This document shows positions 1 to 64,000 of a stretch of 64,000 bases of DNA, piece after piece. Every line of letters begins with the position of its first letter. Positions within the stretch are counted from its first letter, which is position 1. The notes under the pieces were generated by a model. That model was not told the DNA's origin and ran no database searches. It saw only the letters and a list, made by a program, of their open reading frames with translations. Location of the stretch: positions 186,001 through 250,000 of IMG/VR virus record IMGVR_UViG_3300044712_001255; one strand, written 5' to 3'. The translations under genes were made by a program, and so were the position numbers.

Positions 1-8
1 ATGAATCA

Positions 9-242
9 ATGTTTCTTGAACGTACAAGAATATGGGATCAATTTTTGTTTCCGTGGAATGGAAACGATCAATATGAACCCGGAGATCTTGTTTATCGACG
101 AGGCGATAGAAGATTGCTAGGACTTGTCATCTCGGTTGTCAATGAAGACATGACAATTTTGTGGAACAAACATAAACGCGGCGTAGGATTGCCTGTGCCT
201 GGCGTGTATGTAAATATCTTTTCCAACATAGTGCAATCGTGA
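9..242 (+). CDS. small SH3/KOW-like 'PGD' family protein (outlier copy)
   Basis: YEPGDLVY...LGLVISVV pattern as in the 13-26 kb array; start uncertain. Confidence 0.6.
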   Translation: MFLERTRIWDQFLFPWNGNDQYEPGDLVYRRGDRRLLGLVISVVNEDMTILWNKHKRGVGLPVPGVYVNIFSNIVQS

Positions 243-264
243 TCACCAAATGATACGGTGAATC

Positions 265-1215
265 ATGAGTTTAGGACTTTGTTGCCACTACCTGTCAGAG
301 GTTCCAAATAAACGTGGGACATATCAAAACATCCTCAAACAACGTGTGTTGCAATTGGGTCGGTGGCAGGCTGGCGCGTATAGCGAAAAGTACGTGCGAC
401 AGTTATACATCGACAATGTCAATACGTTGATTACGCAGTTGCCTGACATCTTCGAGCGTTACAAGGTATTTCGCTTTCCAAGTGGTATCTTTCCGCTTTA
501 CGATGTCGTGCCACGCGAGTGGTGGGACAATGGCGTTATTACCACGATGCTCAGCGTATTGGGTAACATTGTCAAAGCGCATGGTGTCCGCGCGACATTT
601 CATCCTGGACAATTTTGCTCTTTGACTTCTGACGATTCGCGTATCATTGCAAATTCTGTGCGCGAAATTAACCACCACGCGTGGATCTTTGATGAAATGA
701 AGTTGCCTGCCACGCCGTTTCACGCTATCAATGTGCATGGTGGAAAAAGTGATAGGCAGGAACGCCTTGCGTTCATGTTAGACACGCATTCTGTCGGTCT
801 TGATGAACATGAGTTATCATCCTCAGCGCGTGCTCGCATTACACTCGAAAATGATGAGTCATGTTACTCGGTTATTGATCTTCTTGAGATACACAAATTG
901 ACCGGCGTCCCAATTGTCTTTGACTCTCACCATCACACATTCAATGATGATGGAATTGACATGGATCTTGCTTCCAAAGCATGCAAGGCGACGTGGTTGC
1001 CAAGCGGTTGCAAGCCGCTTCAGCACATCAGTAACAGCGATCAATTGCTTTCTGAATCAGCGTCGTTTATCAAGCGTCGAGCCCACAGTGATTACATCTG
1101 GCACATTCCTGAATGCCAGAGAATTGACGTAGTTAATGATATGATTAGCCTCGACGTAGAATGCAAGATGAAGAATTTGGCTGTAGACGCCCTCCAGAGG
1201 CTGTTGACTGGATGA
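265..1215 (+). CDS. uvsE: UV damage endonuclease (UvsE/UVDE family, TIM barrel)
   Basis: Motifs LGLCC, FRFPSGIFPL, FHPGQFCSL, NVHGG, LENDE, FDSHHH, HSDYI, VECKMKNLAV. Confidence 0.9.
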   Translation: MSLGLCCHYLSEVPNKRGTYQNILKQRVLQLGRWQAGAYSEKYVRQLYIDNVNTLITQLPDIFERYKVFRFPSGIFPLYDVVPREWWDNGVITTMLSVLGNIVKAHGVRATFHPGQFCSLTSDDSRIIANSVREINHHAWIFDEMKLPATPFHAINVHGGKSDRQERLAFMLDTHSVGLDEHELSSSARARITLENDESCYSVIDLLEIHKLTGVPIVFDSHHHTFNDDGIDMDLASKACKATWLPSGCKPLQHISNSDQLLSESASFIKRRAHSDYIWHIPECQRIDVVNDMISLDVECKMKNLAVDALQRLLTG

Positions 1216-1256
1216 ACACAACGCTCTAAAGATAGGAAAGAAAAGGTACAATACTT

Positions 1257-1544
1257 ATGAATGCGATGTCAGCGACCCGCAACCCCGACGCAGCTTCTCT
1301 TGGTCCCAATCAGACGGAGTTTCAGATCTACGTTGGCAGTAGGTCGCTCTTGAAAGATGGGCTTCACAAGCTTCTAGACTTCACAGAACACAAGCTTCTT
1401 AGATATGCAGAGAATGTTTTTGGTACCGAGAAGTTGAACGTAATGGTCTTGATCACAGAATATCGCAAGGGAAATGTGGCAGTGTGTTGGAAGCACGGCA
1501 AGCCACACTACATCCAGGTGAAACGAGAGTCTACTGGTCGTTGA
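1257..1544 (+). CDS. hypothetical protein
   Basis: ORF between uvsE and groEL; TACAAT just upstream. Confidence 0.6.
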   Translation: MNAMSATRNPDAASLGPNQTEFQIYVGSRSLLKDGLHKLLDFTEHKLLRYAENVFGTEKLNVMVLITEYRKGNVAVCWKHGKPHYIQVKRESTGR

Positions 1545-1578
1545 GTACATTGATCTCAATGCGGTATAAGATTGCCGC

Positions 1579-3159
1579 ATGCTTGATGATTCAAAGTCAG
1601 ATAAGTCAACGCACGTCTTGTTTGGAGACGATGCAAAGAAAGCACTTTTAGCAGGCGCAGAGATTGTCGCCGAGGCTGTGGGTTGCACGATGGGTCCCCG
1701 CGGCAAGACAGTGTTGATTCAGCAACAGGGAAAGGCACCCGTCCTAACGAAGGACGGCGTCACCGTTGCACGATCCCTGCGTCTCAAAGATCCGGTGAAG
1801 CGCATGGGTGGCGACTTGCTTCGAGACGCAGCAACGCGCACCAATGAAGTCGCTGGTGATGGCACCACAACCGCCACAGTAATTTCGTATGCATTGATGC
1901 GCGAAAGTTACAAGCTGATCGCCGCTGGCGTTGATCCCATTGTGTTAGCAGATGACATCAAGAACGCATCAGAAGTTGCCCTGCGAACGTTGAAGGACGT
2001 TTCTCGCAAGGTTGAGACACGTGAAGACATTGAACACGTTGCGACAATCTCTGCGAATGGTGACTCTGAGATTGGCGCCATTATCGTTGATGCCCTAACG
2101 AAGGTGGGACGCGACGGCATAGTCACCGTCGAGGACGCTAAGGGCACACGCACGTCAATGGAACTCGTTGAGGGCCTGCAATTCGACAGAGGGTATCTTT
2201 CGCCATACTTTGTTACCAACAATGATCGTATGGTTGCGCAGTACTCAGATTGCCAAGTTCTTGTGACAGACAAGAAGCTGTCAACATTGAACGACCTCGT
2301 GCCCGTGTTGGAATACGTTCATCGGCAAGGGCAGTCGTTGCTCATCATAGCGGATGACATTGATGGTGATGCCTTACACGGGTTGGTGCTCAATAGAGTG
2401 AAGTCAAATCTGCGAGTCGTAGCTGTAAAGGCGCCAGGTATCGGTCCAGTGAAGGCACATATCCTAGAGGACATTGCGACTCTTGTGGGTGCACAGTTAA
2501 TCTCCGCCAAGAAGGGTACTGAGATGAAAGACGCTCCCACACTCTTGGGCACTGTGAAGAGGCTTACGGTGAGTGCAAAGGCAACCACACTTGTGGGCAC
2601 AGGAAAAACTCGAGAGGCTGTGGATGCCCGGATTGTTGACCTGCGAGCTCAGTTGGCAGACCCAACGCTCGATCCTGATGAGCGCAACTTGCTTGGTACT
2701 CGACTTGCCAGGCTCGCAGGTGGCGTCGCGGTAATCAAGGTCGGTGGAGCAACAGAACTTGAGATGGTTGAACGTCGCTATCGTATTGAAGATGCCCTGA
2801 ATGCTACGAGGGCAGCGATCGAAGAGGGATACGTTGCCGGTGGCGGAATCACGTTGATGCGAATTGCAGAGACGCTTGCCGTAGACGTGCCGTCGCTGTC
2901 TGCTGCTTGTATGGAACCACTGCGACGAATCTGTAACAATGGCGGTGTGAACTTTGACGTTGTTCGTCACAGGTGGAATGCGTTGAAGGACGCTTCACTT
3001 GGAATGGGATACAATGCAGCCACAGATGAAGTCGTGGACATGTACATGGCAGGCATCATCGACCCAGTGAAAGTGTCTAGAACAGCACTTGAAAATGCAG
3101 TGTCTGTTGCAATCGCATTTTTGACACTCGACGCAGCGATCTACGAAGACGAGGAATAA
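1579..3159 (+). CDS. groEL: group I chaperonin GroEL (phage-type, no GGM tail)
   Basis: TMGPRGKTV, TKDGVTVA, AGDGTTTAT, GLQFDRGYLSPYF, RLARLAGGVAVIKVG, IIDPVKV. Confidence 0.95.
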   Translation: MLDDSKSDKSTHVLFGDDAKKALLAGAEIVAEAVGCTMGPRGKTVLIQQQGKAPVLTKDGVTVARSLRLKDPVKRMGGDLLRDAATRTNEVAGDGTTTATVISYALMRESYKLIAAGVDPIVLADDIKNASEVALRTLKDVSRKVETREDIEHVATISANGDSEIGAIIVDALTKVGRDGIVTVEDAKGTRTSMELVEGLQFDRGYLSPYFVTNNDRMVAQYSDCQVLVTDKKLSTLNDLVPVLEYVHRQGQSLLIIADDIDGDALHGLVLNRVKSNLRVVAVKAPGIGPVKAHILEDIATLVGAQLISAKKGTEMKDAPTLLGTVKRLTVSAKATTLVGTGKTREAVDARIVDLRAQLADPTLDPDERNLLGTRLARLAGGVAVIKVGGATELEMVERRYRIEDALNATRAAIEEGYVAGGGITLMRIAETLAVDVPSLSAACMEPLRRICNNGGVNFDVVRHRWNALKDASLGMGYNAATDEVVDMYMAGIIDPVKVSRTALENAVSVAIAFLTLDAAIYEDEE

Positions 3160-3160
3160 T

Positions 3161-3706
3161 ATGGCACAGAAACCAACACAGGCAGATTACGACGCTCTCA
3201 TCGCGGCCATGCAGGCTGAATTTCCGGGATGGCAGGTTGTCAAGAAGTCTGAATCGCCTCTCATGCAATGGATTAGACGCATTTTATTCTTCAATAAGAC
3301 GTTCATGACAAATTTCGTGACGTCATTTGGATTTTGGATGTGGACGCCTACTATGTGGGAATCGTGGAGCCTATCGACAAAGTGTGAAATTATCCGCCAT
3401 GAGCGCGAGCATTTTCGTCAACAAAAGCGTTTAGGTTTTCCTATGTTTGCGTTTCAATACCTGTTGTGGCCTCTCCCGCTGTTTTACGCAAAGAGTCGAG
3501 CTGAGTTTGAAAAGCAAGGATATGCAGAAAGCATGCGTGCTACTGCCGAATACTTTGGAGTGCAAGAGCTTGAGGACGTGGAATACCGTGAATTTGTGAT
3601 TGGTTGCTTCACAGGCCCAGACTACGGATGGATGTGGCCGTTTAGGGACGACCTCGATAAGTGGTACGACGGCATTGTCGCCGATATCAAGAAGAAGAAC
3701 AAATGA
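3161..3706 (+). CDS. HExxH zincin-like putative metallopeptidase
   Basis: IIRHEREHFRQQ motif, downstream E (EKQGY). Confidence 0.5.
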   Translation: MAQKPTQADYDALIAAMQAEFPGWQVVKKSESPLMQWIRRILFFNKTFMTNFVTSFGFWMWTPTMWESWSLSTKCEIIRHEREHFRQQKRLGFPMFAFQYLLWPLPLFYAKSRAEFEKQGYAESMRATAEYFGVQELEDVEYREFVIGCFTGPDYGWMWPFRDDLDKWYDGIVADIKKKNK

Positions 3707-4158
3707 TTGAAGAGGACGCAGAGTATAAGTCTATTGATGGCGCTACGATCTATGTTTCTAGCATAGAGGTAGCTCTTACGCTGTTGCTTGCAAACATCGA
3801 TCATCTTGATCAAGTAATAAACAAGTACCAACGTGGAGAGATTGCACACCTTACGAATGAAGCGTTGGGAGCGTTTACTGGACGCAATACATGGGCAATC
3901 CTATACTCAGCGAAGCTCATTGAGCTTGTGTTGATGGCGGCCACAATTGGCGTGTGTTTCGTCATTGGATATAGCGCATTGACAACGTTGATGATTGGTG
4001 TTGCTGCAAATATTGCGTTTGCGTTGTTCGCTAGCCTTGCGTATCGAGGGTTTACGCTGTTGGCAAATCGTGCCAACGAAGCGCTTGTTAAGCGACTCGC
4101 AGAACTTAACAGGGGATACGTTATTCAGCTTAACGCATTGAAGTCAAAGGACAATTGA
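3703..4158 (+). CDS. hypothetical membrane protein (2 TM segments)
   Basis: Two hydrophobic stretches; ATGA overlap with upstream gene. Confidence 0.6.
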   Translation: MIEEDAEYKSIDGATIYVSSIEVALTLLLANIDHLDQVINKYQRGEIAHLTNEALGAFTGRNTWAILYSAKLIELVLMAATIGVCFVIGYSALTTLMIGVAANIAFALFASLAYRGFTLLANRANEALVKRLAELNRGYVIQLNALKSKDN

Positions 4159-4159
4159 T

Positions 4160-4492
4160 ATGGTGACACCTGGCGCGTTCAAACATCACGATGATGAATT
4201 GATCGAAGTTCTCACTCAACGCGTTGAAGCGCTTGAATTGATTATCGAAAACTTGTCTTCTTCAATAGAGAGACTGCAAGCACTATCAACTAAACATCAA
4301 CGTCAAGACATAGCTGATGCCGCTGCTGAATTGGGTACAGCTTTGCAGGACGTCAAGGGATTTCTGTACGTCGCGGTGACGAAGGATGTCATTATCATTT
4401 ATGCGACTCGCAAGACGTTGAAGGAAGCGCCCGCAGAGTGGCACGGGTATCCTGTTGAAGTGAAGAAGACGACGGCACCACGACCGGCGTAA
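4160..4492 (+). CDS. hypothetical protein
   Basis: Abuts upstream gene, same strand. Confidence 0.55.
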   Translation: MVTPGAFKHHDDELIEVLTQRVEALELIIENLSSSIERLQALSTKHQRQDIADAAAELGTALQDVKGFLYVAVTKDVIIIYATRKTLKEAPAEWHGYPVEVKKTTAPRPA

Positions 4493-4681
4493 CGCTTCTA
4501 ACGGGTGGAATATCCCAACGACGTTCACATGTGACCATGTACGTGCAGTCTGCGTCTACACGTGGACCTTCGCACACTACTGCGGGACCACACACGATAT
4601 GTCCTACGCAACCCACCGTGATGGCACATGTGAACGCAATGTGTAGAAAAGACAAACGCATATTAGGATGAAAGTGTAAAT

Positions 4682-5722
4682 ATGAAGTACGCGTCAAAGA
4701 ATGATTCATACAATTCACGTTTGCTCAAGAAGATTGCATACGCATGTAAGTTGCCATTTGATGCAAAAGTTTTTGGTGAGTCCAAGATACCTGCGTTCAA
4801 CACGTTTCCATTCAACCCAGAATCTAAGACGGGGTTGAAAGGCGCCCAACGTTGGGCAGTGTGCGGATGGCGCGACATCTTTAAGCACGGCGATGCAATT
4901 CCATACGACGTTGTGGACAATACGCCAATCAAACTTCGGTTGATAGATCTTGAAGTTCGAAATCGAGGTGGAAGAGCTTATAAGGTATTAGATGAGCAGA
5001 ATCGTATGTTTGATCTGCGTGAAGATCAACTTATTGATACGATTAAGCTTTTTGGTATTGGGCCCGGTGGCCACTTGAACGGCGTTTTTGTGTGGGGGAT
5101 TCAAGGATCACAGATCAAGCTCGTTGTTGTTGGTGGCACACTTTATCGCGCAATGGTTGAAGGTGCCAAACTAACTGACGCTGTAAAGACGAACGCAATC
5201 ACAGCGTCGCAGCTAAAGCTTAATCATGTTTATCAACGTCGTAATGGTGATAACGTTTTCTTCGCTGGCAAAGTGATTATGCCTTTTGAGAAGACGGTAT
5301 CTTATGCGTTTTTGGAGGCGCCTTCACTCGAGCTCCCAGAATGGGAGCAAGATGAGTCCGATCGCGAAAAGTATCGTAATATGTCGTGGCGCCAAAAGTG
5401 TGCGAGATCTCACACATTTAATTACGGTTTGAACGTGCTTGTCATAAAAGATCCAAAGTTCGTTGCGCATCTCGGTGAGTCAGATATTGATTGCCAAGAG
5501 CGTATCAATTCATACGATAAAGAAAAGGTAAGTTTCAACAATCATCGTACATGTTCTCATATCCTCGCAGAGGCTGCGTATGAAAAGCAATATGGCAAAC
5601 GACCTGCGATTTCACATGGATATCGATATACTGATTACTGGGACAAGTACAGTCGTCGTGAACAAGATATACAAGATTGGGCTATGAAATTCAACGCTCT
5701 TGTCGAATGGAAAAAGGAATAA
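4682..5722 (+). CDS. hypothetical protein (346 aa)
   Basis: Long ORF, no recognised motif. Confidence 0.7.
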   Translation: MKYASKNDSYNSRLLKKIAYACKLPFDAKVFGESKIPAFNTFPFNPESKTGLKGAQRWAVCGWRDIFKHGDAIPYDVVDNTPIKLRLIDLEVRNRGGRAYKVLDEQNRMFDLREDQLIDTIKLFGIGPGGHLNGVFVWGIQGSQIKLVVVGGTLYRAMVEGAKLTDAVKTNAITASQLKLNHVYQRRNGDNVFFAGKVIMPFEKTVSYAFLEAPSLELPEWEQDESDREKYRNMSWRQKCARSHTFNYGLNVLVIKDPKFVAHLGESDIDCQERINSYDKEKVSFNNHRTCSHILAEAAYEKQYGKRPAISHGYRYTDYWDKYSRREQDIQDWAMKFNALVEWKKE

Positions 5723-5726
5723 TTCT

Positions 5727-5987
5727 ATGATTGTAAAGGCTTGCGTTACGCTTGTGCTGTTGATAGTTTTCTCTGCCGTCAGCGCTGGGTTGACAACTTA
5801 TCTACAACCACTCGAAACCACGGCTGCGCTTTCGCAGGCCGCTGATGGTGCCTTGTATCAACAGACCAAGGATCTTGTTGGATGGGCACGCGTATGTCTG
5901 TATGTCATGTTTGCCGTTGCATTTTCTATGTTGTGGATCAGGGAAATAGACGCGCTCGTCAGTCGATTCTTCGGTATGTTCAAGTGA
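5727..5987 (+). CDS. small membrane protein (2 TM)
   Basis: Two hydrophobic helices; precedes SPFH gene. Confidence 0.6.
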   Translation: MIVKACVTLVLLIVFSAVSAGLTTYLQPLETTAALSQAADGALYQQTKDLVGWARVCLYVMFAVAFSMLWIREIDALVSRFFGMFK

Positions 5988-6001
5988 TCAAAGGAAACAA
6001 T

Positions 6002-6961
6002 ATGAATATGAACAAGTATGCTCTGGTTTTGCTCCCGTTTCTTCTCATCGCATGTGGGCCGGCGCCCATCAAGCCGCTAGAGAATGTGGGCCCCAACGAA
6101 ACTGCGTTTGTGATCCCGTTGGAAGGCGATGTGGCTGAACAGAAGAAGGTGAACAGCGTAGAGTATTTGAACTCCACGAAGGTGATGGCAAAGCGAATCG
6201 AAATCCCGATTCGTCAGCGTACGACGGGACGCGGTCCGGGCGCATATGAGTGGGTTCCCACTGTGCGGGTGATCAAGGTCGACAGGTCGCTTGTGACTCG
6301 TGAGTGGACGTCGATGGATCCAAAGTCTGTGACGGCCATCGCCGTAGAGTCATCTGAGTCAATCAACTTCCACGTTGGCGTCAACCTCACTGCCACAATC
6401 CTCGAGGAGGATGCTGCGACGTATCTGTATTACCACACCACTGCGACGCTCGCGGCCGTGATCGACACCAATGTGCGTGGCTTCCTACAGGGAGAGCTGT
6501 CGAAGGAGTTCGGCAGCCGGCCGCTTGAGAAGTGTAAGGAGGATAAGGGAACAATCTTCCTTGAGATTGAGAAGCGTGCGAAGGAACACTTCAAGAAGTA
6601 CGGCATCACGATTCAGTATGTTGGCAATGCAAATGGTCTGTCGTACGATGACCCGAAGATTCAGGATGCAATCAACGAGGTGGCATCTTCGCGTATGAAG
6701 GTGCAGGTTGCGATTCAGGAGAAGGCAGCTGCAGATGAGCGCAACAAGACGTTGCTTGCGTCTGCAGAGAATGAAACGAAGATCGCCCGAGAGTTTGAGA
6801 AGACTCTGACGGTTCGACAGGCGCAGTTCCAGATGCAGCTCGAAAAGATGAGGGCCGAAGCTATGATCGAGGCTGCAAAGCACCTCCCTGCGAACATCCT
6901 GCCCGCGGGTTCTGGATTGCTCATGGGTCTTGATGTTCCGAAGGTGCCGACGGCGAAGTGA
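6002..6961 (+). CDS. SPFH/Band-7 domain lipoprotein
   Basis: Lipobox LLIAC; SPFH-like core (FHVGVNLTATI, GITIQYVG) followed by coiled-coil. Confidence 0.7.
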   Translation: MNMNKYALVLLPFLLIACGPAPIKPLENVGPNETAFVIPLEGDVAEQKKVNSVEYLNSTKVMAKRIEIPIRQRTTGRGPGAYEWVPTVRVIKVDRSLVTREWTSMDPKSVTAIAVESSESINFHVGVNLTATILEEDAATYLYYHTTATLAAVIDTNVRGFLQGELSKEFGSRPLEKCKEDKGTIFLEIEKRAKEHFKKYGITIQYVGNANGLSYDDPKIQDAINEVASSRMKVQVAIQEKAAADERNKTLLASAENETKIAREFEKTLTVRQAQFQMQLEKMRAEAMIEAAKHLPANILPAGSGLLMGLDVPKVPTAK

Positions 6962-7266
6962 GACTTATGACTGACGAAGAACTTGCAGATGAGTTGATCG
7001 TTAGGTTGAATGGACTCATCGCCGCTCCTGTGGTGAATGATGCGCTTACTCGATTGATAGAGACACGTATCGACGTAGGCGATACGCTAGATGCTCATCC
7101 TACAATTCAAGTGAGCTCGTCTGGGTTGCTTGGCTTTCAAGGTATGTTAAATGGTATTGTGGGCGCAATGCCGGGTTGTTGCTATCGTCAGAGAGGATTT
7201 GGATTCATCACTGTAATCATGAACGATGAACGTACGCAAATAATCAGATTCGAAAGGACGAAGTGA
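6958..7266 (+). CDS. hypothetical protein
   Basis: GTGA overlap with SPFH gene. Confidence 0.55.
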   Translation: MRLMTDEELADELIVRLNGLIAAPVVNDALTRLIETRIDVGDTLDAHPTIQVSSSGLLGFQGMLNGIVGAMPGCCYRQRGFGFITVIMNDERTQIIRFERTK

Positions 7267-7464
7267 ATGTGTACTGAGGACAAAGACGTCATTGACGAAG
7301 CGATCGGCATCCTGAAGGGCGCGGCAAACTGCGACGGCGCCCACCACAAGCAGTACGACATCGTTCGAGCATTGAAGGTGTTGATGGGGCCACGTGATTT
7401 TGATCTATGGACAAAGCAATTGGAAAATGAGTACGATTGCGTCCTAGATGAAGGCATTCCATGA
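7267..7464 (+). CDS. hypothetical protein
   Basis: Abuts upstream gene. Confidence 0.55.
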   Translation: MCTEDKDVIDEAIGILKGAANCDGAHHKQYDIVRALKVLMGPRDFDLWTKQLENEYDCVLDEGIP

Positions 7465-7548
7465 ATTCTAGAATGCGTGGTTGAACCATTTGTTGGGTGG
7501 TGACAAAAATTGTTGATACACGAGACCCTGATTTGATAGATACTGGCC

Positions 7549-7749
7549 ATGCAAAATTTTTCAAATCTTGTATCTTATACGTGTCTGCTCGTCTTTGGAA
7601 CCATCATGCTCTACGCCTCTACGGTGGGATGTGAGTCTAACACTGCGTTTACCGCGGGAGGAGCCGCTGGTGCTTCTGGCATTGCAAGTGGTGCGGGAAT
7701 CGCTGGTGGATTGTCTGGCGGGGCTGGCGGCGGATTGAACGCTCGATAA
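7549..7749 (+). CDS. small Gly/Ala-rich putative lipoprotein
   Basis: Hydrophobic N-terminus, TVGC lipobox-like site, GGAAG repeats. Confidence 0.45.
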   Translation: MQNFSNLVSYTCLLVFGTIMLYASTVGCESNTAFTAGGAAGASGIASGAGIAGGLSGGAGGGLNAR

Positions 7750-7831
7750 GCAACAATCGATAGTAGTCGATAGATTGGATGGGTCAAGGAAACTTGACCC
7801 ATTCGTCGTTAATGGTGTACGATAGTTAAAG

Positions 7832-8110
7832 GTGTTGGCCAGTCAGAACATTGTACCGGGTGACTTTGTGCTCTTCTTGGAAGACTACTTCCAAGCCAGT
7901 GGAGTTGTCATCGCTGCACTGCACGCCAATCACGGCACATACAACGCAAGCTTACACACCCAATCATTGAAGAATTTGGGACCATTGCAGTACTACGTTC
8001 TTCCAGATGGAAAAGGCGCCTATGATGGTATCATCGGTCCCTTTTGGGCGGAGGAGCTTACCAAGGTATGTGATTCAGAGGTTCCAGACCCACCCGTGCC
8101 CATCCAATAA
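7832..8110 (+). CDS. 'PGD' family SH3-like protein (outlier)
   Basis: NIVPGDFVLF...GVVIAA. Confidence 0.55.
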   Translation: MLASQNIVPGDFVLFLEDYFQASGVVIAALHANHGTYNASLHTQSLKNLGPLQYYVLPDGKGAYDGIIGPFWAEELTKVCDSEVPDPPVPIQ

Positions 8111-8137
8111 ATTGGCCAGCCCGGTATAAGGTTACCC

Positions 8138-8389
8138 TCACTGGTCCGTGTCAATTATCCTGCGCCAATTGATCCATACTGCATGTTTATCGCATCGAAA
8201 TAATACAAGGCAGTTTGCCAGCAAGACGCGCAGGTGTACTCGCCTTTCAAATTCACGAACTTCTACGACAAGGCAACGGGCGCCTGGCTCAGTCCACAGT
8301 GGTCCAACGCCACTACGATTTATCATCGCCTTGCAGAAGACAAGGTAATCACCGGGAACCGGCAGATCGTCAGACATATGAACCATCAT
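8138..8389 (-). CDS. 'PGD' family SH3-like protein (outlier)
   Basis: PVPGDYLVF...CLVVEV. Confidence 0.55.
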   Translation of the reverse strand: MMVHMSDDLPVPGDYLVFCKAMINRSGVGPLWTEPGARCLVVEVREFERRVHLRVLLANCLVLFRCDKHAVWINWRRIIDTDQ

Positions 8390-8412
8390 ATACCTATTGT
8401 GAGAGAATTACC

Positions 8413-8631
8413 ATGAAGATCAAGTTGGGCGCACTACGCAAGATCATTAGAGAAGAACTTGAGAGCGACATCCAACGAATGGCTAAGGGCGGCGTAGAGC
8501 TCAAGCGGCCGGTGACAACGCCAGAAGAAGAGCAACGTACTGTGCCTGACTGCGATGACGAAGACCTCAAGTTGGGTGATGACATTCTTCATGATGATCC
8601 TGACGTTGTACAACCTGTCAGAGGTGGGTAG
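8413..8631 (+). CDS. hypothetical protein with MKxxLxxLRxIIREE N-terminal leader
   Basis: Starts MKIKLGALRKIIREELE. Confidence 0.65.
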   Translation: MKIKLGALRKIIREELESDIQRMAKGGVELKRPVTTPEEEQRTVPDCDDEDLKLGDDILHDDPDVVQPVRGG

Positions 8632-8659
8632 ATTATCCACAACAGGAAAAGGAAACTAA

Positions 8660-8884
8660 ATGGCAAGAGAAGAGAGAGACGATCGGATTGAGTTTGAAGG
8701 CATTGTTGACGAGGTTATGCCTGGAACGATGTTTCGAGTCAAAGTCTCAGACAATCACATGGTGCTTTGTACGTTGAGCGGAAAGATGCGCCAGCACAAG
8801 ATTCGCGTTTTGCTTGGTGACAGAGTTCGTATCGAAGTTAGCCCGTATGACCTTACGCGTGGGCGTTTGTCCCGGCGTCTATGA
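8660..8884 (+). CDS. infA: translation initiation factor IF-1
   Basis: [18 protein letters not shown]...[34 protein letters not shown]; SD-like AGGAAA upstream. Confidence 0.92.
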
Positions 8885-9037
8885 GCATGTGGTCGAAATC
8901 TCGGCAGCTTGAGAGGCGAATACGAAAGTGTTCGCCTTGTCGTTGTTGGAGTTGCTCACCCATGTTGCGAAAAGAGACGTTCAACAAGAAGCGTCTGGCT
9001 TTGATGACGCCTGATAGAGAACTCGATACCTATCAAG

Positions 9038-9739
9038 GTGATACTCCTGAGAGAGTTTGTGAAGATGACGCTCGCGGAAGCCGGTGTCTCACTGAAACAG
9101 GCGACAAACCCTGACAACCCGCTTGGACTTGTCGTCAAAAATGATGGCACACAGCTCACGCTGGTGCTCTATAACCCATTTGCATTAGCAATCAAAGCAC
9201 AAAAGTGGGCGCAGGATGACATCTTTGGTGATCAAAATGAGCTGATGAAGCACGTTGTTGATCAGATCTTCATGAGCGAAAGCTTCCTTGGAGTCATCAA
9301 AGGGTACCTCACCGCCGTACCAAGCAAACAATTCCCTAGCGTTTGGGAAGTATCAGAATCATATGCCGTTGGAAAGCATGGGCCGCTTCTGTATGACATT
9401 GCCATGTCACAGCTCGGGTGGCTTACAAGCGACCATGAAGGTGATTCAAGCACAGACGCACAAGGCGTGTGGCAGTTTTATTTGAACAACAGGACAGATG
9501 TTGTTTCAAAACCGCTGGTTGCGCAACCCATATCTGCTGCTGATTATGCCTTCAAGGCGAAGCGTAAGGCAAACATCACACCATTGGTAACAGCTCATAA
9601 CAACGCAGCACAAAGTATTGCCACTGACATACGAAGTTCAAACCCACGCATAGGTGGAAACTTCAATGCAGATTTAGGTGAACTGTTGACACGTGGAGCA
9701 ATGAAACACTTTAGCGGTTATCGTCGCTCTGACTTCTGA
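9038..9739 (+). CDS. hypothetical protein, possible GNAT-like fold
   Basis: HGPLLYDIAM...SSTDAQGVWQFY resembles an acetyltransferase motif (weak); starts ILLREFVKMTLAE. Confidence 0.45.
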   Translation: MILLREFVKMTLAEAGVSLKQATNPDNPLGLVVKNDGTQLTLVLYNPFALAIKAQKWAQDDIFGDQNELMKHVVDQIFMSESFLGVIKGYLTAVPSKQFPSVWEVSESYAVGKHGPLLYDIAMSQLGWLTSDHEGDSSTDAQGVWQFYLNNRTDVVSKPLVAQPISAADYAFKAKRKANITPLVTAHNNAAQSIATDIRSSNPRIGGNFNADLGELLTRGAMKHFSGYRRSDF

Positions 9740-10004
9740 CGCCTCTGCATCATCCAGAACCCGACGTCAGCAAGTCGCTCAAAGAACCACGATACGATGC
9801 CAGGCAGCATATCGTTGACATGCAGGTAGTGCGACGCCTGTACGCTGAACCTTACGATGCTTGTACCAATCTGATTCCACATGCCAATATTGTAACCAGT
9901 GTTGGGGCAGAATACATATCTGCATGCTGACGATCCTTTTTAGAGCGATGGTTCATGCCGTCGACTCAGCCCCACACGTCGGAACAGTGAGGGCAACAGA
10001 CTCT

Positions 10005-10625
10005 ATGAAGGAACGAGTAAAGGCACAGAAGGAACGCATCCGTCGTCTGATAGCTCGAACAGCAGAGGCTCTTACCGCGGCAAAGAATCACTCTCACGGT
10101 GGAACACTATTGATGTCAACATCACAGCGTTCACGTGGCGGGCGCGCAGTCATAGACGTATACGTGGATTCAAAAGATCCGCTGAAAGACGAGCTCGTCA
10201 GCTACTTGCGTAAGAAGCTTCCCAAGGAGTTCAAGCGAGTTCACGAAGACAAGCAGGAAGAACTGCACCTTGAATCGCTATTGAGAGAGTACGTTGACAT
10301 CACGCTTCGTGGTGGAGGTGGGTGGAACTCACAAGCCCAACCAATACCGTCTGCAACGGCTCCCAAGGGCACACCGCTTGGTCTGGATATTCAACCGAAC
10401 AACTCTAAGTGGAATAAGGATGCTCTTGATGCAGATGAAGCAGGCGTAGCTGATCACTTGCAAGATCCAGACGCAGAGGATCCTGCTGGTGACACGTTTG
10501 GCCCGCTCTACTCAAAGGATCGCTACAAGACTGCACGCTGCAAAATGGACCCGGTGCCCAAGGGTGCCGTGGTGCAGGACGACCCGTTTGTTGGTGACGC
10601 TTATCCTTCGCGCCGCATTGGGTGA
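10005..10625 (+). CDS. hypothetical protein
   Basis: ORF; start placed at MKERVKAQ. Confidence 0.55.
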   Translation: MKERVKAQKERIRRLIARTAEALTAAKNHSHGGTLLMSTSQRSRGGRAVIDVYVDSKDPLKDELVSYLRKKLPKEFKRVHEDKQEELHLESLLREYVDITLRGGGGWNSQAQPIPSATAPKGTPLGLDIQPNNSKWNKDALDADEAGVADHLQDPDAEDPAGDTFGPLYSKDRYKTARCKMDPVPKGAVVQDDPFVGDAYPSRRIG

Positions 10626-10832
10626 TTAGTCGAACTCAATTACCTCAAAAACAAAATCATTTTTGATGTCATAGCGTTCAATACCCATCGATCGTCGAAG
10701 GACAACGACCTTGCGATAGTGCTCAGCATCGCTGTCGGTGTTTGCAATGACGATGCCTACCTCAAATTCATTCTTTGCAGGAATGAACACCAGCGTTCCT
10801 GGCTCGAGTTTTGAGGCAAGTTCATAGAACAT
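10626..10832 (-). CDS. 'PGD' family SH3-like protein
   Basis: KLEPGTLVF...GIVIAN. Confidence 0.6.
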   Translation of the reverse strand: MFYELASKLEPGTLVFIPAKNEFEVGIVIANTDSDAEHYRKVVVLRRSMGIERYDIKNDFVFEVIEFD

Positions 10833-11105
10833 CTACTCATAAGTAGACTCTCTGATGACTCCAAATCGTACAGCGTTGGAATCAGAATAAGAAAGATTCC
10901 AATAATCAAAGATCACATTGTTACGCAATATTGAGAGTTCAACTCGTGAGTCAAAAACTTTAACAGCAATTACAAGTGATTTGGGATATTTCGCCACAGT
11001 GCCGAGTGGCGTAGAAAATGCTACTATAACATCACCCGGGAGTGTCTTGCGATAGTCTACCCAGGTGACATTGCGATCAAAGTACAGCGATGTAATAGTC
11101 GACAT
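10833..11105 (-). CDS. 'PGD' family SH3-like protein
   Basis: TLPGDVIV...SLVIAV. Confidence 0.6.
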   Translation of the reverse strand: MSTITSLYFDRNVTWVDYRKTLPGDVIVAFSTPLGTVAKYPKSLVIAVKVFDSRVELSILRNNVIFDYWNLSYSDSNAVRFGVIRESTYE

Positions 11106-11847
11106 CGCGATTACGCTCCAGCTCTCCTGACAAGACACGCTCCTTCAACGAAGAGATAGCCTTACCCAAAGCAGGACCAGGGGCAATGCCAAACTTCTCA
11201 GAAATGACAAGTCCAAGTCCCTTGGGAAGAACGTTGCGATCGGCGTCGGCCTTCTTGATCTTTTCAATATAGGATTCAAGGTCATCAATGCGACGTTGGT
11301 GCTGCAAGAACTTCTCACGACGACCGGTGGTGACGTCTGCGCGTACAAAGCGCAAGAGAGCAGGCAGCCGAGGCCCACACTCAGTGATCAAGCGACGAAC
11401 GCCCGAATCCGACCACTCATCAACGCATTCCACGCGACCAGAATTGCGAATGAGCCATTCGATTTCCTCTGCCTGATCCTGTTCGTCATCCCACAGGTGA
11501 GTGCGCTTGGCAATAACGCGGAACATGTCAGCGCCACACGCTTCGTGGCCGTGAAAGGTCACCTCACGATTGATGATGCGAAAACATATAGGCTTACCGA
11601 TGTCGTGTAGTAGAGCAGTCCAACGCTGCGAAAGCGTCAGAGTGGTCTGAGCGACCACCTGGCGGGTGTGAGCCCACAGATCCTTGTGATGAACGCCATC
11701 GCCGAACCCAATGATGTTCATGAGCTCGGGAAAGAACAGCTTCACATCTGCCTGTTGCACGAGGTGCGTGAGTCGATCATTCGAGATAGTATGAGCGAGC
11801 AATTGAGAATCGATATATTGCTTCGTCAATGACATTGTGCTAATCAT
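11077..11847 (-). CDS. stand-alone HD phosphohydrolase resembling the C-terminal HD region of CCA-adding enzymes
   Basis: HHKDLWAHT, ALLHDIGKP, TFHGHEACGA, RADVTT; no nucleotidyltransferase head (no DxD domain). Confidence 0.8.
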   Translation of the reverse strand: MISTMSLTKQYIDSQLLAHTISNDRLTHLVQQADVKLFFPELMNIIGFGDGVHHKDLWAHTRQVVAQTTLTLSQRWTALLHDIGKPICFRIINREVTFHGHEACGADMFRVIAKRTHLWDDEQDQAEEIEWLIRNSGRVECVDEWSDSGVRRLITECGPRLPALLRFVRADVTTGRREKFLQHQRRIDDLESYIEKIKKADADRNVLPKGLGLVISEKFGIAPGPALGKAISSLKERVLSGELERNRDVDYYIAVL

Positions 11848-12028
11848 CCCAACTAGGGTTATGTGTCACGGGCTCAATGTGAAGTTCAACTGTCAACTTT
11901 GTTTTTGCGCCTTGAAGGATTTCATTTACAATTGTCCAATTCTCGGCGAGATAACTGTCATCAGTAACGATGCTCTCAAGTGTGACAGCAAGCTTCGTAG
12001 CTAACGCGACAAGTTCTTCCTTACTCAT
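11840..12028 (-). CDS. hypothetical protein
   Basis: SD AGGAGG upstream; overlaps HD gene start. Confidence 0.55.
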   Translation of the reverse strand: MSKEELVALATKLAVTLESIVTDDSYLAENWTIVNEILQGAKTKLTVELHIEPVTHNPSWDD

Positions 12029-12085
12029 ATGACAATACCTCCTGTCGGCGCGATCTGCACCGACACAATGATAGATATCGAAAAA

Positions 12086-12433
12086 TCAACCAACGATTTG
12101 ATTGATCAGCGTATCTAACGCATGTCTCACGCGACAGAGGTCAACAACGTCAACTCGCCGCAAGTATGATTTTGAAATGGGCCATTGAATTCCTTCAACG
12201 TTGTCGTATGCTGGCATGAGGTCAGTTGCCTCAACGCACCATACCATTTCACCTTCAATTTTGTCAACTCTATAAAGAGTCTTAGAGATCATCCCAGACA
12301 TTTCAGCATAGGCTACAATATCACCAACGTTTATCCTTGGGATGAGTCCTGTGGTGACTAGCATACGTCCACCCGTAGATTGTAGAGGTCCTGTGGCCCC
12401 CATGGGTCCAAATGTAATTGTGTTTGACATCAC
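12086..12433 (-). CDS. SH3-like protein with C-terminal 'DLCxxRxxLD' helix (paralog 1 of 3)
   Basis: INVGDIVAY...LYRVDK...VDVVDLCRVRHALDTLIN. Confidence 0.65.
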   Translation of the reverse strand: MMSNTITFGPMGATGPLQSTGGRMLVTTGLIPRINVGDIVAYAEMSGMISKTLYRVDKIEGEMVWCVEATDLMPAYDNVEGIQWPISKSYLRRVDVVDLCRVRHALDTLINQIVG

Positions 12434-12717
12434 GTGCCTTGCACACCGTCTTCGTCATCTTTGGCGATCGAATCGACTTCGGCGTTAATGAATAGATCAA
12501 TCTTTAGGCGTGCCGCCGCGAGGTCAGTCAAGACAACTGGCCGCATGTAACACGCTTGGAAACGTTTCTTGCGCCCTCTTGGCCCATCAAGATTTCCCCA
12601 CAACGATATCACAGGTTCTACGAGAAAATAGCTTGGATCTTTGTACGTTTCCACCACACGATACACAAAATCATGATGATCTACGTGCGTACACAACGAT
12701 CCAATCTTATACATCAA
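12430..12717 (-). CDS. SH3-like protein (paralog 2 of 3)
   Basis: YKIGSLC...VYRVVE...VVLTDLAAARLKIDLFIN. Confidence 0.65.
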   Translation of the reverse strand: MMYKIGSLCTHVDHHDFVYRVVETYKDPSYFLVEPVISLWGNLDGPRGRKKRFQACYMRPVVLTDLAAARLKIDLFINAEVDSIAKDDEDGVQGT

Positions 12718-12965
12718 TTGCTCTTTTCGTTTTTGTTTGCTGAGAACACTCTCACATTTTCAATGTTCAATAGAATACGGCACCCAATGCACTCTTTCTG
12801 AGTTATGAACACTTCTTGCAGATCGTGATGATCTATGATGGGTAGTCCACATGCTGGACACCGCACCTCAATTGTGCCTGCCGCATGGCACTTTATGATG
12901 TCATTCACGGTGTCACGGACGGTGTCACTCAGTTCCTGTTGCTTCTTCTTGTGCTTCATTGCCAT
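12714..12965 (-). CDS. small zinc-ribbon protein
   Basis: CPAC...CIGC. Confidence 0.6.
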   Translation of the reverse strand: MAMKHKKKQQELSDTVRDTVNDIIKCHAAGTIEVRCPACGLPIIDHHDLQEVFITQKECIGCRILLNIENVRVFSANKNEKSN

Positions 12966-13416
12966 CTGCAGCTCCTGTGCACGATTCTACAACGTCTGAA
13001 ACGAGCTGATCAATGAGCGTGCGGAGTTTGCAAAGGTCTACGATGTCAATCCGCATCAACCTACAAGAGTCGTAAGTTGTGCGACCACGATCACGTGCTG
13101 CCCTGTTGGGAACAGGAGATAATAACACAAGTGGCTTCACTTGCGTACGCCATATTGGTGATCCAGCGACTGGCGTCTTCGTTGTTTTGTACCGCGTGCG
13201 TCCTGTTTTTGGGTCTTTGTATGATCTCGACCAATTCGTCTTGGTTCGAAAACGTATCTTGCCTGGCTCTTCGTGCTTTTCAACCCTGTAGATCGTATTA
13301 GCCGCTGATCCGGTGGCGCCAACAACATAGACATATGATCCCACCGGAAATGCATTTTCTGGCGTGTCTTCAATCGTCTTGAATCTTGTCCTTAATTCCT
13401 TGAGAGTGCGTGCCAT
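12925..13416 (-). CDS. SH3-like protein (paralog 3 of 3)
   Basis: FPVGSYVY...IYRVEK...IDIVDLCKLRTLIDQLVS. Confidence 0.65.
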   Translation of the reverse strand: MARTLKELRTRFKTIEDTPENAFPVGSYVYVVGATGSAANTIYRVEKHEEPGKIRFRTKTNWSRSYKDPKTGRTRYKTTKTPVAGSPIWRTQVKPLVLLSPVPNRAARDRGRTTYDSCRLMRIDIVDLCKLRTLIDQLVSDVVESCTGAADGNEAQEEATGTE

Positions 13417-13447
13417 ACTAACATTTTACGCACCGGGAACGCAATTT

Positions 13448-13690
13448 TCAACTCGCAAGACGCTCTATGATTGCAAACCATTCATAGGCAAGGATTATCT
13501 CATCAGATGCTTCGCCCGTGGGCAGGAGCAATTTTATGCGTACAGCAGTATCGTATCTCCTGCTATTTTTCTTCACCTCGATAACGATACCAGTGCGTTG
13601 CGACAAGAACGTCAATGGAACGTTGGTCTCGGACCGCCACGCAAGCACGTAGTCACCGGGTACGATTTCGCATGTCTGTACTTGTTCCAT
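13448..13690 (-). CDS. 'PGD' array paralog
   Basis: EIVPGDYVL...GIVIEV. Confidence 0.7.
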   Translation of the reverse strand: MEQVQTCEIVPGDYVLAWRSETNVPLTFLSQRTGIVIEVKKNSRRYDTAVRIKLLLPTGEASDEIILAYEWFAIIERLAS

Positions 13691-13732
13691 TTAGAACATC
13701 CTAACTCGTGTGTCACGATGCTACACAAATAA

Positions 13733-13981
13733 TTACGTCTTCACAGATACAGAAGCCCCCACAGGCACCTCAAGATTTAACACGTAGTCGTCTTGCAGCA
13801 CCTGAAGCTTTATGACATGAGGATTGTCGCTTGAGCAGACGGGACCACTTACGATGACGCCCCAGTTCCAACGGAAGTAGGTGACGCGGAGGCCGTTTGT
13901 CGTCTTCCACTCCCAATCTCCAAGAACTTCGTCTCCTTCAAGCAGATCTTTGACGTTTCTACGAACGCTGTTGGCTGACAC
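13733..13981 (-). CDS. 'PGD' array paralog
   Basis: DLLEGDEVL...GVIVSG; SD GGAGGAG. Confidence 0.65.
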   Translation of the reverse strand: MSANSVRRNVKDLLEGDEVLGDWEWKTTNGLRVTYFRWNWGVIVSGPVCSSDNPHVIKLQVLQDDYVLNLEVPVGASVSVKT

Positions 13982-14028
13982 TTCACGGCCCTCCTCCCGT
14001 TGATAGGTAGGCTGTGAATCAATGTCGT

Positions 14029-14304
14029 TTATCTCTCGTAGATTCTAAATGGACATTTGTATGAGTAGAAACGTGTGTGTACGCTATTTGACGTATCAAG
14101 TGTGGTTATGTCGATCCATTTCATACCATCAACATTTTCTTCTGTCAAGATGCTGATGACCATTTGTGGTCCACTTTGCACGAGTAACGCGTCACCAGGA
14201 TGTTCAGAGTCGATGAAATATCCGACAACGACATCACCCGGTATCAAATCACATGCCGAGATGTCGATTGTATTTTCACTCGTTTGAGTACACTTCATAT
14301 TCAA
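14029..14304 (-). CDS. 'PGD' array paralog
   Basis: DLIPGDVVV...MVISI. Confidence 0.7.
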   Translation of the reverse strand: MNMKCTQTSENTIDISACDLIPGDVVVGYFIDSEHPGDALLVQSGPQMVISILTEENVDGMKWIDITTLDTSNSVHTRFYSYKCPFRIYER

Positions 14305-14506
14305 GAATTACTGAGCAGGTGATGACAATCACATTTGACTTCAAAAGTAATTTGACACGATTAAATTTCCAGTTTTCTTCACGGCCTATCACGAGCGCGT
14401 TCTTGAACGCCTCTTGCTTGCCATCTTCGCCAGTTACAGCATAGCGTACATTACCCGTCAACAAATCGCCAGGACTAAAATCATAAGCATATTTCCACTC
14501 AATCAT
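14276..14506 (-). CDS. 'PGD' array paralog
   Basis: DFSPGDLLTG...ALVIG. Confidence 0.7.
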   Translation of the reverse strand: MIEWKYAYDFSPGDLLTGNVRYAVTGEDGKQEAFKNALVIGREENWKFNRVKLLLKSNVIVITCSVILEYEVYSNE

Positions 14507-14765
14507 GAGCGTAGATTTCTATTTGTTCTTCTTTGTTGCGATGAATTGTGACTATGTGATGATTCTGTAAAAAGAGAGTGATGACGTATACGTCATAAGA
14601 GAAATTTCCTCTTAGCGTTGTGATAAATGAACATTTGCTAATCACCATTGCATTCACCCATGCCTTACTTTTAATAGACGGAGTTGGATTAAGAAGACCA
14701 TCTTTCCAAGTGCCTGTAAGCAAATCACCAGGCACAAGTTCGTCAACTGTGACATACTTCAACAT
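14499..14765 (-). CDS. 'PGD' array paralog
   Basis: ELVPGDLLTG...AMVISK. Confidence 0.7.
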   Translation of the reverse strand: MLKYVTVDELVPGDLLTGTWKDGLLNPTPSIKSKAWVNAMVISKCSFITTLRGNFSYDVYVITLFLQNHHIVTIHRNKEEQIEIYAHD

Positions 14766-15018
14766 CGCGAAAGACCTCGTAGCGCTCATGTTGAGAGCCT
14801 GACGCGTTATACCATCTGTGACACACTTCACCATTTGGTAGCATCACTGTCAACCCGAATAAGTCACTGTGCTGTGAGCTGATGATCATGACGTTTGCAT
14901 AATCGCGCACGTAAGAAATATCAGCTTTACGCGGTGGTGGATTTAAGAACTTGATTTTACCAGTCAACACGTCACCAGGTATCAGTTCACTGCCATGTAC
15001 GTAGATACACTCATTCAT
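14743..15018 (-). CDS. 'PGD' array paralog
   Basis: ELIPGDVLTG...VMIISS. Confidence 0.7.
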   Translation of the reverse strand: MNECIYVHGSELIPGDVLTGKIKFLNPPPRKADISYVRDYANVMIISSQHSDLFGLTVMLPNGEVCHRWYNASGSQHERYEVFRDVEVCHS

Positions 15019-15349
15019 CGTACTTTTCCCTTACACAACGCAAAGAACAACCACGTACGAACCCGGAAATAACCCCTGAGTCTGATGCTGATAATGGCAC
15101 GACCTCATTGTTTGTTGTGAGCACCGTAATCTTCCAAGGAAAAGTTATATGTTCACCTTCAACCAACGTAGTGCTACACAACGTAGGCGTCTTTGAAAGC
15201 AAGATGCAGCGTTTAGTCAGCGTGTATTTCAGTCCATCGTTCGCCCAAATTTGCGACGGCTCATATTCTGAATGATAGTTGTGCCATATCCACGTGACTG
15301 CATCACCCGGTTCAATGAGAGCTATGCCAACAGCGTCTATGGGCTTCAC
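15011..15349 (-). CDS. 'PGD' array paralog
   Basis: LIEPGDAVTW...CILLSK. Confidence 0.7.
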   Translation of the reverse strand: MKPIDAVGIALIEPGDAVTWIWHNYHSEYEPSQIWANDGLKYTLTKRCILLSKTPTLCSTTLVEGEHITFPWKITVLTTNNEVVPLSASDSGVISGFVRGCSLRCVREKYDE

Positions 15350-15361
15350 ATTTCAATGATA

Positions 15362-15622
15362 TCACATTTTACACACGTCTGCATCGCGCTTGAGTCGAAG
15401 GGTGTACCAATCACCCAAGCAATACGTTTGCAGTACAGCATCATGGTAGATATAGCTTATGGAATATAGATCGTTTTTAGCGCCTTTTAGCTCAATGCTA
15501 ATCACAAGCTTTGGAAATGATTGCTCTTCTACATAACATGACATCGATGTAGGGTAAAATGCACAGAATATTGTGTCTCCCGGTTCAAGCTGATTGACTT
15601 CTATATGTTCTAAGTTGTTCAT
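15362..15622 (-). CDS. 'PGD' array paralog
   Basis: QLEPGDTIF...KLVISI. Confidence 0.7.
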   Translation of the reverse strand: MNNLEHIEVNQLEPGDTIFCAFYPTSMSCYVEEQSFPKLVISIELKGAKNDLYSISYIYHDAVLQTYCLGDWYTLRLKRDADVCKM

Positions 15623-15831
15623 TCATTATCTCGTGGTCTGTATATGTCAATTTCTTCTTCACCGCTCAACGGATAACACGATTCGCCGTGAAATGCAGGC
15701 ATAAACGTGATGTTCCAAAATCTGGACATGAGCTTGTGCGGTGGGATGACAGACACGATGAGGTAATGCTTGCCTTGAAAGAGATTGACGTCTCCTGGCA
15801 TAACGTCTTTGACTTTCATTTTTTCAAACAT
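15619..15831 (-). CDS. 'PGD' array paralog
   Basis: DVMPGDVNL...YLIVSV. Confidence 0.7.
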   Translation of the reverse strand: MFEKMKVKDVMPGDVNLFQGKHYLIVSVIPPHKLMSRFWNITFMPAFHGESCYPLSGEEEIDIYRPRDNE

Positions 15832-16078
15832 CGTCGTCCCTAAGCAACGTGACAAAGCCATCTGCGTCATCTTTTACGACAAGCGTCTCAGCTAGCAATT
15901 CATTGTGGTGTATTTCTCCGTCTTCTAACCAATAAACACATACCATCGATTTGGTGAATACGCTATCAGGGACGAGGCGCGTGACTGCGACTATTATTTG
16001 TGACGTTGGTGAATCATCTCGCTTGCGACCGACCAACCAATCGCCAGGAACGAGCTCGTCCATTCTGCAATTCATCAT
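15824..16078 (-). CDS. 'PGD' array paralog
   Basis: ELVPGDWLV...QIIVAV. Confidence 0.7.
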   Translation of the reverse strand: MMNCRMDELVPGDWLVGRKRDDSPTSQIIVAVTRLVPDSVFTKSMVCVYWLEDGEIHHNELLAETLVVKDDADGFVTLLRDDDV

Positions 16079-16317
16079 TCACCTTCGCGTGAAAATCGGT
16101 ACACTTCTCGTGTCTTCCAATGCGTTACTCTAAATAGATGTCCCTGAGTATTGAGAAATGTCAAACTACATGACCCGCTATCGAAAAAAATTGCAATCAA
16201 TAACTTGTGAAAGTGAGCATTTCCTTTATGACCTTCCCACGCAAACACATCACCGGGCAGCAGTCGCGCTATGTAAGTCTTTGTGAAAAGTTTATCTGAT
16301 GACATAGATGATATCAC
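16075..16317 (-). CDS. 'PGD' array paralog
   Basis: RLLPGDVFAW...KLLIAI. Confidence 0.7.
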   Translation of the reverse strand: MISSMSSDKLFTKTYIARLLPGDVFAWEGHKGNAHFHKLLIAIFFDSGSCSLTFLNTQGHLFRVTHWKTREVYRFSREGE

Positions 16318-16519
16318 TTGGAGAAGTTACGTACTCGCTTACGTCTGTTCTACCACGTTCTAACATCGTAAACTTAATGCTACCATGACGCAATTCATTA
16401 ACAGCAACAATTAAACATGCGTGAAGCCACTCATACACAAGGTGTTCGATACCCAGCCCAACGATTGTATCGCCAGGATATGCATCTTTTGCGCGCAGCT
16501 TTATCGCATCACTCTGCAT
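16292..16519 (-). CDS. 'PGD' array paralog
   Basis: DAYPGDTIV...CLIVAV. Confidence 0.7.
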   Translation of the reverse strand: MQSDAIKLRAKDAYPGDTIVGLGIEHLVYEWLHACLIVAVNELRHGSIKFTMLERGRTDVSEYVTSPSDIIYVIR

Positions 16520-16718
16520 ATCGCCAACACGCTACGTGCAAGTTGCCGTAATTCGTTATCGAATGATACCCATATTTCCCAATATAAGTGATATTAACTT
16601 TATCACCATGATTTTCATGAATTACAGAGATTACCAATTTACGATCCCCTAGATACCAAAGCCTAGCGTATAGATCTCCTGGCAGAAGATCATTGTACGT
16701 GCACTCTGAAAATTGCAT
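16509..16718 (-). CDS. 'PGD' array paralog
   Basis: DLLPGDLY...KLVISV. Confidence 0.7.
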   Translation of the reverse strand: MQFSECTYNDLLPGDLYARLWYLGDRKLVISVIHENHGDKVNITYIGKYGYHSITNYGNLHVACWRYAE

Positions 16719-16764
16719 ATCCTCTACAATAGAACAACACAATCATGTGATGTACCATCATTGC

Positions 16765-17472
16765 ATGCTAAAGTATCTCGTGTGCACAATGTATTGCGGT
16801 GAGCCTGACCTTCCGCATCATCTGAAGGCGATATCGCAACAAGGCGTTGAGATTGATCACAGGATCATCAGCTTCAAGAACGAGATGGAGGCACACAATG
16901 CCGTGTACTCTGCCTTCAACACAGCAGGTCCTGAGTGGATTCGTGCCAAGATTGATGCAGATGTGGTGCTGACGCCCAGTGTACTGGCTCGCATAGACGC
17001 GCCGTCAAACGCGTGGATTGACCCACAGACACACGACTTCTTCACGGATAAACTGCTACATGCCGGTGTGGCAATATATGGTAGCAGCGTCAGATTTCGA
17101 GTGCAGACTGACCCTCTGAAGTGTGATCGCAATGTGATAATCCCACCAGTAAATCAATGCGGTATTGGAGTGATTGGAACACACGCTGCACACGCAGATG
17201 AAATCACCGGATTTCACTTTGGATTTCACAGGGGCCTGAAGAGCCAGCTTCCCGTCTATGAGGACTTGCTGGCTGCATATAAGAAACACGGAGATCGAGT
17301 GCGGCTCATGGCAATTCGCGGGTTTGAACTCGGACAGTCAGATCGCTACAAGGAATGGCACCTTGGAGGAAAGCCTGTGACTGCAGACCACAACTACGGC
17401 GACGGCTTGCGACAGTTATTCGATGAGTTCAAGGGCGATGACGCACCCGTGCTTACTCGTACGTGGCGATAG
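16765..17472 (+). CDS. putative glycosyltransferase (GT-A-like) on the opposite strand inside the array
   Basis: YLVCTMYCGE N-terminal strand and AKIDADVVL DxD motif; TACCAT-6nt-ATG start. Confidence 0.55.
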   Translation: MLKYLVCTMYCGEPDLPHHLKAISQQGVEIDHRIISFKNEMEAHNAVYSAFNTAGPEWIRAKIDADVVLTPSVLARIDAPSNAWIDPQTHDFFTDKLLHAGVAIYGSSVRFRVQTDPLKCDRNVIIPPVNQCGIGVIGTHAAHADEITGFHFGFHRGLKSQLPVYEDLLAAYKKHGDRVRLMAIRGFELGQSDRYKEWHLGGKPVTADHNYGDGLRQLFDEFKGDDAPVLTRTWR

Positions 17473-17473
17473 A

Positions 17474-17704
17474 TCACTTTATTCGCAACACTGGATCATT
17501 CTTTGTGAATTGTAGCTCTTTGTAGCAGTTATTCCATCTTGGCCACAAGACACCAATAAGCCAGTGAAATGGCATCTCAGGGTCGCGACGTGACGTTATT
17601 GCTATGGCGAAAAATTTTGGATGGAATGCACATTCAACAAAGAACATGTCACCAGGCAAAATGTCTTTGGCAAGTACCGGTTCAGTGTATTGATCATCAT
17701 TCAT
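17474..17704 (-). CDS. 'PGD' array paralog
   Basis: DILPGDMFF...FFAIAI. Confidence 0.7.
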   Translation of the reverse strand: MNDDQYTEPVLAKDILPGDMFFVECAFHPKFFAIAITSRRDPEMPFHWLIGVLWPRWNNCYKELQFTKNDPVLRIK

Positions 17705-17901
17705 GCTAGTCGACTCACAAGGTAGATTGAGTCATATTGTCCCAAGTACCATTCTTGTACATTTGTGTCTGATAAACAGATTAACTTACGACTACGTTCA
17801 CGATTATCAACGAGTATGGCAATCACGAGTAGCAATGATTCATCCCTTGCGACCAAGAGATCACCAGGATGGATTTTATCATATTGAATGTAGACGCCCA
17901 T
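17701..17901 (-). CDS. 'PGD' array paralog
   Basis: KIHPGDLLV...LLVIAI. Confidence 0.7.
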   Translation of the reverse strand: MGVYIQYDKIHPGDLLVARDESLLLVIAILVDNRERSRKLICLSDTNVQEWYLGQYDSIYLVSRLA

Positions 17902-18233
17902 TATCCCTCGATCCCGTAGTACCCATAACAATTCGCCCACCGCGGCATAATCCACGTGCTGAAGAGACCACGATTGTCGATCACAAAGAACCCGCGGTGT
18001 GAAGAAGATATACCCACTTCATTGCTTATCTCCGACACAATAAGACAACGACATATTGTTAACGATCCAGAGTCAAATGCTAATGCTTGCGTCCCAGGAG
18101 AAAAGTCCTGTATGATATATGGTCGCAAAATTTTGAGCATTTCTACCTTTGATAATCCAACGTAAGGTTCTGATGAGAACGATGCTTGTGGCAACGATAG
18201 AAAAAACTCTTCAAGTTCCGGATTGATTATCAT
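17901..18233 (-). CDS. 'PGD' array paralog (extended N-terminus)
   Basis: DFSPGTQAL...CLIVSE. Confidence 0.6.
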   Translation of the reverse strand: MIINPELEEFFLSLPQASFSSEPYVGLSKVEMLKILRPYIIQDFSPGTQALAFDSGSLTICRCLIVSEISNEVGISSSHRGFFVIDNRGLFSTWIMPRWANCYGYYGIEG

Positions 18234-18534
18234 GTTCTTCGCTATTGTCTATGGCAAAGCTGGACTCGGTACGCGAAACATACCCTAAACTTGCATCAAT
18301 AACTGTTCGTCGCAACACACCACAAGCGTCTAACACATAGATTGATGAGTATGCATGTATGTCGTCTTCGCTTAGTTTGTCCTTATTCACCGCTATGACA
18401 AGTAGCGGATTGTGTATTAGCCTGTTATATCCTTCATCAAAATCAGGTAGCGTACTCTTGTGAGGAATGTTATTGAAATCACCTTCTCGTGTCCAGTACA
18501 CAAGGTCACCAGGCTTTGGAACGCAAAACCTCAT
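18211..18534 (-). CDS. 'PGD' array paralog
   Basis: PKPGDLVYW...LLVIAV. Confidence 0.7.
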   Translation of the reverse strand: MRFCVPKPGDLVYWTREGDFNNIPHKSTLPDFDEGYNRLIHNPLLVIAVNKDKLSEDDIHAYSSIYVLDACGVLRRTVIDASLGYVSRTESSFAIDNSEEHDNQSGT

Positions 18535-18719
18535 AGGATTTCACCATCTCTCAGGACGACGAAGCGTTCATTGTTAACAATTCGACATGTTACAACGTGC
18601 GTCGTTCCAAATTGAATTATTGATAACATGACGTAGACATCAAATTGAATTGACACGACAAGATAGTTCGTATCTCTATACAAGATGATATCGCCCGGTT
18701 GTATGTCCTTGATCAACAC
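18531..18719 (-). CDS. 'PGD' array paralog
   Basis: DIQPGDIIL...YLVVSI. Confidence 0.7.
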   Translation of the reverse strand: MLIKDIQPGDIILYRDTNYLVVSIQFDVYVMLSIIQFGTTHVVTCRIVNNERFVVLRDGEIL

Positions 18720-18934
18720 GATTCATCTCGTATGATGTTCCAAATTGGATGAATGGGATGACGATCTACGAAGCACAACTTACCTTGCGTTAGGTAGTGC
18801 AAATTCACATATCCATAATGATTGTCTACGCTAACAATAAGTATGTGGCGACGATTAGATGGCCATCCAGGCATTATTGCCAAATCACCGGGCAATAGCT
18901 GATTAGTTTTGACTTCAATCATTGATGCACTCAA
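18713..18934 (-). CDS. 'PGD' array paralog
   Basis: QLLPGDLAI...ILIVSV. Confidence 0.7.
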   Translation of the reverse strand: MSASMIEVKTNQLLPGDLAIMPGWPSNRRHILIVSVDNHYGYVNLHYLTQGKLCFVDRHPIHPIWNIIRDESC

Positions 18935-19118
18935 CAGAAAGCGTCTCTAGATAGCGCTTATATACGCGGCCAGTGAGTATGTCTGAATCATTCAAGACAG
19001 TAAATTCACATACATCATTCTCGAATACGAGAATTGATATCAGCATAGTCAACTTACTACCGCCGACGTAGTACACATCGCCTGGTGTAAGGTTGATTGC
19101 CGTTTTACGTGACATCAC
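18915..19118 (-). CDS. 'PGD' array paralog
   Basis: NLTPGDVYY...MLISI. Confidence 0.7.
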   Translation of the reverse strand: MMSRKTAINLTPGDVYYVGGSKLTMLISILVFENDVCEFTVLNDSDILTGRVYKRYLETLSVECIND

Positions 19119-19366
19119 AATCCTACTTCATCTTCGCAATCTACGCGTATGATTTTATCAGTATACCGCAATGTACCACGTATTACTTGCATTGTAGGAG
19201 AAACAACCGCGACGTAATACATGTCGTCCCCATATCCAGAGTGTTGTATCGAAACAATCATGCCGAGTTTCGTAGCACCGACACCGCCCAGACCGCCGCC
19301 TCCCCCGCAGTACACTATGTTACCCGGGACCAGGCTACCAAATTCGACAGTTTTGTAACCGCTCAT
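19115..19366 (-). CDS. 'PGD' array paralog
   Basis: SLVPGNIVY...GMIVSI. Confidence 0.7.
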   Translation of the reverse strand: MSGYKTVEFGSLVPGNIVYCGGGGGLGGVGATKLGMIVSIQHSGYGDDMYYVAVVSPTMQVIRGTLRYTDKIIRVDCEDEVGL

Positions 19367-19545
19367 TGTATTATGTCCAGTTCTTGATCTAGCGCCCAAG
19401 CGAAGCTGTGCAATTCACTTTTGCAAGTAAGGATTGTCACGTAAACGCCTGTGCCCGCATGCAGTACAGAAATGACAATAAATGTCATATGACTGTTAGA
19501 CATGTATCGTCCTAAACTTCCTGGTGTGATATCACGTACGTACAA
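19363..19545 (-). CDS. 'PGD' array paralog
   Basis: DITPGSL...FIVISV. Confidence 0.7.
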   Translation of the reverse strand: MYVRDITPGSLGRYMSNSHMTFIVISVLHAGTGVYVTILTCKSELHSFAWALDQELDIIQ

Positions 19546-19548
19546 GCA

Positions 19549-19761
19549 TCACCCCTCTTCAAGGCGCATAATCACCGCCGTCCAAGCGCCAACCCACTCT
19601 CCCGGCAATGGAATACATCCCTTGGGCGATAGAAGCGTAAGCAAGTGAAGATCAGATTCCCTACGTTCTACGCTTATGACCAACCACAGGGCGTTTTTGT
19701 TATCGTCAGTGACGATGATATCACCTGGTATGATATCTCGAGTCATCATCCTACGCAACAT
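19549..19761 (-). CDS. 'PGD' array paralog
   Basis: DIIPGDIIV...WLVISV. Confidence 0.7.
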   Translation of the reverse strand: MLRRMMTRDIIPGDIIVTDDNKNALWLVISVERRESDLHLLTLLSPKGCIPLPGEWVGAWTAVIMRLEEG

Positions 19762-19984
19762 CGCGTATCACTCTCATCTTTTTCATGTGATGCATGATTT
19801 CTTTAATCAGTTTACCATCGTATGTCAGCAAACTACACTCGATGAGTCCAACGTGAATGTAATCGTCTCTACAACAACGAACGACAGCAATCACAAGCGC
19901 AAACCGTGAATTTACAATCATAACGTCGCCAGGAACTATTTCAATATCCAATGATCTTGCGTCATTCTTGTAGCCTCTCGACAT
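19751..19984 (-). CDS. 'PGD' array paralog
   Basis: EIVPGDVMI...ALVIAV; start uncertain. Confidence 0.65.
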   Translation of the reverse strand: MSRGYKNDARSLDIEIVPGDVMIVNSRFALVIAVVRCCRDDYIHVGLIECSLLTYDGKLIKEIMHHMKKMRVIRDVA

Positions 19985-20228
19985 ACAACGTCAACCTGCT
20001 AAAGCTAATGTTTGTCGGTAAATTGTACAGCTTACCATCACCATTTACGACGCATATGCAATTTATGCCTTCACCCGCCCGTATTTTTACGCTAATTACT
20101 AAAGCAGGCGGTCGTAAGATGCATAATTTTGGCGTTGCGTTGACCCACATAGTTCCTTGAGTCCACCAGATCAAATCACCTGGCAAAACATTGTCGAATA
20201 AATCCTGGCAACATGTTACAGTGATCAT
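19962..20228 (-). CDS. 'PGD' array paralog
   Basis: NVLPGDLIWW...ALVISV. Confidence 0.7.
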   Translation of the reverse strand: MITVTCCQDLFDNVLPGDLIWWTQGTMWVNATPKLCILRPPALVISVKIRAGEGINCICVVNGDGKLYNLPTNISFSRLTLYVERLQE

Positions 20229-20464
20229 GTTTCCTCTTCGCGAGGAAACCGCTTGAATTTAAAATCTGTTCTGTACATCACGTGTGTCGGACCAACGCTG
20301 TCTACGGAATTGAGAATCATCATAGCGACATTATCAACTATGCGTCCATTATACGTGTATATGAGCTGCGTAGAAATTATCAACCACTGCGTTTTGAACC
20401 ACAACACCACATCACCTGGGAGCAGTTCATCTGCTCGGCAATCGATCATATCATTATGAGTCAT
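20225..20464 (-). CDS. 'PGD' array paralog
   Basis: ELLPGDVVLW...WLIIST. Confidence 0.7.
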   Translation of the reverse strand: MTHNDMIDCRADELLPGDVVLWFKTQWLIISTQLIYTYNGRIVDNVAMMILNSVDSVGPTHVMYRTDFKFKRFPREEET

Positions 20465-20687
20465 CTTGCTTTAATCGACGTATTGTTCCAAATTGATGCT
20501 CCCCGATTGTTTTCTTACTCACCCTACCATTGTCATAAATCATCGTAAGCATGCGATATTGATAATCATCTAGTGCTGTAGATTTGACATTCTGCGCCGC
20601 AATGACCAACCGCCACACATTTGCCCACATGATCATGTCACCGGGCACAATTTCAAAGGGGTTGACGTATTCGTATTCGTCAGTCAT
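20454..20687 (-). CDS. 'PGD' array paralog
   Basis: EIVPGDMIMW...RLVIAA. Confidence 0.7.
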   Translation of the reverse strand: MTDEYEYVNPFEIVPGDMIMWANVWRLVIAAQNVKSTALDDYQYRMLTMIYDNGRVSKKTIGEHQFGTIRRLKQDDS

Positions 20688-20896
20688 GATTCATCCACTG
20701 CGAAACGATGTATCATAGTGTCACCTATAGGAAATGTTCTTTCTATCAACTTTTGTGTTTGAAGCACTATGAGCGTATATCCAATGTGTTTATGGTATTT
20801 CATTGTGATGACAAGACATAGGCCATCACCAAATACAGACACATACGCATCACCCGGCTGAAGATCACGTACGCACGCGTTTTTAGCAAACTTCAT
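20684..20896 (-). CDS. 'PGD' array paralog
   Basis: DLQPGDAYV...CLVITM. Confidence 0.7.
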   Translation of the reverse strand: MKFAKNACVRDLQPGDAYVSVFGDGLCLVITMKYHKHIGYTLIVLQTQKLIERTFPIGDTMIHRFAVDES

Positions 20897-21125
20897 GATG
20901 CATCCTCTCCCTTGAACACACGGGTGACTGTTCCATCATAGACAAAATACCTACTTTGATAACGCCCTTGTGACATACAACCAACTCACAAAGGTTGTGG
21001 CATTGATATGAAGTAGGGAGATTTTTAACGCTGATGACAATAGAGGGACTGTTAAAGTAATAAATCACATCACCAGGGCATAGGTCGCCCACATACGTTT
21101 GTTCGTGATGTATCCACTTGCTCAT
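20883..21125 (-). CDS. 'PGD' array paralog
   Basis: DLCPGDVIY...SIVISV. Confidence 0.7.
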   Translation of the reverse strand: MSKWIHHEQTYVGDLCPGDVIYYFNSPSIVISVKNLPTSYQCHNLCELVVCHKGVIKVGILSMMEQSPVCSRERMHHEVC

Positions 21126-21319
21126 GTGTTGTATCTACGGATGTGGCATATTGAGTATACAAAGTAATGCCTATGTTTCACAACGTCATCCAATATAATG
21201 GCATGAATACGTTCTTTTTCAACACATACGCTGAGCACAAGACACCATCGTAAGCCAACTTCCATTACGTCTCCTGGAAAAAGTCCCATTGCCGCTATCA
21301 ACATTTCATCATCATTCAT
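21122..21319 (-). CDS. 'PGD' array paralog
   Basis: GLFPGDVME...CLVLSV. Confidence 0.7.
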   Translation of the reverse strand: MNDDEMLIAAMGLFPGDVMEVGLRWCLVLSVCVEKERIHAIILDDVVKHRHYFVYSICHIRRYNT

Positions 21320-21539
21320 GAGCGTACTTCCATAGCGTCACAGTCCAATTTTCTGCGTAGTGAAATGAATCAACTTTACCATCGATCAACACTGATACGA
21401 TGATTCGCTCATATGATACACGCATGTTTATGGCTACGCCTACGACCATGCGCATGGCGCCAAGACAAAGTAACAGATCGCCCGGCTCGATTTCACAAGC
21501 GCGATGGCGATATTCGTCAGTAAGTTCGTCCTTAAACAT
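21312..21539 (-). CDS. 'PGD' array paralog
   Basis: EIEPGDLLL...RMVVGV. Confidence 0.7.
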   Translation of the reverse strand: MFKDELTDEYRHRACEIEPGDLLLCLGAMRMVVGVAINMRVSYERIIVSVLIDGKVDSFHYAENWTVTLWKYAHE

Positions 21540-21738
21540 GGATGTGACGCACGAACTTGACTGTTTCCAACTGCTCAAAGAGATAAGGGACATTCCGTCC
21601 GTTTATCAGAACGTCTGCTCGGATGTTATCGTACACTACTCTCCAAACTGCGATCACTAGCTTCTCACCCATACCAGACACGACAAGCATGTCTCCAGGT
21701 TGAAGCTCGTACGCAAAACCCATCTTTGCGTTTGTCAT
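21532..21738 (-). CDS. 'PGD' array paralog
   Basis: ELQPGDMLV...KLVIAV. Confidence 0.7.
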   Translation of the reverse strand: MTNAKMGFAYELQPGDMLVVSGMGEKLVIAVWRVVYDNIRADVLINGRNVPYLFEQLETVKFVRHIHV

Positions 21739-21947
21739 GATCTCTGCTCTTCTCCCCACTGCCAGGTATACATGGTGAAATTGAAGTGGAATTCTCTTTT
21801 CACTATAGCGTTGTTGCTGGTGAGTAACACAGTCAAACACGTAGAATTCCAATCGTGATATACACTTACGATGAGGCAGTATCTCGAGCCTTCGAGTATC
21901 ATATTACCGGGCACGAGATGCCGCACTTCCATTCTTGAAAAAGTCAT
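21735..21947 (-). CDS. 'PGD' array paralog
   Basis: HLVPGNMIL...CLIVSV. Confidence 0.7.
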   Translation of the reverse strand: MTFSRMEVRHLVPGNMILEGSRYCLIVSVYHDWNSTCLTVLLTSNNAIVKREFHFNFTMYTWQWGEEQRS

Positions 21948-22153
21948 GTTCGATACTTCACGCAATGCACAGTCCACCATCTCTGACATAGTTTGCGTTC
22001 TAATGTATTGTCACTGCGCAAGACAATAAAATTGATGTACGCCGAAGAACGACGTACGCTGACGACAAGTTTACCTTCAACTATGTCGCCTGGCTCAACG
22101 TCGTTCACAACCATTACGCCATCAAATACATCATCAACATAGTTTATTTTCAT
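21944..22153 (-). CDS. 'PGD' array paralog (close duplicate of neighbour)
   Basis: DVEPGDIVEGKLVVSVRRS. Confidence 0.7.
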   Translation of the reverse strand: MKINYVDDVFDGVMVVNDVEPGDIVEGKLVVSVRRSSAYINFIVLRSDNTLERKLCQRWWTVHCVKYRT

Positions 22154-22344
22154 ATTTGATATTTTGCACAATGCACCGTTGAACCTGTGATGCACACGAA
22201 TCGTTCCAATACGCTGTCGCGGTGCAGGACAGTAAAAACAACTCGAGTCACAGAACGATGAACACTGATGACGAGCATTCCCTCGACTATGTCGCCGGGT
22301 TCAACAACATCCACGGACATTATCCCAATGCTCTCGTCAGTCAT
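22150..22344 (-). CDS. 'PGD' array paralog (close duplicate of neighbour)
   Basis: VVEPGDIVEGMLVISVHRS. Confidence 0.7.
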   Translation of the reverse strand: MTDESIGIMSVDVVEPGDIVEGMLVISVHRSVTRVVFTVLHRDSVLERFVCITGSTVHCAKYQI

Positions 22345-22589
22345 ATAGCTTGTGCCAATTCAACACGCTCGAGCTGCACATGCTTGTGGAACTTATACTG
22401 TTGAACTTGTGTGCCAACGAGCACAGACAATGTTACACTTACGTTGGAATTGTCAATATCAACACTCACGATAATGCACCACCACTTCTTGGTATTGTGG
22501 TCAACCCATAATCCTACGATATCACCAGGGCAGATATCTGTTACAAATACCAATTTGCAATTTTCTCGAACAGGTCTCCAATTAGACAT
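22341..22589 (-). CDS. 'PGD' array paralog
   Basis: DICPGDIVG...CIIVSV. Confidence 0.7.
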   Translation of the reverse strand: MSNWRPVRENCKLVFVTDICPGDIVGLWVDHNTKKWWCIIVSVDIDNSNVSVTLSVLVGTQVQQYKFHKHVQLERVELAQAI

Positions 22590-22794
22590 ACAGCTTCACT
22601 TGTGTGTCGCACAAATAGCGCAATTCACGCACCCCAGAACGCCAAAGAACGCGCAGGAGAATGAAATGTTTTTGTTCGTAGACAATGCTTAATATAAGCA
22701 CCCGTTCTGGAGGAAAACATAACATATCGCCCGGCTCAAGATCACAGGCCAATACAGATATGTACTGTGGCAATTCGATCGTGTCTTTCATCAC
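22582..22794 (-). CDS. 'PGD' array paralog
   Basis: DLEPGDMLC...VLILSI. Confidence 0.7.
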   Translation of the reverse strand: MMKDTIELPQYISVLACDLEPGDMLCFPPERVLILSIVYEQKHFILLRVLWRSGVRELRYLCDTQVKLYV

Positions 22795-23021
22795 AGCTTG
22801 AGCTTTTTCAAGACAGACATACTGGAATACCCAATCTCAAGAAGGCCAAATTCTGTGAGAAACTGTAACTTCATAAGACGCTGACTATTAGTTTCTCTAC
22901 ATGTACCGATCACAAGCGCCCATCCAATTTGATGTCCGTGAAACCGCCACTGCGCAATGTCTCCCGGAACAATGTTGCCAGCATATTCCCATTCCCAATC
23001 GATTGCTTTACGCTCGTTCAT
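22791..23021 (-). CDS. 'PGD' array paralog
   Basis: NIVPGDIAQW...ALVIGT. Confidence 0.7.
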   Translation of the reverse strand: MNERKAIDWEWEYAGNIVPGDIAQWRFHGHQIGWALVIGTCRETNSQRLMKLQFLTEFGLLEIGYSSMSVLKKLKL

Positions 23022-23254
23022 GACCACTTCGCCCTGCGAATGTGCACACATGACGTTAGCGCAAACACATGTTCGGTTATTGCGCCATAGCGCAAACACG
23101 AAACAAAGATACGTTTGTTGCCTTGATATTCTCCTGATCGTACGCTAATCACAAGGGAAAATTCCATGCCAAATTCACGCAGAAGATCACCAGGTTCAAT
23201 CGAACATGCTTGGACGTATTCAATACCGAAGCTTGTGTGGGAATCAATAATCAT
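23018..23254 (-). CDS. 'PGD' array paralog (RSGEY subfamily)
   Basis: SIEPGDLL...SLVISVRSGEYQGNKRIFV. Confidence 0.7.
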   Translation of the reverse strand: MIIDSHTSFGIEYVQACSIEPGDLLREFGMEFSLVISVRSGEYQGNKRIFVSCLRYGAITEHVFALTSCVHIRRAKWS

Positions 23255-23480
23255 CAGCTCTTATCATGACAAAATACAAATCGTTGTTATCTACCCAAGT
23301 AGACATTAGCGTTGAATCTCGTAAGGTTGTCACATAGCTACGTTGTACGTCAACATTCTTGTGATGCTTCACACTCACTACAAGCACAGCACGCTTATTA
23401 GAGTAATTGCTATAGAACACAACATCGCCGGGAACCAAGTTCCCTGCACGTTCCCAACCTTGCCCACATTTATTGCTCAT
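23244..23480 (-). CDS. 'PGD' array paralog
   Basis: NLVPGDVVFY...VLVVSV. Confidence 0.7.
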   Translation of the reverse strand: MSNKCGQGWERAGNLVPGDVVFYSNYSNKRAVLVVSVKHHKNVDVQRSYVTTLRDSTLMSTWVDNNDLYFVMIRADDY

Positions 23481-23709
23481 TGTTCATCCTACGAACGTGA
23501 ATATGCGTCGTTGGAATAAACAGAGTCTCTAGCACAACACCGTGCTCAATATATGAGACAAACACGCGTTTTGCACCTCGATATTCTCCTGATCGTATGC
23601 TGATAATGAGGTGAAATTTCCCGTCGTAGTCGTACATCATATCACCTGGTTCAACCTTGTGGATTGGAACGTAAGCGACATCTGGGTCTGTGTGGGAACC
23701 AAAAATCAT
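23470..23709 (-). CDS. 'PGD' array paralog (RSGEY subfamily)
   Basis: KVEPGDMMYD...HLIISIRSGEYRGAKRVFV. Confidence 0.7.
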   Translation of the reverse strand: MIFGSHTDPDVAYVPIHKVEPGDMMYDYDGKFHLIISIRSGEYRGAKRVFVSYIEHGVVLETLFIPTTHIHVRRMNNEQ

Positions 23710-23906
23710 GTATCCCTCTCAAGAATCATAACGCCGTCACTTGGTAAGAATGTAACAGTTGCAAGTTGATTTCCTAACAATGTTGTAAGTTTGATGTAGT
23801 AATTTTCTGGCGTGGGAAGAAACACCGATATCACAAGTCCCCATCGAAACAACACATCACCCGGAATAACATTGCGAGCAGCTACGTGCATGATGTTATG
23901 GCTCAA
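23706..23906 (-). CDS. 'PGD' array paralog
   Basis: NVIPGDVLF...GLVISV. Confidence 0.7.
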   Translation of the reverse strand: MSHNIMHVAARNVIPGDVLFRWGLVISVFLPTPENYYIKLTTLLGNQLATVTFLPSDGVMILERDT

Positions 23907-24141
23907 TGTTCATCCTGCGAATGTGCAGGTATACTACTGGTATAAGTTTAATTTCTACCACCACACCACATTTCAAATATGAAATAAAGATGCGTGTTGC
24001 GTTGTGATATTCTTCTTGCCTTGCAGCGACCACGAGGTGAAATTTTCCAAGGTGATCATACAACATATCGCCCGGTTTAACCTCGTCCGCGCGAATGCAA
24101 TCAATTGTCATATCTGTGACGTCTGCATGAGTATCAAACAT
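23896..24141 (-). CDS. 'PGD' array paralog (RSGEY-like subfamily)
   Basis: EVKPGDMLYD...HLVVAARQEEYHNATRIFI. Confidence 0.7.
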   Translation of the reverse strand: MFDTHADVTDMTIDCIRADEVKPGDMLYDHLGKFHLVVAARQEEYHNATRIFISYLKCGVVVEIKLIPVVYLHIRRMNIEP

Positions 24142-24322
24142 TACAACACTCGCAAAGCACCAAGAATAATTCGTCGAGGCGTTCGCAACGCATGACAAGA
24201 AAATTCTCACGTAACATCATCACAGTGACATTGTGTGTATTTGGTCGAACACTCACCACAAGACAGACGTATCCACCATGAAAGACAAGATCGCCGGGTG
24301 TTAGGTTCTCAGCTTGTTTCAT
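24134..24322 (-). CDS. 'PGD' array paralog
   Basis: NLTPGDLVF...CLVVSV. Confidence 0.7.
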   Translation of the reverse strand: MKQAENLTPGDLVFHGGYVCLVVSVRPNTHNVTVMMLRENFLVMRCERLDELFLVLCECCNV

Positions 24323-24522
24323 TGTTCTCTCGTCAAAATCACGTACGAGTTTTCGATCGGTTGCCAAGGCCATGTTATAACACACCCCCTATACAATGTG
24401 ATTATCTTTGCAGAATGCTCAAGAGCGTTAAATTGCACTTTGATCACAAGAGCGGGACCGCCGCCAAAAATGATGACGTCGCCCGGGACAAGGTCAGCTA
24501 CTGGACACGCCTCGTTGTTCAC
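24319..24522 (-). CDS. 'PGD' array paralog
   Basis: DLVPGDVII...ALVIKV; GTG start. Confidence 0.7.
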   Translation of the reverse strand: MNNEACPVADLVPGDVIIFGGGPALVIKVQFNALEHSAKIITLYRGCVITWPWQPIENSYVILTREQ

Positions 24523-24773
24523 AGGTCCCTCACCAAGATTATGTGACCTGTACAATATTCTTTGTAGTAATTCCCTAAGACACCGTTAATCAATGTTGTC
24601 ACTTTGACGTGGTTACCATCATGCATCACACTTATCACAAGACCAGTATAACGCCCACGTCGATAGAAAACGATATCACCCGGAACCAGGTCTTCCGCTG
24701 CACACCATTGTTGGTCGCTCACTGAACTTGAGCTATCATCGATCGTCGAGCTCGTGGGGGAACCAAAAATCAC
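24519..24773 (-). CDS. 'PGD' array paralog
   Basis: DLVPGDIVFY...GLVISV; GTG start. Confidence 0.7.
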   Translation of the reverse strand: MIFGSPTSSTIDDSSSSVSDQQWCAAEDLVPGDIVFYRRGRYTGLVISVMHDGNHVKVTTLINGVLGNYYKEYCTGHIILVRDL

Positions 24774-25003
24774 GATTCCCTCACCATGCACGCATACCGA
24801 GACTCATTGACTGCGTGTAGAGTGATCACTTCACTGCCGAACAGATAGACAAGAACAGTACAATCCAAATGCGCTCGACACGACCTAACGCTTATGACAA
24901 GTGCCATGTCCTTTATGACATCGCCTGGCTCAAGAGATATCGCTCTACGCCATTCGTAGTTCTTGATCAACATGTCTTTGACGATAAAATCTGAATAGTT
25001 CAT
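24770..25003 (-). CDS. 'PGD' array paralog
   Basis: SLEPGDVIKDMALVISV. Confidence 0.7.
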   Translation of the reverse strand: MNYSDFIVKDMLIKNYEWRRAISLEPGDVIKDMALVISVRSCRAHLDCTVLVYLFGSEVITLHAVNESRYACMVRES

Positions 25004-25317
25004 AGCTCAACCACGGGAATCAACGTGAATTCATTGCTGAATTCAAATGAACTAATCGTCCCTCGCGCGGCAGACAAAATCCAAATCTTCCTCGCGTCTT
25101 CATTGTGAATACTGGCAATCACCATGCCCTTGTGCATCCGAAGCTCAACAAATCTGTCACCCACTGTCCAAGTACCACCTATGCTGTTGTGCAACAAGTC
25201 TCCAGACTCGAGCTCATACGGATATTTCAAGACTACACCCTCAATAGGCTCCAAGTACGGAGGCAGACCTCGCTTGTAGGGGACATACACAGCCTCAGGA
25301 TACTCTATGCTAATCAT
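25000..25317 (-). CDS. 'PGD' array paralog (extended)
   Basis: ELESGDLL...GMVIAS. Confidence 0.65.
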   Translation of the reverse strand: MISIEYPEAVYVPYKRGLPPYLEPIEGVVLKYPYELESGDLLHNSIGGTWTVGDRFVELRMHKGMVIASIHNEDARKIWILSAARGTISSFEFSNEFTLIPVVEL

Positions 25318-25568
25318 GGACTACACTCGAACATGTCCGTGCCGTCACGAAACCAACAATCACAATCCATCGTTGATTTTTCATGATAGTACATGGAATA
25401 CAATTCATAGTTGAGCGTGGCGGGATGATGTCCAAGCCAGTGCACAGAAATCCCGTTATGTTCAATGCGTTCCGTGGAGACAACAATGCGTGCACCACGA
25501 CGACCACGTACAATCATGTCTCCGGGCAGGAGTTCACCCACAATAACGTAATGATCCACTGACATCAT
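25314..25568 (-). CDS. 'PGD' array paralog
   Basis: ELLPGDMIV...RIVVST. Confidence 0.7.
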   Translation of the reverse strand: MMSVDHYVIVGELLPGDMIVRGRRGARIVVSTERIEHNGISVHWLGHHPATLNYELYSMYYHEKSTMDCDCWFRDGTDMFECSP

Positions 25569-25685
25569 AGTTCTCGTCGATCGTCGAATTCACATGCGTC
25601 ATCGATCGTCGAACCACGTCGACAACGCAATCAACCATGATGTCTCTCGATCTCCAACACATCTTCACGGCACCGCAACCAAAAA

Positions 25686-25916
25686 TCAAATCCATAAAAT
25701 ACGGACAGTGTCCCAGTATCTCAGCTTCTTATGGTAAACAGACTTACGCTTTAAGAAAGTCACATCATACCAGGCAGAATCACCACCATCACCCTTCTTC
25801 ACGCTGATCACTAGGCTCCACTGATCATTAGGCATGAAAGGTCTGTCTCCTAGAACATAGACAAGGTCTCCCGGCAGCAACTCACAAGCCGGCTTGTACT
25901 TCAAGTCGTCACTCAT
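25686..25916 (-). CDS. 'PGD' array paralog
   Basis: ELLPGDLVY...SLVISV. Confidence 0.7.
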   Translation of the reverse strand: MSDDLKYKPACELLPGDLVYVLGDRPFMPNDQWSLVISVKKGDGGDSAWYDVTFLKRKSVYHKKLRYWDTVRILWI

Positions 25917-26164
25917 TGCTCTCTCAATACAAGCAACAGCTCGTTCATCCAGATCCAAGGACCAAATGTTCGCAAATAGAAAGTCCCGTCCGATGTCAGG
26001 AGCTGCATTGATTTGCAATAGGCTGATATGACAAGCGTAGGCCTTCGAACATATTGCATCTCTGCATGCACATCCCAGGGTTTAGAGTGCCCTTTGACTC
26101 GAGCATCTACTATCAAATCTCCAGGTAGGGCATCTCCCCATGCTATCTCGATAAGTCTCTGCAC
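25913..26164 (-). CDS. 'PGD' array paralog (first in array)
   Basis: DALPGDLIV...TLVISA; GTG start. Confidence 0.65.
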   Translation of the reverse strand: MQRLIEIAWGDALPGDLIVDARVKGHSKPWDVHAEMQYVRRPTLVISAYCKSMQLLTSDGTFYLRTFGPWIWMNELLLVLREQ

Positions 26165-26762
26165 TGTACAACAGTACCACACGAACTCCCACAGCTGCAT
26201 CGAGTGAGTGCAGCGTCTCACCGCACTCACCTTCCATACAGGGGTGCGTGACAGGTGGATGCGTACCTGTTGACGCATAGGGGGCACAGGGTAAGGCGAT
26301 GTGTGCGAGGGGCTGCGGTGTGACGTGGTGGGTGGCATTATGCTGATATCTTTGATTTCAGGCACTTACGCACATCGCGCATAGTGCAGTTCACCAGCGA
26401 TGCGCAGTGGGCCCTTCGACCACCTTGCGCCACCTGCCCCCATATTTATCGCAATCGACATCGACTTACGCACAGCTCACGCAACACGCGAGCTGCACCG
26501 GCCCCGGCTAACCCTAGGGCGTGGTGACTGGAATACCCTCTTGCACCCATCTCAGCTGCACCAGATACATCAACGTTGATTGTAAGCATTGCAGATCTTT
26601 GGGATGCATCGACGGGAGCTGCACCCCGGCCCTCCGACAATCTGAGCACGGGATTGGTAAGTGGCTTAGAATAAATGGGACAGTGAGAGTGGGTGCTATG
26701 GGAGGCTGGTGACCCGGCAGGCTGTAGTGTAGGTGACCTTAACCTTATGGTAGTATTGGCTC

Positions 26763-27005
26763 ATGAGTGCAATACTATTCGTTTTCAATGTGTTCCGGTG
26801 GGTGACGCTCATCGGTGAAGTTTACTTCTATACATCGGTGTTTCTCATTGTGCCGACGTTCGCTGCTACACTCGCGTTCTTAGAGTACATGCGTGAACAA
26901 CCGGTACGATTCTTTGAGCACTTCGCGTGGTACACCCTGTGTTGGTGCATCGGCAGAACGATTAGGATCGCTGTCGATATCTGGCGCGTGTACACTGCGA
27001 AGTGA
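26763..27005 (+). CDS. small membrane protein
   Basis: Hydrophobic helices; TAGTAT-6nt-ATG leaderless-type start. Confidence 0.55.
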   Translation: MSAILFVFNVFRWVTLIGEVYFYTSVFLIVPTFAATLAFLEYMREQPVRFFEHFAWYTLCWCIGRTIRIAVDIWRVYTAK

Positions 27006-27086
27006 TGCACATATGCGCCTAACCCAGGGTGCAACGGTCTTAAATGCCGGCACGCGACAACGTCAATTGCACCGTGTAGATCATAG

Positions 27087-27326
27087 TTGAAAATGTCTAA
27101 TGAGCTTATATTCTTGCCCGGTGACATCGTGCAGTGTGATATCATCAGTGGTAAGCCAATTTTGATTGTCGCAGTCGTAAAAACATATTCTGTGGGTTGG
27201 CCACCAGATGTTCCTGTCTGGCAAGTGTGGTTTATGCGGTCTGCGTGTGAACGACATGAAGCAACATTTACATCGTGGATTTGGTCCACGAAAGATTGGA
27301 ATCAAGCAGTGATCAAGTTGAATTGA
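27087..27326 (+). CDS. 'PGD' family protein (plus strand)
   Basis: IFLPGDIVQ...ILIVAV. Confidence 0.6.
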   Translation: MKMSNELIFLPGDIVQCDIISGKPILIVAVVKTYSVGWPPDVPVWQVWFMRSACERHEATFTSWIWSTKDWNQAVIKLN

Positions 27327-27410
27327 GCGTAGATCATAGTTGATCTCATTCGAGCAACGTGCATGCCGTATACAACGCGCGACGGACAGCCCTCATGCGG
27401 GCGAGAGGAG

Positions 27411-27484
27411 TGCACCCCCTCGGGTTCGAACCGAGACTAGCCGGTTTATGAGACCGGGGCTCTGACCGATTGAGCTAGAGGTGC
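27411..27484 (-). tRNA. tRNA with anticodon CAT (elongator Met or Ile2); CCA not encoded
   Basis: Acceptor GCACCTC/GGGGTGC+A; D-arm TAGCTCAATCGGTCAGAGC; anticodon arm CCGGT-CTCATAA-ACCGG; T-arm CTCGG-TTCGAAC-CCGAG; G1-C72 argues against initiator. Confidence 0.92.
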
Positions 27485-27487
27485 AGG

Positions 27488-27721
27488 TCACAGTAGCTTA
27501 AAGACGATTCCCCTCGTATCAAGTTCGTGTGCAGCACTTACAAGGCCACCTTTGTACAAGAAAGTGATTTTGTACATATTATTGTCAATCATAGAGACAC
27601 CCAATACTAGCGCTGGCATGACATCTTTTAGGTCTGTCATCTCGGGCATTTGTGCAGCCTCAGGTGTCCATGTTACCATGTCTCCGGGTAAGAACGGCGG
27701 ATCATCAGAAGACTTTGTCAC
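27488..27721 (-). CDS. 'PGD' family protein (tandem duplicate)
   Basis: DPPFLPGDMVTW...VMPALVLGV. Confidence 0.7.
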   Translation of the reverse strand: MTKSSDDPPFLPGDMVTWTPEAAQMPEMTDLKDVMPALVLGVSMIDNNMYKITFLYKGGLVSAAHELDTRGIVFKLL

Positions 27722-27960
27722 AGTACTTTTACATAGTGGGCAGACATCGTTCGTGATGACTCTTTGCCACGCCCCAAGACGTTGTTCTTATACAAAACAA
27801 CTACGTCCCAAACATCGTCATCATCGACGCAACGATCATGTTCAACGCTCACGACCATCGCGGGCATTAGGTCTTTGGACGTAGGCATTAGGTCGGCCAA
27901 TTTTGAAATTTGAGGAGCCCATGTTACCATGTCTCCCGGTAAGAATGGCGGGTCAATCAT
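27718..27960 (-). CDS. 'PGD' family protein (tandem duplicate)
   Basis: DPPFLPGDMVTW...LMPAMVVSV. Confidence 0.7.
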   Translation of the reverse strand: MIDPPFLPGDMVTWAPQISKLADLMPTSKDLMPAMVVSVEHDRCVDDDDVWDVVVLYKNNVLGRGKESSRTMSAHYVKVL

Positions 27961-28156
27961 CTGGTCCCTTGAACTTGAGGTAGACAGGAGCCTCCACCTC
28001 TCCTTCACCCGGCACGTTGGCAACAACGATGATTGACATGAATCCTAGAGGAATTGTGAAGTGAATGACCTCAGTCCCGCGAGACGTGGGCTTGATTTTC
28101 CCAGTCACAACACGCTGGAAGAGGATGCCCTGCATGTTCTTGTTGTCCATGAACAT
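27953..28156 (-). CDS. hypothetical protein
   Basis: ORF overlapping next start. Confidence 0.5.
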   Translation of the reverse strand: MFMDNKNMQGILFQRVVTGKIKPTSRGTEVIHFTIPLGFMSIIVVANVPGEGEVEAPVYLKFKGPDD

Positions 28157-28233
28157 ATCCTATCAGGAGTTCGCGCCGATTGCACACAGTCCTACGATGA
28201 TAGCGATGATTATCACCAGTGCGAAGAGCTCTG

Positions 28234-28488
28234 TCACTTGCCCACCGCCTCAAAGTCAGCAGCAGTGATGCAGATCTCTCTCCCGTCCGGTGAGCGAGCG
28301 AACAGCTCAGCATAGGAGCCTTCATCATTGAGAGTCTCCCGCTTGATGCGTAGGAGCCAGACGACAGTATTCTCTGGCAGAGTATAGCGAGCAGGTTCGT
28401 CTGTGAATGTGACAGTCTTGTCGACTCGCGTGTCACGAAGGGCGATAGCCTGGCACGGGAGCTGTGATGAATTGAAGATGTGAATCAT
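28234..28488 (-). CDS. hypothetical protein
   Basis: ATGA overlap with upstream gene. Confidence 0.55.
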   Translation of the reverse strand: MIHIFNSSQLPCQAIALRDTRVDKTVTFTDEPARYTLPENTVVWLLRIKRETLNDEGSYAELFARSPDGREICITAADFEAVGK

Positions 28489-28925
28489 ACTTTTACCTCA
28501 ACGTAGGGAGCATCCTCTAGACGCGTCCTGCCAAGTGATGTGATTCCCCACGTGCCGTAGTGGATCTTTTCCGCAGCACCACTAGCATGCAAGTCGTAAA
28601 GTGTCCGCTGAACTTGCGACAAGGTGCCAATTAACCGTACAACGTTAGACGCCGTGAGAGTTGCCCAAATATGGTATGCACTGCACTCGCCGTCCACAAA
28701 CAAGATCTGAAGAATTGCGTCAGAACGATGTCGAAATGTGTGTAAAGGTCTCATCGGTTCTGGTGCATATGGGTTAGCCTTGTTAGGTTGCTTGTCTTGC
28801 ACCTTCTCAGCTGCCGCCACGCGATCTCGGACCTTTTGCGCCTCGAGACCAACCCACTTTGACAGTTCCTCGGGACTCCCCTCCAGTTCGACGGGAGTCC
28901 CATTAATGGTATACGTTATCTTCAC
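28485..28925 (-). CDS. hypothetical protein, possible winged-helix C-terminus
   Basis: ILQILFVDGECSAYHIW...VQRTLYDLHASGAAEK...TWGITSLG resembles a wHTH (weak). Confidence 0.5.
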   Translation of the reverse strand: MKITYTINGTPVELEGSPEELSKWVGLEAQKVRDRVAAAEKVQDKQPNKANPYAPEPMRPLHTFRHRSDAILQILFVDGECSAYHIWATLTASNVVRLIGTLSQVQRTLYDLHASGAAEKIHYGTWGITSLGRTRLEDAPYVEVKV

Positions 28926-29581
28926 TTGCGTTTGCCTCTCCGGGCGCGCTTCGCAGCACGCTCCTCGCGACGAGCTGTCTTCTCAGCAGTGATCGTCGCC
29001 TTGTCACGGTTCTTGGAACCCTTGGGTCGACCGCGCCCGCGCTTCTCTCCCGTCGTCGGAGCTGCAGGCTTCTGCGCAAGTTCTGCGACGACCTTGCGCT
29101 TGCGGCGGACCTGACCCGTCGACTCAAACACGGTCTCCGGGTTGCGTCCCTTGGGCGGACGCTTGAAAGAGAATCCCTCGATGATTCCACGCTTCCAATT
29201 ATTCATGCATTGTTGCTGCCTAACGGGATCTGACAACCGAAGAGATCCATCAGGATATGCGTCTTCTTTCATTAGGTAGACTCGAGTGTCCAACCATGGT
29301 TTTCCAGGTAAACAGGTGATGTATCTTTCGATAATGACGTAATCACCCTTTTTAGGAAGAAAAGTCGGGAGCTCATCTGCAGTATCCCAATCAATTGCGT
29401 CTTCCATCCATGAAATATCGGGTCGTTGAGCTTGACGTCGTGCAACAAGTTCTTCATTAGACATGGACGCAATCGCCCATGAAGTATCTTCATCTTCAAT
29501 GATCTCAGAAGATGATTCATTTGACTCGACAGGAATTGTCGCGTCAACAATCTCAATATCTTCGTTTTCTTCCGAATTCAT
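28922..29581 (-). CDS. acidic N-terminus, SH3-like middle, AT-hook basic tail (putative DNA-binding protein)
   Basis: LPKKGDYVII; KRGRGRPKGSKNRDK AT-hook. Confidence 0.65.
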   Translation of the reverse strand: MNSEENEDIEIVDATIPVESNESSSEIIEDEDTSWAIASMSNEELVARRQAQRPDISWMEDAIDWDTADELPTFLPKKGDYVIIERYITCLPGKPWLDTRVYLMKEDAYPDGSLRLSDPVRQQQCMNNWKRGIIEGFSFKRPPKGRNPETVFESTGQVRRKRKVVAELAQKPAAPTTGEKRGRGRPKGSKNRDKATITAEKTARREERAAKRARRGKRK

Positions 29582-29584
29582 GAT

Positions 29585-30277
29585 TCATTCTACCTTATTA
29601 GGTGTGGAACTACACTTGACGTCTTTCCAAAGAAAACCACAAACGGGTCTCACATGACGAGCGCGATAAATTTGATGAGCATCATCATGACCCTGTGAAG
29701 TTAGTTCAAGCACCGCGTGTTTGATAGAGGGAAAGATTTTGATAACGTTTCCCTCTAGATCACATTGCGCAATTTGTTTTCGTTGTAGTTTTGATAACTT
29801 TTCGCAGGTTTCTTGACGTACTTTACGCCCGCTTAACGCAATGCTAAGTTTTTGTTTCGTCTTTTCAGAGGTGACTTTCCCTTGATGAGACGCTTTCATT
29901 TTCAAGATTGAATCAGCTGAATGCGGCCCAAGTTTTTTGCCTTTATGAGCAAGACTCATTTTACGTCGAGTTTCTTCACTATGTTTTCCTCGAAAGCCGT
30001 CACCACCATCTGTACAGTTATATCCCTTAGGGGCTTTTGCGCCATGAGAGATTATATGGTGACGCTCTAACTCGTCCAACTCAGATTGAGTTTCTACATT
30101 TTCAAGGATTACCCACAGAAATTTATCACCTGAGCAACGCAACGCTCGGTGAAATGGAAAACTTGATCCATGGGTGGCGAAATAGAAGTGCTGAGCACAG
30201 CGATGTTCAAGATCAAATTTTGTTTGACCTACATACGCTTTCTCAGAAGAAATATTGAAGGCGAGGTAAACTATCAA
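29585..30277 (-). mobile_element. free-standing GIY-YIG homing endonuclease with NUMOD3/NUMOD1 repeats
   Basis: IVYLAFN...AYVGQT...R..QH, GYNCTDGGDG; HSEETRRKMSLAHKGK (NUMOD3); KQIAQCDLEGNVIKIFPSI (NUMOD1). Confidence 0.88.
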
Positions 30278-30495
30278 TCCTTGTCACCCACCCACACGTT
30301 ACCGTGAATATCAAGCGATGTCGAGAACCCTAGCACACGGGCACGGTACTCGAATGCATTCGCTCGATCTGGGTCGACGAACTTGAAGTGATATTTGCGG
30401 TCAGAATGGTCCCTGTCTGCTAGAGAGACCTCGTACTCATTATCTGCTTCGTCTCGGGCAATGCCTTCTAGACGACGATACTCTTCATTTGTCAT
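30274..30495 (-). CDS. hypothetical protein
   Basis: Start placed at MTNEEYRR after SD GGAGA. Confidence 0.55.
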   Translation of the reverse strand: MTNEEYRRLEGIARDEADNEYEVSLADRDHSDRKYHFKFVDPDRANAFEYRARVLGFSTSLDIHGNVWVGDKD

Positions 30496-30510
30496 GTGGT
30501 TCTCCACGTT

Positions 30511-30848
30511 GAGGTACAGTGGGAATCGAACCCACGAACGCTGTAGCCCTTGCAAACTACCGTCAATGGCGTCCACCACCAGGCACCAAATAATTCGAAA
30601 CCAGTATCGAAGTTGGTCTACCCTTGGTTGTACAAAATAGCGACGAGTGACCCGCAGATTCTAACATGCAGAAACATCCGAAAACAAGCTGGATCGAAGT
30701 CGCTCGTCAGCAGGTTGGAAAGGTCATGAGCCTTTTGGGCGCCCCATTTGCGCACCCAACCCAAAAACGTTACTGACACCTAGTGCACAGCGTTGTTCAC
30801 GTTTGATTTACAAATGTCCACAAGCCTGTCGACCTGACACCTGGACCC
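30511..30848 (-). ncRNA. candidate tRNA-ended structured RNA (about 338 nt), or a 76-nt pseudo-tRNA at 30511-30587
   Basis: Perfect T-arm GTGGG-TTCGATT-CCCAC then TGTACCT, which pairs 6/7 with GGGTCCA at 30848 or 5/7 with GGTGCCT at 30587; internal hairpins. Confidence 0.4.
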
Positions 30849-30913
30849 TAAGCGTCGTCATCAATTTTTGTTTTTTCTGTTTCGTGACATCGACGAGTTC
30901 ATCGCTCGTCGAC

Positions 30914-31001
30914 TGGTGGAACATCCCGAGAATCGAACCGGTGCCCCGAAGGGGCGGGAGCTCCGACTAAGCTCGGTATCCCAAGCTCTGGTCTACGCCC
31001 C
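30914..31001 (-). ncRNA. tRNA-like RNA (88 nt) with encoded CCA and non-canonical anticodon arm
   Basis: GGGGCGT/ATGTTCC-A-CCA acceptor (G3.U70, A73); GG-TTCGATT-C T-loop; GCCCC-TTCG-GGGC arm; upstream GGTTATACT -10. Confidence 0.6.
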
Positions 31002-31098
31002 CGAGAGCATCCTGCTCACAAGACGTCCCGTACGGCAGGTTACCCTGCAGCAGGTAAGTATAACCATACCACAGGGCCGTGCCGTGTACACATGTGGG

Positions 31099-31929
31099 TT
31101 ACTGGTAGGAGAACTCACCAACCTTGAAGAGACCCTCACCACCCATACCCAACAGCATTTGCTTGCCCGAAGATCCGAAACGATTCTTTGTGGTGCCGAG
31201 GATGCGTTGGCCGTAGAACTCTGACTTCTTATCGTCGTCGATGTAAAGATGCATATGGGCATCTACGGCATGCTTGACAGTGTTCTTACCTGCAAACTCT
31301 CCCGATTTGGTCACCTGGCCCACCAGGACGAGGATGGGATACACACCGTTGTATCCCTGCTTGCAGAAGTCGGTGAGCTGCTCGACCACGCGGACCTGAG
31401 ACGCCGGGATGATGTTGCCCGGACCGTACTTGCCGTCGTTGAAGGTCTGGAGAGAATCCGCCATGAGGAAGAAGTCCTTGCCCGGATTCATGTCCATGAG
31501 GTACTTGGCGTGGTCCACCATCGAAGACGAGTGGCCTGACCAGAGTTTGGGGTTCTCGACGCTGGCGAGGGGACCCACCAGCTCGTCCTGACCAACGTAG
31601 AAGTGAGAGTCGAGCTTCATGCGCTCTGACTGCATCTTGGTCTGGAAGAGTGACTCCTCCCGGGTGTTGAAGAGGACGATCGCGTCATTCCGCAGCGAGA
31701 TGGCGTTGGCCAGCTGCAGGGAGAGCGTGGTCTTGCCGGCACCGGGGGTGCCAGTGAAGAGGATTGCCGTGGAGGGGACCGCACCGTTGCCGGTTGCGGA
31801 GGCGAACAGTTCATCCACCCAGTCGATGCCGAATGAGATCCGCCGCCGCATGTGGGCCGGGACCTCGATGGAGTCGATGGTGGCTCCCTGAGGGAGATCG
31901 CGTAGCGAAACATTCAGTTTCATTGACAT
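31099..31929 (-). CDS. RadA/Sms-like RecA-family ATPase (no Zn finger or Lon domain)
   Basis: Walker A GTPGAGKTT; MADSLQT; VGQVTKSGEFAG...KHAVDAHMHL; KNRFGS. Confidence 0.85.
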   Translation of the reverse strand: MSMKLNVSLRDLPQGATIDSIEVPAHMRRRISFGIDWVDELFASATGNGAVPSTAILFTGTPGAGKTTLSLQLANAISLRNDAIVLFNTREESLFQTKMQSERMKLDSHFYVGQDELVGPLASVENPKLWSGHSSSMVDHAKYLMDMNPGKDFFLMADSLQTFNDGKYGPGNIIPASQVRVVEQLTDFCKQGYNGVYPILVLVGQVTKSGEFAGKNTVKHAVDAHMHLYIDDDKKSEFYGQRILGTTKNRFGSSGKQMLLGMGGEGLFKVGEFSYQ

Positions 31930-32090
31930 GGTTTCAATTTATCTTCTGGTCTGTTTAGCAGCACCGTGTGGTTGTTGGTTCCTGCGCTGGCTGTCTTGTG
32001 AGCCAGAATTACCATAACCCCAGAATGGTATACTAGGCCCTCGTGCCCTACACCTGTGCCGCTCGCGACGTGATAGAGTAAAGGTAGACC

Positions 32091-32330
32091 ATGGGCAACG
32101 TAATTGAGCATCCCGCGCAACACGCAAATAACTGGATCGAGAGCGTCGCAGAGGACTTGGAGTCCATGTTCCGCATCGGGCTCCCGCGAGCTCGTCGTCT
32201 CGCTCAGCAGGCTGCGTTCGTCAATGACGACGAGATGCTGCGGGCGATCGCTCGCATTCACGGAATCTACCAGGAACACCTCCTGGATGAATTTGTTGAC
32301 TACTGGACATATTCCGAGTCAGACAGCTGA
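32091..32330 (+). CDS. hypothetical protein
   Basis: AGACC-ATG start context. Confidence 0.55.
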   Translation: MGNVIEHPAQHANNWIESVAEDLESMFRIGLPRARRLAQQAAFVNDDEMLRAIARIHGIYQEHLLDEFVDYWTYSESDS

Positions 32331-32395
32331 GTGCACTCCATGTCTTGACAGGGTAAAGTAGACTCACCAACTAGACAAGGCACCAATAGAGGACT

Positions 32396-33613
32396 ATGGC
32401 AAAGACTACGCTATCAATCACCAACTTCCTAAACTGCGCCAAGCTGCTGCCGGCGTTCGTATCAATATTGATTCGCGCAGACCATGGCGTTGGGAAAAGT
32501 GACCTGACGAGAGAACTTGGTGAGTTCTTCAGGAATCGCGACTTCGATGGTAAGGGTTTTCCCGTCATCGACCGGCGACTCTCTCAGCTCACTGAGGGTG
32601 ACATGGTGGGTCTTCCCAGCACCGACGGCGAGGTCACCCGCTTCAATCCTCCCGATTGGGTGAAGCGTGCGTGCCTTGAGCCGTGTATGTTGTTCCTTGA
32701 CGAGATCAACCGCGCTACCCCTGAGGTGATGCAGGCTGCATTCCAGTTGGTGCTCGACCGTGAGCTCAATGGGTGGAAGCTGCATCCGCAGACTCGGGTG
32801 TTTGCTGCCGTCAACACCGGTGCGAGCTACACGGTGAACGAAATGGACCCGGCGCTGTTGGACCGTTTCTGGGCAATCGACCTGAAGCCCACCGTTGAGG
32901 AGTGGCTTGCATGGGCTCGGAAGCGCGAAGACATCCCCGAGATGATCGTGGACTTCATCCAGGCGAATGAGCGTCACCTCGACCCTCCCGTTGACTATGA
33001 GCTCGGTAGCAATACGTCGTCTCGTCGTTCGTGGCACCGCCTCGGCCGTGCTCATATCGAGGCAAAGGTGGATGACAAGCCCGATGATCCGATCTTCTTC
33101 CACATGTCCCTTGGCTTCGTAGGTCTGGAGTCTGCAACTGCATACGTGGACTTTGCCAAGCACTATGATGCCCAGGTCTCTGGCACTGAGATCCTCAACA
33201 AGTTCGCCAAGAAGCTGCACAAGGATTTCAAGCCAGGTGACATCGGTACCCCCGATGACAAGACTGTGTACACTCCCAAGGTCCTGAAGCGCCTGGAGCG
33301 CATGGGCCAGGAGCGTTTGGTGGGCCTGATCGAAAAGGTTGCTGACGCTATCCGCACTGAGTGTGCCGGGAAGGGTCTCACCCCCGAACAGGGTGCATCG
33401 GTTGGCAAGTTTGCCACGCTGCTCCCAGCAGAACTGCGAGTTGCACTGTGGTCCAAGGTCACTGACAACGAGCTGAATGACATGAAGCTCAACAAGGACG
33501 TGCACAGGTACATCGCGCCGTTTATCATGAAATCGTTTGGAGTTCCCATGGGCCGCGCAGGTGTCGGCGTAGCGCCCAACATTCCAGATGCTTTCAAACC
33601 TGGTAACAAGTGA
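32396..33613 (+). CDS. MoxR-like AAA+ ATPase
   Basis: HGVGKS Walker A, LFLDEINRA Walker B, FAAVN, MDPALLDRF, SRRSW. Confidence 0.85.
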   Translation: MAKTTLSITNFLNCAKLLPAFVSILIRADHGVGKSDLTRELGEFFRNRDFDGKGFPVIDRRLSQLTEGDMVGLPSTDGEVTRFNPPDWVKRACLEPCMLFLDEINRATPEVMQAAFQLVLDRELNGWKLHPQTRVFAAVNTGASYTVNEMDPALLDRFWAIDLKPTVEEWLAWARKREDIPEMIVDFIQANERHLDPPVDYELGSNTSSRRSWHRLGRAHIEAKVDDKPDDPIFFHMSLGFVGLESATAYVDFAKHYDAQVSGTEILNKFAKKLHKDFKPGDIGTPDDKTVYTPKVLKRLERMGQERLVGLIEKVADAIRTECAGKGLTPEQGASVGKFATLLPAELRVALWSKVTDNELNDMKLNKDVHRYIAPFIMKSFGVPMGRAGVGVAPNIPDAFKPGNK

Positions 33614-33637
33614 TCGATCGCTCGTCGATCGTCGAAC

Positions 33638-34003
33638 ATGCGCTACGGCGAAAGGAGTCTAATAGTGAACTCAACTGATGAGATCGATCGCCTGCTCACC
33701 TACGAGGTGATGCATGAGCTCGGCATCCTGCCGCTCAATATGGCGCAGTGCAACGTAAAGAAGATGCTCGATTCTCTTGACGAGATCGATGCCACTTCTG
33801 CGCGTCGGAAGTTCCGCAAGTTGTGGCGATCACTCGTCGCAGCGGCAAATACTACTCCTGAGAATCGAAAGAGAATGTACGGGTTGGGCGCTCCACAGCC
33901 AACCGTAGGACAACGTACTGCTCGTAAACAGATCGTCCTGATTCATGTCAGGCGCATCGTAGCGCAACGACGAAAGGCAATTGCTGATTCTCTGAACGGG
34001 TAA
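33638..34003 (+). CDS. hypothetical basic protein
   Basis: ORF downstream of ATPase. Confidence 0.55.
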   Translation: MRYGERSLIVNSTDEIDRLLTYEVMHELGILPLNMAQCNVKKMLDSLDEIDATSARRKFRKLWRSLVAAANTTPENRKRMYGLGAPQPTVGQRTARKQIVLIHVRRIVAQRRKAIADSLNG

Positions 34004-34106
34004 AGTTGGTGTCTTGGTAGACGGACATGGGAAGTACACTTGCTTCCCATCGTTCGTCGATCGTCGCGCGTTGTATACGGCGCGCAGCCACTCGCGGGGT
34101 GCCCGC

Positions 34107-34568
34107 TCACTCGGACGGCTGCACCAGCGACAGCGTCCACGGGGCGACAATCCTGTCGCGCAGGAGGAACGTGTGAATGATGTCCTTCGTTGTCACAGTT
34201 CGTCCGCTCTTGCGGTCCTTTGCCATGCGCTCCACTTCACGTGGACCGATGTACAGCATCATGTGACCAGGACCACAGATTTTATTAGCGTCCCCCTCAT
34301 GAGTCAACATGACGTTGCACTCATCGCCTTCCTTAGCGTCCCAGTCTGCTTTCATTGACGCAGAACTGAGCCACATCGTTCCTGGCACCAACGCAGTGTG
34401 GTACGCAGCAACTTGGTCGGCAGTCATGTCAAGAAAGGGATTGACATGGTGCTTGAGGTTGTGTTTCTTGCCCGTGGTTTGCTTGGGCACTACACCAGTG
34501 TATTTCTGCTGTGGATTTGCCACCAACACAACTTTGGTGCGCTGAACACGACGTCCATGAAGTTTCAT
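34107..34568 (-). CDS. hypothetical protein
   Basis: SD GAGG upstream. Confidence 0.55.
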   Translation of the reverse strand: MKLHGRRVQRTKVVLVANPQQKYTGVVPKQTTGKKHNLKHHVNPFLDMTADQVAAYHTALVPGTMWLSSASMKADWDAKEGDECNVMLTHEGDANKICGPGHMMLYIGPREVERMAKDRKSGRTVTTKDIIHTFLLRDRIVAPWTLSLVQPSE

Positions 34569-34585
34569 GAAGCCTCTTTCTGGTT

Positions 34586-34963
34586 CTAAGGTACCACACC
34601 AGACGGCTTGAGTGCATCAGGGTTGACTGGATATTCTGCCCAGTGGATTTCTCCCTCAGCTGTTTCAACAGCGCTCTTGTATTGGCTCTCGAGGGCCTCG
34701 ACGTTCTTTTCGAGGGCCAGAATGGTGGTTTCCACATCTTCTCCCTCTTCCAATTGTTTGGCACCAAACCGCGTATCGGCAAGCAGCCGTCGCCCGTCGA
34801 CGACCCGCTCGAGGGTGTCAATGACCGTAAAAGGAACGCCGATATCTGTGAGGGCTGTCTTGTATCCGTTATATTCTGCGCGAAGCGTGGGGTCGTCAAG
34901 GGTAAGTGTGTACCTGTCCTGGGCGCTGCGTAAGATGTCCGAGAGGTCTAAAACGTGTCTCAT
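34586..34963 (-). CDS. hypothetical protein (leaderless)
   Basis: Perfect TATAAT-ggattc-ATG at MRHVLD. Confidence 0.65.
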   Translation of the reverse strand: MRHVLDLSDILRSAQDRYTLTLDDPTLRAEYNGYKTALTDIGVPFTVIDTLERVVDGRRLLADTRFGAKQLEEGEDVETTILALEKNVEALESQYKSAVETAEGEIHWAEYPVNPDALKPSGVVP

Positions 34964-35080
34964 GAATCCATTATATAGCATATGCAGGAAGGTGGACCAT
35001 TGGATACGGTGGGACATGAGGCAATCATGGTACGCCATGAGGCCGGTGAACTCAACCCTAACATGAGGTATTCTACCACC

Positions 35081-35446
35081 ATGAAGATTGGTCGCATTTA
35101 CGCTAACATCGCCGGGGATTCTCGGTATTGCCAAATGCTCGAGGTACACCTTGAGGGCAACGAGGTAACCGTGCAGATCTGGGAGACTTCTCCTGTAGGT
35201 GGCATGGACGGTCCTGGTGGCTGCTATCCGACACGCTGCAGGGTGGAACGCAAGATCGAGAACTGCACCGGCAAGGCGCTCGCTGCTGTCATCAAGGACT
35301 TCATTGGGTACTACGGTGACACCATCCGACACTACGGCAAGCCCATGAAGAACTTCATCTGGTACGGCGACGGGTGCGACAAGCTGCGAGGCTACTCTGC
35401 CAAGACTTGTCAGGTTGCACTGGACGCCAACACCCGTCAGGGGTGA
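35081..35446 (+). CDS. hypothetical protein (leaderless)
   Basis: GTGAAC-17-TATTCT-accacc-ATG. Confidence 0.7.
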   Translation: MKIGRIYANIAGDSRYCQMLEVHLEGNEVTVQIWETSPVGGMDGPGGCYPTRCRVERKIENCTGKALAAVIKDFIGYYGDTIRHYGKPMKNFIWYGDGCDKLRGYSAKTCQVALDANTRQG

Positions 35447-35451
35447 ACCCA

Positions 35452-35703
35452 ATGCCTTCCTTAATCGCTTCATTCAACTTCTACAACGCCACCCCGGCCG
35501 CACTGCGTACCGAGGTGATCAACATGGTCCGTCGCATGAGCGATTTCATCGACTGGAACAACATCTCTGCTGCTCACCGTGAGCGTGACAACATCAACAC
35601 CCTCCTCACCCAGGTGCAGGCCTCACGTCCTGACCTCCTGGACGGGCGTACCTCGACCGAGTACTTGCGGCACCTGCTCCGGCCGGTGCAACAGAGGACC
35701 TAA
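35452..35703 (+). CDS. hypothetical protein
   Basis: Follows upstream stop; C-ending codon bias. Confidence 0.6.
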   Translation: MPSLIASFNFYNATPAALRTEVINMVRRMSDFIDWNNISAAHRERDNINTLLTQVQASRPDLLDGRTSTEYLRHLLRPVQQRT

Positions 35704-35720
35704 CAGGGTAAAACCAAACC

Positions 35721-35954
35721 ATGGACAACGGAAGCAACAACGGCAACGACGGCAAGCAAATGCCGGTCACCATCACGGTGGCTGGTCCTGGCACCCTGAC
35801 CAACTGGTCGATTGCCAAGGAGATTGCTGCCCTCCTCGAGGGTCTCAACGCTAACGTCACCGTGAAGTTCAACAAGAGTCCTCGCATCGACATCGGGACC
35901 GCCCAGTGCATCCAGCGCTCCGCGGTCACGGTGCAAATCACCAACGAAAACTAA
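35721..35954 (+). CDS. hypothetical protein (leaderless)
   Basis: TAAAAC-caaacc-ATG. Confidence 0.65.
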   Translation: MDNGSNNGNDGKQMPVTITVAGPGTLTNWSIAKEIAALLEGLNANVTVKFNKSPRIDIGTAQCIQRSAVTVQITNEN

Positions 35955-36065
35955 GGTAACAGATTGCGGTGGGTGAGTGTAGAACGAACCCCACCATGGT
36001 AGAACAGAACAGTCAACGGCAACCAAGCCAACCAACATCAACCAAGTAGAAAGAAGAGAAATCAA

Positions 36066-36806
36066 ATGACCGACATCAACACCTCCACCGTTTCCGAGAC
36101 CGCTTCCCTCACCGACATCGACGCTGCTCTCGCCAAGGCCAAGTCGGCCAAGCCCGGCCGTGTCGCCAAGCCCGCCAAGGTGGCCACCGAGTCCACCGAG
36201 GCTCCTGCAACTCCCACCGAGCCCAAGACCAAGCGCCCGGTGAAGTCGGAGGAGGAGAAGGCGGCCGAGCTGCAGGCTCGGAAGGATGCCGCTGCGGCCC
36301 GGAAGGCCGAGAAGGCGGTGGTTCGGGAGGGCAAGCTGAAGGAGCTCGAGGCTGTGAAGGCCGAGAAGAAGGCCGCTCGGGCTGCCAAGAAGGAGGCTCG
36401 GCTGGCGGGTCTCGCCAACCGCACTCCCCACCTCGCCAAGGTCGAGAAGGCGGCTGCACGGCTCCCCTCCATCTCCGAGGCTGAGCAGGGTCTGATCGAC
36501 GCTGTCATCGCCCTCGGTGCGGAGAACGCTTCGAAGGTGATCGCCCGGATCGAGCACTCCCTCCGCGAGGTGCAGACCAAGGCGTCCCTCGGTCGCAAGC
36601 TGACGGTCGGCCAGGTGGTCACCATCACCTCGGGTCCCGCCGCTTACCTCGGCGCCACCGGCACGGTTGTCAAGGTGCAGCGGATCCGCTGCCTGGTCGA
36701 GGTCCCCGGTCACACCAAGCCGGCCTACGTCTTCACCGCGGATTGCACCCCGGTCACCGGTGAGGCCTCCATCGAGGCCACCGAGTCGACTGCGGTCGCG
36801 GTCTGA
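36066..36806 (+). CDS. Lys/Ala-rich histone-H1-like protein with C-terminal KOW/SH3 domain
   Basis: AKAKSAKPGRVAKPAK and AEKKAARAAKKEAR tracts; LTVGQVVTITSGPAAYLGATGTVVKV KOW motif; very strong codon bias. Confidence 0.7.
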   Translation: MTDINTSTVSETASLTDIDAALAKAKSAKPGRVAKPAKVATESTEAPATPTEPKTKRPVKSEEEKAAELQARKDAAAARKAEKAVVREGKLKELEAVKAEKKAARAAKKEARLAGLANRTPHLAKVEKAAARLPSISEAEQGLIDAVIALGAENASKVIARIEHSLREVQTKASLGRKLTVGQVVTITSGPAAYLGATGTVVKVQRIRCLVEVPGHTKPAYVFTADCTPVTGEASIEATESTAVAV

Positions 36807-36833
36807 GAAACAGCAACACCAACAAGGAGGTAA

Positions 36834-36853
36834 GGCCCTGGGAAACCGGGGCC
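36834..36853 (+). terminator. GC hairpin after the histone-like gene
   Basis: GGCCCTGG-GAAA-CCGGGGCC; U-tract weak. Confidence 0.5.
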
Positions 36854-36914
36854 ACACCCGTTTAAACAGAGACGAGTTGCACGATCGATCGTCCGTGACG
36901 CTCGCGAGGGAAAA

Positions 36915-37070
36915 ATGTATACTGACGAAACGGCAGATTTCTTTTTCGAGTATTCAGAAGCTGAACACATCGTAGTTGGAATGCCACTTTGGTTTCGTGG
37001 TACGTCGTGGCGTGTCGTTAGGAAACGTTGCAGTCACGATGGTATTTGGTTAACACTGACTGCTTGGTGA
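36915..37070 (+). CDS. 51-aa protein, SH3-like pattern (below ORF-track cutoff)
   Basis: EAEHIVVGMPLWFRGTSWRVV; its TGA lies in the next -35. Confidence 0.55.
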   Translation: MYTDETADFFFEYSEAEHIVVGMPLWFRGTSWRVVRKRCSHDGIWLTLTAW

Positions 37071-37101
37071 AGCTCGTCCTCAACAGGAATATATTGAGAC
37101 C

Positions 37102-37500
37102 ATGGAAAATATTCAAGTCACCATCCTCCCCCACCACGAGAACGGCTTCAAGGCCTCGCACATCTGGCTCGATCGCGATCACCCCGCTCGCGCAAAGCTC
37201 ACCAACGACAACGGTCCGAGCTGGGTGCATTGCCCGCTGCGTGGGTTGAAGAAGGAGCACTGGGACAAGGAAGTGTTCGTCGACGGCAAATGGAAGCCCG
37301 CCACACTCACCCGGTGGACCGTGAAGACTGTTGTCGTCACCCTCACCCTCGAGGTGAATTCTGGTGCCGTGGCAGACGACATCGTGAACTCAGTCGCGGC
37401 TCCCGACAGCGATTTCATCGCTAACATCCACGCTTTCTTCAACGAAGGTTACAGTGAGAACGTTGTCAACATCACTGCCGTCGATTCTGAGATGCTGTGA
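37102..37500 (+). CDS. hypothetical protein (leaderless)
   Basis: TATATT-gagacc-ATG. Confidence 0.7.
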   Translation: MENIQVTILPHHENGFKASHIWLDRDHPARAKLTNDNGPSWVHCPLRGLKKEHWDKEVFVDGKWKPATLTRWTVKTVVVTLTLEVNSGAVADDIVNSVAAPDSDFIANIHAFFNEGYSENVVNITAVDSEML

Positions 37501-37532
37501 CAATCCACTCATAGAAGGGTATACTAAAGACC

Positions 37533-37916
37533 ATGGCAAGTCAACTGATCAAGGTCATCTTTTCAGACTCCACCACGTTCTTCCTCTCACCCAATGCGCC
37601 GGCACGGCGGTTCACCTCCGAGGCCGGGTGGGAGTACGGTACCATTCAGGAACGCATCTTCATCAAGGATGACTTCCAGGTGTGGAACGGCGAGGACTGG
37701 GTTCCTGCCCGCCGTACACCCGCGAAGACTAAGGTGCGGCGCAAGTTTGCGGTTGAGGTGGAGTTCGATGTGGACGGTGATCCCACTGACGAGGACGATG
37801 AGGATGTTCGCCTCAAGATTCAAGGAATTGAGATGTCAATGGTTGACGCCATTTCTGGCTGCGCTGATGACAACAAACTGACAGTGCTCACCATGGACCA
37901 CGGTCCCGCTCTGTGA
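37533..37916 (+). CDS. hypothetical protein (leaderless)
   Basis: TATACT-aaagacc-ATG. Confidence 0.7.
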   Translation: MASQLIKVIFSDSTTFFLSPNAPARRFTSEAGWEYGTIQERIFIKDDFQVWNGEDWVPARRTPAKTKVRRKFAVEVEFDVDGDPTDEDDEDVRLKIQGIEMSMVDAISGCADDNKLTVLTMDHGPAL

Positions 37917-37947
37917 CGATCGTCAGCGGGCGAGATAGAGTGGGACC

Positions 37948-38247
37948 ATGGCAAAGAAGCTCCCTGGCATCCCGCTCTACAAGGCGGCTGACATCGACTG
38001 GCATCTCGACACAAAGCCCGTCCAGGGCGTGGTTGAGATCTCCACACTCACTCGCAACAACGCACCCAGCCAGAATTGGAAGACGCGCATCTACCCGGAC
38101 GCGGCTGACATCGGGTTTCACGTCATCGGGCGTACCCGCACCCTCCTGTTCACGCTCATCGACACTGACCAGACCCATGAGGAGACTCTTGCCTGGCACT
38201 TCCGCAATGACGAGACCGGCATCGTGCTCACTGTGTTGAACGACTGA
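37948..38247 (+). CDS. hypothetical protein (leaderless)
   Basis: TAGAGT-gggacc-ATG. Confidence 0.7.
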   Translation: MAKKLPGIPLYKAADIDWHLDTKPVQGVVEISTLTRNNAPSQNWKTRIYPDAADIGFHVIGRTRTLLFTLIDTDQTHEETLAWHFRNDETGIVLTVLND

Positions 38248-38267
38248 AGAAAGGGTATACTGAGACC

Positions 38268-38768
38268 ATGGAAACCAACTCAATCGAAACCATCGCTTCC
38301 CCTGCCCTCTCCACGCTTGCGAAGGCAAACCCCACTCGCGCGGAGCTGATTGACGTCATCATCGACGAGATCGATGCAAAGCTCCAAGCGGCAAATAACG
38401 CTATCAACGCCCGTCTTGAGGAACTCGAGAAGGTGGAGTTCACCGCCGAGGAATGCGCAAACTCTCTCAAGGACGTGAAATACACGTTGGGATCTTACTC
38501 AGGCGCATTGCGTATGAACCTGGGCCGTGGCATGGATCTTGTCGTGGATACGCAGGATGCAAAGGTGTTTGCCGTAGCTCAGGAAATGAAGGAACTCCGA
38601 AAGCAGCAAAACAACATTCGTCACCACAAGTGTCTTGTCGAGCAGCCTCGCAAGATCAAGGCTTACATCACGAAGCGCCTTCTGGAGCAGTCCAAGGATG
38701 GGTGTACTCTTCTCGAGGCACTCAAGAACATCGCTAACACGTTCACGGCATCAACTCCCATCGAGTGA
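38268..38768 (+). CDS. hypothetical coiled-coil protein (leaderless)
   Basis: TATACT-gagacc-ATG. Confidence 0.7.
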   Translation: METNSIETIASPALSTLAKANPTRAELIDVIIDEIDAKLQAANNAINARLEELEKVEFTAEECANSLKDVKYTLGSYSGALRMNLGRGMDLVVDTQDAKVFAVAQEMKELRKQQNNIRHHKCLVEQPRKIKAYITKRLLEQSKDGCTLLEALKNIANTFTASTPIE

Positions 38769-38799
38769 AGGGCAGCTATGGGGGGGATAGAGTGGAATC

Positions 38800-39051
38800 A
38801 TGGTAAAACTCCACATCAATGAAGACGGTTTCTTCGCGATCCTGTACAAGGACGCGGGGGTAGACGACCCTAACAATTCGCTTGATTGCTCGAGTACACT
38901 AACGGAAACACGTGAAGAAGCGTTGAAGTCGCTTGTCGAAAACCGCTCTAAGGTTGCCCAGTTTCTGGAGAAGCGCATTGCACGTGACCAGGCAGAGCTC
39001 GCTGCTGTCAAGGCAGCGTCAATCGATGTGGTCGTGGACATAGTAAGGTAG
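38800..39051 (+). CDS. hypothetical protein (leaderless)
   Basis: TAGAGT-ggaatc-ATG. Confidence 0.7.
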   Translation: MVKLHINEDGFFAILYKDAGVDDPNNSLDCSSTLTETREEALKSLVENRSKVAQFLEKRIARDQAELAAVKAASIDVVVDIVR

Positions 39052-39060
39052 ATTGCTATC

Positions 39061-39606
39061 ATGAAACCAATCAAGACTCCACACGTTCTCACCCTCACCT
39101 CTCCTTCCGCGGTGTCCCTCTGGAAGGGCGAGTTCCTCGGCCAGCTCAGCGACGGCATGTGGGAGAACACCCGTCCGCTCGATCACTGGCGCTTCTGGCA
39201 CCACTGCGACGTCGTCCTGGGTGCGGTGAACAACCTCGACTTCGCCCTGGACAACTGGGAGCGCCCTCGCAAGGTGGGTTACAACTTCGCTGCACTCATC
39301 CCGATCGTCGGCGACCGGATGCTCAAGTGTGGTCGCTTCGGCAAGGCTCTGCCTGAGCTCTTGCGCCACGAGCTTGGGGGTTGCATCCTCGACGGGATGC
39401 CTGACACCCTCGAGGAGTTCACCACCAATCATGCCAAGCGTGGTGACATGCCGCGATATGCTGCTGCGGTCTACGAGATGGTCACCCTCGAGCAAGCTGC
39501 ACGGTACTACGCTACCGCCTACACGATGAAGGAGATGCGCGAGGACATCGAGCGCATCAAGACTGCGCTCCGGTCCGCCAATCCGAAGTCTTCCTTCAGG
39601 GGCTAA
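39061..39606 (+). CDS. hypothetical protein (leaderless)
   Basis: -10 TAGATT begins with the upstream gene's TAG stop. Confidence 0.7.
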   Translation: MKPIKTPHVLTLTSPSAVSLWKGEFLGQLSDGMWENTRPLDHWRFWHHCDVVLGAVNNLDFALDNWERPRKVGYNFAALIPIVGDRMLKCGRFGKALPELLRHELGGCILDGMPDTLEEFTTNHAKRGDMPRYAAAVYEMVTLEQAARYYATAYTMKEMREDIERIKTALRSANPKSSFRG

Positions 39607-39718
39607 CATCCCACCCACGTTCCCTCACGAGGGTCCCTCACGTTGAGGATGGGGTAACCCCTATCCCGCTTGGGGGATTCTCACGTGGGCCGTGAGAGCC
39701 CGATGCGGCGCGGGCGGG
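39607..39718. repeat. dispersed palindromic intergenic element, copy A
   Basis: CCCTCACG motifs; core GGGGTAACCCCTATCCC is the reverse complement of the copy B core. Confidence 0.7.
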
Positions 39719-39737
39719 AAAGGAATATACAGAGATC

Positions 39738-40022
39738 ATGAACGCAAAGAAGACGAAAGTCAAGTTGTTGAAAGCCAAGTCGCTCTACGCCGTCGTGGGG
39801 TATGCCACTACGGGATCAGGAACACTTACCTATCCCGAGGACTTTGATTTTGTGGGTGTCTTCCAGAGTTCTGGTGCTGCGCAAAAGTGTGCTGACCAGA
39901 AGAACAAGGAAGTCATTGAAGAGAATGAAATCGAGTATGATGATGACGATTGTCTCGAAGAAGCGTTGATGAGCTGTGGCGCGATGTGCTACGACGTCGT
40001 CGCGCTCCCGTTCATGGGGTGA
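39738..40022 (+). CDS. hypothetical protein (leaderless)
   Basis: TATACA-gagatc-ATG. Confidence 0.7.
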   Translation: MNAKKTKVKLLKAKSLYAVVGYATTGSGTLTYPEDFDFVGVFQSSGAAQKCADQKNKEVIEENEIEYDDDDCLEEALMSCGAMCYDVVALPFMG

Positions 40023-40024
40023 CC

Positions 40025-40231
40025 ATGAAAATCGTGGGCGCAGGTAATCTACGAGTAGGGATGAGAATCCGAAACGGGTTTGGCATCACCGCGACTGTCA
40101 CGGAGATCGAAGCTCCAAGTGATGAAAGTGATGGTCGTAGCCACATCGTGGTCGATTCTGGTCGCGATGGAGTGAACTCTGGCACCGGGTGGTGGATGAC
40201 ATACGTCCTTGAGCGGTGGGAACTGCTGTGA
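40025..40231 (+). CDS. hypothetical SH3-like protein
   Basis: AGNLRVGMRI...TATVTEI. Confidence 0.55.
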   Translation: MKIVGAGNLRVGMRIRNGFGITATVTEIEAPSDESDGRSHIVVDSGRDGVNSGTGWWMTYVLERWELL

Positions 40232-40262
40232 AAGTCTTGACCTACTGAGATATACTCGAATC

Positions 40263-40505
40263 ATGGCAAAGACCACTGAAGACATCGCCCAACTCGAGTT
40301 CAACACGCGAGGAATCGACTTCCTGGCACCGTGTTGCGAGATTTGTGGCTGCACGATGAGCAAGTCAGTGCAGAAGTGGTGGGTGGAATGGGAGGGAGCA
40401 CCAGAAGGTGATTGGCCTCGCTTTCACCCAGACTGCCTTGACGCGCAGATCGGCAAAGAGAAGTGCGACGGCGTTCCTTACACTGATGTATTCGCGTTCT
40501 CGTGA
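40263..40505 (+). CDS. small Zn-finger-like protein (leaderless)
   Basis: CEIC...HPDC; TATACT-cgaatc-ATG. Confidence 0.65.
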   Translation: MAKTTEDIAQLEFNTRGIDFLAPCCEICGCTMSKSVQKWWVEWEGAPEGDWPRFHPDCLDAQIGKEKCDGVPYTDVFAFS

Positions 40506-40520
40506 GGGTAGAAAAGAATC

Positions 40521-40748
40521 ATGGCAAACAAAATGATCGTTCCCCCGTACATCGCTCAGATCTGCTACCGCGAGGGTGAGCCCATCCTCTCGACGGTGAC
40601 GTTCCTCGAGAGGTCAGACGGCATGTTCTTTGCCGAGGCAGCTCACGACTTCATGCCTACCGAGCAGACCGTCTGCACACTCGAGCAGGCTCAGACCATC
40701 TACACCCGCCTAATGGCGAACGGCTTCATCCTCCCGGGTGTGGCTTGA
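40521..40748 (+). CDS. hypothetical protein (leaderless)
   Basis: TAGAAA-agaatc-ATG. Confidence 0.65.
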   Translation: MANKMIVPPYIAQICYREGEPILSTVTFLERSDGMFFAEAAHDFMPTEQTVCTLEQAQTIYTRLMANGFILPGVA

Positions 40749-40772
40749 TAGTTGAAGGGGTATACTAAGACC

Positions 40773-41732
40773 ATGTCAAGAGAACGAATCAATCCTGCGC
40801 CCGAGCGCGACAAGGTGCTCGACATCCTCAAGAGCCACAAACTCACTCTTCAGATGAAGGTTCACCCTGATTACGCCCGTGGGTCTCGGAAGCGGAATCT
40901 GCCGGTCGTCACCAAGAAGAAAGATAAGTTGTGGAACAGTGCATTTGATGAGATCGTCAGTGATCTGCGGGCGTATCTGGAGCTGTGTCGCCAGACAAGC
41001 TGCTCCACCCAGAACCGCCACATCATCTGCAACGTCTTCGCTAATGACGTTGGTCGCATCGGTACTGTGGAACTCACCTCCGATGAGAACGCCGTGCTGC
41101 GGTGCTGCGAGGGTTACACGGTGTGTGACACCGGTTCGCTGCTCGCTGCCGAGAAGGCCAAGGCTGCCCGCGATGCACTGATCAACAGCGAACGAGCTGT
41201 CATCGCCAATGCTTCTTGCGCTCTCCTGGAGAAGTTCGCAAGCACTGTGATGTTTGCATTCGAGAACACTGGGATTCGGGCAATGCCGAATGTCGAGGTC
41301 TCCTTCGATGCCAAGCGCTGTGCTGAAGTCATCAGGATGATGCGCGACAACCAGACTCGAGTGCTTCCTCCCGGCCAGGCGCCTACACCGGGGTGGTCGT
41401 ATGACATTCCCAAGCTGCGCATCAACTTCATCGCGCTGGGTATGAACGGTAGGCGGATGGATTCGGTGGAGATCTATGTCGATCCCCGCATCAGCATGTC
41501 CGAGTACGACTACTCGGAGAACCAGGTACCAGTGCGGTTCCACACGGGATTCAACTCGTCAGTTACGTGTGATCGTCCTGAGTACCTCAACGAGATCATG
41601 ATGATCCTGGCGCAGGTGAAGAGCATGATCGACTCCATCAATGAGCTGCACCCAACCATCAACGAGGAACTGCACGAGCTCCGCAGCAAGTGGAACGAGG
41701 TTCCCAAGCTGCACCCTGCTCCCGCTGTGTAA
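40773..41732 (+). CDS. hypothetical protein, 319 aa (leaderless)
   Basis: TATACT-aagacc-ATG. Confidence 0.75.
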   Translation: MSRERINPAPERDKVLDILKSHKLTLQMKVHPDYARGSRKRNLPVVTKKKDKLWNSAFDEIVSDLRAYLELCRQTSCSTQNRHIICNVFANDVGRIGTVELTSDENAVLRCCEGYTVCDTGSLLAAEKAKAARDALINSERAVIANASCALLEKFASTVMFAFENTGIRAMPNVEVSFDAKRCAEVIRMMRDNQTRVLPPGQAPTPGWSYDIPKLRINFIALGMNGRRMDSVEIYVDPRISMSEYDYSENQVPVRFHTGFNSSVTCDRPEYLNEIMMILAQVKSMIDSINELHPTINEELHELRSKWNEVPKLHPAPAV

Positions 41733-41761
41733 CGGAATCATCCTGGAGGTATAACAAGACC

Positions 41762-42127
41762 ATGGCAACTACCAAGGAAATCATCGAGAAGGCGTACAAC
41801 ACCGAGTTCCAGAGCGATGCCGCGCTGGCGGATGCAATCGCATACGAGTATGCCTATAGCAACATGGGCAAGTCGCTGGATGAGGTCTTCTATCGCGCCA
41901 ATCCCAAGTGGCTCGAGAATGAGCCCACTCGCATCTTCGTGACTGCATGGCGCGGCCTGTGTGAGGATTGCGGGTGCGAGGGGATCGACATCGAGGATGA
42001 ACTCCTCTATTGGAAGAAGGTGGCTCCCCTCTATGTGAAGGCGATTCGCAAGGCGGGTCTGCCGCTGACGGTGAAGTCGGCGCAGGACGTCAAGGTCAAG
42101 CTTCCCAAGATGGGCAAGCGCCGGTGA
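41762..42127 (+). CDS. hypothetical protein (leaderless)
   Basis: TATAAC-aagacc-ATG. Confidence 0.7.
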   Translation: MATTKEIIEKAYNTEFQSDAALADAIAYEYAYSNMGKSLDEVFYRANPKWLENEPTRIFVTAWRGLCEDCGCEGIDIEDELLYWKKVAPLYVKAIRKAGLPLTVKSAQDVKVKLPKMGKRR

Positions 42128-42158
42128 AGGCAACGGCGGGACGTGATAGACTGAGACC

Positions 42159-42383
42159 ATGAGCTACCTATCACGTCCCCTCGGCAACGGCCGATTCGAG
42201 GTCACCAAGTGGGGCGACGAGACGCGACCCCTGGAGGTCTACACCTTGCAAGACAAGGGAAAACGTGGGTGGGTCTGTGACTCACCCGGGTGTCGTGGCA
42301 AGCGCACCTGCAAGCACGTTGTCATCGTCCAGAAGCGCCTGGCAATGCCGCTGCATGAGGTACCTGATACTCTGATCACATGA
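42159..42383 (+). CDS. SWIM-type zinc finger protein (leaderless)
   Basis: WVCDSPGC...TCKHV. Confidence 0.65.
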   Translation: MSYLSRPLGNGRFEVTKWGDETRPLEVYTLQDKGKRGWVCDSPGCRGKRTCKHVVIVQKRLAMPLHEVPDTLIT

Positions 42384-42760
42384 GGACGGAAATGAAAGCT
42401 AAGAAGGACATGAACATTGACGCAAAGCACGATATCCTCATGGCGGAGTTCCTTAACCGCTATCAAGAGGTGAAGATGGAATACATGTGCTTGAAGCTTG
42501 ACATTGATCACAAGGCTTTCTTCACGCTTGTGCCGATTCTGACCCAACGGTTTGACATGGTCATCTTCTCGCTCCATGCGGAGAACTGCAAGTACACCGT
42601 TACCGTGACGCCCTCATGCGATGTGCGGCCATTCCACAATACCAATGCGTCGCGGGTAACTCGGTTGGAACACATGTTCGCGAACGGACCAATCTGGCCC
42701 AGCGTTGAGGTGCTAACTGCATTCATCGATGGGTATAATGCCAAGCTCTACGAGTGCTGA
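42380..42760 (+). CDS. hypothetical protein
   Basis: ATGA overlap. Confidence 0.55.
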   Translation: MRTEMKAKKDMNIDAKHDILMAEFLNRYQEVKMEYMCLKLDIDHKAFFTLVPILTQRFDMVIFSLHAENCKYTVTVTPSCDVRPFHNTNASRVTRLEHMFANGPIWPSVEVLTAFIDGYNAKLYEC

Positions 42761-42805
42761 CGTCGATCGTCGTGCGTCGATCGTCCGTTACACGCGAGAG
42801 GTAAC

Positions 42806-43054
42806 ATGAAGAACATTCTCCAATCAGAAGTCGTTGTATACGCGATGCTTGCATTTGGATTCGTGGCGATGATGACCATCGCATTGATTTGCGGGTTTGC
42901 TGCACCTGCAAAGGCAGCCTCATCGCGCGACGGGGAGTGCCGCAACAAGTCGTGCCCAGCGAACCACGTGAAGGTGTGGGTGGAGGGAACGAGCACGATC
43001 ACAGTCTTCAACATGCGTGACTGTGCGTGCCTGTGTATTCCCGAGGCGCAGTAG
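42806..43054 (+). CDS. small secreted Cys-rich protein
   Basis: Signal/TM helix then CxxxxC...CxCxC; SD GAGG. Confidence 0.55.
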   Translation: MKNILQSEVVVYAMLAFGFVAMMTIALICGFAAPAKAASSRDGECRNKSCPANHVKVWVEGTSTITVFNMRDCACLCIPEAQ

Positions 43055-43067
43055 GTATACTGAACCC

Positions 43068-43274
43068 ATGATAACGGAAGACCAAATCAAGCGACTCGCC
43101 TCTCGCAAAGGTGTGAAGGCAATTGCTGTGGAAAACTTTTTAGGCAGTATCGATTGTAATGCCGATGCGTCAACCGCATTCGGTAACGCTGCCATCGACG
43201 CCAAGCTGTACAAGTGGAACGCTGCCACGGTGCGAGCTATCAACGACGGCATCGCGTTGCACTTCAAGAGGTAA
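43068..43274 (+). CDS. hypothetical protein (leaderless)
   Basis: TATACT-gaaccc-ATG. Confidence 0.7.
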   Translation: MITEDQIKRLASRKGVKAIAVENFLGSIDCNADASTAFGNAAIDAKLYKWNAATVRAINDGIALHFKR

Positions 43275-43275
43275 C

Positions 43276-43428
43276 ATGTTCAACTTCGACTTCAACAACT
43301 TCATGTCTTCCTGGTGGGAGAACGACATCAAGCCAGAGCTCAAGTGGCTCGGCTGTGTGATTCCCATCATCATGGCGTGGGCGGTGATCTCTCTCATCCT
43401 CATTGTGTTGCTAATGATCTATTGGTGA
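43276..43428 (+). CDS. small membrane protein
   Basis: C-terminal TM helix. Confidence 0.5.
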   Translation: MFNFDFNNFMSSWWENDIKPELKWLGCVIPIIMAWAVISLILIVLLMIYW

Positions 43429-43442
43429 TATAGGTACCAGAC

Positions 43443-43640
43443 ATGAGAGACCACGACGACGAGGACGAAGACGTTGCGCAGGAAGACAGACACATTCGCT
43501 ATGAGCTGACGATCACTGCAACGAAGTCGCTCTATAACTCGTTTAGCGCAACTGAGTTGCAAGAAACGATCGAAAACTTCCTATCTCGAGAGCTTGACGA
43601 CGACACAGTGACGGCAGAGCTCGAGTACATAGACGACTAG
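43443..43640 (+). CDS. small acidic protein
   Basis: D/E-rich ORF. Confidence 0.55.
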   Translation: MRDHDDEDEDVAQEDRHIRYELTITATKSLYNSFSATELQETIENFLSRELDDDTVTAELEYIDD

Positions 43641-43719
43641 GGTCTTCCTTACAGGATAAGTCGCTGCACTGCTCACCTGCACCGGTGATAATGGTTTGCG
43701 CCTAGGGTATACTGAGACC

Positions 43720-43962
43720 ATGGACAACGCCAAGGCCTACTACGAAAACCGAATCGCTCGGCTCCGCTCCCTCAGGGACTACATCGCAGCCGCGATGGAC
43801 GAGGCTGACGTCTTCATTGACACCGAGGAGACCATGCCGGTGGCTGTCACCGACATTGACGTTGCTGCACACGTCAAGGGTGAACTCGCGAAGCTGCACA
43901 GTGCGGTGATCGGTGACATCGAGGCAACCCGTGTCATGGTGGAGATGAGTGGAGGCAAGTGA
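43720..43962 (+). CDS. hypothetical protein (leaderless)
   Basis: TATACT-gagacc-ATG. Confidence 0.7.
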   Translation: MDNAKAYYENRIARLRSLRDYIAAAMDEADVFIDTEETMPVAVTDIDVAAHVKGELAKLHSAVIGDIEATRVMVEMSGGK

Positions 43963-44174
43963 AGAACATCGATCAGCTGGAGGCTGAGAACAACGGGTGT
44001 AGTGGGCTCCTCAATCGAGTGTCCCACATCTCGTGCTACAAGGATGATGCTGTTCGCGACATCGCTGGCATCTTCGAGGTGGACACTGCGACTGCATTCC
44101 TGCTCGATGCCGCTGCGACCATGCGGGAACAGTGGGACGCCGAGTCGGGCCGAGTTACTCGGCCCATTCTCTGA
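43959..44174 (+). CDS. hypothetical protein
   Basis: GTGA overlap. Confidence 0.55.
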   Translation: MKNIDQLEAENNGCSGLLNRVSHISCYKDDAVRDIAGIFEVDTATAFLLDAAATMREQWDAESGRVTRPIL

Positions 44175-44221
44175 CACCACCGGCAGGTGCTCCCTGCCGG
44201 CGCGGGTTGTATCTTGAGACC

Positions 44222-44761
44222 ATGGACAACGGACTCACCCGTCAGCCCACGATGGAAGCGATCCTCCACGCCCTGGAGACCATTCCCGGCCTCGAGCGTG
44301 GCATCACCCTTATCGCTGCTCGGCAGACTGCGGACGAGCGGCAGGAGTTCACCACCAAGTACGACAACGACAAGGGCTTCGAGGCCTGGGCAGCTCGCAA
44401 GGGCACCCGCATCGCCAACGAGATCAGTGAGGGAATGAAGCTCTCCACCAACGCCGAGTGGCTCGCCTTCACCAAGAAGGTGCTGAAGCGCAATCGCTGG
44501 CAGCTGCTCGAGGAGGCGTGGAAGAAGTGGTGGAAGGCCAACGCTGACCGCATCCACGAAGGCGCTGGGCTCGTTATCAAGTACGGCTTCACCCTCAGCG
44601 ATGGCACCAAGGTTCGCCACGGGGCGATGTTCCTCCTGCTCGAGACCACGGAGCCTCGACCAGGATTCCCCGAGGGTAGCATCCGGTTCCTGTACAAGGA
44701 CATTGTGCATGAAGAGACTCCCTCTTACGTCTTCCGGCGTATGCAGGAAGTGGTGGTTTGA
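44222..44761 (+). CDS. hypothetical protein (leaderless)
   Basis: TATCTT-gagacc-ATG. Confidence 0.7.
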   Translation: MDNGLTRQPTMEAILHALETIPGLERGITLIAARQTADERQEFTTKYDNDKGFEAWAARKGTRIANEISEGMKLSTNAEWLAFTKKVLKRNRWQLLEEAWKKWWKANADRIHEGAGLVIKYGFTLSDGTKVRHGAMFLLLETTEPRPGFPEGSIRFLYKDIVHEETPSYVFRRMQEVVV

Positions 44762-44776
44762 GGGTATAACAAGAAT

Positions 44777-45031
44777 ATGACCAACTCCAAGTCCGAGATC
44801 AAGTACCGCCGCAACAACGCATTCCTCGCCGGTGTGGACTATGCTGGCGACGTCGTCAGTGACGTAGCTCGCGACCGTGTGCTGACGGCAGCCGAGGCCG
44901 CTGACCTCGACAATGAATTCCAGAGTAATGCCCCAGATCTCGCGGGTGATAACATGGACGCTGACATGGTGTACGAGGGAATGCTGTGGGTGCTCCAGGA
45001 GCGCCAGAAGAAGGCAACTCTCAGCCGGTAA
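44777..45031 (+). CDS. hypothetical protein (leaderless)
   Basis: TATAAC-aagaat-ATG. Confidence 0.7.
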   Translation: MTNSKSEIKYRRNNAFLAGVDYAGDVVSDVARDRVLTAAEAADLDNEFQSNAPDLAGDNMDADMVYEGMLWVLQERQKKATLSR

Positions 45032-45095
45032 TCGATCGTCCGTCGACACGCGAGGGCCCTGTGTGGCCATCAGTCACTTGAGATACAGTACGATC

Positions 45096-45323
45096 ATGCC
45101 TAAGCCAAAACATACCAAGAGGGTTTCTGTCCTCGTCACCGTCCAGTTCGAGGTGGATGCGCTCGAAGACCACGATGAAATCGCCAACGCATGTGCGGAA
45201 GACATCAAGGAGGTGTTCAAGGTTGATGACATCTTTGACACTGCATTTGGAACCGCAGCTGCCGCCAAGGGACGAGCTACTTATCTTGGATACACTGTGA
45301 AACCAACTCCTCGCTGGTGGTAA
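45096..45323 (+). CDS. hypothetical protein (leaderless)
   Basis: TACAGT-acgatc-ATG. Confidence 0.65.
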   Translation: MPKPKHTKRVSVLVTVQFEVDALEDHDEIANACAEDIKEVFKVDDIFDTAFGTAAAAKGRATYLGYTVKPTPRWW

Positions 45324-45335
45324 AGTAAAAACACA

Positions 45336-45545
45336 ATGGCAAACTGCAACAATATGCTCCCGATGATCTCCGAGAAGAACCTTTCCGAGGCTCGCAACCA
45401 TGTCGGCGGGGGGTACCGAGCTGCACGCTGGGAAAAGAAGCACTCTCACCGCAAGGACCGCCGGGTGAACAAGACTCTCCTGGAGCGTGACCTCGAGGAC
45501 TACGAGCCCGATGTGGTGCGGGGGAGTGGATGGAACGTCTCCTGA
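45336..45545 (+). CDS. small basic protein
   Basis: RWEKKHSHRKDRR. Confidence 0.55.
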   Translation: MANCNNMLPMISEKNLSEARNHVGGGYRAARWEKKHSHRKDRRVNKTLLERDLEDYEPDVVRGSGWNVS

Positions 45546-45796
45546 TCCTCATCGTCCTGCTGGTGATCGGCTGTGGCGGTGCTGAGCACTACCCGAACAC
45601 CGACACCACTGGACCGATGCCGAGTTCGTCTTCGGTCGGCGTCCCGTGTCTCAAGGGTTCGCAAGCAGAGTGCACGCTCTACCTCCAGACGCACGGAGAC
45701 GTCACCTTTTGCTTCAAGGGATTGGTGACATGCGATGTAAATGGTCACTGGGGTCCCTGTGTTGGACCCGGTACGGTTGTTCCCAATAGTCAGTGA
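45530..45796 (+). CDS. Cys-rich lipoprotein
   Basis: Lipobox LVIGC; CFKGLVTCDVNGHWGPCVG. Confidence 0.65.
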   Translation: MERLLILIVLLVIGCGGAEHYPNTDTTGPMPSSSSVGVPCLKGSQAECTLYLQTHGDVTFCFKGLVTCDVNGHWGPCVGPGTVVPNSQ

Positions 45797-45827
45797 TCTT
45801 TCCACCTGAACGAGATATATTCAGACC

Positions 45828-46028
45828 ATGGACAGCCCAAGTACGAGTGATCCCGTCGCAATCGATGTGGATCAGCAACGTTCGCTCCTTCAGGCCTTGC
45901 ACAACAGGCCGCTCACCCCCGTCCAGTTCGCCGCATGGACACACGTGTATGACGCAGTCCACCGCGGCTATCCTACTGACTCAGCGTCTGTCGCTGCACT
46001 GCGCAAGCTGGTGATGAACGCAGCGTGA
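45828..46028 (+). CDS. hypothetical protein (leaderless)
   Basis: TATATT-cagacc-ATG. Confidence 0.65.
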   Translation: MDSPSTSDPVAIDVDQQRSLLQALHNRPLTPVQFAAWTHVYDAVHRGYPTDSASVAALRKLVMNAA

Positions 46029-46383
46029 CAATCAAATAAATCTGCTGGAAAGACCCGGTGCAGGAGAGACAGTAAGGTGGTATCCTGCAACAGTAAGGAC
46101 GGTAACCAAGAAACAAAGGCGGATATGACATGAGTTGAAAGCGTGCAGTTGGTGGCTGCTCACTGATGTATGGCGAAAGCAATTGGAAAAAATAAAAAGC
46201 TTGTTCGACGTCCACGAAAATGACAGAAAAGACATTCCTTCTAATCGTGCGGCTTGCGGCCGCACACTCAATTCGCTCGCCAAAGAGCACCAAAAACTAA
46301 ACGGGTAACAATCCCATGACAGCCGAGACCATGTACAGCACAATGTCGCTGGAAATCTCGGCTGTCACCTATTTAAGCTTACT

Positions 46384-46731
46384 ATGAAGGTACGTCTTGG
46401 TGAGCTTCGACAGGTGATTCGCAATGTTGTTTCTGAGGGTGCTGAGGTAAACTTGCCTCCTGGCACTGTTTCAGGTCCAGGTGAACGTGGCGGGTGGACC
46501 GTTGAGCTGCGAGGTTTTGCAGTGACAAAGCCGACTCAGGAAGAAGCAGAAGCTGCATTCGCACAGCACTGGCCAATGATGGCAGAGTACTTCCCAGAGC
46601 CTGCACCTCGCAAACCGGTTGCGCCCGCAGGTAGTGCAAAGCCTTACAATCCAACAGCAGGATGGTCCGAAGAGGATTTCGTCCGCGGTGGTCCAGAGAA
46701 TACCAGAGCAGGCCGTGGGTTAGGGTCCTGA
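46384..46731 (+). CDS. hypothetical protein with MKxxLxELRxxIR leader
   Basis: MKVRLGELRQVIRNVVSE; CACCTATTTA 8 nt upstream. Confidence 0.65.
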   Translation: MKVRLGELRQVIRNVVSEGAEVNLPPGTVSGPGERGGWTVELRGFAVTKPTQEEAEAAFAQHWPMMAEYFPEPAPRKPVAPAGSAKPYNPTAGWSEEDFVRGGPENTRAGRGLGS

Positions 46732-46822
46732 GCCCTCACGTTCGTTTCAGGTTCCCCTTCCTTTCATAGGTAGGTAGAACCACCATCAAGGCTCCAAGAC
46801 TCCCACGTGGCGATCTGGAGCC
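46730..46822. repeat. degenerate copy D of the dispersed palindromic element
   Basis: GAGCCCTCACG, GGTTCCCCTTCC, GACTCCCACGTGG. Confidence 0.45.
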
Positions 46823-46859
46823 TGGTGTCGTTAAAGCAACTACGTTGTATACTACGACC

Positions 46860-47555
46860 ATGGCACGATGGTTCATTGCAATACTGTTCGCAATAGTAAG
46901 TTGCGCATGTGGTCCTGCCGAACCGCCCACAGAATGCAGGCTTCCAGATTCACTTGCAACGACTTCACAGTATCCATACACTGTGAGGATCTCAGCGCGA
47001 CACGCAAACGGTAAGTCTGATCGTTGCGTTGGCGTCATCATCAGCCAGAAAACGGTGCTTACTACTGGGCATTGCGTGAATACGGCTGTGAAATGGACGA
47101 TTAGATCTATGACTGGCGAAGCTTTGACGACTTCCACGGACGCCATTGCTATGTCACCATTGACTATACCCAACAGCGATATTATACCCGATGTCGCTGA
47201 CGTCGGATTGATTTTTGTTGAGACTTTTGCGAAACTGATAGCGTATCCAGAACTTGATGCCAATTCAGCTGAAAATGCAAGCGCTGAGATTGTTGACACG
47301 AACAATATGTCGCATCCAGTGACGCTATACTCTGGCACTGAGTATTCTTATCATGATGGCGCGAGTTTTGTGATCTTTGAGTGGGATTACTTTGCCGATA
47401 AGGTCACTGTTCCTGGCGATTCAGGAGGTCCCGTATTTGCACGAGATTCTCATCGCCTACTTGGTATCACTCATGGTCTTGGTCGAGATAGGTGCATGTC
47501 GTACATCACTCGTCTTGACAAGGTGTTGCCCTGGATCAAGGCGAACATGCGCTAA
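46860..47555 (+). CDS. trypsin-like (S1) serine protease lipoprotein (leaderless)
   Basis: Lipobox VSCAC; CVGVII..TVLTTGHC (His), DVGLI (Asp), GDSGGP (Ser); TATACT-acgacc-ATG. Confidence 0.88.
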   Translation: MARWFIAILFAIVSCACGPAEPPTECRLPDSLATTSQYPYTVRISARHANGKSDRCVGVIISQKTVLTTGHCVNTAVKWTIRSMTGEALTTSTDAIAMSPLTIPNSDIIPDVADVGLIFVETFAKLIAYPELDANSAENASAEIVDTNNMSHPVTLYSGTEYSYHDGASFVIFEWDYFADKVTVPGDSGGPVFARDSHRLLGITHGLGRDRCMSYITRLDKVLPWIKANMR

Positions 47556-47590
47556 GTGTATAACGAATTCCAGCGTGATAGAACGTTTCC

Positions 47591-47854
47591 ATGGCAAATA
47601 AGAAGCTCACTGCGACTCAGGTGAAGGCGATCTACAACGCAGGATTGCGGGCGTTCATGAATTCCAACGCAATGTTGGTGGATGACATCCTGACCGGTGT
47701 GAAGCCACGTGCAAGCGCATACGGTAAGTTGGCTTGCAATGATTCGCTCTGGTTCCAAGCAATGGCATTGCACATTTGGAAGTGCATCAAGTGGGAGAGC
47801 CTTAGCGACACCCGTCGCGGCAATATCATTGCGCTGGTGAATCTTGGCAAGTGA
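47591..47854 (+). CDS. hypothetical protein (leaderless)
   Basis: TAGAAC-gtttcc-ATG. Confidence 0.65.
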   Translation: MANKKLTATQVKAIYNAGLRAFMNSNAMLVDDILTGVKPRASAYGKLACNDSLWFQAMALHIWKCIKWESLSDTRRGNIIALVNLGK

Positions 47855-47886
47855 CGCTGCGATTGGCAAGGGGGTATCTTAGGACC

Positions 47887-48075
47887 ATGACAAGCGAACA
47901 AACCATGCTCGATAAGATGATGGTTCTCGGCGAGGGGCTTGTGAAGAACAGAGCATCAGTGGAACAATGCAGACTGCTGGCTAAGGATGTCGCCAAACTC
48001 ACTAGTCGGCCGTATGCAACGGTGCGTAAGGTGCTCAACGCGGTACTGCTCATGCACGGGATGCCGCTCATCTGA
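47887..48075 (+). CDS. small helical protein, paralog of 56232..56414
   Basis: EQTMLDKMMVLGE...LAKDVAK...LMHGMPLI. Confidence 0.75.
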   Translation: MTSEQTMLDKMMVLGEGLVKNRASVEQCRLLAKDVAKLTSRPYATVRKVLNAVLLMHGMPLI

Positions 48076-48095
48076 ACGTGGGGTAAGGTGAGATC

Positions 48096-48317
48096 ATGGC
48101 AAAAGTAACGGTGAACGTCCAACTAACCTTCGAGGTTGATGAGAATGCAAACATCACTATCCCGCTTGAGGCCATCGAGGATGAACTCAAGGCTGAGCTG
48201 AACGAAGTCCTACACCCCGGTGGCTGCATGTTAGTCGATCTCGCAGGCGTTACTGTCTTTCGTAAGAATAGCACCTTCATCCCGGTGGAGCTTGTTTCTG
48301 CTTGTGTGGTTGACTAG
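48096..48317 (+). CDS. hypothetical protein (leaderless)
   Basis: TAAGGT-gagatc-ATG. Confidence 0.65.
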   Translation: MAKVTVNVQLTFEVDENANITIPLEAIEDELKAELNEVLHPGGCMLVDLAGVTVFRKNSTFIPVELVSACVVD

Positions 48318-48338
48318 CTCTTGAGGTATACTAAGACC

Positions 48339-48692
48339 ATGAAAAACCCCTCCCTGTTCGGCATGATCATCGTTTTCGTGGTTCTCGCAGGAGTAGCTGT
48401 CCTGCTCAGCGCTGCTTGGCAGGGAGCCACGGCTGACACCGAGACGATCAAGGTGACTGAGAAGTACATCAAGCCCGGCAGCAAAGATGTATCCAGCTCG
48501 TACCGCATCGTGGGTGAGAGTGAAACGTTCGAGCTCGAGGACAGCATCGTGCAAGGCGCTTTCGATTCTGCTGATCGCTTCGCCCGGATGAAGGTGGGTC
48601 ACTGCTACAAGGTGAAGACTGTCGGCGTCCGAGTGCAGGTGGTGTCGTCGTTCCGGTCGATTTTCGACCCCGTTGAGGTTCCCTGCGGGTGA
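48339..48692 (+). CDS. membrane-anchored secreted protein, DUF1523-like
   Basis: N-terminal TM; ETFELEDSIVQGAFDSAD...VGHCYKVKTVGVRV. Confidence 0.55.
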   Translation: MKNPSLFGMIIVFVVLAGVAVLLSAAWQGATADTETIKVTEKYIKPGSKDVSSSYRIVGESETFELEDSIVQGAFDSADRFARMKVGHCYKVKTVGVRVQVVSSFRSIFDPVEVPCG

Positions 48693-48723
48693 ATTCGCAA
48701 TGCGCCGGGGGTATACTGAGACC

Positions 48724-48912
48724 ATGGAAAACATCGAAAAGTTCCTCTACAACGTAAACACTGGCATGATCAAGAAGGCTGATCAGGACCTTGTCACTTC
48801 GCACTACGCCTTCGAGCTCGGTCTCATCGACATCGATGATAATGGCAAGATCAAGATCACCTCTGCCGGTTGGAGCAAGCTGCTCCGGCAGCCTGCACGC
48901 CGCGTCCGGTGA
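48724..48912 (+). CDS. hypothetical protein (leaderless)
   Basis: TATACT-gagacc-ATG. Confidence 0.7.
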   Translation: MENIEKFLYNVNTGMIKKADQDLVTSHYAFELGLIDIDDNGKIKITSAGWSKLLRQPARRVR

Positions 48913-48943
48913 CAGCTAGCGTGAGCTAAGGTATACTAAGACC

Positions 48944-49168
48944 ATGGCAAATACTCCGCCCGACGCACTCACCCTCGCCCAGGACTTCATTGACAACGCG
49001 GGCCTTGTCACCGTTGACAGTGTAGATTCCAAAGCGACCGGTGATGCGCAGATGGCAACCTTCCTCGCGTACTGGTACGCTTCCACGGGGTTCACTCGTC
49101 GCACGTTTCGTATCACTGTGACAGAGATCCCGGACGAGTCCAACGAAGACGGGTGTCAGCTGGCGTAA
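48944..49168 (+). CDS. hypothetical protein (leaderless)
   Basis: TATACT-aagacc-ATG. Confidence 0.7.
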   Translation: MANTPPDALTLAQDFIDNAGLVTVDSVDSKATGDAQMATFLAYWYASTGFTRRTFRITVTEIPDESNEDGCQLA

Positions 49169-49187
49169 CCTGAGGTATAACAAGACC

Positions 49188-49490
49188 ATGGAAATTAAGA
49201 CCAATCTCAACTGGTTCAACAGCGGTATCACACCTGACACTGTGGTACACGCTCGTGCACTCCGGGAGCCTGAGACTCTTACGGCGATCCTGGTGAACGT
49301 GTTCGTCACGAACGCCATCCAAAACCTTCAGGATAACAACGCCCTGATGCGTATCACCCCTGCACGTCTTCAGGCGATTGTGGATGATGTTGCGACCAAG
49401 GTGACATCGAACATCGAGAATGACCTGCATAACGCGTTCGAGGAGATTACCGAGCGGGTGGTCCGTGCTGGGGATGAGAAAACCAAGTGA
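49188..49490 (+). CDS. hypothetical protein (leaderless)
   Basis: TATAAC-aagacc-ATG. Confidence 0.7.
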   Translation: MEIKTNLNWFNSGITPDTVVHARALREPETLTAILVNVFVTNAIQNLQDNNALMRITPARLQAIVDDVATKVTSNIENDLHNAFEEITERVVRAGDEKTK

Positions 49491-49638
49491 TCCCATAATG
49501 GGTGGCTCAAGTCACTCTTGTACCACTCTAATCGCTTTCTACGAGTGGGATGGGGTCCAATACCATCCCGTGGTGGGACCCTCGTGAGGGCTTCGGTGGG
49601 CGGTGATAATTGCGTCTGCGGGTTGTATATCTAAGACC

Positions 49639-49785
49639 ATGGACAAGCAACGAAAGTCACGCTCGATCTCAGCCCTGGTGGCGATCACCAAGTGCAAGGG
49701 TGGTGCCATGGCTGATCGCCGCACCCATCGTCGTCGCTCACGCGGTGACAATCGCCGTGCTGCGATCCGTGATGCGTCCTTCTGA
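49639..49785 (+). CDS. small Arg-rich peptide (leaderless)
   Basis: MDKQRKSR...DRRTHRRRSR. Confidence 0.6.
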   Translation: MDKQRKSRSISALVAITKCKGGAMADRRTHRRRSRGDNRRAAIRDASF

Positions 49786-49806
49786 CGAGAAGGGTAGGAT
49801 CGAACT

Positions 49807-50097
49807 ATGGAACTGTCTGAGAGTTTCTATCCCCTGTTCGATAATGACTGCATACGAGAGGTATTCCCGTGGGTCAGGCAGCTGTTTGTCATTCGAGACG
49901 AGAAGGGCAATATCTGTCATGTCACTGGTGAGCTTGAGCACAATCGTATTGGGCAACCTCCTGTTCATGTGATTTTCACCTTTCCCGGAAGCAAGCCAGC
50001 AAGAGTGAAGCAACTTGTGGATACGCTCGAAAAGTGGCTCCCAAATGAACTGGTTGTTCGCGTCACAGACCACGACATTATGGTGTTGAATTCATGA
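49807..50097 (+). CDS. hypothetical protein (leaderless)
   Basis: TAGGAT-cgaact-ATG. Confidence 0.6.
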   Translation: MELSESFYPLFDNDCIREVFPWVRQLFVIRDEKGNICHVTGELEHNRIGQPPVHVIFTFPGSKPARVKQLVDTLEKWLPNELVVRVTDHDIMVLNS

Positions 50098-50312
50098 AGC
50101 CCTACGGACTCCGAGTGATCGAATTCCCTGACGTTGGCGATATCAAGGAGATGGGTGCCAAGAGTTCCTGCGGTAGATTCCGCAAGAAGGGCGGTGATTA
50201 TAACGGCTATGCCTCTGGCACCGTCAAGGATCGCACCCGGCGCAGATGGAAGCGTAAGGCTCGCCGACAGGGACTCAACGACATCTGCGCCCAAGGGAGT
50301 GAGTGCGACTGA
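50094..50312 (+). CDS. small basic protein
   Basis: MKPYG...RTRRRWKRKARRQG; ATGA overlap. Confidence 0.6.
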   Translation: MKPYGLRVIEFPDVGDIKEMGAKSSCGRFRKKGGDYNGYASGTVKDRTRRRWKRKARRQGLNDICAQGSECD

Positions 50313-50351
50313 ACGCGTGTCGCTTGTAGCCAACTGAGATATCTAGAGATC

Positions 50352-50792
50352 ATGCTCACCAAGGACGATTTCGAAGAGATTCAGGCGTATGAGAGCGAGG
50401 TTGCTGCTGGCATGAACCCGCCAGACAATGCTCGCCCACGCATCTACGCCAAGTATGCTGGCGCTCCCAACACCTACATGGAACTGCGCCTTGACACTGA
50501 CAACATCGGTGGAGGCATTTACAGCGATGAGGTGAGCGTCTTCCTGGCACCAAACAGCAAGCCACTCCAGTGGCCAGTGTCCCAGATCATCACTGACCTC
50601 AACATCCCGCCTGACGTAAAGGTGATTCCCTTCGGCGACTTTGGTAAGATCGCCCTCGAGTCGTTGGTGCGCGAGGTTGTTGAAAGCGAGAAGAAGCCCA
50701 AGAAGGTGAAGAAGTGGAGCAAGGCCTTCGGCAAGGACAGCAAGTGGGCCAAGCGACTTGAGAAGCGCCGTGCAGAAAAGAACAAGGCGTGA
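50352..50792 (+). CDS. hypothetical protein with basic tail (leaderless)
   Basis: TATCTA-gagatc-ATG. Confidence 0.7.
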   Translation: MLTKDDFEEIQAYESEVAAGMNPPDNARPRIYAKYAGAPNTYMELRLDTDNIGGGIYSDEVSVFLAPNSKPLQWPVSQIITDLNIPPDVKVIPFGDFGKIALESLVREVVESEKKPKKVKKWSKAFGKDSKWAKRLEKRRAEKNKA

Positions 50793-50804
50793 TACCATGA
50801 CTTC

Positions 50805-51125
50805 ATGGTACCCATTCATGTAGAAGGCGGCAAGGAAACATACTTCCCGTGGTCGGGCACTGCGACTCGCTATCAGGTGGGAGACACAACCTGGTGGCTG
50901 TGGAAGTCGTATGTACCTGAGCTGAAGACCTATATGTGGGCAATCTACGGTCACTCGAGATCGTCTGGATATGTGGGTAGGGGAACCATAAGGCTGGTCG
51001 GTTCAGAGGGCACGCGCCCCATCCGCGAAGCACCGGCAGCCAACGTGACCAACTGCGGACCGGATGTCTGGTACGCTCCCGAGGTGAGCATGTTGGTTAC
51101 CATTGTGAAGCCACAGAAACGTTAG
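50805..51125 (+). CDS. hypothetical protein
   Basis: ORF in array. Confidence 0.55.
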   Translation: MVPIHVEGGKETYFPWSGTATRYQVGDTTWWLWKSYVPELKTYMWAIYGHSRSSGYVGRGTIRLVGSEGTRPIREAPAANVTNCGPDVWYAPEVSMLVTIVKPQKR

Positions 51126-51139
51126 GGTATAAAGAGACC

Positions 51140-51382
51140 ATGGCAAGCAAGACTGCTGTTCGCATCGACATCAGCGTGTACAAGAACACCTACACCGGCG
51201 AGTTCGCAGAGGATGACTCTTTGGAAGTCATTGAGGATGGGTTCGATCACCTCGGCAATGAACGCCCACGGCGGATGGTGGAGCTGACTCTCGTGCAGGC
51301 TCTGAATGAACTGCGTGAAGAAAATCTGCGCTTGGCAGAACGTATTGCTGAGCTCGAGCGAGTGCCATATACTCAACCGTGA
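51140..51382 (+). CDS. hypothetical protein (leaderless)
   Basis: TATAAA-gagacc-ATG. Confidence 0.7.
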   Translation: MASKTAVRIDISVYKNTYTGEFAEDDSLEVIEDGFDHLGNERPRRMVELTLVQALNELREENLRLAERIAELERVPYTQP

Positions 51383-51396
51383 GATATTCTACGACC

Positions 51397-51651
51397 ATGG
51401 AAACCACCCGTCCCACCTCCCTCTCGATCCTCCTCGCTCCCCGCTCGAACGAGGTCTCCTACCTCACCCTCGGCTACGCCCTCACCGGTGCCTCTGACGA
51501 CACGGTGCGCTGCATGCTCGGTGAGCTCATCGGAGATGTGGATGACGGTGACTACGAGGAGGAAGAGTACCGCGTGGGTCAGCTTCTCCCCGAGCTCGCC
51601 CGTGACCTCGACATCCTCGCTGTCTACGCCCAGGAAACGAGCGCGGTGTGA
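51397..51651 (+). CDS. hypothetical protein (leaderless)
   Basis: TATTCT-acgacc-ATG. Confidence 0.7.
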   Translation: METTRPTSLSILLAPRSNEVSYLTLGYALTGASDDTVRCMLGELIGDVDDGDYEEEEYRVGQLLPELARDLDILAVYAQETSAV

Positions 51652-51682
51652 AAGACTCATCCCACCGAGGTATAACAAGACC

Positions 51683-51925
51683 ATGATAAAGATCACGGTT
51701 GCCCCGGCAGGAATCATCGCGGGTCTCTATTCGACACCCTCAGAACTACACTACCTCGGTGTCATGGGGGACTGGTGTACGAATCAGGAAGACGCGATCG
51801 CATCGTGCATCAAGGATCGTGATCACAAGGTGAAACTTCTTAAGAAGAGGGTTCAGAAACTCCAGGATGAAATCAATCTCCTTGAGTCTGCGTCACTCGA
51901 CGTGGGATCGAGTGAAAGACTCTGA
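51683..51925 (+). CDS. hypothetical protein (leaderless)
   Basis: TATAAC-aagacc-ATG. Confidence 0.7.
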   Translation: MIKITVAPAGIIAGLYSTPSELHYLGVMGDWCTNQEDAIASCIKDRDHKVKLLKKRVQKLQDEINLLESASLDVGSSERL

Positions 51926-51946
51926 TCGTTGAAGTATAACAAGACC

Positions 51947-52270
51947 ATGAAGAAGATCAGTCGTTTCTATCCCAAGTGGAGCTTGGGTGTTCGTGCCCAG
52001 GTCGAGGTACTTTACTGGACACTTGGCGTGGTGGGCTTTTTGTTTCTCGTTGTCTACGTACCTGCATACGTGTTGGCGCTGCCACACAAGCTTCTCGAGT
52101 GGGTGGACGAACGCATTGGTGCGTTTTACGCACGTTGTTACAGGACTCGTGAACTCGTCAATGGGCGAGTGCGGCGGAGCGACATCTCCTGTTCGCCAGG
52201 AATGGAGGGTGAACCCAGCAAATACTTCCTGGCGCAGACTGGTGAGCAGGTCGAGTTCCTCGAGGAGTGA
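51947..52270 (+). CDS. membrane protein (leaderless)
   Basis: TATAAC-aagacc-ATG; TM helix. Confidence 0.65.
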   Translation: MKKISRFYPKWSLGVRAQVEVLYWTLGVVGFLFLVVYVPAYVLALPHKLLEWVDERIGAFYARCYRTRELVNGRVRRSDISCSPGMEGEPSKYFLAQTGEQVEFLEE

Positions 52271-52596
52271 ATATGATAGATGAACGAGTGGCTGCGATCT
52301 TCGCGCTCATGATGTATGCGCATGGGTTGTTCACTGGATGGTACTTGAAGCGTTATAAAAACGCTGTGAAGGACTCGTCAAAGGTATATACTGTTTGCGT
52401 CAAAGAAGGCGACGCGGCTGCGTTCTTCGCGTTCCTCACCCGTGAGGATGCCCTGGCGCAGCATAACAAACTTGTCGCACAAGGATATGATTCAACGGTG
52501 TATGCATGTGATGAAGGCCTGATCATTTCTACCGGTCCAGCTGACCTTGCTACGCGATTGACAATTGCCCTTCGGCACGGTGACCCTCATCCGTGA
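52267..52596 (+). CDS. membrane-anchored hypothetical protein
   Basis: N-terminal TM; overlaps upstream stop. Confidence 0.55.
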   Translation: MNMIDERVAAIFALMMYAHGLFTGWYLKRYKNAVKDSSKVYTVCVKEGDAAAFFAFLTREDALAQHNKLVAQGYDSTVYACDEGLIISTGPADLATRLTIALRHGDPHP

Positions 52597-52614
52597 GCGA
52601 GGTAGAACTAGACC

Positions 52615-52818
52615 ATGGCAAAGAAGAACTATCTCATAGGTCGGTCGGCATTCATCAATGACATCCATCTTAGTTCAGGTGAAACTGGGCTTGTGAGGAT
52701 CGTTGCCTTTTCTGTGAAGGGACCCGAATGGGTGATCGTCGAGTACCAACGTGAGGACCATCGACATTTTGTCGGTGACGTCATGGTCATCCCTCTGAAT
52801 TATCTCTCAGTCAGGTGA
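52615..52818 (+). CDS. small SH3-like protein (leaderless)
   Basis: TAGAAC-tagacc-ATG. Confidence 0.65.
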   Translation: MAKKNYLIGRSAFINDIHLSSGETGLVRIVAFSVKGPEWVIVEYQREDHRHFVGDVMVIPLNYLSVR

Positions 52819-52852
52819 ATGTCTCCCAACGATGAGGTAATCTAAAACTAAC

Positions 52853-53032
52853 ATGGCAAAGGACATCAACGACAACCTGGGCTTTCTCGGTAAAATGCTC
52901 AACGGGGTGGGCAAGCTCGCCGATGATGTGATCGGATTCTTCATCATGCTCATCCTGGGCATGGCTGTCATTCCGGTGATCTCGCTCATCGCGTGGGGAG
53001 CGTACCTCCTCGTGAAGCTGCTGACGTACTGA
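52853..53032 (+). CDS. small membrane protein
   Basis: 59 aa with TM helix. Confidence 0.55.
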   Translation: MAKDINDNLGFLGKMLNGVGKLADDVIGFFIMLILGMAVIPVISLIAWGAYLLVKLLTY

Positions 53033-53044
53033 GGTAAGACCATA

Positions 53045-53272
53045 ATGTACTCTGTTTACCTGTGGCACGAAGACGATCATTTGCTCTGGCTCACGATTCA
53101 CACGTCTCTTGGGTCTGCGCAAGCGTGTTTCGCAGATGCCAAGGGAGACACGTCGTATCCAGAGTCATTGACGCTAGCTGGCCCGTGGGAAGACGGCGAT
53201 AACATCCTGAGTGAGTGCAACAACTGCGATAGCGTGATTGACAACTTCACGCCCGACTACCCCAGCACCTAG
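53045..53272 (+). CDS. hypothetical protein
   Basis: Resembles the 58114..58323 product. Confidence 0.6.
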   Translation: MYSVYLWHEDDHLLWLTIHTSLGSAQACFADAKGDTSYPESLTLAGPWEDGDNILSECNNCDSVIDNFTPDYPST

Positions 53273-53306
53273 TGAAAGACTTGCTTCGTTGTGGTAAGGT
53301 GAGACC

Positions 53307-53534
53307 ATGATCGTAGATGAATTGATGGTTGACGCCAAGGGAGTCATCTGGCACGCGGAGAGCTTTGAGAATTACGTCTGCATCTCACGTCGTGAACCCC
53401 CGCCAAGTCAGTGGCCCAATGATCCTTCCACGTTTATCGCGGTTGAGATTCAGGACGGTGAGGTACACCTGTACCAACGTGTGCCAACGGACGTTGTCCA
53501 GAAGGCGCTGGAACTCTGGACTTGGCGACCGTGA
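53307..53534 (+). CDS. hypothetical protein (leaderless)
   Basis: TAAGGT-gagacc-ATG. Confidence 0.65.
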   Translation: MIVDELMVDAKGVIWHAESFENYVCISRREPPPSQWPNDPSTFIAVEIQDGEVHLYQRVPTDVVQKALELWTWRP

Positions 53535-53568
53535 GTGAAAGACTCTGAGCTCTGAGGTAGTATAAACC

Positions 53569-53802
53569 ATGGAAAACGAGCAACTCGTAATTGTTATCAA
53601 GGGTGACTGCGCCTCGGGCAAAACCACGCTGGCACTCGCCTTGCACGACTTCCTTTTGTCACGGGGTTTCACCAACGTTGATGTGAATGACTACGACATC
53701 GACAATGATATCTGTTATCCCGCTCTTCAAGAGTCTCGGATGAATGCGATCAAGGATCGTAAGGTCACCATCAACACAATACAGGGACGTCTTTCTTGGT
53801 GA
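53569..53802 (+). CDS. 77-aa protein with Walker A motif (leaderless)
   Basis: IVIKGDCASGKTTLA. Confidence 0.65.
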   Translation: MENEQLVIVIKGDCASGKTTLALALHDFLLSRGFTNVDVNDYDIDNDICYPALQESRMNAIKDRKVTINTIQGRLSW

Positions 53803-53833
53803 AAGACCCGCCTCACTGAGGTAAAGTGAGACC

Positions 53834-53998
53834 ATGACGAAGACAGAGGCTGTTCAACAACTCGCCCAGGTGAAGCGGATCCTAGCTCGACTCGCAGAGT
53901 GTGCTGAGTTGATACCCGCTGAACATTTTGACATCATCGAGCTGCAACGTCACGCGGACCAGGTCGAGATCGATCCTGAAGAGTGTGAAGAGGGGTGA
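53834..53998 (+). CDS. hypothetical protein (leaderless)
   Basis: TAAAGT-gagacc-ATG. Confidence 0.6.
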   Translation: MTKTEAVQQLAQVKRILARLAECAELIPAEHFDIIELQRHADQVEIDPEECEEG

Positions 53999-54001
53999 CA
54001 C

Positions 54002-54217
54002 ATGACGCAGAAGACAGTATCGAAGACCACGGTGACCTGCGACAGGTGTAACGCGGAGGGTGAGCCCTTCAGGGGTCCCTTCGCGAATGGTCACACTACC
54101 ATCACTGCAGACCACAGCGTTCGAAGCTGTCAGGGTGATTCTGGTGGGTGGAAGACGACGTACGACCTTTGTGCGACTTGTCAGGAGTTGTTCCTCCAGT
54201 TCATGGACGGCAAGTGA
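54002..54217 (+). CDS. small Zn-finger protein
   Basis: VTCDRC...DLCATC. Confidence 0.65.
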   Translation: MTQKTVSKTTVTCDRCNAEGEPFRGPFANGHTTITADHSVRSCQGDSGGWKTTYDLCATCQELFLQFMDGK

Positions 54218-54248
54218 AAGTCGCGTGGGGACAGGGTAGAACTAGATC

Positions 54249-54476
54249 ATGGAAACCAACATCGAACTCTACACGAAGTACCTCGCTCAGATCGGTCGCC
54301 GGATAACACCTCCTACTGGTAAGCTTACCGTCTGGGTGGTGCAGTCTGTCATTGCATTCAAGGGACTCGGCGGTGGCATTGAGTTCAGGCTCGAGCTAAC
54401 CGCCAGTGATTGGACCGAGGCACGCTTGACACTTGAGGAGCTAGGCGATCTGGAACGTGGTGTAATCTCCTTTTGA
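54249..54476 (+). CDS. hypothetical protein (leaderless)
   Basis: TAGAAC-tagatc-ATG. Confidence 0.65.
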   Translation: METNIELYTKYLAQIGRRITPPTGKLTVWVVQSVIAFKGLGGGIEFRLELTASDWTEARLTLEELGDLERGVISF

Positions 54477-54493
54477 GAAGGGTAAGGTGAATC

Positions 54494-54736
54494 ATGTCGG
54501 ACAGAACATGTTTGGGCGATCCCGAGTTCAGCGTCTCCGTTGGACGAGATGACATCGACGTCACCTGCTACGTGGACGCCGGTCGTGTCAACGTCCAAGT
54601 GGACAACTACCGTGGTTCTTTCTACGGCAATGAATCATGCGACATCAACCTGAGTGAAGATCAGGCTCGTGAGCTGCGTGACGCCCTGAACGATTTCCTG
54701 GAGCTGAGGGCTGCCAGGGCAAGCATCCCGGCGTGA
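54494..54736 (+). CDS. hypothetical protein (leaderless)
   Basis: TAAGGT-gaatc-ATG. Confidence 0.65.
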   Translation: MSDRTCLGDPEFSVSVGRDDIDVTCYVDAGRVNVQVDNYRGSFYGNESCDINLSEDQARELRDALNDFLELRAARASIPA

Positions 54737-54825
54737 CCCACGGGTCCCTCACGTGAGACTCCCACAGGTGGGATAGGGGTTACCACCTTGGGCGAGAGGG
54801 ATTCTCGTGAGGGACCCTCTCGCCA
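54737..54825. repeat. dispersed palindromic intergenic element, copy B
   Basis: GGGTCCCTCACG...GGGATAGGGGTTACC...CGTGAGGGACCC (12-bp terminal inverted repeat). Confidence 0.7.
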
Positions 54826-54860
54826 GTGCAGGAACGGCGAGAGAAAGGTATAAACAGACC

Positions 54861-55187
54861 ATGGCGAGCAAGAAGATCAAGTTCCCGCATGACTTTGCGA
54901 ATCGTCCCGATAGCGAGCGACACCGAGGGATGGCCCGGTACGTCTTGGTGAAAGAGCCACTCGAGGCTCACATCACAGTTCAGCGCGCGGACGGCAATAC
55001 GGATGCCGTGTTCGTCTCCGTGTGGATCGGCAAGGGTGCCGTGGGCGAAGGGTGGGGTGGGTACGGTGCCATCACCCACCAGGAAGACCTGCTGCCCATC
55101 ATGAACAAGGCTCGTGAAGACATTCTCGAGTACATGCGTAAGGAAGTGGTGAAGTGGAAGGCAACGCTCAACGCTGCGAAGGTGTGA
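54861..55187 (+). CDS. hypothetical protein (leaderless)
   Basis: TATAAA-cagacc-ATG. Confidence 0.7.
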   Translation: MASKKIKFPHDFANRPDSERHRGMARYVLVKEPLEAHITVQRADGNTDAVFVSVWIGKGAVGEGWGGYGAITHQEDLLPIMNKAREDILEYMRKEVVKWKATLNAAKV

Positions 55188-55218
55188 CGTACTCAATACG
55201 TTGGGGTATACTCTGACC

Positions 55219-55466
55219 ATGGCAGGTATCTCAACGGTGAGCGCCTCTGCATGCCGGGCAACGAGGCTGAGGCTGCGTTCCGCCTTGTCACCTCCCGCCT
55301 AGTGGCCGAGATGGTGGAGAATGAAGAGGAGATCGACATCGATTGCTGTGATGAGTGTTCTTCTTGGACTGTGACTGACCGCCGCTGCTCGTGCGGCAAT
55401 CGTCGGATGGAACTCACCTGGACTGGTACCTTCGAGGACCCTACCTACTACGCCGAGGCTTACTGA
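55219..55466 (+). pseudogene. Zn-finger gene whose leaderless ATG is out of frame (1-nt deletion or sequence error)
   Basis: TATACT-ctgacc-ATG GC AGG TAT CTC...; downstream frame encodes CCDEC...CSC. Confidence 0.5.
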
Positions 55467-55505
55467 CACTGTGATCTTCCGGCTTCCTTAGCTTATACTG
55501 AGACC

Positions 55506-55670
55506 ATGGAAAACCTGATCACCGAGAGCGGACGCTCTGATCTCTCACTCATCAACCGCGTCCGCACCTTGCTGGGATACGGGCTGAATGATGCCGAGAT
55601 TGCGGGCATCCTCAACGTCTCTCGCGGCGATGCGTTCCTCATCATCACTGCCACCAAGATTCTCGAGTGA
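55506..55670 (+). CDS. small HTH-like protein (leaderless)
   Basis: GYGLNDAEIAGILNVSRGDA. Confidence 0.6.
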   Translation: MENLITESGRSDLSLINRVRTLLGYGLNDAEIAGILNVSRGDAFLIITATKILE

Positions 55671-55701
55671 TTCAAACGAGCGCGAAGGGTATAAAGAGAC
55701 C

Positions 55702-56115
55702 ATGGTAAACACCAAAGAGTTCCCCAACGTCGGCGATACCATCACGATCCACAACTGCAACATCGGTAAGGAGTACGACAAAAAGAACTGGGCTTGCACG
55801 CAGCGTGCCCGGAAGGGCAACGCCCTCACCATGAAGGTGACCAAGACGGCGTGGAATGGTGGAGGTCAGGCTCCCGACACCAACTTCCCCAACGGGTGGC
55901 ACGTGACGGCGACTGTCATTGCCACGGGCGAGGTGGTCCACTTCTATCGCAAGGACACGGGTTTCTTCAATGACCACATCACTGTCGCTCCCGGTGAGAT
56001 CCGCCTCGTTGAGGCGGGTGAGGTCACCAAGGCGAATCGGCGGGCCCGCATCGCTGAGATTGATGCCGAAGTCGCTGCCCTCCAGGCCGAGAAGGCTTGC
56101 CTCATTGATCTGTGA
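55702..56115 (+). CDS. hypothetical SH3-like protein with coiled-coil tail (leaderless)
   Basis: FPNVGDTITI; TATAAA-gagacc-ATG. Confidence 0.7.
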   Translation: MVNTKEFPNVGDTITIHNCNIGKEYDKKNWACTQRARKGNALTMKVTKTAWNGGGQAPDTNFPNGWHVTATVIATGEVVHFYRKDTGFFNDHITVAPGEIRLVEAGEVTKANRRARIAEIDAEVAALQAEKACLIDL

Positions 56116-56181
56116 GCCCTCACGAGGGCCTCGCGTCAGCGGGATAGGGGAACCTACCTTTGGCGCTTGAGGCCCTCACGT
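56114..56181. repeat. dispersed palindromic intergenic element, copy C
   Basis: GAGCCCTCACGAGGGC...GGGATAGGGGAACC...GGCCCTCACG. Confidence 0.65.
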
Positions 56182-56231
56182 AGCGAACGGTGACCGGTGT
56201 TTCTCCAGCGGGGGAAGGATATACTCTGATC

Positions 56232-56414
56232 ATGGAACAAACCACGCTCGACAAGATGAAGGTTCTCGGTGAGATGTTGGTGAAGGACAAGGCGACCCCT
56301 GCGCAGTGCCAGGCACTGGCCAAGGATGTTGCCAAGATCACGAACTACAGTTATGCAGACGTGAAGCGCCTGCTCAACTCAGTCTTCCTCATGCACGGAA
56401 TGCCGCTGATCTGA
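56232..56414 (+). CDS. small helical protein, paralog of 47887..48075
   Basis: MEQTTLDKMKVLGE...LAKDVAK...LMHGMPLI. Confidence 0.75.
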   Translation: MEQTTLDKMKVLGEMLVKDKATPAQCQALAKDVAKITNYSYADVKRLLNSVFLMHGMPLI

Positions 56415-56434
56415 CAACGGGATAAGGTGAGACC

Positions 56435-56563
56435 GTGGCAAGTTTCTTCAAGCGACTCGATGACAACAACTGGCTCATGTGCGGGGTGCTACTCACCGGC
56501 ATCGTTGTCATCGTGTGTGTCTTCGCGTACTTCGGCGTTGAAATGCCCCTCGTCATTCGGTGA
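56435..56563 (+). CDS. small membrane peptide (leaderless, GTG start)
   Basis: TAAGGT-gagacc-GTG; TM helix. Confidence 0.55.
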   Translation: MASFFKRLDDNNWLMCGVLLTGIVVIVCVFAYFGVEMPLVIR

Positions 56564-56594
56564 CGTGGCGCGGCAAGAAGGGTAAAACAAGACC

Positions 56595-56906
56595 ATGGCA
56601 AAGACCAAGGCTGAGATTGCAGAGACCCGGAAACTGAAGCGCATGGCGAAGCAGGTTGCTGCGCAGCTTGCACGTGAAGAGGCAGCTGTTGCAGAGCAGG
56701 CGGCACGAGAAGCGCGCCTCGCAAACATCTGCACGCTTGCGCAGCTGCGTACCTTCAATGAGATCCCCTACGACGGTATCTGGCCTGCGGATGAGGGCAC
56801 CCTCGGTGAGTACGTCCTGCGCGAGGAGGTGGAAGCGCTGGTGAAGAACCTCGAGAAGCGCATCGCAGAGGCGCAGCGGCTGCCGTTCCCCGACGAGATC
56901 CGGTGA
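56595..56906 (+). CDS. hypothetical coiled-coil protein (leaderless)
   Basis: TAAAAC-aagacc-ATG. Confidence 0.7.
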   Translation: MAKTKAEIAETRKLKRMAKQVAAQLAREEAAVAEQAAREARLANICTLAQLRTFNEIPYDGIWPADEGTLGEYVLREEVEALVKNLEKRIAEAQRLPFPDEIR

Positions 56907-56936
56907 CGCCAACGAACCACTGGGTATAACAAGACC

Positions 56937-57179
56937 ATGGCAAGGAACCTCAATCACCAGGTCGCAAACGTAGTCCTCTCCCTCCCATGCTGCGTCATGT
57001 CCACCATGGTGGCGTTCGTGGCAATCTTCATCACAGTGGCGGGGGTCACGGGACTCGCCTTCAGCATCCTCCTCGGTGTGGACTGGAACATGGGGTGTGC
57101 CCTTGGCATGGTTGCCTGGTTCGGCGTCTACGTCATCGTGGGCCTCATCATTGAGGTGGTGAAGGCCCGCTCTCACTGA
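56937..57179 (+). CDS. membrane protein, 2 TM (leaderless)
   Basis: TATAAC-aagacc-ATG. Confidence 0.7.
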   Translation: MARNLNHQVANVVLSLPCCVMSTMVAFVAIFITVAGVTGLAFSILLGVDWNMGCALGMVAWFGVYVIVGLIIEVVKARSH

Positions 57180-57193
57180 GGTATAACAAGACC

Positions 57194-57367
57194 ATGCACG
57201 GCAAACACTACTACCACTTCACTGTCGAAGGCACCTACATGGGCAAGAAGACGACGCTCTTCATCAACGCCACGTCTCCTCTCCACGCCATGAAAGCATG
57301 GTGCCGCAAGATGAAAGCAAACATCGAACTCGTCGCGTTCAGCTACGTCAACGTGGACGGCGAGTGA
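57194..57367 (+). CDS. hypothetical protein (leaderless)
   Basis: TATAAC-aagacc-ATG; 57 aa. Confidence 0.65.
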   Translation: MHGKHYYHFTVEGTYMGKKTTLFINATSPLHAMKAWCRKMKANIELVAFSYVNVDGE

Positions 57368-57420
57368 CAGAGACTCTTCCTTAGCTTATACTGATCTCAG
57401 GTAACGGAAACAAAAACAAC

Positions 57421-57523
57421 GGCCTGCGGGTGTTGGTGGAATCTCTGCTGCAGAGGAGATGAAACCACGGAAGCATATGGCGTCTATGACGACAAGGTTT
57501 AGGTTCAAATCCTGAGCGGGTCA
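57421..57523 (+). ncRNA. tRNA-like RNA (103 nt): acceptor and T-arm intact, interior non-tRNA
   Basis: GGCCTGC/GCGGGTC-A; TTAGG-TTCAAAT-CCTGA; own promoter GTGACA-17-TATACT. Confidence 0.6.
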
Positions 57524-57578
57524 CTGTGAAGATATGATCTTCCAAGGTTATACTCTTCTTAGATACGGAAACAAACAT

Positions 57579-57717
57579 AGTCTGTTGGTGTGGATGTTCT
57601 CCGACGCTGGAGCTTGCTCCAGCATAGGGAATACACGGTCAACACACAGCGTTGAAGGCGCAAGCGCTTTCATTGAAGGCGCTGAGTCGCTAGGTTCAAA
57701 CCCTGCACAGACTACCA
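57579..57717 (+). ncRNA. tRNA-like RNA (139 nt) with encoded CCA and two long internal hairpins
   Basis: AGTCTGT/ACAGACT-A-CCA perfect acceptor; AGG-TTCAAAC-CCT T-arm; hairpins GCTGGAG-CTTG-CTCCAGC and GAAGGCGC-AA-GCGCTTTC; own promoter GTGAAG-17-TATACT. Confidence 0.7.
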
Positions 57718-57793
57718 TGCCCTGGAACGCCTCTGGAGGTGGACGGGAAGTGATATCACCCGAACGAATGAAGTTCGAATCTTCACTGGGGCA
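57718..57793 (+). tRNA. degenerate tRNA (possible GAT anticodon, pseudo-tRNA-Ile)
   Basis: TGCCCTG/CTGGGCA with one mismatch; perfect T-arm TGAAG-TTCGAAT-CTTCA; imperfect anticodon stem around GT-GAT-AT. Confidence 0.45.
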
Positions 57794-57832
57794 CTGAGTG
57801 ACAACAGACCTCCACTGAGGTACAACTGGACC

Positions 57833-58075
57833 ATGGCAAACACCTCCTACCGAGTCGAGCTCTTCAAGATCAATCCCAACGCCCAGGAGAATGACGTCTG
57901 CGGCAACGTGACCACCTCCACGTTCTCCACCCTCGAGGCTGCTCATGACTGGTTCGAGTTCTTCAAGGCTCAGTGTGTCCACGCTGACGACACTGTGGAG
58001 CTCCTCCGGGCCGAGCACGCCTCGGACGGCAGTGACGACTTGGTTGACCTCCAGGCGATTTCCTACTACCCCTGA
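57833..58075 (+). CDS. hypothetical protein (leaderless)
   Basis: TACAAC-tggacc-ATG. Confidence 0.7.
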   Translation: MANTSYRVELFKINPNAQENDVCGNVTTSTFSTLEAAHDWFEFFKAQCVHADDTVELLRAEHASDGSDDLVDLQAISYYP

Positions 58076-58113
58076 TCGGTGATCCCAACAACTCACAAGG
58101 GTATAACAAGACC

Positions 58114-58323
58114 ATGGAAAACATCTACGCGGTAACTCATATTGATTACGAGGGTACCTACTCCGTCAAGGTCTACCGCTCCGTGGTTGACGCCTTTACC
58201 AGCTTCGCTGCCATCAAACTCTACGGCAATTGATCTTTCAAGCAGCTGGTCGGTCCCTGCACCTTCGGCGAGGATGTTACTTCCTCCACCAACGTCATCC
58301 GTCAGGAGTTCAACGAGGGGTGA
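58114..58323 (+). pseudogene. leaderless gene interrupted by an in-frame TGA at 58231
   Basis: Frame continues 29 biased codons (SFKQLVGPCTFGED...) to the next TGA. Confidence 0.5.
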
Positions 58324-58336
58324 TACCTACACAGGG

Positions 58337-58550
58337 AGGGCCCCCTATCCACGTCGAAGAGTGGCACGGTGAAGGGGCCCCATGGCCCCCTGGCTACGTC
58401 GAAGAATGTGGCTAAAAGGGCCCCGTGGCAGCCCCCTTCGATAGCCCCCTAAGAGCCCCCATGTAGCCCCCTTCGTGAAGGGGGCCCCCGGCCCCCTGCT
58501 TAAACCTTTGTGGGGCCTCCCCGTGCAGCTGCCCCGCGCTTAGCCCATAC
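58337..58550. repeat. GC-rich C5/G5 run repeat region
   Basis: AGCCCCC at 58430, 58443, 58454, 58465 plus GGGGCCCCC palindromes. Confidence 0.7.
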
Positions 58551-58671
58551 GCAAATCCCGGGAAAATTTCTCAAATCCCACTCAGCCATTCTTGACGCTG
58601 CGTCTGCTATTCCACAACACCCCCCGCACAAAATTTCCCACGGGAATTTCTCACACCTATTTACTCATACC

Positions 58672-58977
58672 ATGAAGATCACTGTAAAGCAATTTAGACA
58701 ATTGATTCGAGAAGCAACGGATTCAGGTGACGATTGGTCGGGTGGGCCGTGGATCGTTGCTATGCATAATCAATATGAGGGCCTCAGTGAAATCACCTAT
58801 TTTGCAACAGGCGACGTGGCACAAAAAGAATTCAATTCACGAAAAAAGCCACAATACACTGTTGTAGCATATAGACTCACTAACGGCATGGTTTTAGATG
58901 ATTCCTCTAAATCTAAACCGACGCATGTTGCCGACGGAAGCAACGAGTTCGAAGAAGTTAACGTCGGGTGGGAATGA
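58672..58977 (+). CDS. hypothetical protein with MKITxxQxRxLIRE leader
   Basis: MKITVKQFRQLIREA; CACCTATTTA 8 nt upstream. Confidence 0.65.
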   Translation: MKITVKQFRQLIREATDSGDDWSGGPWIVAMHNQYEGLSEITYFATGDVAQKEFNSRKKPQYTVVAYRLTNGMVLDDSSKSKPTHVADGSNEFEEVNVGWE

Positions 58978-59018
58978 CGCTTGTGTAACCCGTATGGGTC
59001 TGGTGTATACTAAGACCC

Positions 59019-59606
59019 ATGAGCAACGCCCCTACATTCATGCCGCCAATCAAGTTCTGTGGTGCTGATCGACTTGAAACACTCCCAACACATGGTTTAC
59101 ATAGCTATGTCTATAGTTTCAATGGTGATCTGCCGTATCTTACGTTCAAAGATGTTCATACCTGTATAAGGGTGACACATTGTCCCGACGTGGAGTGCTC
59201 CACTTGGGACGTGAGTTATGGTGGAACTCACATCACTGTCAACAGCGAAGATGAACTTCGATTTGCGATGTTCACTTTGCGAGACGCGATGGTTGACACA
59301 TTCTGGTCTATTGCAAAAACACTTTCAAAGAATCTTGCTCGAACTGAGAGCGTTACAAGAAAATTGCAAGATGCTGATGACTCTGCGTACGTTGCAGACA
59401 AGCCTGTTCACACTCTAACGCTGCAGCTGAAATGGACGGGAGACATTTCTCCTGAAACCGCAGAAGACTGCATCATCAGTTATGTAGAGGGCGAGCATCC
59501 GGGCGCTCCCACTCATGGCCCGTTCACTGTTACCGAAGTGAACGTTGTGGAACAACATCATCACATTGATGACGATGAGACCATTGATTACATGCACAAC
59601 CGCTGA
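59019..59606 (+). CDS. hypothetical protein (leaderless)
   Basis: TATACT-aagaccc-ATG. Confidence 0.65.
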   Translation: MSNAPTFMPPIKFCGADRLETLPTHGLHSYVYSFNGDLPYLTFKDVHTCIRVTHCPDVECSTWDVSYGGTHITVNSEDELRFAMFTLRDAMVDTFWSIAKTLSKNLARTESVTRKLQDADDSAYVADKPVHTLTLQLKWTGDISPETAEDCIISYVEGEHPGAPTHGPFTVTEVNVVEQHHHIDDDETIDYMHNR

Positions 59607-59687
59607 CAGGTGTCACTCGACCCACTTGCAATTATTCGAGGTGTCCCGATGTGGGTTCCATTTTTCTTTTGCAAGAATATTTCGTGA

Positions 59688-60662
59688 TCAATAATTCTCG
59701 TTTGGGAGATCGAATAGACCCGGGTCTGAGATGACGACTGTGCCGTCGTGACGTGCCATTACGTTGCAACGTCGCACGTCCGAGAATTTCACATTGTTTT
59801 TCTTGAACCAGATAAGTGCTTTTTGTAGCTCTTGTACTGTTGGATCTAGGCCCGCTGGATCTACATTTGCCGGATCATCATATGATTCTTCTGGCAGTTT
59901 CTTGGAGCGGGAATTAAATTGGCGTCTTTTGATCCAATCATCTGCGAAATTGGCTCGTTCTGTGTCCGTTGCTCGGAACTGCAACATGTCAATGATTTCT
60001 TGTGGCATTGAACGCGTGTCATGTACGTCCATGAATTGCACAATGTTGCCCGGGCCGCGATTGAGGCGATTTCGCTTGAGGCCGTCTAACATCCAATTGT
60101 AAAGCAAGTCAACGTCTTTTGGCGTTAGGTCTGGCATGTTTGTGGTGATGAGTTCTTCGCCCTCGTGGTACCACAATGCCGCATCGCGATGCGATGTTTC
60201 TTGCTGATCAAAGCCACCTATGCCTGCTGCTTGGCCCCTGTGAAGTGGGACGAGTCGCTCTGTCACCACGGCAACCCACCTATTCTCTGCCCGATCAAGC
60301 GGCCCACGGCCCTCGACTTCCATGTCTAATGAAATGATGTCGAGCACTCTGATCATGTGAGTTGCGACTTCTGGCGGCGCCGATTTGCGTATTTCTTCCC
60401 ACTTGGTGTATTGTCGCGCCTCTGAGGGCGAGGTCACCTTGGCCACGCACGGCTTCCCTTTGTAGTTCACTTTGAACACTGCCGAGAATGAACCGTTACC
60501 CAAGAATGCCGATCCGAGCGATCCCCTGTCGACTGGTGGGATTCCTGCTCTGCGGAGCGCGTCCATAGCACCTGTGATCCATTCATCTTGGTCTTCACTT
60601 GATTCTGTTAGCACATTTCGTATGAACGTTCGTAGCTCGCTGATTGTGGGCTTCAATAGCAT
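59688..60662 (-). CDS. protein kinase-like (ePK/ELK fold) protein with the shared N-terminal leader
   Basis: LGNGSFSAVFKV Gly loop, CVAKV Lys, SDVRRCNVM catalytic loop, ISDPGL (DFG-like); starts MLLKPTISELRTFIRNVLTE. Confidence 0.75.
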   Translation of the reverse strand: MLLKPTISELRTFIRNVLTESSEDQDEWITGAMDALRRAGIPPVDRGSLGSAFLGNGSFSAVFKVNYKGKPCVAKVTSPSEARQYTKWEEIRKSAPPEVATHMIRVLDIISLDMEVEGRGPLDRAENRWVAVVTERLVPLHRGQAAGIGGFDQQETSHRDAALWYHEGEELITTNMPDLTPKDVDLLYNWMLDGLKRNRLNRGPGNIVQFMDVHDTRSMPQEIIDMLQFRATDTERANFADDWIKRRQFNSRSKKLPEESYDDPANVDPAGLDPTVQELQKALIWFKKNNVKFSDVRRCNVMARHDGTVVISDPGLFDLPNENY

Positions 60663-60796
60663 TCGACTAAATAGCGAGCTGGCGATATATTGTTTTGGTG
60701 CCTTCTGTTGAGGAATCGATGTTGTTTTGTCGCGCCGCGGCGCAAAAAGCCCATCTGTGTGCAACCGTGCGTGTGACTCCGGTGTGAGTGTAGAAC

Positions 60797-61171
60797 TTGG
60801 CGTGGGGGGGTTACGATGGGCCTATGATGAAAGGTTATTGTGTTGCAATGCCGTATCAAGCGATCCCGTGGCGACAGTGGAGAATGTTATCGAATCGAAT
60901 AAGGGCATATGTCGGTGTCGAGTGCGTATTTTTCGATAGCCTAACGAAGTCTGAGATCATTGACAAGATTGTCGAAGAGGTGCCACGTTTCCACTTCGAG
61001 TTCTTTCACAAGAAACCGAAGAAGTGGTACAAGATTCCACGCAAGCTCGCTCGTGATACGTTCGATCGCCTGATAAAGACTGGACACGTGTGGAAAGATG
61101 AGTGCGGATTTTTTCTGACGAGGCGTGGTGAGGAACACTTGCACCGCGTATTGAAGGCGTGTTGCCCGTGA
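60797..61171 (+). CDS. hypothetical protein
   Basis: ORF; start uncertain. Confidence 0.5.
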   Translation: MAWGGYDGPMMKGYCVAMPYQAIPWRQWRMLSNRIRAYVGVECVFFDSLTKSEIIDKIVEEVPRFHFEFFHKKPKKWYKIPRKLARDTFDRLIKTGHVWKDECGFFLTRRGEEHLHRVLKACCP

Positions 61172-61491
61172 GTTCAGAGATGCGTGGTTGGGCGTGCGTT
61201 TCCAGCGATTCAGTGCTTGGTTCTTCGCTCTATAGAAAGCGTATTGGTGAGCACATCGACCTCTACGCCCTAGATGCTGGCACAACTGTGCCAGAGGAAC
61301 AGCGCTTTTCTTTTTGGGCTTTTGTGATGAGTCATAGGGGAGAATATCCAAATCCTATGATGATCGTTGAACCTACGTATGCGCCAACGTTGATCACTGC
61401 ACGAGACAGTGTGATTGCATGCGCCATTGAGTGGTTCTCTGCACGTAACAACGAGATCATTGAATCACTTCATGCGCCTAATATGAATTGA
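61159..61491 (+). CDS. hypothetical protein
   Basis: ORF overlapping upstream stop. Confidence 0.5.
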   Translation: MLPVSSEMRGWACVSSDSVLGSSLYRKRIGEHIDLYALDAGTTVPEEQRFSFWAFVMSHRGEYPNPMMIVEPTYAPTLITARDSVIACAIEWFSARNNEIIESLHAPNMN

Positions 61492-61502
61492 TAAGTAGTT
61501 CT

Positions 61503-61850
61503 ATGAAAATTTCAATTGGTCAACTGCGTGGGTTCATTAATGAGACTTTGACGTCACAAGATGATGCGCTTCAGCAACGCATGCGTCAGCGATATTCTGC
61601 GTCTATTGCTGCTCGACTGTTTGATGAAATTAATGATTTTGGTGCTGATTCTGATAGACAAGAAGTCTTTCGGGATAGGGCTGGTGACATGTTCGGTAGG
61701 CATCTAGACCCACGTGATGTTGATCAGATCGTAGCTCACATGGAACGCATTTCTGATGGAGATATGTCAACACGACGTGAATCTTGCAATATGTTGGCAG
61801 ACGACATCGTGTCTCGCATGTATGCGCCCGACGTTCCAATTTACTTCTGA
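61503..61850 (+). CDS. hypothetical protein with MKISIGQLRxFINE leader
   Basis: N-terminal motif shared with 8413, 46384, 58672, 63816. Confidence 0.65.
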   Translation: MKISIGQLRGFINETLTSQDDALQQRMRQRYSASIAARLFDEINDFGADSDRQEVFRDRAGDMFGRHLDPRDVDQIVAHMERISDGDMSTRRESCNMLADDIVSRMYAPDVPIYF

Positions 61851-61917
61851 CGTGTGCAAAACGTAGCCCTCAGTGGTATGATGTTCTCTGTAATGTCAGA
61901 CCCTGAGGGTTGTTTGC

Positions 61918-62766
61918 ATGTCTAATGAAGCAAAGCTTATTGAAAAAATTCACAAAGTAATTGCAAATCGTGGTAGAGATCGAGTAAGCACATCATCGAT
62001 TGACGATATGTTGCTGCTTGGAAACACGACAATTAACACCGTATATCACGAGTCGTTGAGCAATTATCGCTATCATTACATGTCTGACGAAGATCAACCT
62101 GATGCTTTGGGACACGTGCCTGTTTATTCGGCGAGATACAAGCGATCATTTGATACTTCTCCTGATTCACGATCGTTGCGTTGGCCTCGATTCAACCCAA
62201 ATCGCCTTGATACAAAGGACGGGTGGCGAAAGATTGAGAGGTCGTACGTTCGAGCAACGCAAATTTCCCACCGTACGTGGAATAAATTGGGCGAAACGCT
62301 CCTACAAACAATAGAAGAATGTTCACTCGCGGTTGTCAATAACGTGTATGTGTTGTTCAGAGAAGATGACGAGATATCAGCCATTGTTTTTGAGTTTACC
62401 AAAGATGGTAAACTTCGATCGTTTGCGAATGTCACGAATAAGTCAGAGCTAGATTACACAAATCCTGGTATTGCGATCATTCATGAACAATTCTCGGCGA
62501 CGATAATCTCTGCGTTCCGCCAAAACAGAAACGCGCAAAGACGTTACGAACTCATGCGGTTTGTTCTGATGCGTTGGGCGTTCCCCAAATACCACGCAAA
62601 AGAAGAATTTGAGGTCATTGACGCGCCTGGATCTGTCGTTACGACCATTATCGCACGAGCTACACCTGATTGTCCATTTGACAGGGCATATGTGATGCAA
62701 GGCAGCTCGCAAGAGGTGCATTTTCCTGCGTTTTGGCCATACGGAAGTTTGAACACGATTGAGTGA
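61918..62766 (+). CDS. hypothetical protein (282 aa)
   Basis: Long ORF; TATGAT upstream. Confidence 0.65.
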   Translation: MSNEAKLIEKIHKVIANRGRDRVSTSSIDDMLLLGNTTINTVYHESLSNYRYHYMSDEDQPDALGHVPVYSARYKRSFDTSPDSRSLRWPRFNPNRLDTKDGWRKIERSYVRATQISHRTWNKLGETLLQTIEECSLAVVNNVYVLFREDDEISAIVFEFTKDGKLRSFANVTNKSELDYTNPGIAIIHEQFSATIISAFRQNRNAQRRYELMRFVLMRWAFPKYHAKEEFEVIDAPGSVVTTIIARATPDCPFDRAYVMQGSSQEVHFPAFWPYGSLNTIE

Positions 62767-62945
62767 TGTGTAGAAAAATCTTCTACATATTAGGATGATT
62801 GTATGTTGAATCCAAATCTTGTGTTGTTGATGCTTACGTTCGCGCTTGCCGGGTTTCTTATCGGCGGTACGACGGGCGCTGTGAGTGGTGCTCTTGTTGT
62901 TTGCATATTGGGACTTATTGCAAACTTTATTGACGTCTTTCGTCG

Positions 62946-63284
62946 ATGATGCGTATGAGAACATTTTCAACTCTAACGTTCAAGCGAATCGTAACGCGAT
63001 CAAAGACGCATGAAGAAACGTGGTGCGCTCACGTTGGTACGAATCGTCTGTACTTGAAACGTACTCGTAGCAAATTGTTTCCAGGTGATACGTGGTCTCT
63101 TGAGGCTTGGGGTCGAGGCCACAATAGATTCGGCCTTGGTGATACGTGGATCGTTTACGATGATGGTGATTTTGACATCATTGATCATCACAGACAGTGC
63201 AGTGATGCGCAAGATCCTGATGTTTGGTTGGCACGTGATCCTGACGTGCTAATTGCTTTCTGGTTGAAGATACACGGAAGATGA
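62946..63284 (+). CDS. hypothetical protein
   Basis: ORF, ATGA overlap with next. Confidence 0.5.
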   Translation: MMRMRTFSTLTFKRIVTRSKTHEETWCAHVGTNRLYLKRTRSKLFPGDTWSLEAWGRGHNRFGLGDTWIVYDDGDFDIIDHHRQCSDAQDPDVWLARDPDVLIAFWLKIHGR

Positions 63285-63808
63285 TCGATCAATCAAATTG
63301 GGCAAATACGCTTGAAAAGCTTGTGGGCGAAGAAGCGTCATTGTCAAATTGGGCGGCGTTTTTGTGGCGTAAACGGAAGCATACCCAAGTCAAAAAGATG
63401 CACGTAATTCATCTAAAGCATGAAGAACATAAAAATGCTTTTCGCCCTGGCGATGTTCTTCAGAACGTATACCGCCGCAGTGAGAAGGTGCGTGTTCAAT
63501 CATACGACGCAAAACGCGAACGTTATGATGTGGTGTATTGCGACTCAGGAACTTGTGGCTTTTACTCTGCGAGAAAACTTGAAGATGAATACACAAAAGT
63601 TTCATCTACGTTACAGACACGTCAGGAAAATTTGAATCTATTGCCAGGTATGATGTACAAGAACGTAAAAACTGGCGCATACATTTTCGTAGAAACAAAA
63701 CCAGATGCGAACATGAGAGTACTTGTGAACACTGATAATGGACATCGTACAATGAGCGTTGATGAATTTTGTGATGGTGACTGGCGTCGTGTTGATTTGC
63801 CTTATTAG
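63281..63808 (+). CDS. protein with two tandem 'PG(D/M)' SH3-like modules
   Basis: FRPGDVLQNV and LLPGMMYKNV. Confidence 0.6.
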   Translation: MIDQSNWANTLEKLVGEEASLSNWAAFLWRKRKHTQVKKMHVIHLKHEEHKNAFRPGDVLQNVYRRSEKVRVQSYDAKRERYDVVYCDSGTCGFYSARKLEDEYTKVSSTLQTRQENLNLLPGMMYKNVKTGAYIFVETKPDANMRVLVNTDNGHRTMSVDEFCDGDWRRVDLPY

Positions 63809-63815
63809 TTAAACA

Positions 63816-63992
63816 ATGAGAATTACGCTCGGTGAGTTGAAGGCGCTTATTCATGAGGCGGCATCGAATGATCGTGGTAAGTGTCAAAAGTGTGGCAAAA
63901 TTGTGATGTTGACCGACGACGGGTTAATTGATCAACACGACGATTGTCGTGGGGCTGGCGTAAAACCTGTTTCGACGGCACCACTTACGTAG
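63816..63992 (+). CDS. 58-aa protein with MRITLGELKALIHE leader and Cys cluster
   Basis: Leader followed by CQKC...HDDC. Confidence 0.6.
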   Translation: MRITLGELKALIHEAASNDRGKCQKCGKIVMLTDDGLIDQHDDCRGAGVKPVSTAPLT

Positions 63993-64000
63993 TTGCTTGC

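What the first reader, a model, noticed from the sequence alone, without database searches (positions are those of the whole stretch)
34963..59019. More than 50 genes set up for leaderless translation, in a genome that carries its own IF-1
Seen: -10 hexamers end about 6 nt before ATG with no Shine-Dalgarno in at least 54 positions. Similar placements precede uvsE, groEL, the glycosyltransferase (16765), 26763 and the RadA-like gene. The PGD array instead uses SD sites and overlaps. Established: a -10 box 6-7 nt upstream places +1 on the A of ATG, and leaderless mRNAs initiate on 70S ribosomes with altered initiation-factor dependence. Inference: two translation regimes exist, and the phage infA (8660) may bias ribosomes toward phage mRNAs or replace an inactivated host factor.
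Basis: partly seen in the sequence, partly recalled or inferred. Interest (0 to 1): 0.62.

Follow-up and report, generated by a model that had tools for sequence, protein, structure and literature searches.

The report
Huge-phage array of leaderless single-gene units
About 57 small genes in a row in an uncultured giant soil phage each carry their own promoter, placed so that the mRNA should begin exactly at the ATG; the layout is real and shared by related phages, but nothing ties it to the phage's own IF-1 gene.

Summary
The window is part of a 324-kb IMG/VR phage record found in rhizosphere metagenomes. Between window 32,091 and 59,019, all on the + strand, 57 genes follow the same layout. 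An RTGnnn box comes first, then a 17-bp spacer (51 of 57), then GG-TAtAnT. The -10 hexamer ends exactly 6 bp before the start codon in 52 cases. A promoter matrix built without the ATG finds 79 sites genome-wide, against about 11 in shuffles; 50 have ATG at exactly +6, where about 1 is expected by chance.

The ORFs are real and almost all are unrelated ORFans, so the motif is not a copied cassette. Related phages (46-52% protein identity) have the same promoter-ATG arrays around different genes.

The geometry fits a sigma-70-type promoter that starts transcription on the A of ATG, giving leaderless mRNAs. No RNA data exist to prove this.

SD-led and overlapping genes also occur, so two initiation regimes do coexist. 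IF-1 is genuine and conserved in the clade. However, its own gene is SD-led, and another IF-1-bearing giant phage (Phosso) is SD-dominated. The proposed link between IF-1 and leaderless translation remains speculation.

The parts
32056..59606 (+). One-directional array of about 57 promoter-ATG units (single genes, a few two-gene units). ORFs have a median of 80 aa; the array is GC-rich (about 55%) relative to the rest of the genome (about 46%).
   Evidence: ORFs started by the motif ATG cover 70% of 35,081-59,606. GC by codon position is 0.574/0.398/0.688.
48909..48946 (+). Example unit: -35-like GTGACA (48909-48914), 17-bp spacer, GG + TATACT (-10, 48932-48937), discriminator aagacc, ATG at 48944.
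   Evidence: (10 of 12 match to the sigma-70 consensus).
56902..56939 (+). Example of a stop codon embedded in the next promoter. The TGA of gene 56595-56906 lies inside the GTGACG box of the unit whose ATG is at 56937.
   Evidence: Gaps of exactly 31 nt recur in about 14 consecutive pairs; this pair has a gap of 30.
35977..36806 (+). Same-class promoter that is not fused to ATG. Predicted +1 is G at 36012, followed by a 54-nt CA-rich leader and a 246-aa gene (36066-36806). This is the only array gene shared by all related phages.
57364..57533 (+). Promoter GTGACA-17-TATACT with predicted +1 at 57399, followed by about 135 nt without a start codon and a T-arm-like GGTTCAAATCC. Possibly a non-coding RNA or a long leader.
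   Evidence: No Rfam or ARAGORN hit.
31099..31969 (-). Divergent unit on the minus strand: a same-class promoter fused to the ATG of a KaiC/RadA-like ATPase (276 aa).
8660..8884 (+). infA (IF-1, 74 aa). It is preceded by an SD-like aaaggaaa, not by a fused promoter.
265..3159 (+). uvdE (265-1215) and groEL (1579-3159). Each has a TAnnnT hexamer ending 5-6 nt before ATG, from other promoter classes.
27410..27484 (-). tRNA-Met (CAT) of elongator type (G1-C72 pair, C11:G24). It is not the initiator-like tRNA, which lies outside the window.
58330..58560 (.). GC-rich run of GGGGCCCC-type palindromic repeats at the downstream end of the array. Function unknown.
   Evidence: read directly from the sequence.

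Best explanation
The region is a 27-kb, one-directional block of about 57 very small transcription units in an uncultured phage of at least 324 kb that depends on the host RNA polymerase.

Each unit has a sigma-70-type bipartite promoter: an RTGnnn box, a 17-bp spacer, and GG-TAtAnT. Its -10 hexamer ends 6 bp before ATG, with pyrimidines at -2/-1. RNA polymerase should therefore start on the A of ATG and make an mRNA with no leader (inferred).

Such mRNAs are translated by direct binding of ribosome and initiator tRNA to the 5'-terminal AUG, without a Shine-Dalgarno pairing (established for other systems, inferred here). The few second genes inside units use overlap coupling or an SD, as do most genes elsewhere in the genome.

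The genes are mostly unrelated ORFans with host-like GC-rich codons. They are probably early or host-takeover genes (inferred).

The layout is a conserved design of a phage clade. It most likely exploits a host whose ribosomes handle leaderless mRNA routinely, because at least two other promoter classes in the genome are fused to ATG in the same way.

The phage IF-1 is a real, vertically kept gene. Its most likely role is a general boost or take-over of initiation, not a switch specific to leaderless mRNA.
For: - Fixed geometry far above chance.
- No SD at a working distance, and ATG in 58 of 59 units.
- The ORFs are real: median 80 aa against 26 aa for other ATGs (p=3e-19), with strong codon-position GC periodicity.
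- Only 2 paralogous pairs among 59 proteins, and 57 of 59 without a Pfam family. The motif is therefore kept by selection, not by cassette duplication.
- No phage RNA polymerase genes were found, while an RpoD-like sigma is present.
- Relatives G006, G007, G008 and G009 share 124, 169, 17 and 17 ORFs with this genome at 45-52% identity. They have the same arrays (TAnnnT at exactly -12 in 40, 57, 26 and 25 ORFs) and a GTGCAAAG box, but share only 1-3 array proteins.
- High-scoring same-class promoters not followed by ATG still carry a purine at the equivalent +1: A, G, G, A, A, A.
- The first 36 nt of the predicted mRNAs are weakly structured (-3.1 against -7.6 and -7.0 kcal/mol, p about 1e-8) and A-rich.
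- Outside the array, 25 further genes have TAnnnT at -12, 12 of them with an extended -10 TG.
- Experimental precedent for this exact layout exists: D. radiodurans, TACACT 6-7 bp upstream of the ORF (PMC12340547).
- A phage precedent exists as well: phiYS40 (PMC3594737).
Against: - No 5'-end or expression data exist for this phage; only DNA runs hold it.
- The host is unknown, so 'the host handles leaderless mRNA' is an inference.
- There is no enrichment of terminators between units (17 found, 13.9 expected). Much of the RNA over each gene may therefore be read-through from upstream promoters, where the ATG is internal.
- The upstream box has an almost invariant G where sigma-70 promoters have T, and it reads GTGCAAAG in relatives. 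The factor that reads it (host sigma, phage sigma or an activator) is not known.
- The discriminator AGACC is conserved although it would not be transcribed, and this model does not fully explain that.
- Sixteen of 59 units have an SD-like 4-mer at -20..-12, which could serve as a weak, distant SD.
Confidence: 0.72

Rival explanations
1. The phage runs a private translation regime, and its IF-1 (perhaps with the initiator-like tRNA-Met) shifts host ribosomes toward 5'-AUG phage mRNAs or replaces an inactivated host IF-1.
For: - IF-1 is conserved in the clade that has the arrays: G007 at 56%, G008 at 60%. The three phage IF-1s form one clade (SH-aLRT 80.8).
- No IF-3 and no S21 were found in the record.
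- A tRNA-Met with initiator features lies at genome 259405-259479: a 1:72 mismatch, A11:U24 and two G-C pairs at the foot of the anticodon stem.
- A review states that IF1 and IF2 stimulate leaderless mRNA in vitro and that extra fMet-tRNA stimulates it strongly (PMC9031893).
- phiYS40 infection changes host IF2 and IF3 levels (PMC3594737).
Against: - infA is itself SD-led.
- According to the same review, IF1 is required for SD-led initiation too, and no selectivity for leaderless mRNA is reported.
- IF-1 occurs in other huge phages (PMC7162821). Phosso, which carries IF-1, is SD-dominated.
- G006 shows the arrays but no IF-1 in its 56%-complete record.
- Promoter classes that look host-like (TTGAAA/TTGAAC-17-TAnAAT) are also fused to ATG. 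This suggests the host translates such mRNAs before any phage factor is made.
Confidence: 0.13
2. The promoters are real, but most translation of array genes happens on read-through polycistronic RNA. Ribosomes would re-initiate or scan as 70S across the 12-35-nt gaps, or use the purine-rich GAGG/AAGG at -17..-13 as a distant SD. On this view the 5'-terminal AUG is a by-product of packing promoters between genes.
For: - No terminator enrichment between units.
- Gaps are short and stereotyped, with the upstream stop codon inside the next promoter: exactly 31 nt in about 14 pairs, and 12-21 nt in many others.
- An SD-like 4-mer lies at -20..-12 in 16 of 59 units.
- 70S scanning is described, and IF1 strongly stimulates it (PMC9031893).
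Against: - Packing alone does not require an exact 6-bp distance in 52 units, nor ATG in 58 of 59.
- In the same genome, SD 4-mers of SD-led genes sit at -13..-9, 3-5 nt closer to the start.
- The same fusion occurs at isolated first genes such as groEL and uvdE, and at divergent units with no upstream gene.
Confidence: 0.1
3. The conserved GGTAtAnT-AGACC-AUG acts at the RNA level. It would be a non-SD ribosome-binding signal, or a site for an endoribonuclease that cuts long transcripts just before AUG to release leaderless mRNAs. On this view it is not a promoter.
For: - The discriminator AGACC is conserved in all relatives although a +1 at the A would leave it untranscribed.
- There are no terminators between units.
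Against: - The bipartite layout has an unconserved spacer of exactly 17 bp to an upstream box. That is the signature of RNA polymerase holoenzyme binding and has no RNA-level rationale.
- The consensus scan rates several units 9-10 of 12 against TTGACA-17-TATAAT.
- Same-class sites also precede leaders and a non-coding stretch.
Confidence: 0.05

Closest known systems
The '-10 motif adjacent to the ORF' expression pattern of Deinococcus-Thermus (also inferred for Actinobacteria)
   Same: A TAnnnT hexamer (TACACT in D. radiodurans, TATACT here) lies 6-7 bp before the start codon, no SD is present, and SD-led genes coexist in the same genome. In D. radiodurans the hexamer was shown to act as a classical -10 that produces leaderless mRNA, and a -35 placed 17 bp upstream enhanced it (PMC12340547).
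   Different: Here the pattern is in a phage. About 57 units are packed head to tail in 27 kb, with the stop codon of one gene inside the promoter of the next. The upstream box is phage-clade-specific (RTG, GTGCAAAG in relatives), and nothing has been tested experimentally.
Thermus phage phiYS40 middle and late transcripts
   Same: A large lytic phage that uses host RNA polymerase and makes most of its middle and late mRNAs without leaders. It is accompanied by a change in initiation-factor balance (secondary source PMC3594737).
   Different: phiYS40 alters host IF2 and IF3 levels, whereas this phage encodes IF-1. The primary paper (Sevostyanova et al. 2007) is not held in the library and could not be read. 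The host and the timing of expression are unknown here.
Predicted leaderless SigA promoters of Cluster O mycobacteriophages
   Same: [quoted passage not shown]
   Different: Only a few such promoters per genome head long operons there, rather than a promoter for nearly every gene.
Translation genes of huge phages (IF1, IF3, S21, S1, tRNAs)
   Same: IF-1, 46 tRNAs and a tmRNA sit in a genome of more than 300 kb. IF1 in huge phages was reported by Al-Shayeb et al. 2020 (PMC7162821).
   Different: That work notes canonical SD sites in most phages and links non-SD genomes to S1. It does not describe promoter-ATG fusion arrays. No IF-3 or S21 was found here.
T4-type early and middle promoter clusters
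   Same: Many closely spaced promoters drive small ORFan genes in a T4-like-terminase phage (TerL at 44% and 38% to Microcystis and Flavobacterium phages). A non-canonical box near -35 recalls the MotA-box logic (from my own knowledge).
   Different: T4 early and middle mRNAs are leadered and SD-dependent (from my own knowledge). I did not search for MotA or AsiA homologues.

Membership tests
Leaderless gene (promoter -10 fused to the start codon) | TAnnnT-type hexamer ending 6-7 bp (tolerance 5-8) upstream of the start codon | tested here: met
   52 units at 6 bp and 5 more at 5 or 7 bp. Genome-wide, ATG at +6 in 50 of 79 matrix hits.
Leaderless gene (promoter -10 fused to the start codon) | No Shine-Dalgarno sequence at a working distance | tested here: met
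   1 of 59 units has GGAG, GAGG or AGGA inside -13..-4. SD-led genes of the same genome peak at -13..-9.
Leaderless gene (promoter -10 fused to the start codon) | Start codon is AUG | tested here: met
   58 ATG and 1 GTG among 59 units.
Leaderless gene (promoter -10 fused to the start codon) | Mapped primary 5' end at or within a few nt of the start codon | not testable with these tools
   Only two DNA runs (assembled contigs) hold the sequence, and no RNA run does.
Sigma-70-type bipartite promoter | Two hexamers separated by 17 +/- 1 bp | tested here: met
   Spacer is 17 bp in 51 units, 18 bp in 2 and 16 bp in 1, out of 57.
Sigma-70-type bipartite promoter | -35 hexamer resembling TTGACA | tested here: inconclusive
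   The TG is invariant, but the first base is G in 48 of 57 units. Hexamers include GTGAAA, GTGAAG, GTGACG and GTGACA. Relatives have GTGCAAAG. Only a few units reach 9-10 of 12 in the consensus scan.
Sigma-70-type bipartite promoter | Read by host core RNA polymerase with a sigma-70-family factor | tested here: inconclusive
   No single-subunit or multisubunit RNA polymerase genes are in the record. The beta and beta' searches had working controls; the single-subunit search did not ring in any control genome. An RpoD-like sigma is encoded, with an intact region 2 and a degenerate region 4.2. Which sigma reads the array is unknown.
Bacterial IF-1 (infA) | S1-like IF-1 domain covering a protein of about 72 aa, above the curated equivalog cut-off | tested here: met
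   PF01176 over residues 10-72, E=1.6e-20. TIGR00008 at 90.6 bits against a cut-off of 61.15. 51-64% identity to cellular IF-1.
Bacterial IF-1 (infA) | Binds the 30S A site and acts in initiation | not testable with these tools
   I did not run a complex prediction, because a pass would not discriminate between the models.
phiYS40-type strategy (leaderless phage mRNAs plus a shifted initiation-factor balance) | Change in host initiation-factor levels or activity during infection | not testable with these tools
   The phage is uncultured and its host unknown.

The most novel reading that the evidence does not exclude
A clade of giant soil phages runs its own leaderless expression system. Dozens of promoter-ATG units would be read through a clade-specific GTG(C)AAAG box, and their 5'-AUG mRNAs would be favoured over host SD-led mRNAs by a phage-encoded set: IF-1, an initiator-like tRNA-Met, and possibly the RpoD-like sigma with a rebuilt region 4.2. 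This would be a combined transcription-translation take-over module rather than a simple reflection of host habits.
Probability: 0.13. Interest if true: 0.8.

Novelty: new variant of a known kind. Interest (0 to 1): 0.55.

Why it matters
Leaderless initiation is usually studied on a handful of model mRNAs. Here a natural genome offers about 57 near-identical promoter-ATG junctions in front of unrelated coding sequences, and the design is conserved across a phage clade whose array genes have turned over.

If the starts are confirmed, the array would be useful in several ways:
- As a ready-made library for asking what, beyond a 5' AUG, makes a leaderless mRNA work.
- As a test of how exact start-site choice is enforced. 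The CC at -2/-1 and the conserved AGACC discriminator are the obvious candidates.
- As an example of extreme promoter packing, with the stop codon of one gene inside the -35 of the next.

The array genes use GC3-rich codons while the rest of the genome is AT-richer and comes with 46 phage tRNAs. This hints at a timed hand-over from host to phage decoding capacity.

The practical value is limited for now because the phage and its host are uncultured.

Tried and rejected
- Close relatives in the GenBank phage collection by DNA: none.
- Relatives through two protein probes in IMG/VR (a 319-aa array protein and the sigma): none. A DNA pattern of the promoter-ATG junction did find them.
- Host identification failed by every route tried:
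  - The IF-1 scan of cellular genomes gives 51-64% identity spread over Chloroflexota, Actinomycetota, Gemmatimonadota, Spirochaetota and others.
  - In the IF-1 tree the phage sequences sit on long branches, nearest to Actinomycetota by path but without support.
  - tmRNA DNA against five genomes gave only chance matches.
  - UvdE's nearest Atlas clusters are viral.
  - TerL points only to distant T4-like phages of cyanobacteria and Flavobacterium.
- RNA evidence: no RNA run holds the phage. Laying the two DNA runs gave identical contigs and no variants, so there was no microdiversity to test for conservation.
- Cassette duplication as the source of the repeats is rejected. Only 2 of 59 protein pairs are related, and the spacers are not conserved.
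- Phage-encoded RNA polymerase as the reader of the motif is rejected for the multisubunit type. It was not found for the single-subunit type either, but that search had no positive control.
- Terminators between units are not enriched.
- A loose regex for '+1 purine' at non-ATG sites was too noisy to use. Only the six high-scoring matrix hits are cited.
- A stop-to-ATG gap analysis in relatives used an ORF heuristic prone to false stops and is not relied on.
- Pfam scans of IF-1's neighbours and other window genes found nothing relevant.
- The primary phiYS40 paper is not held in the library.

Full report
WHAT THE SEQUENCE IS

The window is bases 186,001-250,000 of a single 324,468-bp IMG/VR virus record. 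The record is linear and CheckV estimates it 86% complete. Two rhizosphere metagenome runs from two studies hold the sequence. Both are DNA runs, and the second carries it without a single difference.

The genome encodes a T4-like large terminase. Its best cultured matches are Microcystis phage Mel-JY01 at 44% and Flavobacterium phage 'immuto' at 38%. It also encodes GroEL, UvdE and IF-1, 46 tRNAs, a tmRNA and a tRNA with anticodon UUA, and an RpoD-like sigma factor. No phage RNA polymerase was found. Transcription must therefore use the host core enzyme.

CHECKING THE OBSERVATION

Printing the 45 nt before every + strand ORF start in 34.9-59.7 kb shows one repeated layout: GTGa, about 19 variable bases, GGTAtAnT, gAGACC, then ATGG.

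I built a weight matrix from these sites and scored only positions -40 to -7, so neither the ATG nor the discriminator contributes.
- It finds 79 sites in the genome at a threshold where shuffled genomes give 7-13.
- In 50 of the 79, an ATG begins exactly 6 nt after the hexamer.
- The neighbouring distances 5, 7 and 9 nt hold 4, 3 and 4 sites, and all others 0-2.
- About one such ATG would be expected by chance.

I then inspected 60 starts by hand.
- 57 units have the hexamer 5-7 nt from the start codon, 52 of them at exactly 6.
- 51 have exactly 17 bp between the hexamer and an upstream xTG hexamer.
- The first base of that upstream hexamer is G in 48 and A in 8.
- GG or GA precedes the -10 in 46.
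- The commonest -10 hexamers are TATACT (12 units) and TATAAC (8 units).

All 57 units are on the + strand between 32,091 and 59,019. One further unit points the other way, onto a KaiC/RadA-like ATPase at 31,929.

ARE THE ORFS GENES, AND ARE THE REPEATS JUST COPIES?

ORFs opened by the motif ATG have a median length of 80 aa, against 26 aa for all other + strand ATGs in the region (p=3e-19). They cover 70% of the region and show coding periodicity, with GC of 0.574/0.398/0.688 by codon position.

Only two pairs among the 59 proteins are related to each other. Fifty-seven have no Pfam family; the exceptions are a trypsin-like protease and a P-loop NTPase. The spacers between the promoter boxes are not conserved. 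The motif is therefore maintained in front of unrelated genes, which argues for function rather than cassette duplication.

ANATOMY

Consecutive genes are separated by stereotyped short gaps. About 14 gaps are exactly 31 nt, many others are 12-21 nt, and the few two-gene units overlap by 4 nt. The upstream gene's TGA often lies inside the next promoter's GTGA box or in the tGAGG just before the -10.

Intrinsic terminators are not enriched (17 found, 13.9 expected). Read-through from upstream units is therefore likely.

Only 1 of 59 units has an SD 4-mer at -13..-4, while 16 have one at -20..-12. The start codon is ATG in 58 of 59 units. Position -1 is C in 55 of 59, with CC at -2/-1 in 40, and the second codon is mostly GCA, GAA or GAC.

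The first 36 nt of the predicted mRNAs fold weakly: -3.1 kcal/mol against -7.6 and -7.0 for internal windows of the same genes (p about 1e-8). They are also A-rich, 32% against 22%.

A few promoters of the same class are not fused to ATG. Their predicted +1 positions are 32,366 (30-nt leader), 36,012 (54-nt leader) and 57,399 (about 135 nt with no start codon). Among the six high-scoring non-ATG sites, the base at the equivalent +1 is always a purine. This fits a start site at that position.

THE REST OF THE GENOME

Outside the array, TAnnnT sits exactly at -12 before 25 of 254 ATG genes, against 2-8 at other offsets. SD 4-mers peak at -13..-9 before many others. Twelve of the 25 carry TG at -15/-14, which marks an extended -10 class, and several of these precede genes in the minus-strand block near the right end of the genome.

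Leaderless and SD-led initiation therefore coexist genome-wide, and at least two or three promoter classes are fused to ATG. This is the main reason to think the host's ribosomes accept such mRNAs without phage help.

The phage sigma keeps the -10-reading region 2 almost identical to RpoD. Its region 4.2 recognition helix, however, is replaced and cut short. I infer, without a test, that this sigma serves the extended -10 class and that the GTG-box class is read earlier. The sigma operon itself follows a GTG-box promoter with a short leader.

RELATIVES

Searching IMG/VR with the junction pattern GGTATAMYNAGACCATGG found four records.
- G006: 190.7 kb, sharing 124 ORFs with this genome at mean 52% identity.
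- G007: 278 kb, sharing 169 ORFs at 46%.
- G008 and G009: 58 kb and 35.6 kb. Their arrays look near-identical to each other.

Each has an array of the same units. TAnnnT at exactly -12 occurs in 40, 57, 26 and 25 ORFs respectively, against single digits to about 20 at other offsets. In G007, G008 and G009 the upstream box is longer and stronger, GTGCAAAGTtca.

Only 1-3 array proteins are shared with this genome. One shared pair, 59% identical, keeps the fused promoter while the spacer has diverged. The sigma is conserved in G006, G007 and G009, and IF-1 in G007 and G008.

In every genome the array ORFs are much richer in GC3 (0.67-0.84) than long ORFs elsewhere (0.38-0.58). This fits early genes tuned to a GC-rich host, with later genes served by the phage's own tRNAs. 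That reading is an inference.

THE IF-1 QUESTION

The gene is a bona fide infA and the three phage copies group together, so it is an old, maintained gene of the clade. Several points count against a specific link to leaderless translation.
- It is preceded by an SD-like aaaggaaa, not a fused promoter.
- IF1 in huge phages is already on record (PMC7162821).
- In the GenBank phage set, IF-1 occurs in Lak megaphages, other metagenomic huge phages and Sinorhizobium phage Phosso.
- Running the same analysis on 400 kb of Phosso gives a large SD peak (about 110 at -11/-10) and only a small bump at -12 (22 against about 13). IF-1 carriage therefore does not go with a leaderless-dominated genome.
- The review literature says IF1 and IF2 stimulate leaderless translation in vitro, IF3 at high level inhibits it, and extra initiator tRNA stimulates it strongly. 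It also says IF1 is required for SD-led initiation and stimulates 70S scanning (PMC9031893).

No IF-3 or S21 gene is present. One of the three tRNA-Met genes, outside the window at genome 259,405-259,479, has initiator hallmarks.

COMPARISON WITH WHAT IS KNOWN

The layout is the same as the experimentally validated '-10 motif 6-7 bp upstream of the ORF' of Deinococcus radiodurans (PMC12340547). It also matches predicted leaderless SigA promoters in mycobacteriophages (PMC4351075). A phage that makes most middle and late mRNAs leaderless, phiYS40, is on record (PMC3594737), whereas phiKZ shows none (PMC8244752).

What I did not find described:
- The scale and packing: a promoter for nearly every gene, about 57 in 27 kb, with stop codons inside the next promoter.
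- The clade-specific upstream box.
- Conservation of the design across phages whose array genes differ.

I therefore rate it a new variant of a known kind.

LIMITS

No transcript data exist, the host is unknown, and all functional statements about start sites, timing and factor use are inferences from geometry and comparison.

Noticed in passing
window 32,000-59,100 against the rest of the genome; same in G006, G007, G008 and G009: Array ORFs use GC3-rich codons (0.67-0.84), while long ORFs elsewhere in the same genomes are at 0.38-0.58. The array is a compositional island (about 55% GC against about 46%). This may mean early genes are tuned to a GC-rich host and later genes are served by phage tRNAs.
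   Followed up: partly
outside the window: genome 257,926-283,308, 49,473-49,828 and 313,007-313,079: The genome carries 46 tRNA genes covering all 20 amino acids, a one-piece tmRNA (tag ANDNATVLRAAA), and a tRNA with anticodon UUA that would read the TAA stop codon.
   Followed up: no
outside the window: genome 259,405-259,479: A tRNA-Met with initiator hallmarks: a U1.U72 mismatch, A11:U24 and two G-C pairs at the foot of the anticodon stem. The other two CAT tRNAs look like elongator or Ile2 types.
   Followed up: partly
outside the window: genome 263,717-264,532 (L007:1342-2157): An RpoD-like sigma of 271 aa. Region 2 is nearly identical to RpoD, but the region 4.2 recognition helix is replaced and truncated. 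It is conserved in G006, G007 and G009. A separate 93-aa ORF with a sigma region-4-like HTH lies at genome 12,247-12,342 on the minus strand.
   Followed up: partly
window 36,066-36,806: A 246-aa protein with no family match. It is the only array gene shared by all four relatives (36-61% identity), and it is expressed from a same-class promoter through a 54-nt CA-rich leader instead of a fused ATG.
   Followed up: no
window 57,364-57,533: A near-consensus promoter (GTGACA-17-TATACT) followed by about 135 nt with no start codon and a T-arm-like GGTTCAAATCC. ARAGORN and Rfam report nothing here.
   Followed up: partly
window about 58,330-58,560: A cluster of GC-rich GGGGCCCC-type palindromic repeats in a non-coding stretch at the downstream end of the array.
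   Followed up: no
window 47,887-48,317 and 56,232-56,563: A duplicated two-gene module whose first proteins are 66% identical. In the second copy the downstream gene starts with GTG at the fused position and is only 42 aa long.
   Followed up: no
window 29,588-30,277 (minus strand); outside the window, genome 104,251-108,441: A GIY-YIG/NUMOD3 homing-endonuclease-like gene lies in the minus-strand block. The ribonucleotide reductase large subunit carries an HNH-endonuclease insertion.
   Followed up: no
G006 loci L097 and L101: In the relative G006, several high-scoring units are followed by ATC instead of ATG at the fused position; ATCGGACAG occurs twice. These could be promoters of non-coding RNAs or of leadered genes.
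   Followed up: no

What the first reader, a model, noticed from the sequence alone, without database searches (positions are those of the whole stretch)
36915..57399. Self-chaining promoter tiles: each gene's TGA stop forms the next gene's -35 box (exact 31-nt gaps)
Seen: the architecture is GTGA(A/C)n-17 nt-TATACT-like-6 nt-ATG, where the TGA of GTGA is the previous ORF's stop. This gives exact 31-nt gaps at 37070/37102, 37916/37948, 38768/38800, 40231/40263, 42127/42159, 45796/45828, 48692/48724, 48912/48944, 51651/51683, 53802/53834, 54217/54249, 55187/55219, 55670/55702, 56563/56595 and 57367/57399 (RNA). At 39049 a TAG stop instead begins the -10 box. Inference: each gene behaves as a portable unit whose ends rebuild a promoter, and the shared tiles could act as micro-homologies for gene gain, loss and shuffling in a host-takeover region.
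Basis: partly seen in the sequence, partly recalled or inferred. Interest (0 to 1): 0.82.

Follow-up and report, generated by a model that had tools for sequence, protein, structure and literature searches.

The report
Leaderless promoter tiles between phage genes
In a 27-kb block of a 324-kb uncultured soil phage, about 50 small genes each carry the same 38-base promoter-like tile ending exactly at their ATG (so the mRNAs would have no leader). In a third of them the previous gene's TGA stop sits inside the tile's -35 box, making this a compact, leaderless variant of the promoter cassettes known to shuffle genes in T4-like phages.

Summary
All 15 listed junctions have gTGA + 31 nt + start. 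In total about 50 tiles lie on the + strand between 32,056 and 59,021, against about 0-1 expected by chance.

The tile reads G-35 T-34 G-33 N, 17-nt unconserved spacer, RRGG, TAnnnT (-12..-7), nAGAYC, ATG(G). This is sigma-70 geometry with the predicted start at the A of ATG. There is no Shine-Dalgarno sequence, no shared RNA fold and no terminator excess.

The conserved upstream element is GTG, not TGA. A at -32 occurs in 14/16 tiles where it serves as the in-frame stop, but in only 9/27 otherwise. The "self-chaining" is therefore best read as compaction: a stop codon overlaid on a fixed TG. The 31 nt is simply 2+17+6+6.

The tile family is widespread in uncultured phages, and one lineage carries canonical TTGACT at the same position. 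In a close pair of that lineage, five gene-sized indels break in the -35 module. In the window, one duplicated block is bounded by tiles.

This is a leaderless variant of PeSL-type mobile promoter cassettes. Transcription starts remain unmeasured.

The parts
31927..31964 (-). Single minus-strand tile (GTGC / TAAATT / GAAACC / ATG 31929) heading the KaiC/DnaB-like ATPase gene 31099-31929. It is divergent from tile 32091.
32056..32093 (+). Tile, first of the + strand array (GTGC, TAAAGG, TAGACC, ATG 32091)
35046..35083 (+). Tile-like site (GTGA, TATTCT, ACCACC, ATG 35081). Its 121-aa ORF overlaps a 295-aa minus-strand ORF, so the gene is uncertain.
35686..35723 (+). Tile (GTGC, TAAAAC, CAAACC, ATG 35721)
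37067..37104 (+). Tile. The TGA of GTGA is the stop of ORF 36915-37070 (gap 31).
37497..37535 (+). Tile with a 7-nt discriminator (GTGACA-17-TATACT). Its TGA is the stop of 37102-37500 (gap 32).
37913..37950 (+). Tile. TGA of GTGA is the stop of 37533-37916 (gap 31).
38233..38270 (+). Tile with GTGT. The upstream stop lies in the spacer (gap 20).
38765..38802 (+). Tile. TGA of GTGA is the stop of 38268-38768 (gap 31).
39026..39063 (+). Weak tile (ATGT, TAGATT). The TAG stop of 38800-39051 forms the first 3 bases of the -10 hexamer (gap 9).
39703..39740 (+). Tile (ATGC, TATACA, GAGATC, ATG 39738)
40228..40265 (+). Tile. TGA of GTGA is the stop of 40019-40231 (gap 31).
40486..40523 (+). Tile (ATGT, TAGAAA). 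Upstream stop in the spacer (gap 15).
40738..40775 (+). Tile (GTGT, TATACT, AAGACC). Gap 24.
41727..41764 (+). Tile (GTGT, TATAAC, AAGACC). Gap 29.
42124..42161 (+). Tile. TGA of GTGA is the stop of 41762-42127 (gap 31).
43033..43070 (+). Tile (GTGT). The upstream ORF reads through TGT in the -34 frame and stops at a TAG in the spacer (gap 13).
43685..43722 (+). Tile (GTGA, TATACT, GAGACC). Intergenic; the upstream gene ends 79 nt before the ATG.
44187..44224 (+). Weaker tile (GTGC, TATCTT) heading the 179-aa gene that is conserved in the 190-kb relative.
44742..44779 (+). Degenerate tile (TATAAC AAGAAT ATG 44777). No GTG box.
45061..45098 (+). Tile (GTGT, TACAGT, ACGATC)
45793..45830 (+). Tile. 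TGA of GTGA is the stop of 45530-45796 (gap 31).
46825..46862 (+). Tile (GTGT, TATACT) heading the trypsin-like secreted protease gene 46860-47555.
47851..47889 (+). Tile missed by ORF calling (GTGA, TATCTT, AGGACC, ATG 47887). Its TGA is the stop of 47591-47854 (gap 32).
48061..48098 (+). Tile (ATGC, TAAGGT, GAGATC). It is part of the duplicated block shared with 56400-56437.
48304..48341 (+). Tile (GTGT, TATACT, AAGACC). Gap 21.
48689..48726 (+). Tile. TGA of GTGA is the stop of 48339-48692 (gap 31).
48909..48946 (+). Tile (GTGACA-17-TATACT). TGA is the stop of 48724-48912 (gap 31).
49153..49190 (+). Tile (GTGT). The upstream ORF reads through TGT and stops at a TAA in the spacer (gap 19).
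49603..49641 (+). Shifted tile (GTGA at -36, 7-nt discriminator, ATG 49639)
49772..49809 (+). Weak tile (ATGC, TAGGAT, CGAACT)
50317..50354 (+). Weak tile (GTGT, TATCTA, GAGATC)
51105..51142 (+). Tile (GTGA not used as a stop; upstream TAG at gap 14)
51362..51399 (+). Tile (GTGC, TATTCT). Gap 14.
51648..51685 (+). Tile (GTGAAAGAC box). TGA is the stop of 51397-51651 (gap 31).
51912..51949 (+). Tile (GTGAAAGAC box). The TGA is out of frame; the upstream stop is at gap 21.
52580..52617 (+). Tile (GTGA out of frame; gap 18)
53272..53309 (+). Tile (TAG stop immediately followed by the TGA of GTGA; gap 34)
53799..53836 (+). Tile. TGA of GTGA is the stop of 53569-53802 (gap 31).
54214..54251 (+). 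Tile. TGA of GTGA is the stop of 54002-54217 (gap 31).
54826..54863 (+). Tile (GTGC) with an 8-bp hairpin spanning the -35 box
55184..55221 (+). Tile. TGA of GTGA is the stop of 54861-55187 (gap 31).
55471..55508 (+). Tile (GTGA, intergenic; gap 39)
55667..55704 (+). Tile. TGA of GTGA is the stop of 55506-55670 (gap 31).
56197..56234 (+). Tile (GTGT) heading the paralogue of gene 47887-48075
56400..56437 (+). Weak tile, the only one with a GTG start (ATGC, TAAGGT, GAGACC). It is the duplicated copy of tile 48061-48098.
56560..56597 (+). Tile. TGA of GTGA is the stop of 56435-56563 (gap 31).
56903..56939 (+). Tile with a 16-nt spacer. TGA of GTGA is the stop of 56595-56906 (gap 30).
57159..57196 (+). 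Tile (GTGA out of frame; upstream stop at gap 14)
57364..57399 (+). Tile without a start codon (GTGA, TATACT, GATCTC, then A57399 GG). Its TGA is the stop of 57194-57367. It shows that the tile does not need an ATG.
57421..57524 (+). tRNA-like fold (7-bp acceptor stem, T-loop GGTTCAAATCC) downstream of the ATG-less tile. Found only at relaxed ARAGORN thresholds; not confirmed.
57798..57835 (+). Tile (GTGA, TACAAC, TGGACC; gap 35)
58079..58116 (+). Tile (GTGA, TATAAC, AAGACC; gap 38)
58983..59021 (+). Last tile (GTGT, TATACT, AAGACC + C, ATG 59019) heading a 195-aa ORF. It has a 7-nt discriminator.
47896..48104 (+). Duplicated block, copy A. It comprises the gene body from about codon 4, the stop, the downstream tile and the first bases of the next gene. 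Homology to copy B starts just after one tile and ends just after the next.
56235..56443 (+). Duplicated block, copy B (72% nt, 66% aa identity to copy A)

Best explanation
The tiles are sigma-70-family promoters fused directly to start codons. Each is built from a -35-like box (GTGN at -35..-32), a 17-nt unconstrained spacer, an RRGG/extended -10-like G at -14, a TAnnnT -10 hexamer at -12..-7 and a 6-nt nAGAYC discriminator ending in pyrimidine. The A of ATG sits where RNA polymerase would start.

Each small gene would therefore be transcribed as its own leaderless mRNA. Because leaderless translation needs a 5'-terminal AUG, nearly every gene needs its own promoter, and this produces the chain.

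Tight packing lets upstream coding regions run into the next promoter. When the reading frame allows, the fixed TG of the -35 box is completed to TGA and serves as the stop. That gives the exact 31-nt gap (2 + 17 + 6 + 6).

The conserved tile ends also serve as homology for recombination that inserts, deletes and duplicates gene cassettes, as PeSL cassettes do in T4-like phages.

Shown: the sequence architecture, its statistics, its conservation in relatives, and breakpoints at tiles. Inferred: promoter activity, a start at the A, leaderless translation, early timing, and which sigma factor reads the tile.
For: 1. Two-block geometry. GTG at -35..-33 is present in 34-35 of 38 sites although it was not searched for. 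The spacer is unconserved. T-12 and A-11 are near-invariant. The generic sigma-70 scan picks several tiles as GTGACA-17-TATACT.

2. Sister lineage. L010/L150/L091/L114 carry canonical TTGACT at the same position, in front of TAAGGT-AAGACC-ATG. There are about 38 such promoters in 14.6 kb.

3. Conservation of the tile, not the genes. 27 of 120 metagenome loci and several IMG/VR contigs carry 3-14 tiles each. The genes behind the tiles are unrelated to each other. Only about 6 are shared with the closest relative.

4. Not an RNA or translation signal. 39 tiles have no consensus RNA fold. ATG-less copies exist: 57399 in the window and four ATC copies in L074.

5. Leaderless features. Tile genes lack a Shine-Dalgarno sequence at a usable distance and start with ATG in 47 of 48 cases. 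Non-tile genes carry GGAGG/GAGGA-type sites or 4-nt stop-start overlaps and often use GTG or TTG.

6. No terminator excess in the block.

7. Compaction origin of the TGA. A at -32 occurs in 14/16 tiles when it is in frame with the upstream ORF and in 9/27 otherwise (p = 0.0012). 14 of the 18 GTGA boxes that are reached by an ORF are used as its stop (p = 1.4e-4). In the L150 lineage, stops fall at gaps 44, 39 and 31, which are the TGA, TAA and TGA of cTGAttTAAtcctTTGAC.

8. Recombination. Five indels of 259-1087 bp between L091 and L114 have breakpoints in the -35 module and are flanked by direct repeats (about 22 nt at three junctions, 88 nt at one, 6 nt at one). Unrelated genes share an identical tile plus four codons in L070 and L007. 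The window has a tile-bounded duplicated block.

9. Precedents. -10 motifs adjacent to ORFs give leaderless mRNAs in Deinococcus-Thermus (PMC12340547, PMC4007540). Leaderless SigA promoters are predicted in Cluster O mycobacteriophages (PMC4351075). PeSL cassettes are described in PMC2839356 and PMC4122927.
Against: - There are no transcript data. No RNA run holds the phage, and the one read-laying run showed only the same strain in DNA contigs.
- The host is unknown. The genome scan gave only chance-level single hits.
- The -35 box has G rather than T at -35. The window's box matches TTGACA at 3-4 of 6 positions.
- Position -7 is T in only 19 of 38 tiles and C in 12, which is unusual for primary-sigma -10 elements.
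- The discriminator nAGAYC and the first codons (ATGGCA/ATGGAA) are more conserved than ordinary host promoters need. This could point to a dedicated phage factor.
- RRGG at -16..-13 could act as a distant Shine-Dalgarno site on read-through transcripts.
- In the window's own lineage, recombination at tiles rests on a single duplicated block.
Confidence: 0.7

Rival explanations
1. The tiles are promoters, but they are read by a phage-directed polymerase form rather than the unmodified host primary sigma. This could be a phage-encoded sigma factor, a sigma-appropriating activator that binds the GTG(C)AAAGT box, or a phage RNA polymerase.
For: - In most relatives the upstream box is a long non-canonical motif, (G)GTG[C/T]AAAGT[T/C].
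- The window keeps GTG, with AAGWC in a subset.
- Position -7 is often C. The discriminator and the first codons are unusually conserved.
- The strict tile occurs nowhere else in the 324-kb contig, as expected for one temporal class.
Against: - The L150 lineage uses canonical TTGACT-17-TAAGGT with the same proximal half, which argues for the host primary sigma at least there.
- The two-block layout with a 17-nt spacer excludes T7-like and phiKZ/AR9-like polymerase promoters, as far as those are known (own knowledge).
- No sigma or RNA polymerase gene was seen in the window.
Confidence: 0.2
2. The tile is an RNA-level signal inside long polycistronic transcripts. It would be a non-Shine-Dalgarno ribosome entry or Kozak-like context (ACCAUGG), or a processing site, and not a promoter.
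For: - The sequence immediately around the ATG is conserved: A-3, C-2, C-1 and G+4.
- RRGG lies at -16..-13.
- No terminators separate the genes.
Against: - An invariant GTG lies exactly 21 nt upstream of the -10-like hexamer, across an unconserved spacer.
- A sister lineage has canonical TTGACT at that place.
- The tiles have no shared RNA structure.
- Tiles without any start codon exist.
- Non-tile genes of the same block carry ordinary Shine-Dalgarno sites.
Confidence: 0.07
3. The TGA stop is itself a required, selected part of the -35 element, so that each gene's end functionally rebuilds the next promoter as a designed self-chaining unit.
For: - 17-18 junctions use the box TGA as the stop.
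- The -34 frame is over-represented among ORFs that reach the box: 16 of 29, p = 0.013.
- A is the consensus base at that position of TTGACA.
Against: - A at -32 is only about 33% where it is not a stop.
- About 30 tiles work with GTGT, GTGC or ATGY, or with the stop elsewhere.
- The closest relative uses the box stop in only 3 of 13 tiles, and GTGCA lineages never do.
- TTGACA contains TGA anyway, so the overlap comes for free.
Confidence: 0.12
4. The repeats are remnants of serial duplication of one ancestral gene together with its upstream region, without present function.
For: One paralogous pair and one weak pair exist in the block.
Against: - 73 of 75 proteins show no similarity to each other.
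- Tile conservation stops within a few codons of the ATG.
- The same tile is kept in distant relatives in front of different genes.
Confidence: 0.02

Closest known systems
PeSL (promoter-early stem-loop) mobile regulatory cassettes of T4-type phages (Arbiol et al. 2010, PMC2839356; Comeau et al. 2014, PMC4122927)
   Same: - About 50 repeated sigma-70-like promoter motifs per genome, concentrated in a hyperplastic block of small ORFan genes.
- Each motif starts with the upstream gene's stop codon and ends at the next start codon.
- Indels between close relatives have their breakpoints in the motif.
- Stem-loops between or over the -35 box are present in the closest relative, L074.
   Different: - There is no Shine-Dalgarno site and no 5' UTR; the tile ends at the ATG.
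- In the window itself, stem-loops are not enriched and terminators are not enriched.
- The stop codon lies inside the -35 hexamer rather than in an AT-rich region upstream of it.
- The phage lineage is different and the host is unknown.
- Mini-circles are untested.
-10 motif adjacent to ORFs giving leaderless mRNAs in Deinococcus-Thermus (PMC12340547; D. deserti, PMC4007540) and in Actinobacteria (own knowledge)
   Same: A TAnnnT hexamer lies a few bases upstream of the start codon and there is no ribosome-binding site. A -35 element 17 nt upstream enhances expression.
   Different: Those are scattered host genes with a weak or absent -35. Here a stereotyped 38-nt tile with a fixed discriminator and fixed first codons repeats about 50 times in tandem in a phage.
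Leaderless phage promoters: Thermus phage phiYS40 middle/late genes (Sevostyanova et al. 2007, recalled from memory; the paper could not be opened) and predicted leaderless SigA promoters of Cluster O mycobacteriophages (PMC4351075)
   Same: [quoted passage not shown]
   Different: Cluster O has three such promoters per genome (PL1, PL2 and PR2, PMC4351075). None is described as a chained array with stop codons embedded in the -35 box, or as a recombination substrate.
Integron gene cassettes (own knowledge)
   Same: Arrays of small, unrelated, same-strand genes separated by a repeated element at which cassettes are gained and lost.
   Different: Integron attC sites are recombinase targets, and cassettes are mostly promoterless and read from one common promoter. 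Here the repeat is itself a promoter, and no integrase was seen in the window.

Membership tests
Sigma-70-type (two-hexamer) promoter | -35-like and -10-like elements separated by 16-18 nt | tested here: met
   GTGN at -35..-32 and TAnnnT at -12..-7 give a 17-nt spacer in about 44 of 50 tiles; the remainder have 16 or 18 nt, or no GTG box. Observed 36 against 0.01 expected.
Sigma-70-type (two-hexamer) promoter | Conserved T-12, A-11 and T-7 in the -10 hexamer and TTG in the -35 hexamer | tested here: inconclusive
   T-12 and A-11 were required by the site search, so their near-invariance is not independent evidence. T-34 and G-33 are 35/38. Position -35 is G rather than T, and -7 is T in only 19/38. 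A sister lineage has full TTGACT.
Sigma-70-type (two-hexamer) promoter | Transcription initiates about 7 nt downstream of the -10 hexamer | not testable with these tools
   No RNA run holds the phage. The one read-laying run gave only DNA contigs.
Leaderless gene | The start codon sits at the predicted +1, with no Shine-Dalgarno site at a functional distance | tested here: met
   The ATG lies 6 nt after the -10 hexamer in about 44 tiles. An SD-like 4-mer within -14..-4 occurs in 5 of 48 tile genes. Several non-tile genes carry GGAGG or GAGGA.
Leaderless gene | The mRNA 5' end coincides with the AUG, and translation occurs from that end | not testable with these tools
   Requires 5'-end mapping and reporter assays.
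PeSL mobile regulatory cassette | A repeated strong promoter motif upstream of ORFan genes in a hyperplastic region | tested here: met
   About 50 tiles in 27 kb. Of 52 proteins, 50 have no Pfam family. Only about 6 genes are shared with the closest relative.
PeSL mobile regulatory cassette | A stem-loop terminator/attenuator within the motif | tested here: not met
   Window tiles do not fold better than shuffles (p = 0.14), and terminators are not enriched. The closest relative, L074, does have strong hairpins over the -35 box or spacer (p = 0.002).
PeSL mobile regulatory cassette | A Shine-Dalgarno site plus start codon at the 3' end of the motif | tested here: not met
   The start codon is present but no SD is. 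The tile ends at the ATG.
PeSL mobile regulatory cassette | Indel and replacement breakpoints between close relatives fall in the motif | tested here: inconclusive
   Met in the sister lineage: L091 versus L114 has five indels in the -35 module. In the window's lineage there is only one tile-bounded duplication. No near-identical second genome was found.

The most novel reading that the evidence does not exclude
A widespread clade of uncultured soil and freshwater phages expresses its whole accessory (probably early) gene set as monocistronic leaderless mRNAs. These come from mobile promoter-plus-start-codon cassettes. The non-canonical upstream box (GTG(C)AAAGT), the fixed discriminator and the fixed first codons would be read by a dedicated phage factor. 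This would make phage translation independent of Shine-Dalgarno/30S initiation during host shut-off. The same tile would serve as the recombination site that lets any new ORF be plugged in, already equipped with promoter and start codon.
Probability: 0.3. Interest if true: 0.75.

Novelty: new variant of a known kind. Interest (0 to 1): 0.6.

Why it matters
If the tiles start transcription at the ATG, this would be the densest array of leaderless genes I know of in any phage: about 50 in 27 kb. It would be a natural test bed for how leaderless translation is used during infection.

It would also extend the PeSL idea, in which promoters double as recombination sites that shuffle ORFan genes, beyond T4-like phages to a large uncultured clade, in a form where promoter, start codon and the previous stop codon are fused.

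Practically, the tile gives exact gene starts for dozens of tiny ORFans that gene callers mis-start. An example is 47851 versus 47887. It also gives a search key for related phages in metagenomes.

Tried and rejected
- **Nucleotide searches of the block against 50,697 phage records.** Near and distant modes both found no match. A 56-nt family tile found only chance hits with E >= 1.
- **Protein searches.** GroEL and the AAA ATPase have no close cultured relative; the best matches are 45% and 30% identity.
- **Host inference.** The tile pattern in 185,579 genomes gave 53 single hits, as expected by chance, and none with several tiles. The UvdE atlas look-up returned mostly viral clusters. The host remains unknown.
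- **Sequencing runs.** Only two DNA metagenomes hold the phage. X2 carries the same strain as identical low-depth contigs, so it gave no indel or RNA information.
- **RNA families and structure.** Rfam and ARAGORN at default settings found nothing at 57399-57533. The fold is not better than shuffles. Only relaxed ARAGORN gives a tRNA-like shape.
- **Paralogy as the source of the repeats.** Rejected.
- **Stop-codon reassignment or read-through fusion.** Rejected by reasoning: a 31-nt gap plus the stop equals 34 nt, which is out of frame with the next ATG.
- **Archaeal BRE/TATA reading, T7-like promoter reading and eukaryotic-virus (Kozak) reading.** Considered and rejected on geometry, the bacterial-type GroEL and the PHROG matches.
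- **The phiYS40 paper.** It could not be opened.

Full report
**Source.** The window is part of IMGVR_UViG_3300044712_001255, a 324,468-bp viral contig. Loci fetched from that contig match the window at 100%. The only sequencing runs that hold it are two rhizosphere DNA metagenomes. The window encodes a GroEL-type chaperonin, a UvdE endonuclease, ATPases and one tRNA-Met. It has no nucleotide match and only distant protein matches among 50,697 phage records. It is therefore an uncultured jumbo phage of unknown host.

**Checking the observation.** At 57399 the start is AGG instead. The TAG at 39049 is both a stop codon and the start of a -10-like TAGATT.

A loose core pattern finds 42 sites on the + strand and one on the - strand, against 0.87 in dinucleotide shuffles. 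Of the 42, 36 also carry GTG at -35..-33, which was not searched for and has 0.01 expected.

About 50 tiles lie between 32,056 and 59,021, all co-directional with the genes. One divergent tile at 31929 sits on the other strand. The strict tile pattern occurs nowhere else in the 324-kb contig.

**Anatomy of the tile.** Aligned on the A of ATG as +1:

| Position | Content |
|---|---|
| -35..-33 | G, T, G (34-35 of 38) |
| -32 | A 22, T 10, C 5, G 1 |
| -31..-17 | unconserved |
| -16..-13 | RRGG |
| -12..-7 | TAnnnT-like (T-12 and A-11 were fixed by the site search; -7 is T 19, C 12) |
| -6..-1 | nAGAYC |
| +1 onward | ATG, then G at +4 in 29/38 and an A-rich stretch |

The 39 tiles share no RNA secondary structure. 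The block has no excess of intrinsic terminators.

Of about 75 genes in the block, about 48 have a tile. About 10 start at or next to the upstream stop by a 4-nt RTGA overlap or similar. Most of the rest have degenerate tiles or ordinary Shine-Dalgarno sites such as GGAGG, GAGGAG or AGAGGT. Tile genes start with ATG in 47 of 48 cases and lack a Shine-Dalgarno site at a usable distance.

The encoded proteins are unrelated to each other, apart from two pairs. Almost all are without any known family.

**What the tile is.** The two-block layout, with its fixed 17-nt spacer and a -10 hexamer 6 nt before the start codon, is the geometry of a sigma-70-family promoter whose +1 is the A of the ATG. That makes it a leaderless gene.

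Relatives give independent support:

- The closest relative, a 190-kb contig (L005/L009/L074), has 19 tiles in 12 kb with GTG[T/C/A] boxes. Four are followed by ATC instead of ATG.
- Many other contigs carry (G)GTG[C/T]AAAGT[T/C] ... RGG-TAnnnT-ARRAYC-ATG. These include 27 of 120 metagenome loci, several from lake samples.
- One lineage (L010/L150/L091/L114) has canonical TTGACT at exactly the position of the window's GTGA, followed by 17 nt, TAAGGT, AAGACC and ATG. It has about 38 promoters in 14.6 kb.

The ATG-less copies, the canonical -35 in a sister lineage and the absence of any RNA fold all argue that the tile acts on DNA as a promoter and not on RNA as a translation signal.

Leaderless translation needs a 5'-terminal AUG (established knowledge; see also PMC12340547). 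This explains why almost every gene has its own tile, and why the exceptions use stop-start overlap or a Shine-Dalgarno site. None of this has been measured. No RNA data exist for this phage.

**The TGA-in-the--35 claim.** The 31-nt gap is arithmetic: 2 remaining bases of the -35 hexamer, 17 of spacer, 6 of the -10 hexamer and 6 of discriminator.

The conserved bases are GTG. Where the upstream ORF is in the frame of -34..-32, position -32 is A in 14 of 16 tiles. In the other 27 tiles it is A in 9 (Fisher p = 0.0012). Of 18 GTGA boxes reached by an upstream ORF, 14 are its stop, against one third expected (p = 1.4e-4). The frame itself is only modestly over-represented, at 16 of 29 (p = 0.013).

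In 13 further tiles the upstream ORF runs through the box in another frame and stops inside the spacer or the -10 hexamer, at gaps of 9-29 nt. Three more box stops have 30- or 32-nt gaps: 37533, 47887 and 56937.

In relatives the habit is weak or absent:

- 3 of 13 tiles in L074 use the box stop.
- 2 of 12 in L070 use it, through the TAA of GTGTAAGT.
- None do in the GTGCA lineages, where stops lie 36-54 nt upstream.
- In the TTGACT lineage, stops cluster at gaps 44, 39 and 31. These are the TGA, TAA and TGA of cTGAttTAAtcctTTGAC, one per reading frame.

The stop in the box is therefore best explained as packing: a stop codon overlaid on fixed promoter bases. TTGACA itself contains TGA. It does not look like a functional requirement of the promoter.

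L091 and L114 are 88-97% identical and differ by five gene-sized indels of 406, 319, 259, 289 and 1087 bp. The junctions lie in the tile's upstream module (CTGATTTAATCCTTTGACTTCT), and the inserted cassettes are flanked by direct repeats of it: about 22 nt at three junctions, 88 nt at one and 6 nt at one.

In L070 and L007, pairs of unrelated genes share an identical tile plus their first four codons and then diverge completely.

In the window, the one clear paralogous pair (47896-48104 and 56235-56443) is a block that begins just after one tile's ATG and ends just after the next tile's ATGGCAA. The unit is a gene body plus the downstream tile.

Only about 6 of 75 block genes are shared with the closest relative, while the tiles are kept.

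**Comparison with known systems.** This matches the published PeSL model for T4-type phages. That model describes about 50 strong sigma-70-like promoter cassettes per genome in hyperplastic ORFan regions, beginning with the upstream stop codon and ending at the next start codon. They mediate indels and modular shuffling (PMC2839356, PMC4122927).

Differences from PeSLs:

- PeSLs carry a stem-loop terminator and a Shine-Dalgarno site.
- The window's tiles have neither.
- The closest relative does have strong hairpins over the -35 box or spacer. This suggests the window's version is a compacted derivative.

Leaderless promoters next to ORFs are known in Deinococcus-Thermus (PMC12340547, PMC4007540). 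They are also predicted in a few actinophage promoters (PMC4351075). I found no description of a chained array of this density.

**Verdict.** The feature is best filed as a new, leaderless and compacted variant of mobile promoter cassettes, present in a broad uncultured phage clade. Open questions are the actual transcription starts, which sigma factor or phage factor reads the unusual GTG(C)AAAGT box and the conserved discriminator, the host, and the timing of expression.

Noticed in passing
window 57421-57524: A tRNA-like fold lies 22 nt downstream of the ATG-less tile. It has a 7-bp acceptor stem, the T-loop GGTTCAAATCC and a long extra arm or 13-nt insert. Default ARAGORN and Rfam do not call it. 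It could be a degenerate or atypical tRNA, or a small RNA driven by the tile.
   Followed up: partly
window 33617-33650, 34049-34082, 36885-36912, 42762-42804: A second repeated upstream motif (TCGATCGTCG, partly tandem) lies in front of non-tile genes 33638, 36915 and 42806. It may be another promoter or operator class.
   Followed up: no
window 47851-47889: Mechanical ORF calling starts this gene at GTG 47851, overlapping the upstream TGA. The paralogue alignment and a tile show that the likely start is ATG 47887. The tile can be used to correct the starts of small genes.
   Followed up: yes
window, first codons of tile genes (e.g. 37948, 40263, 48724, 56595): N-termini of unrelated proteins are stereotyped (MAK, MAN, MEN, MET, MDN) because +4..+9 is part of the conserved tile (ATGGCAAA / ATGGAAAC). 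Together with -3..-1 this reads ACCATGG, a Kozak-like string, probably by coincidence.
   Followed up: partly
L074 9480-9600 and 11900-12000: In the closest relative, some tiles are followed by ATC and an approximately 70-nt leader that ends in a second, weaker tile with ATG (tandem promoters). An identical ATCGGACAG start occurs twice.
   Followed up: partly
L074 9930-9985, 11390-11440, 8730-8775, 12350-12395: Perfect GC-rich hairpins overlap the -35 box or fill the spacer of the relative's tiles (for example a 22-nt palindrome centred on CACGTG). This layout is PeSL-like and is largely absent from the window.
   Followed up: yes
L104 (14.8 kb metagenome locus): This locus carries 14 tiles on one strand and 13 on the other, so tile arrays can be divergent blocks in some relatives.
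   Followed up: no
window 1-64000: Base composition changes sharply. It is 43-47% G+C at 14-26 kb (minus-strand small genes), 54-59% in the tile block at 32-58 kb, and 45-50% again after 58 kb.
   Followed up: no
window 46860-47555 and 53569-53802: These are the only block proteins with family matches. One is a trypsin-like secreted protease with a lipoprotein-like signal peptide. The other is probably the small P-loop NTPase-like protein; the hit was assigned to this gene by its Walker-A motif, because the batch scan does not name the member.
   Followed up: partly
window 35046-35446: A good tile (ATG 35081) heads a 121-aa ORF that lies entirely inside a 295-aa minus-strand ORF (34586-35473). 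Which of the two is the real gene was not resolved.
   Followed up: no
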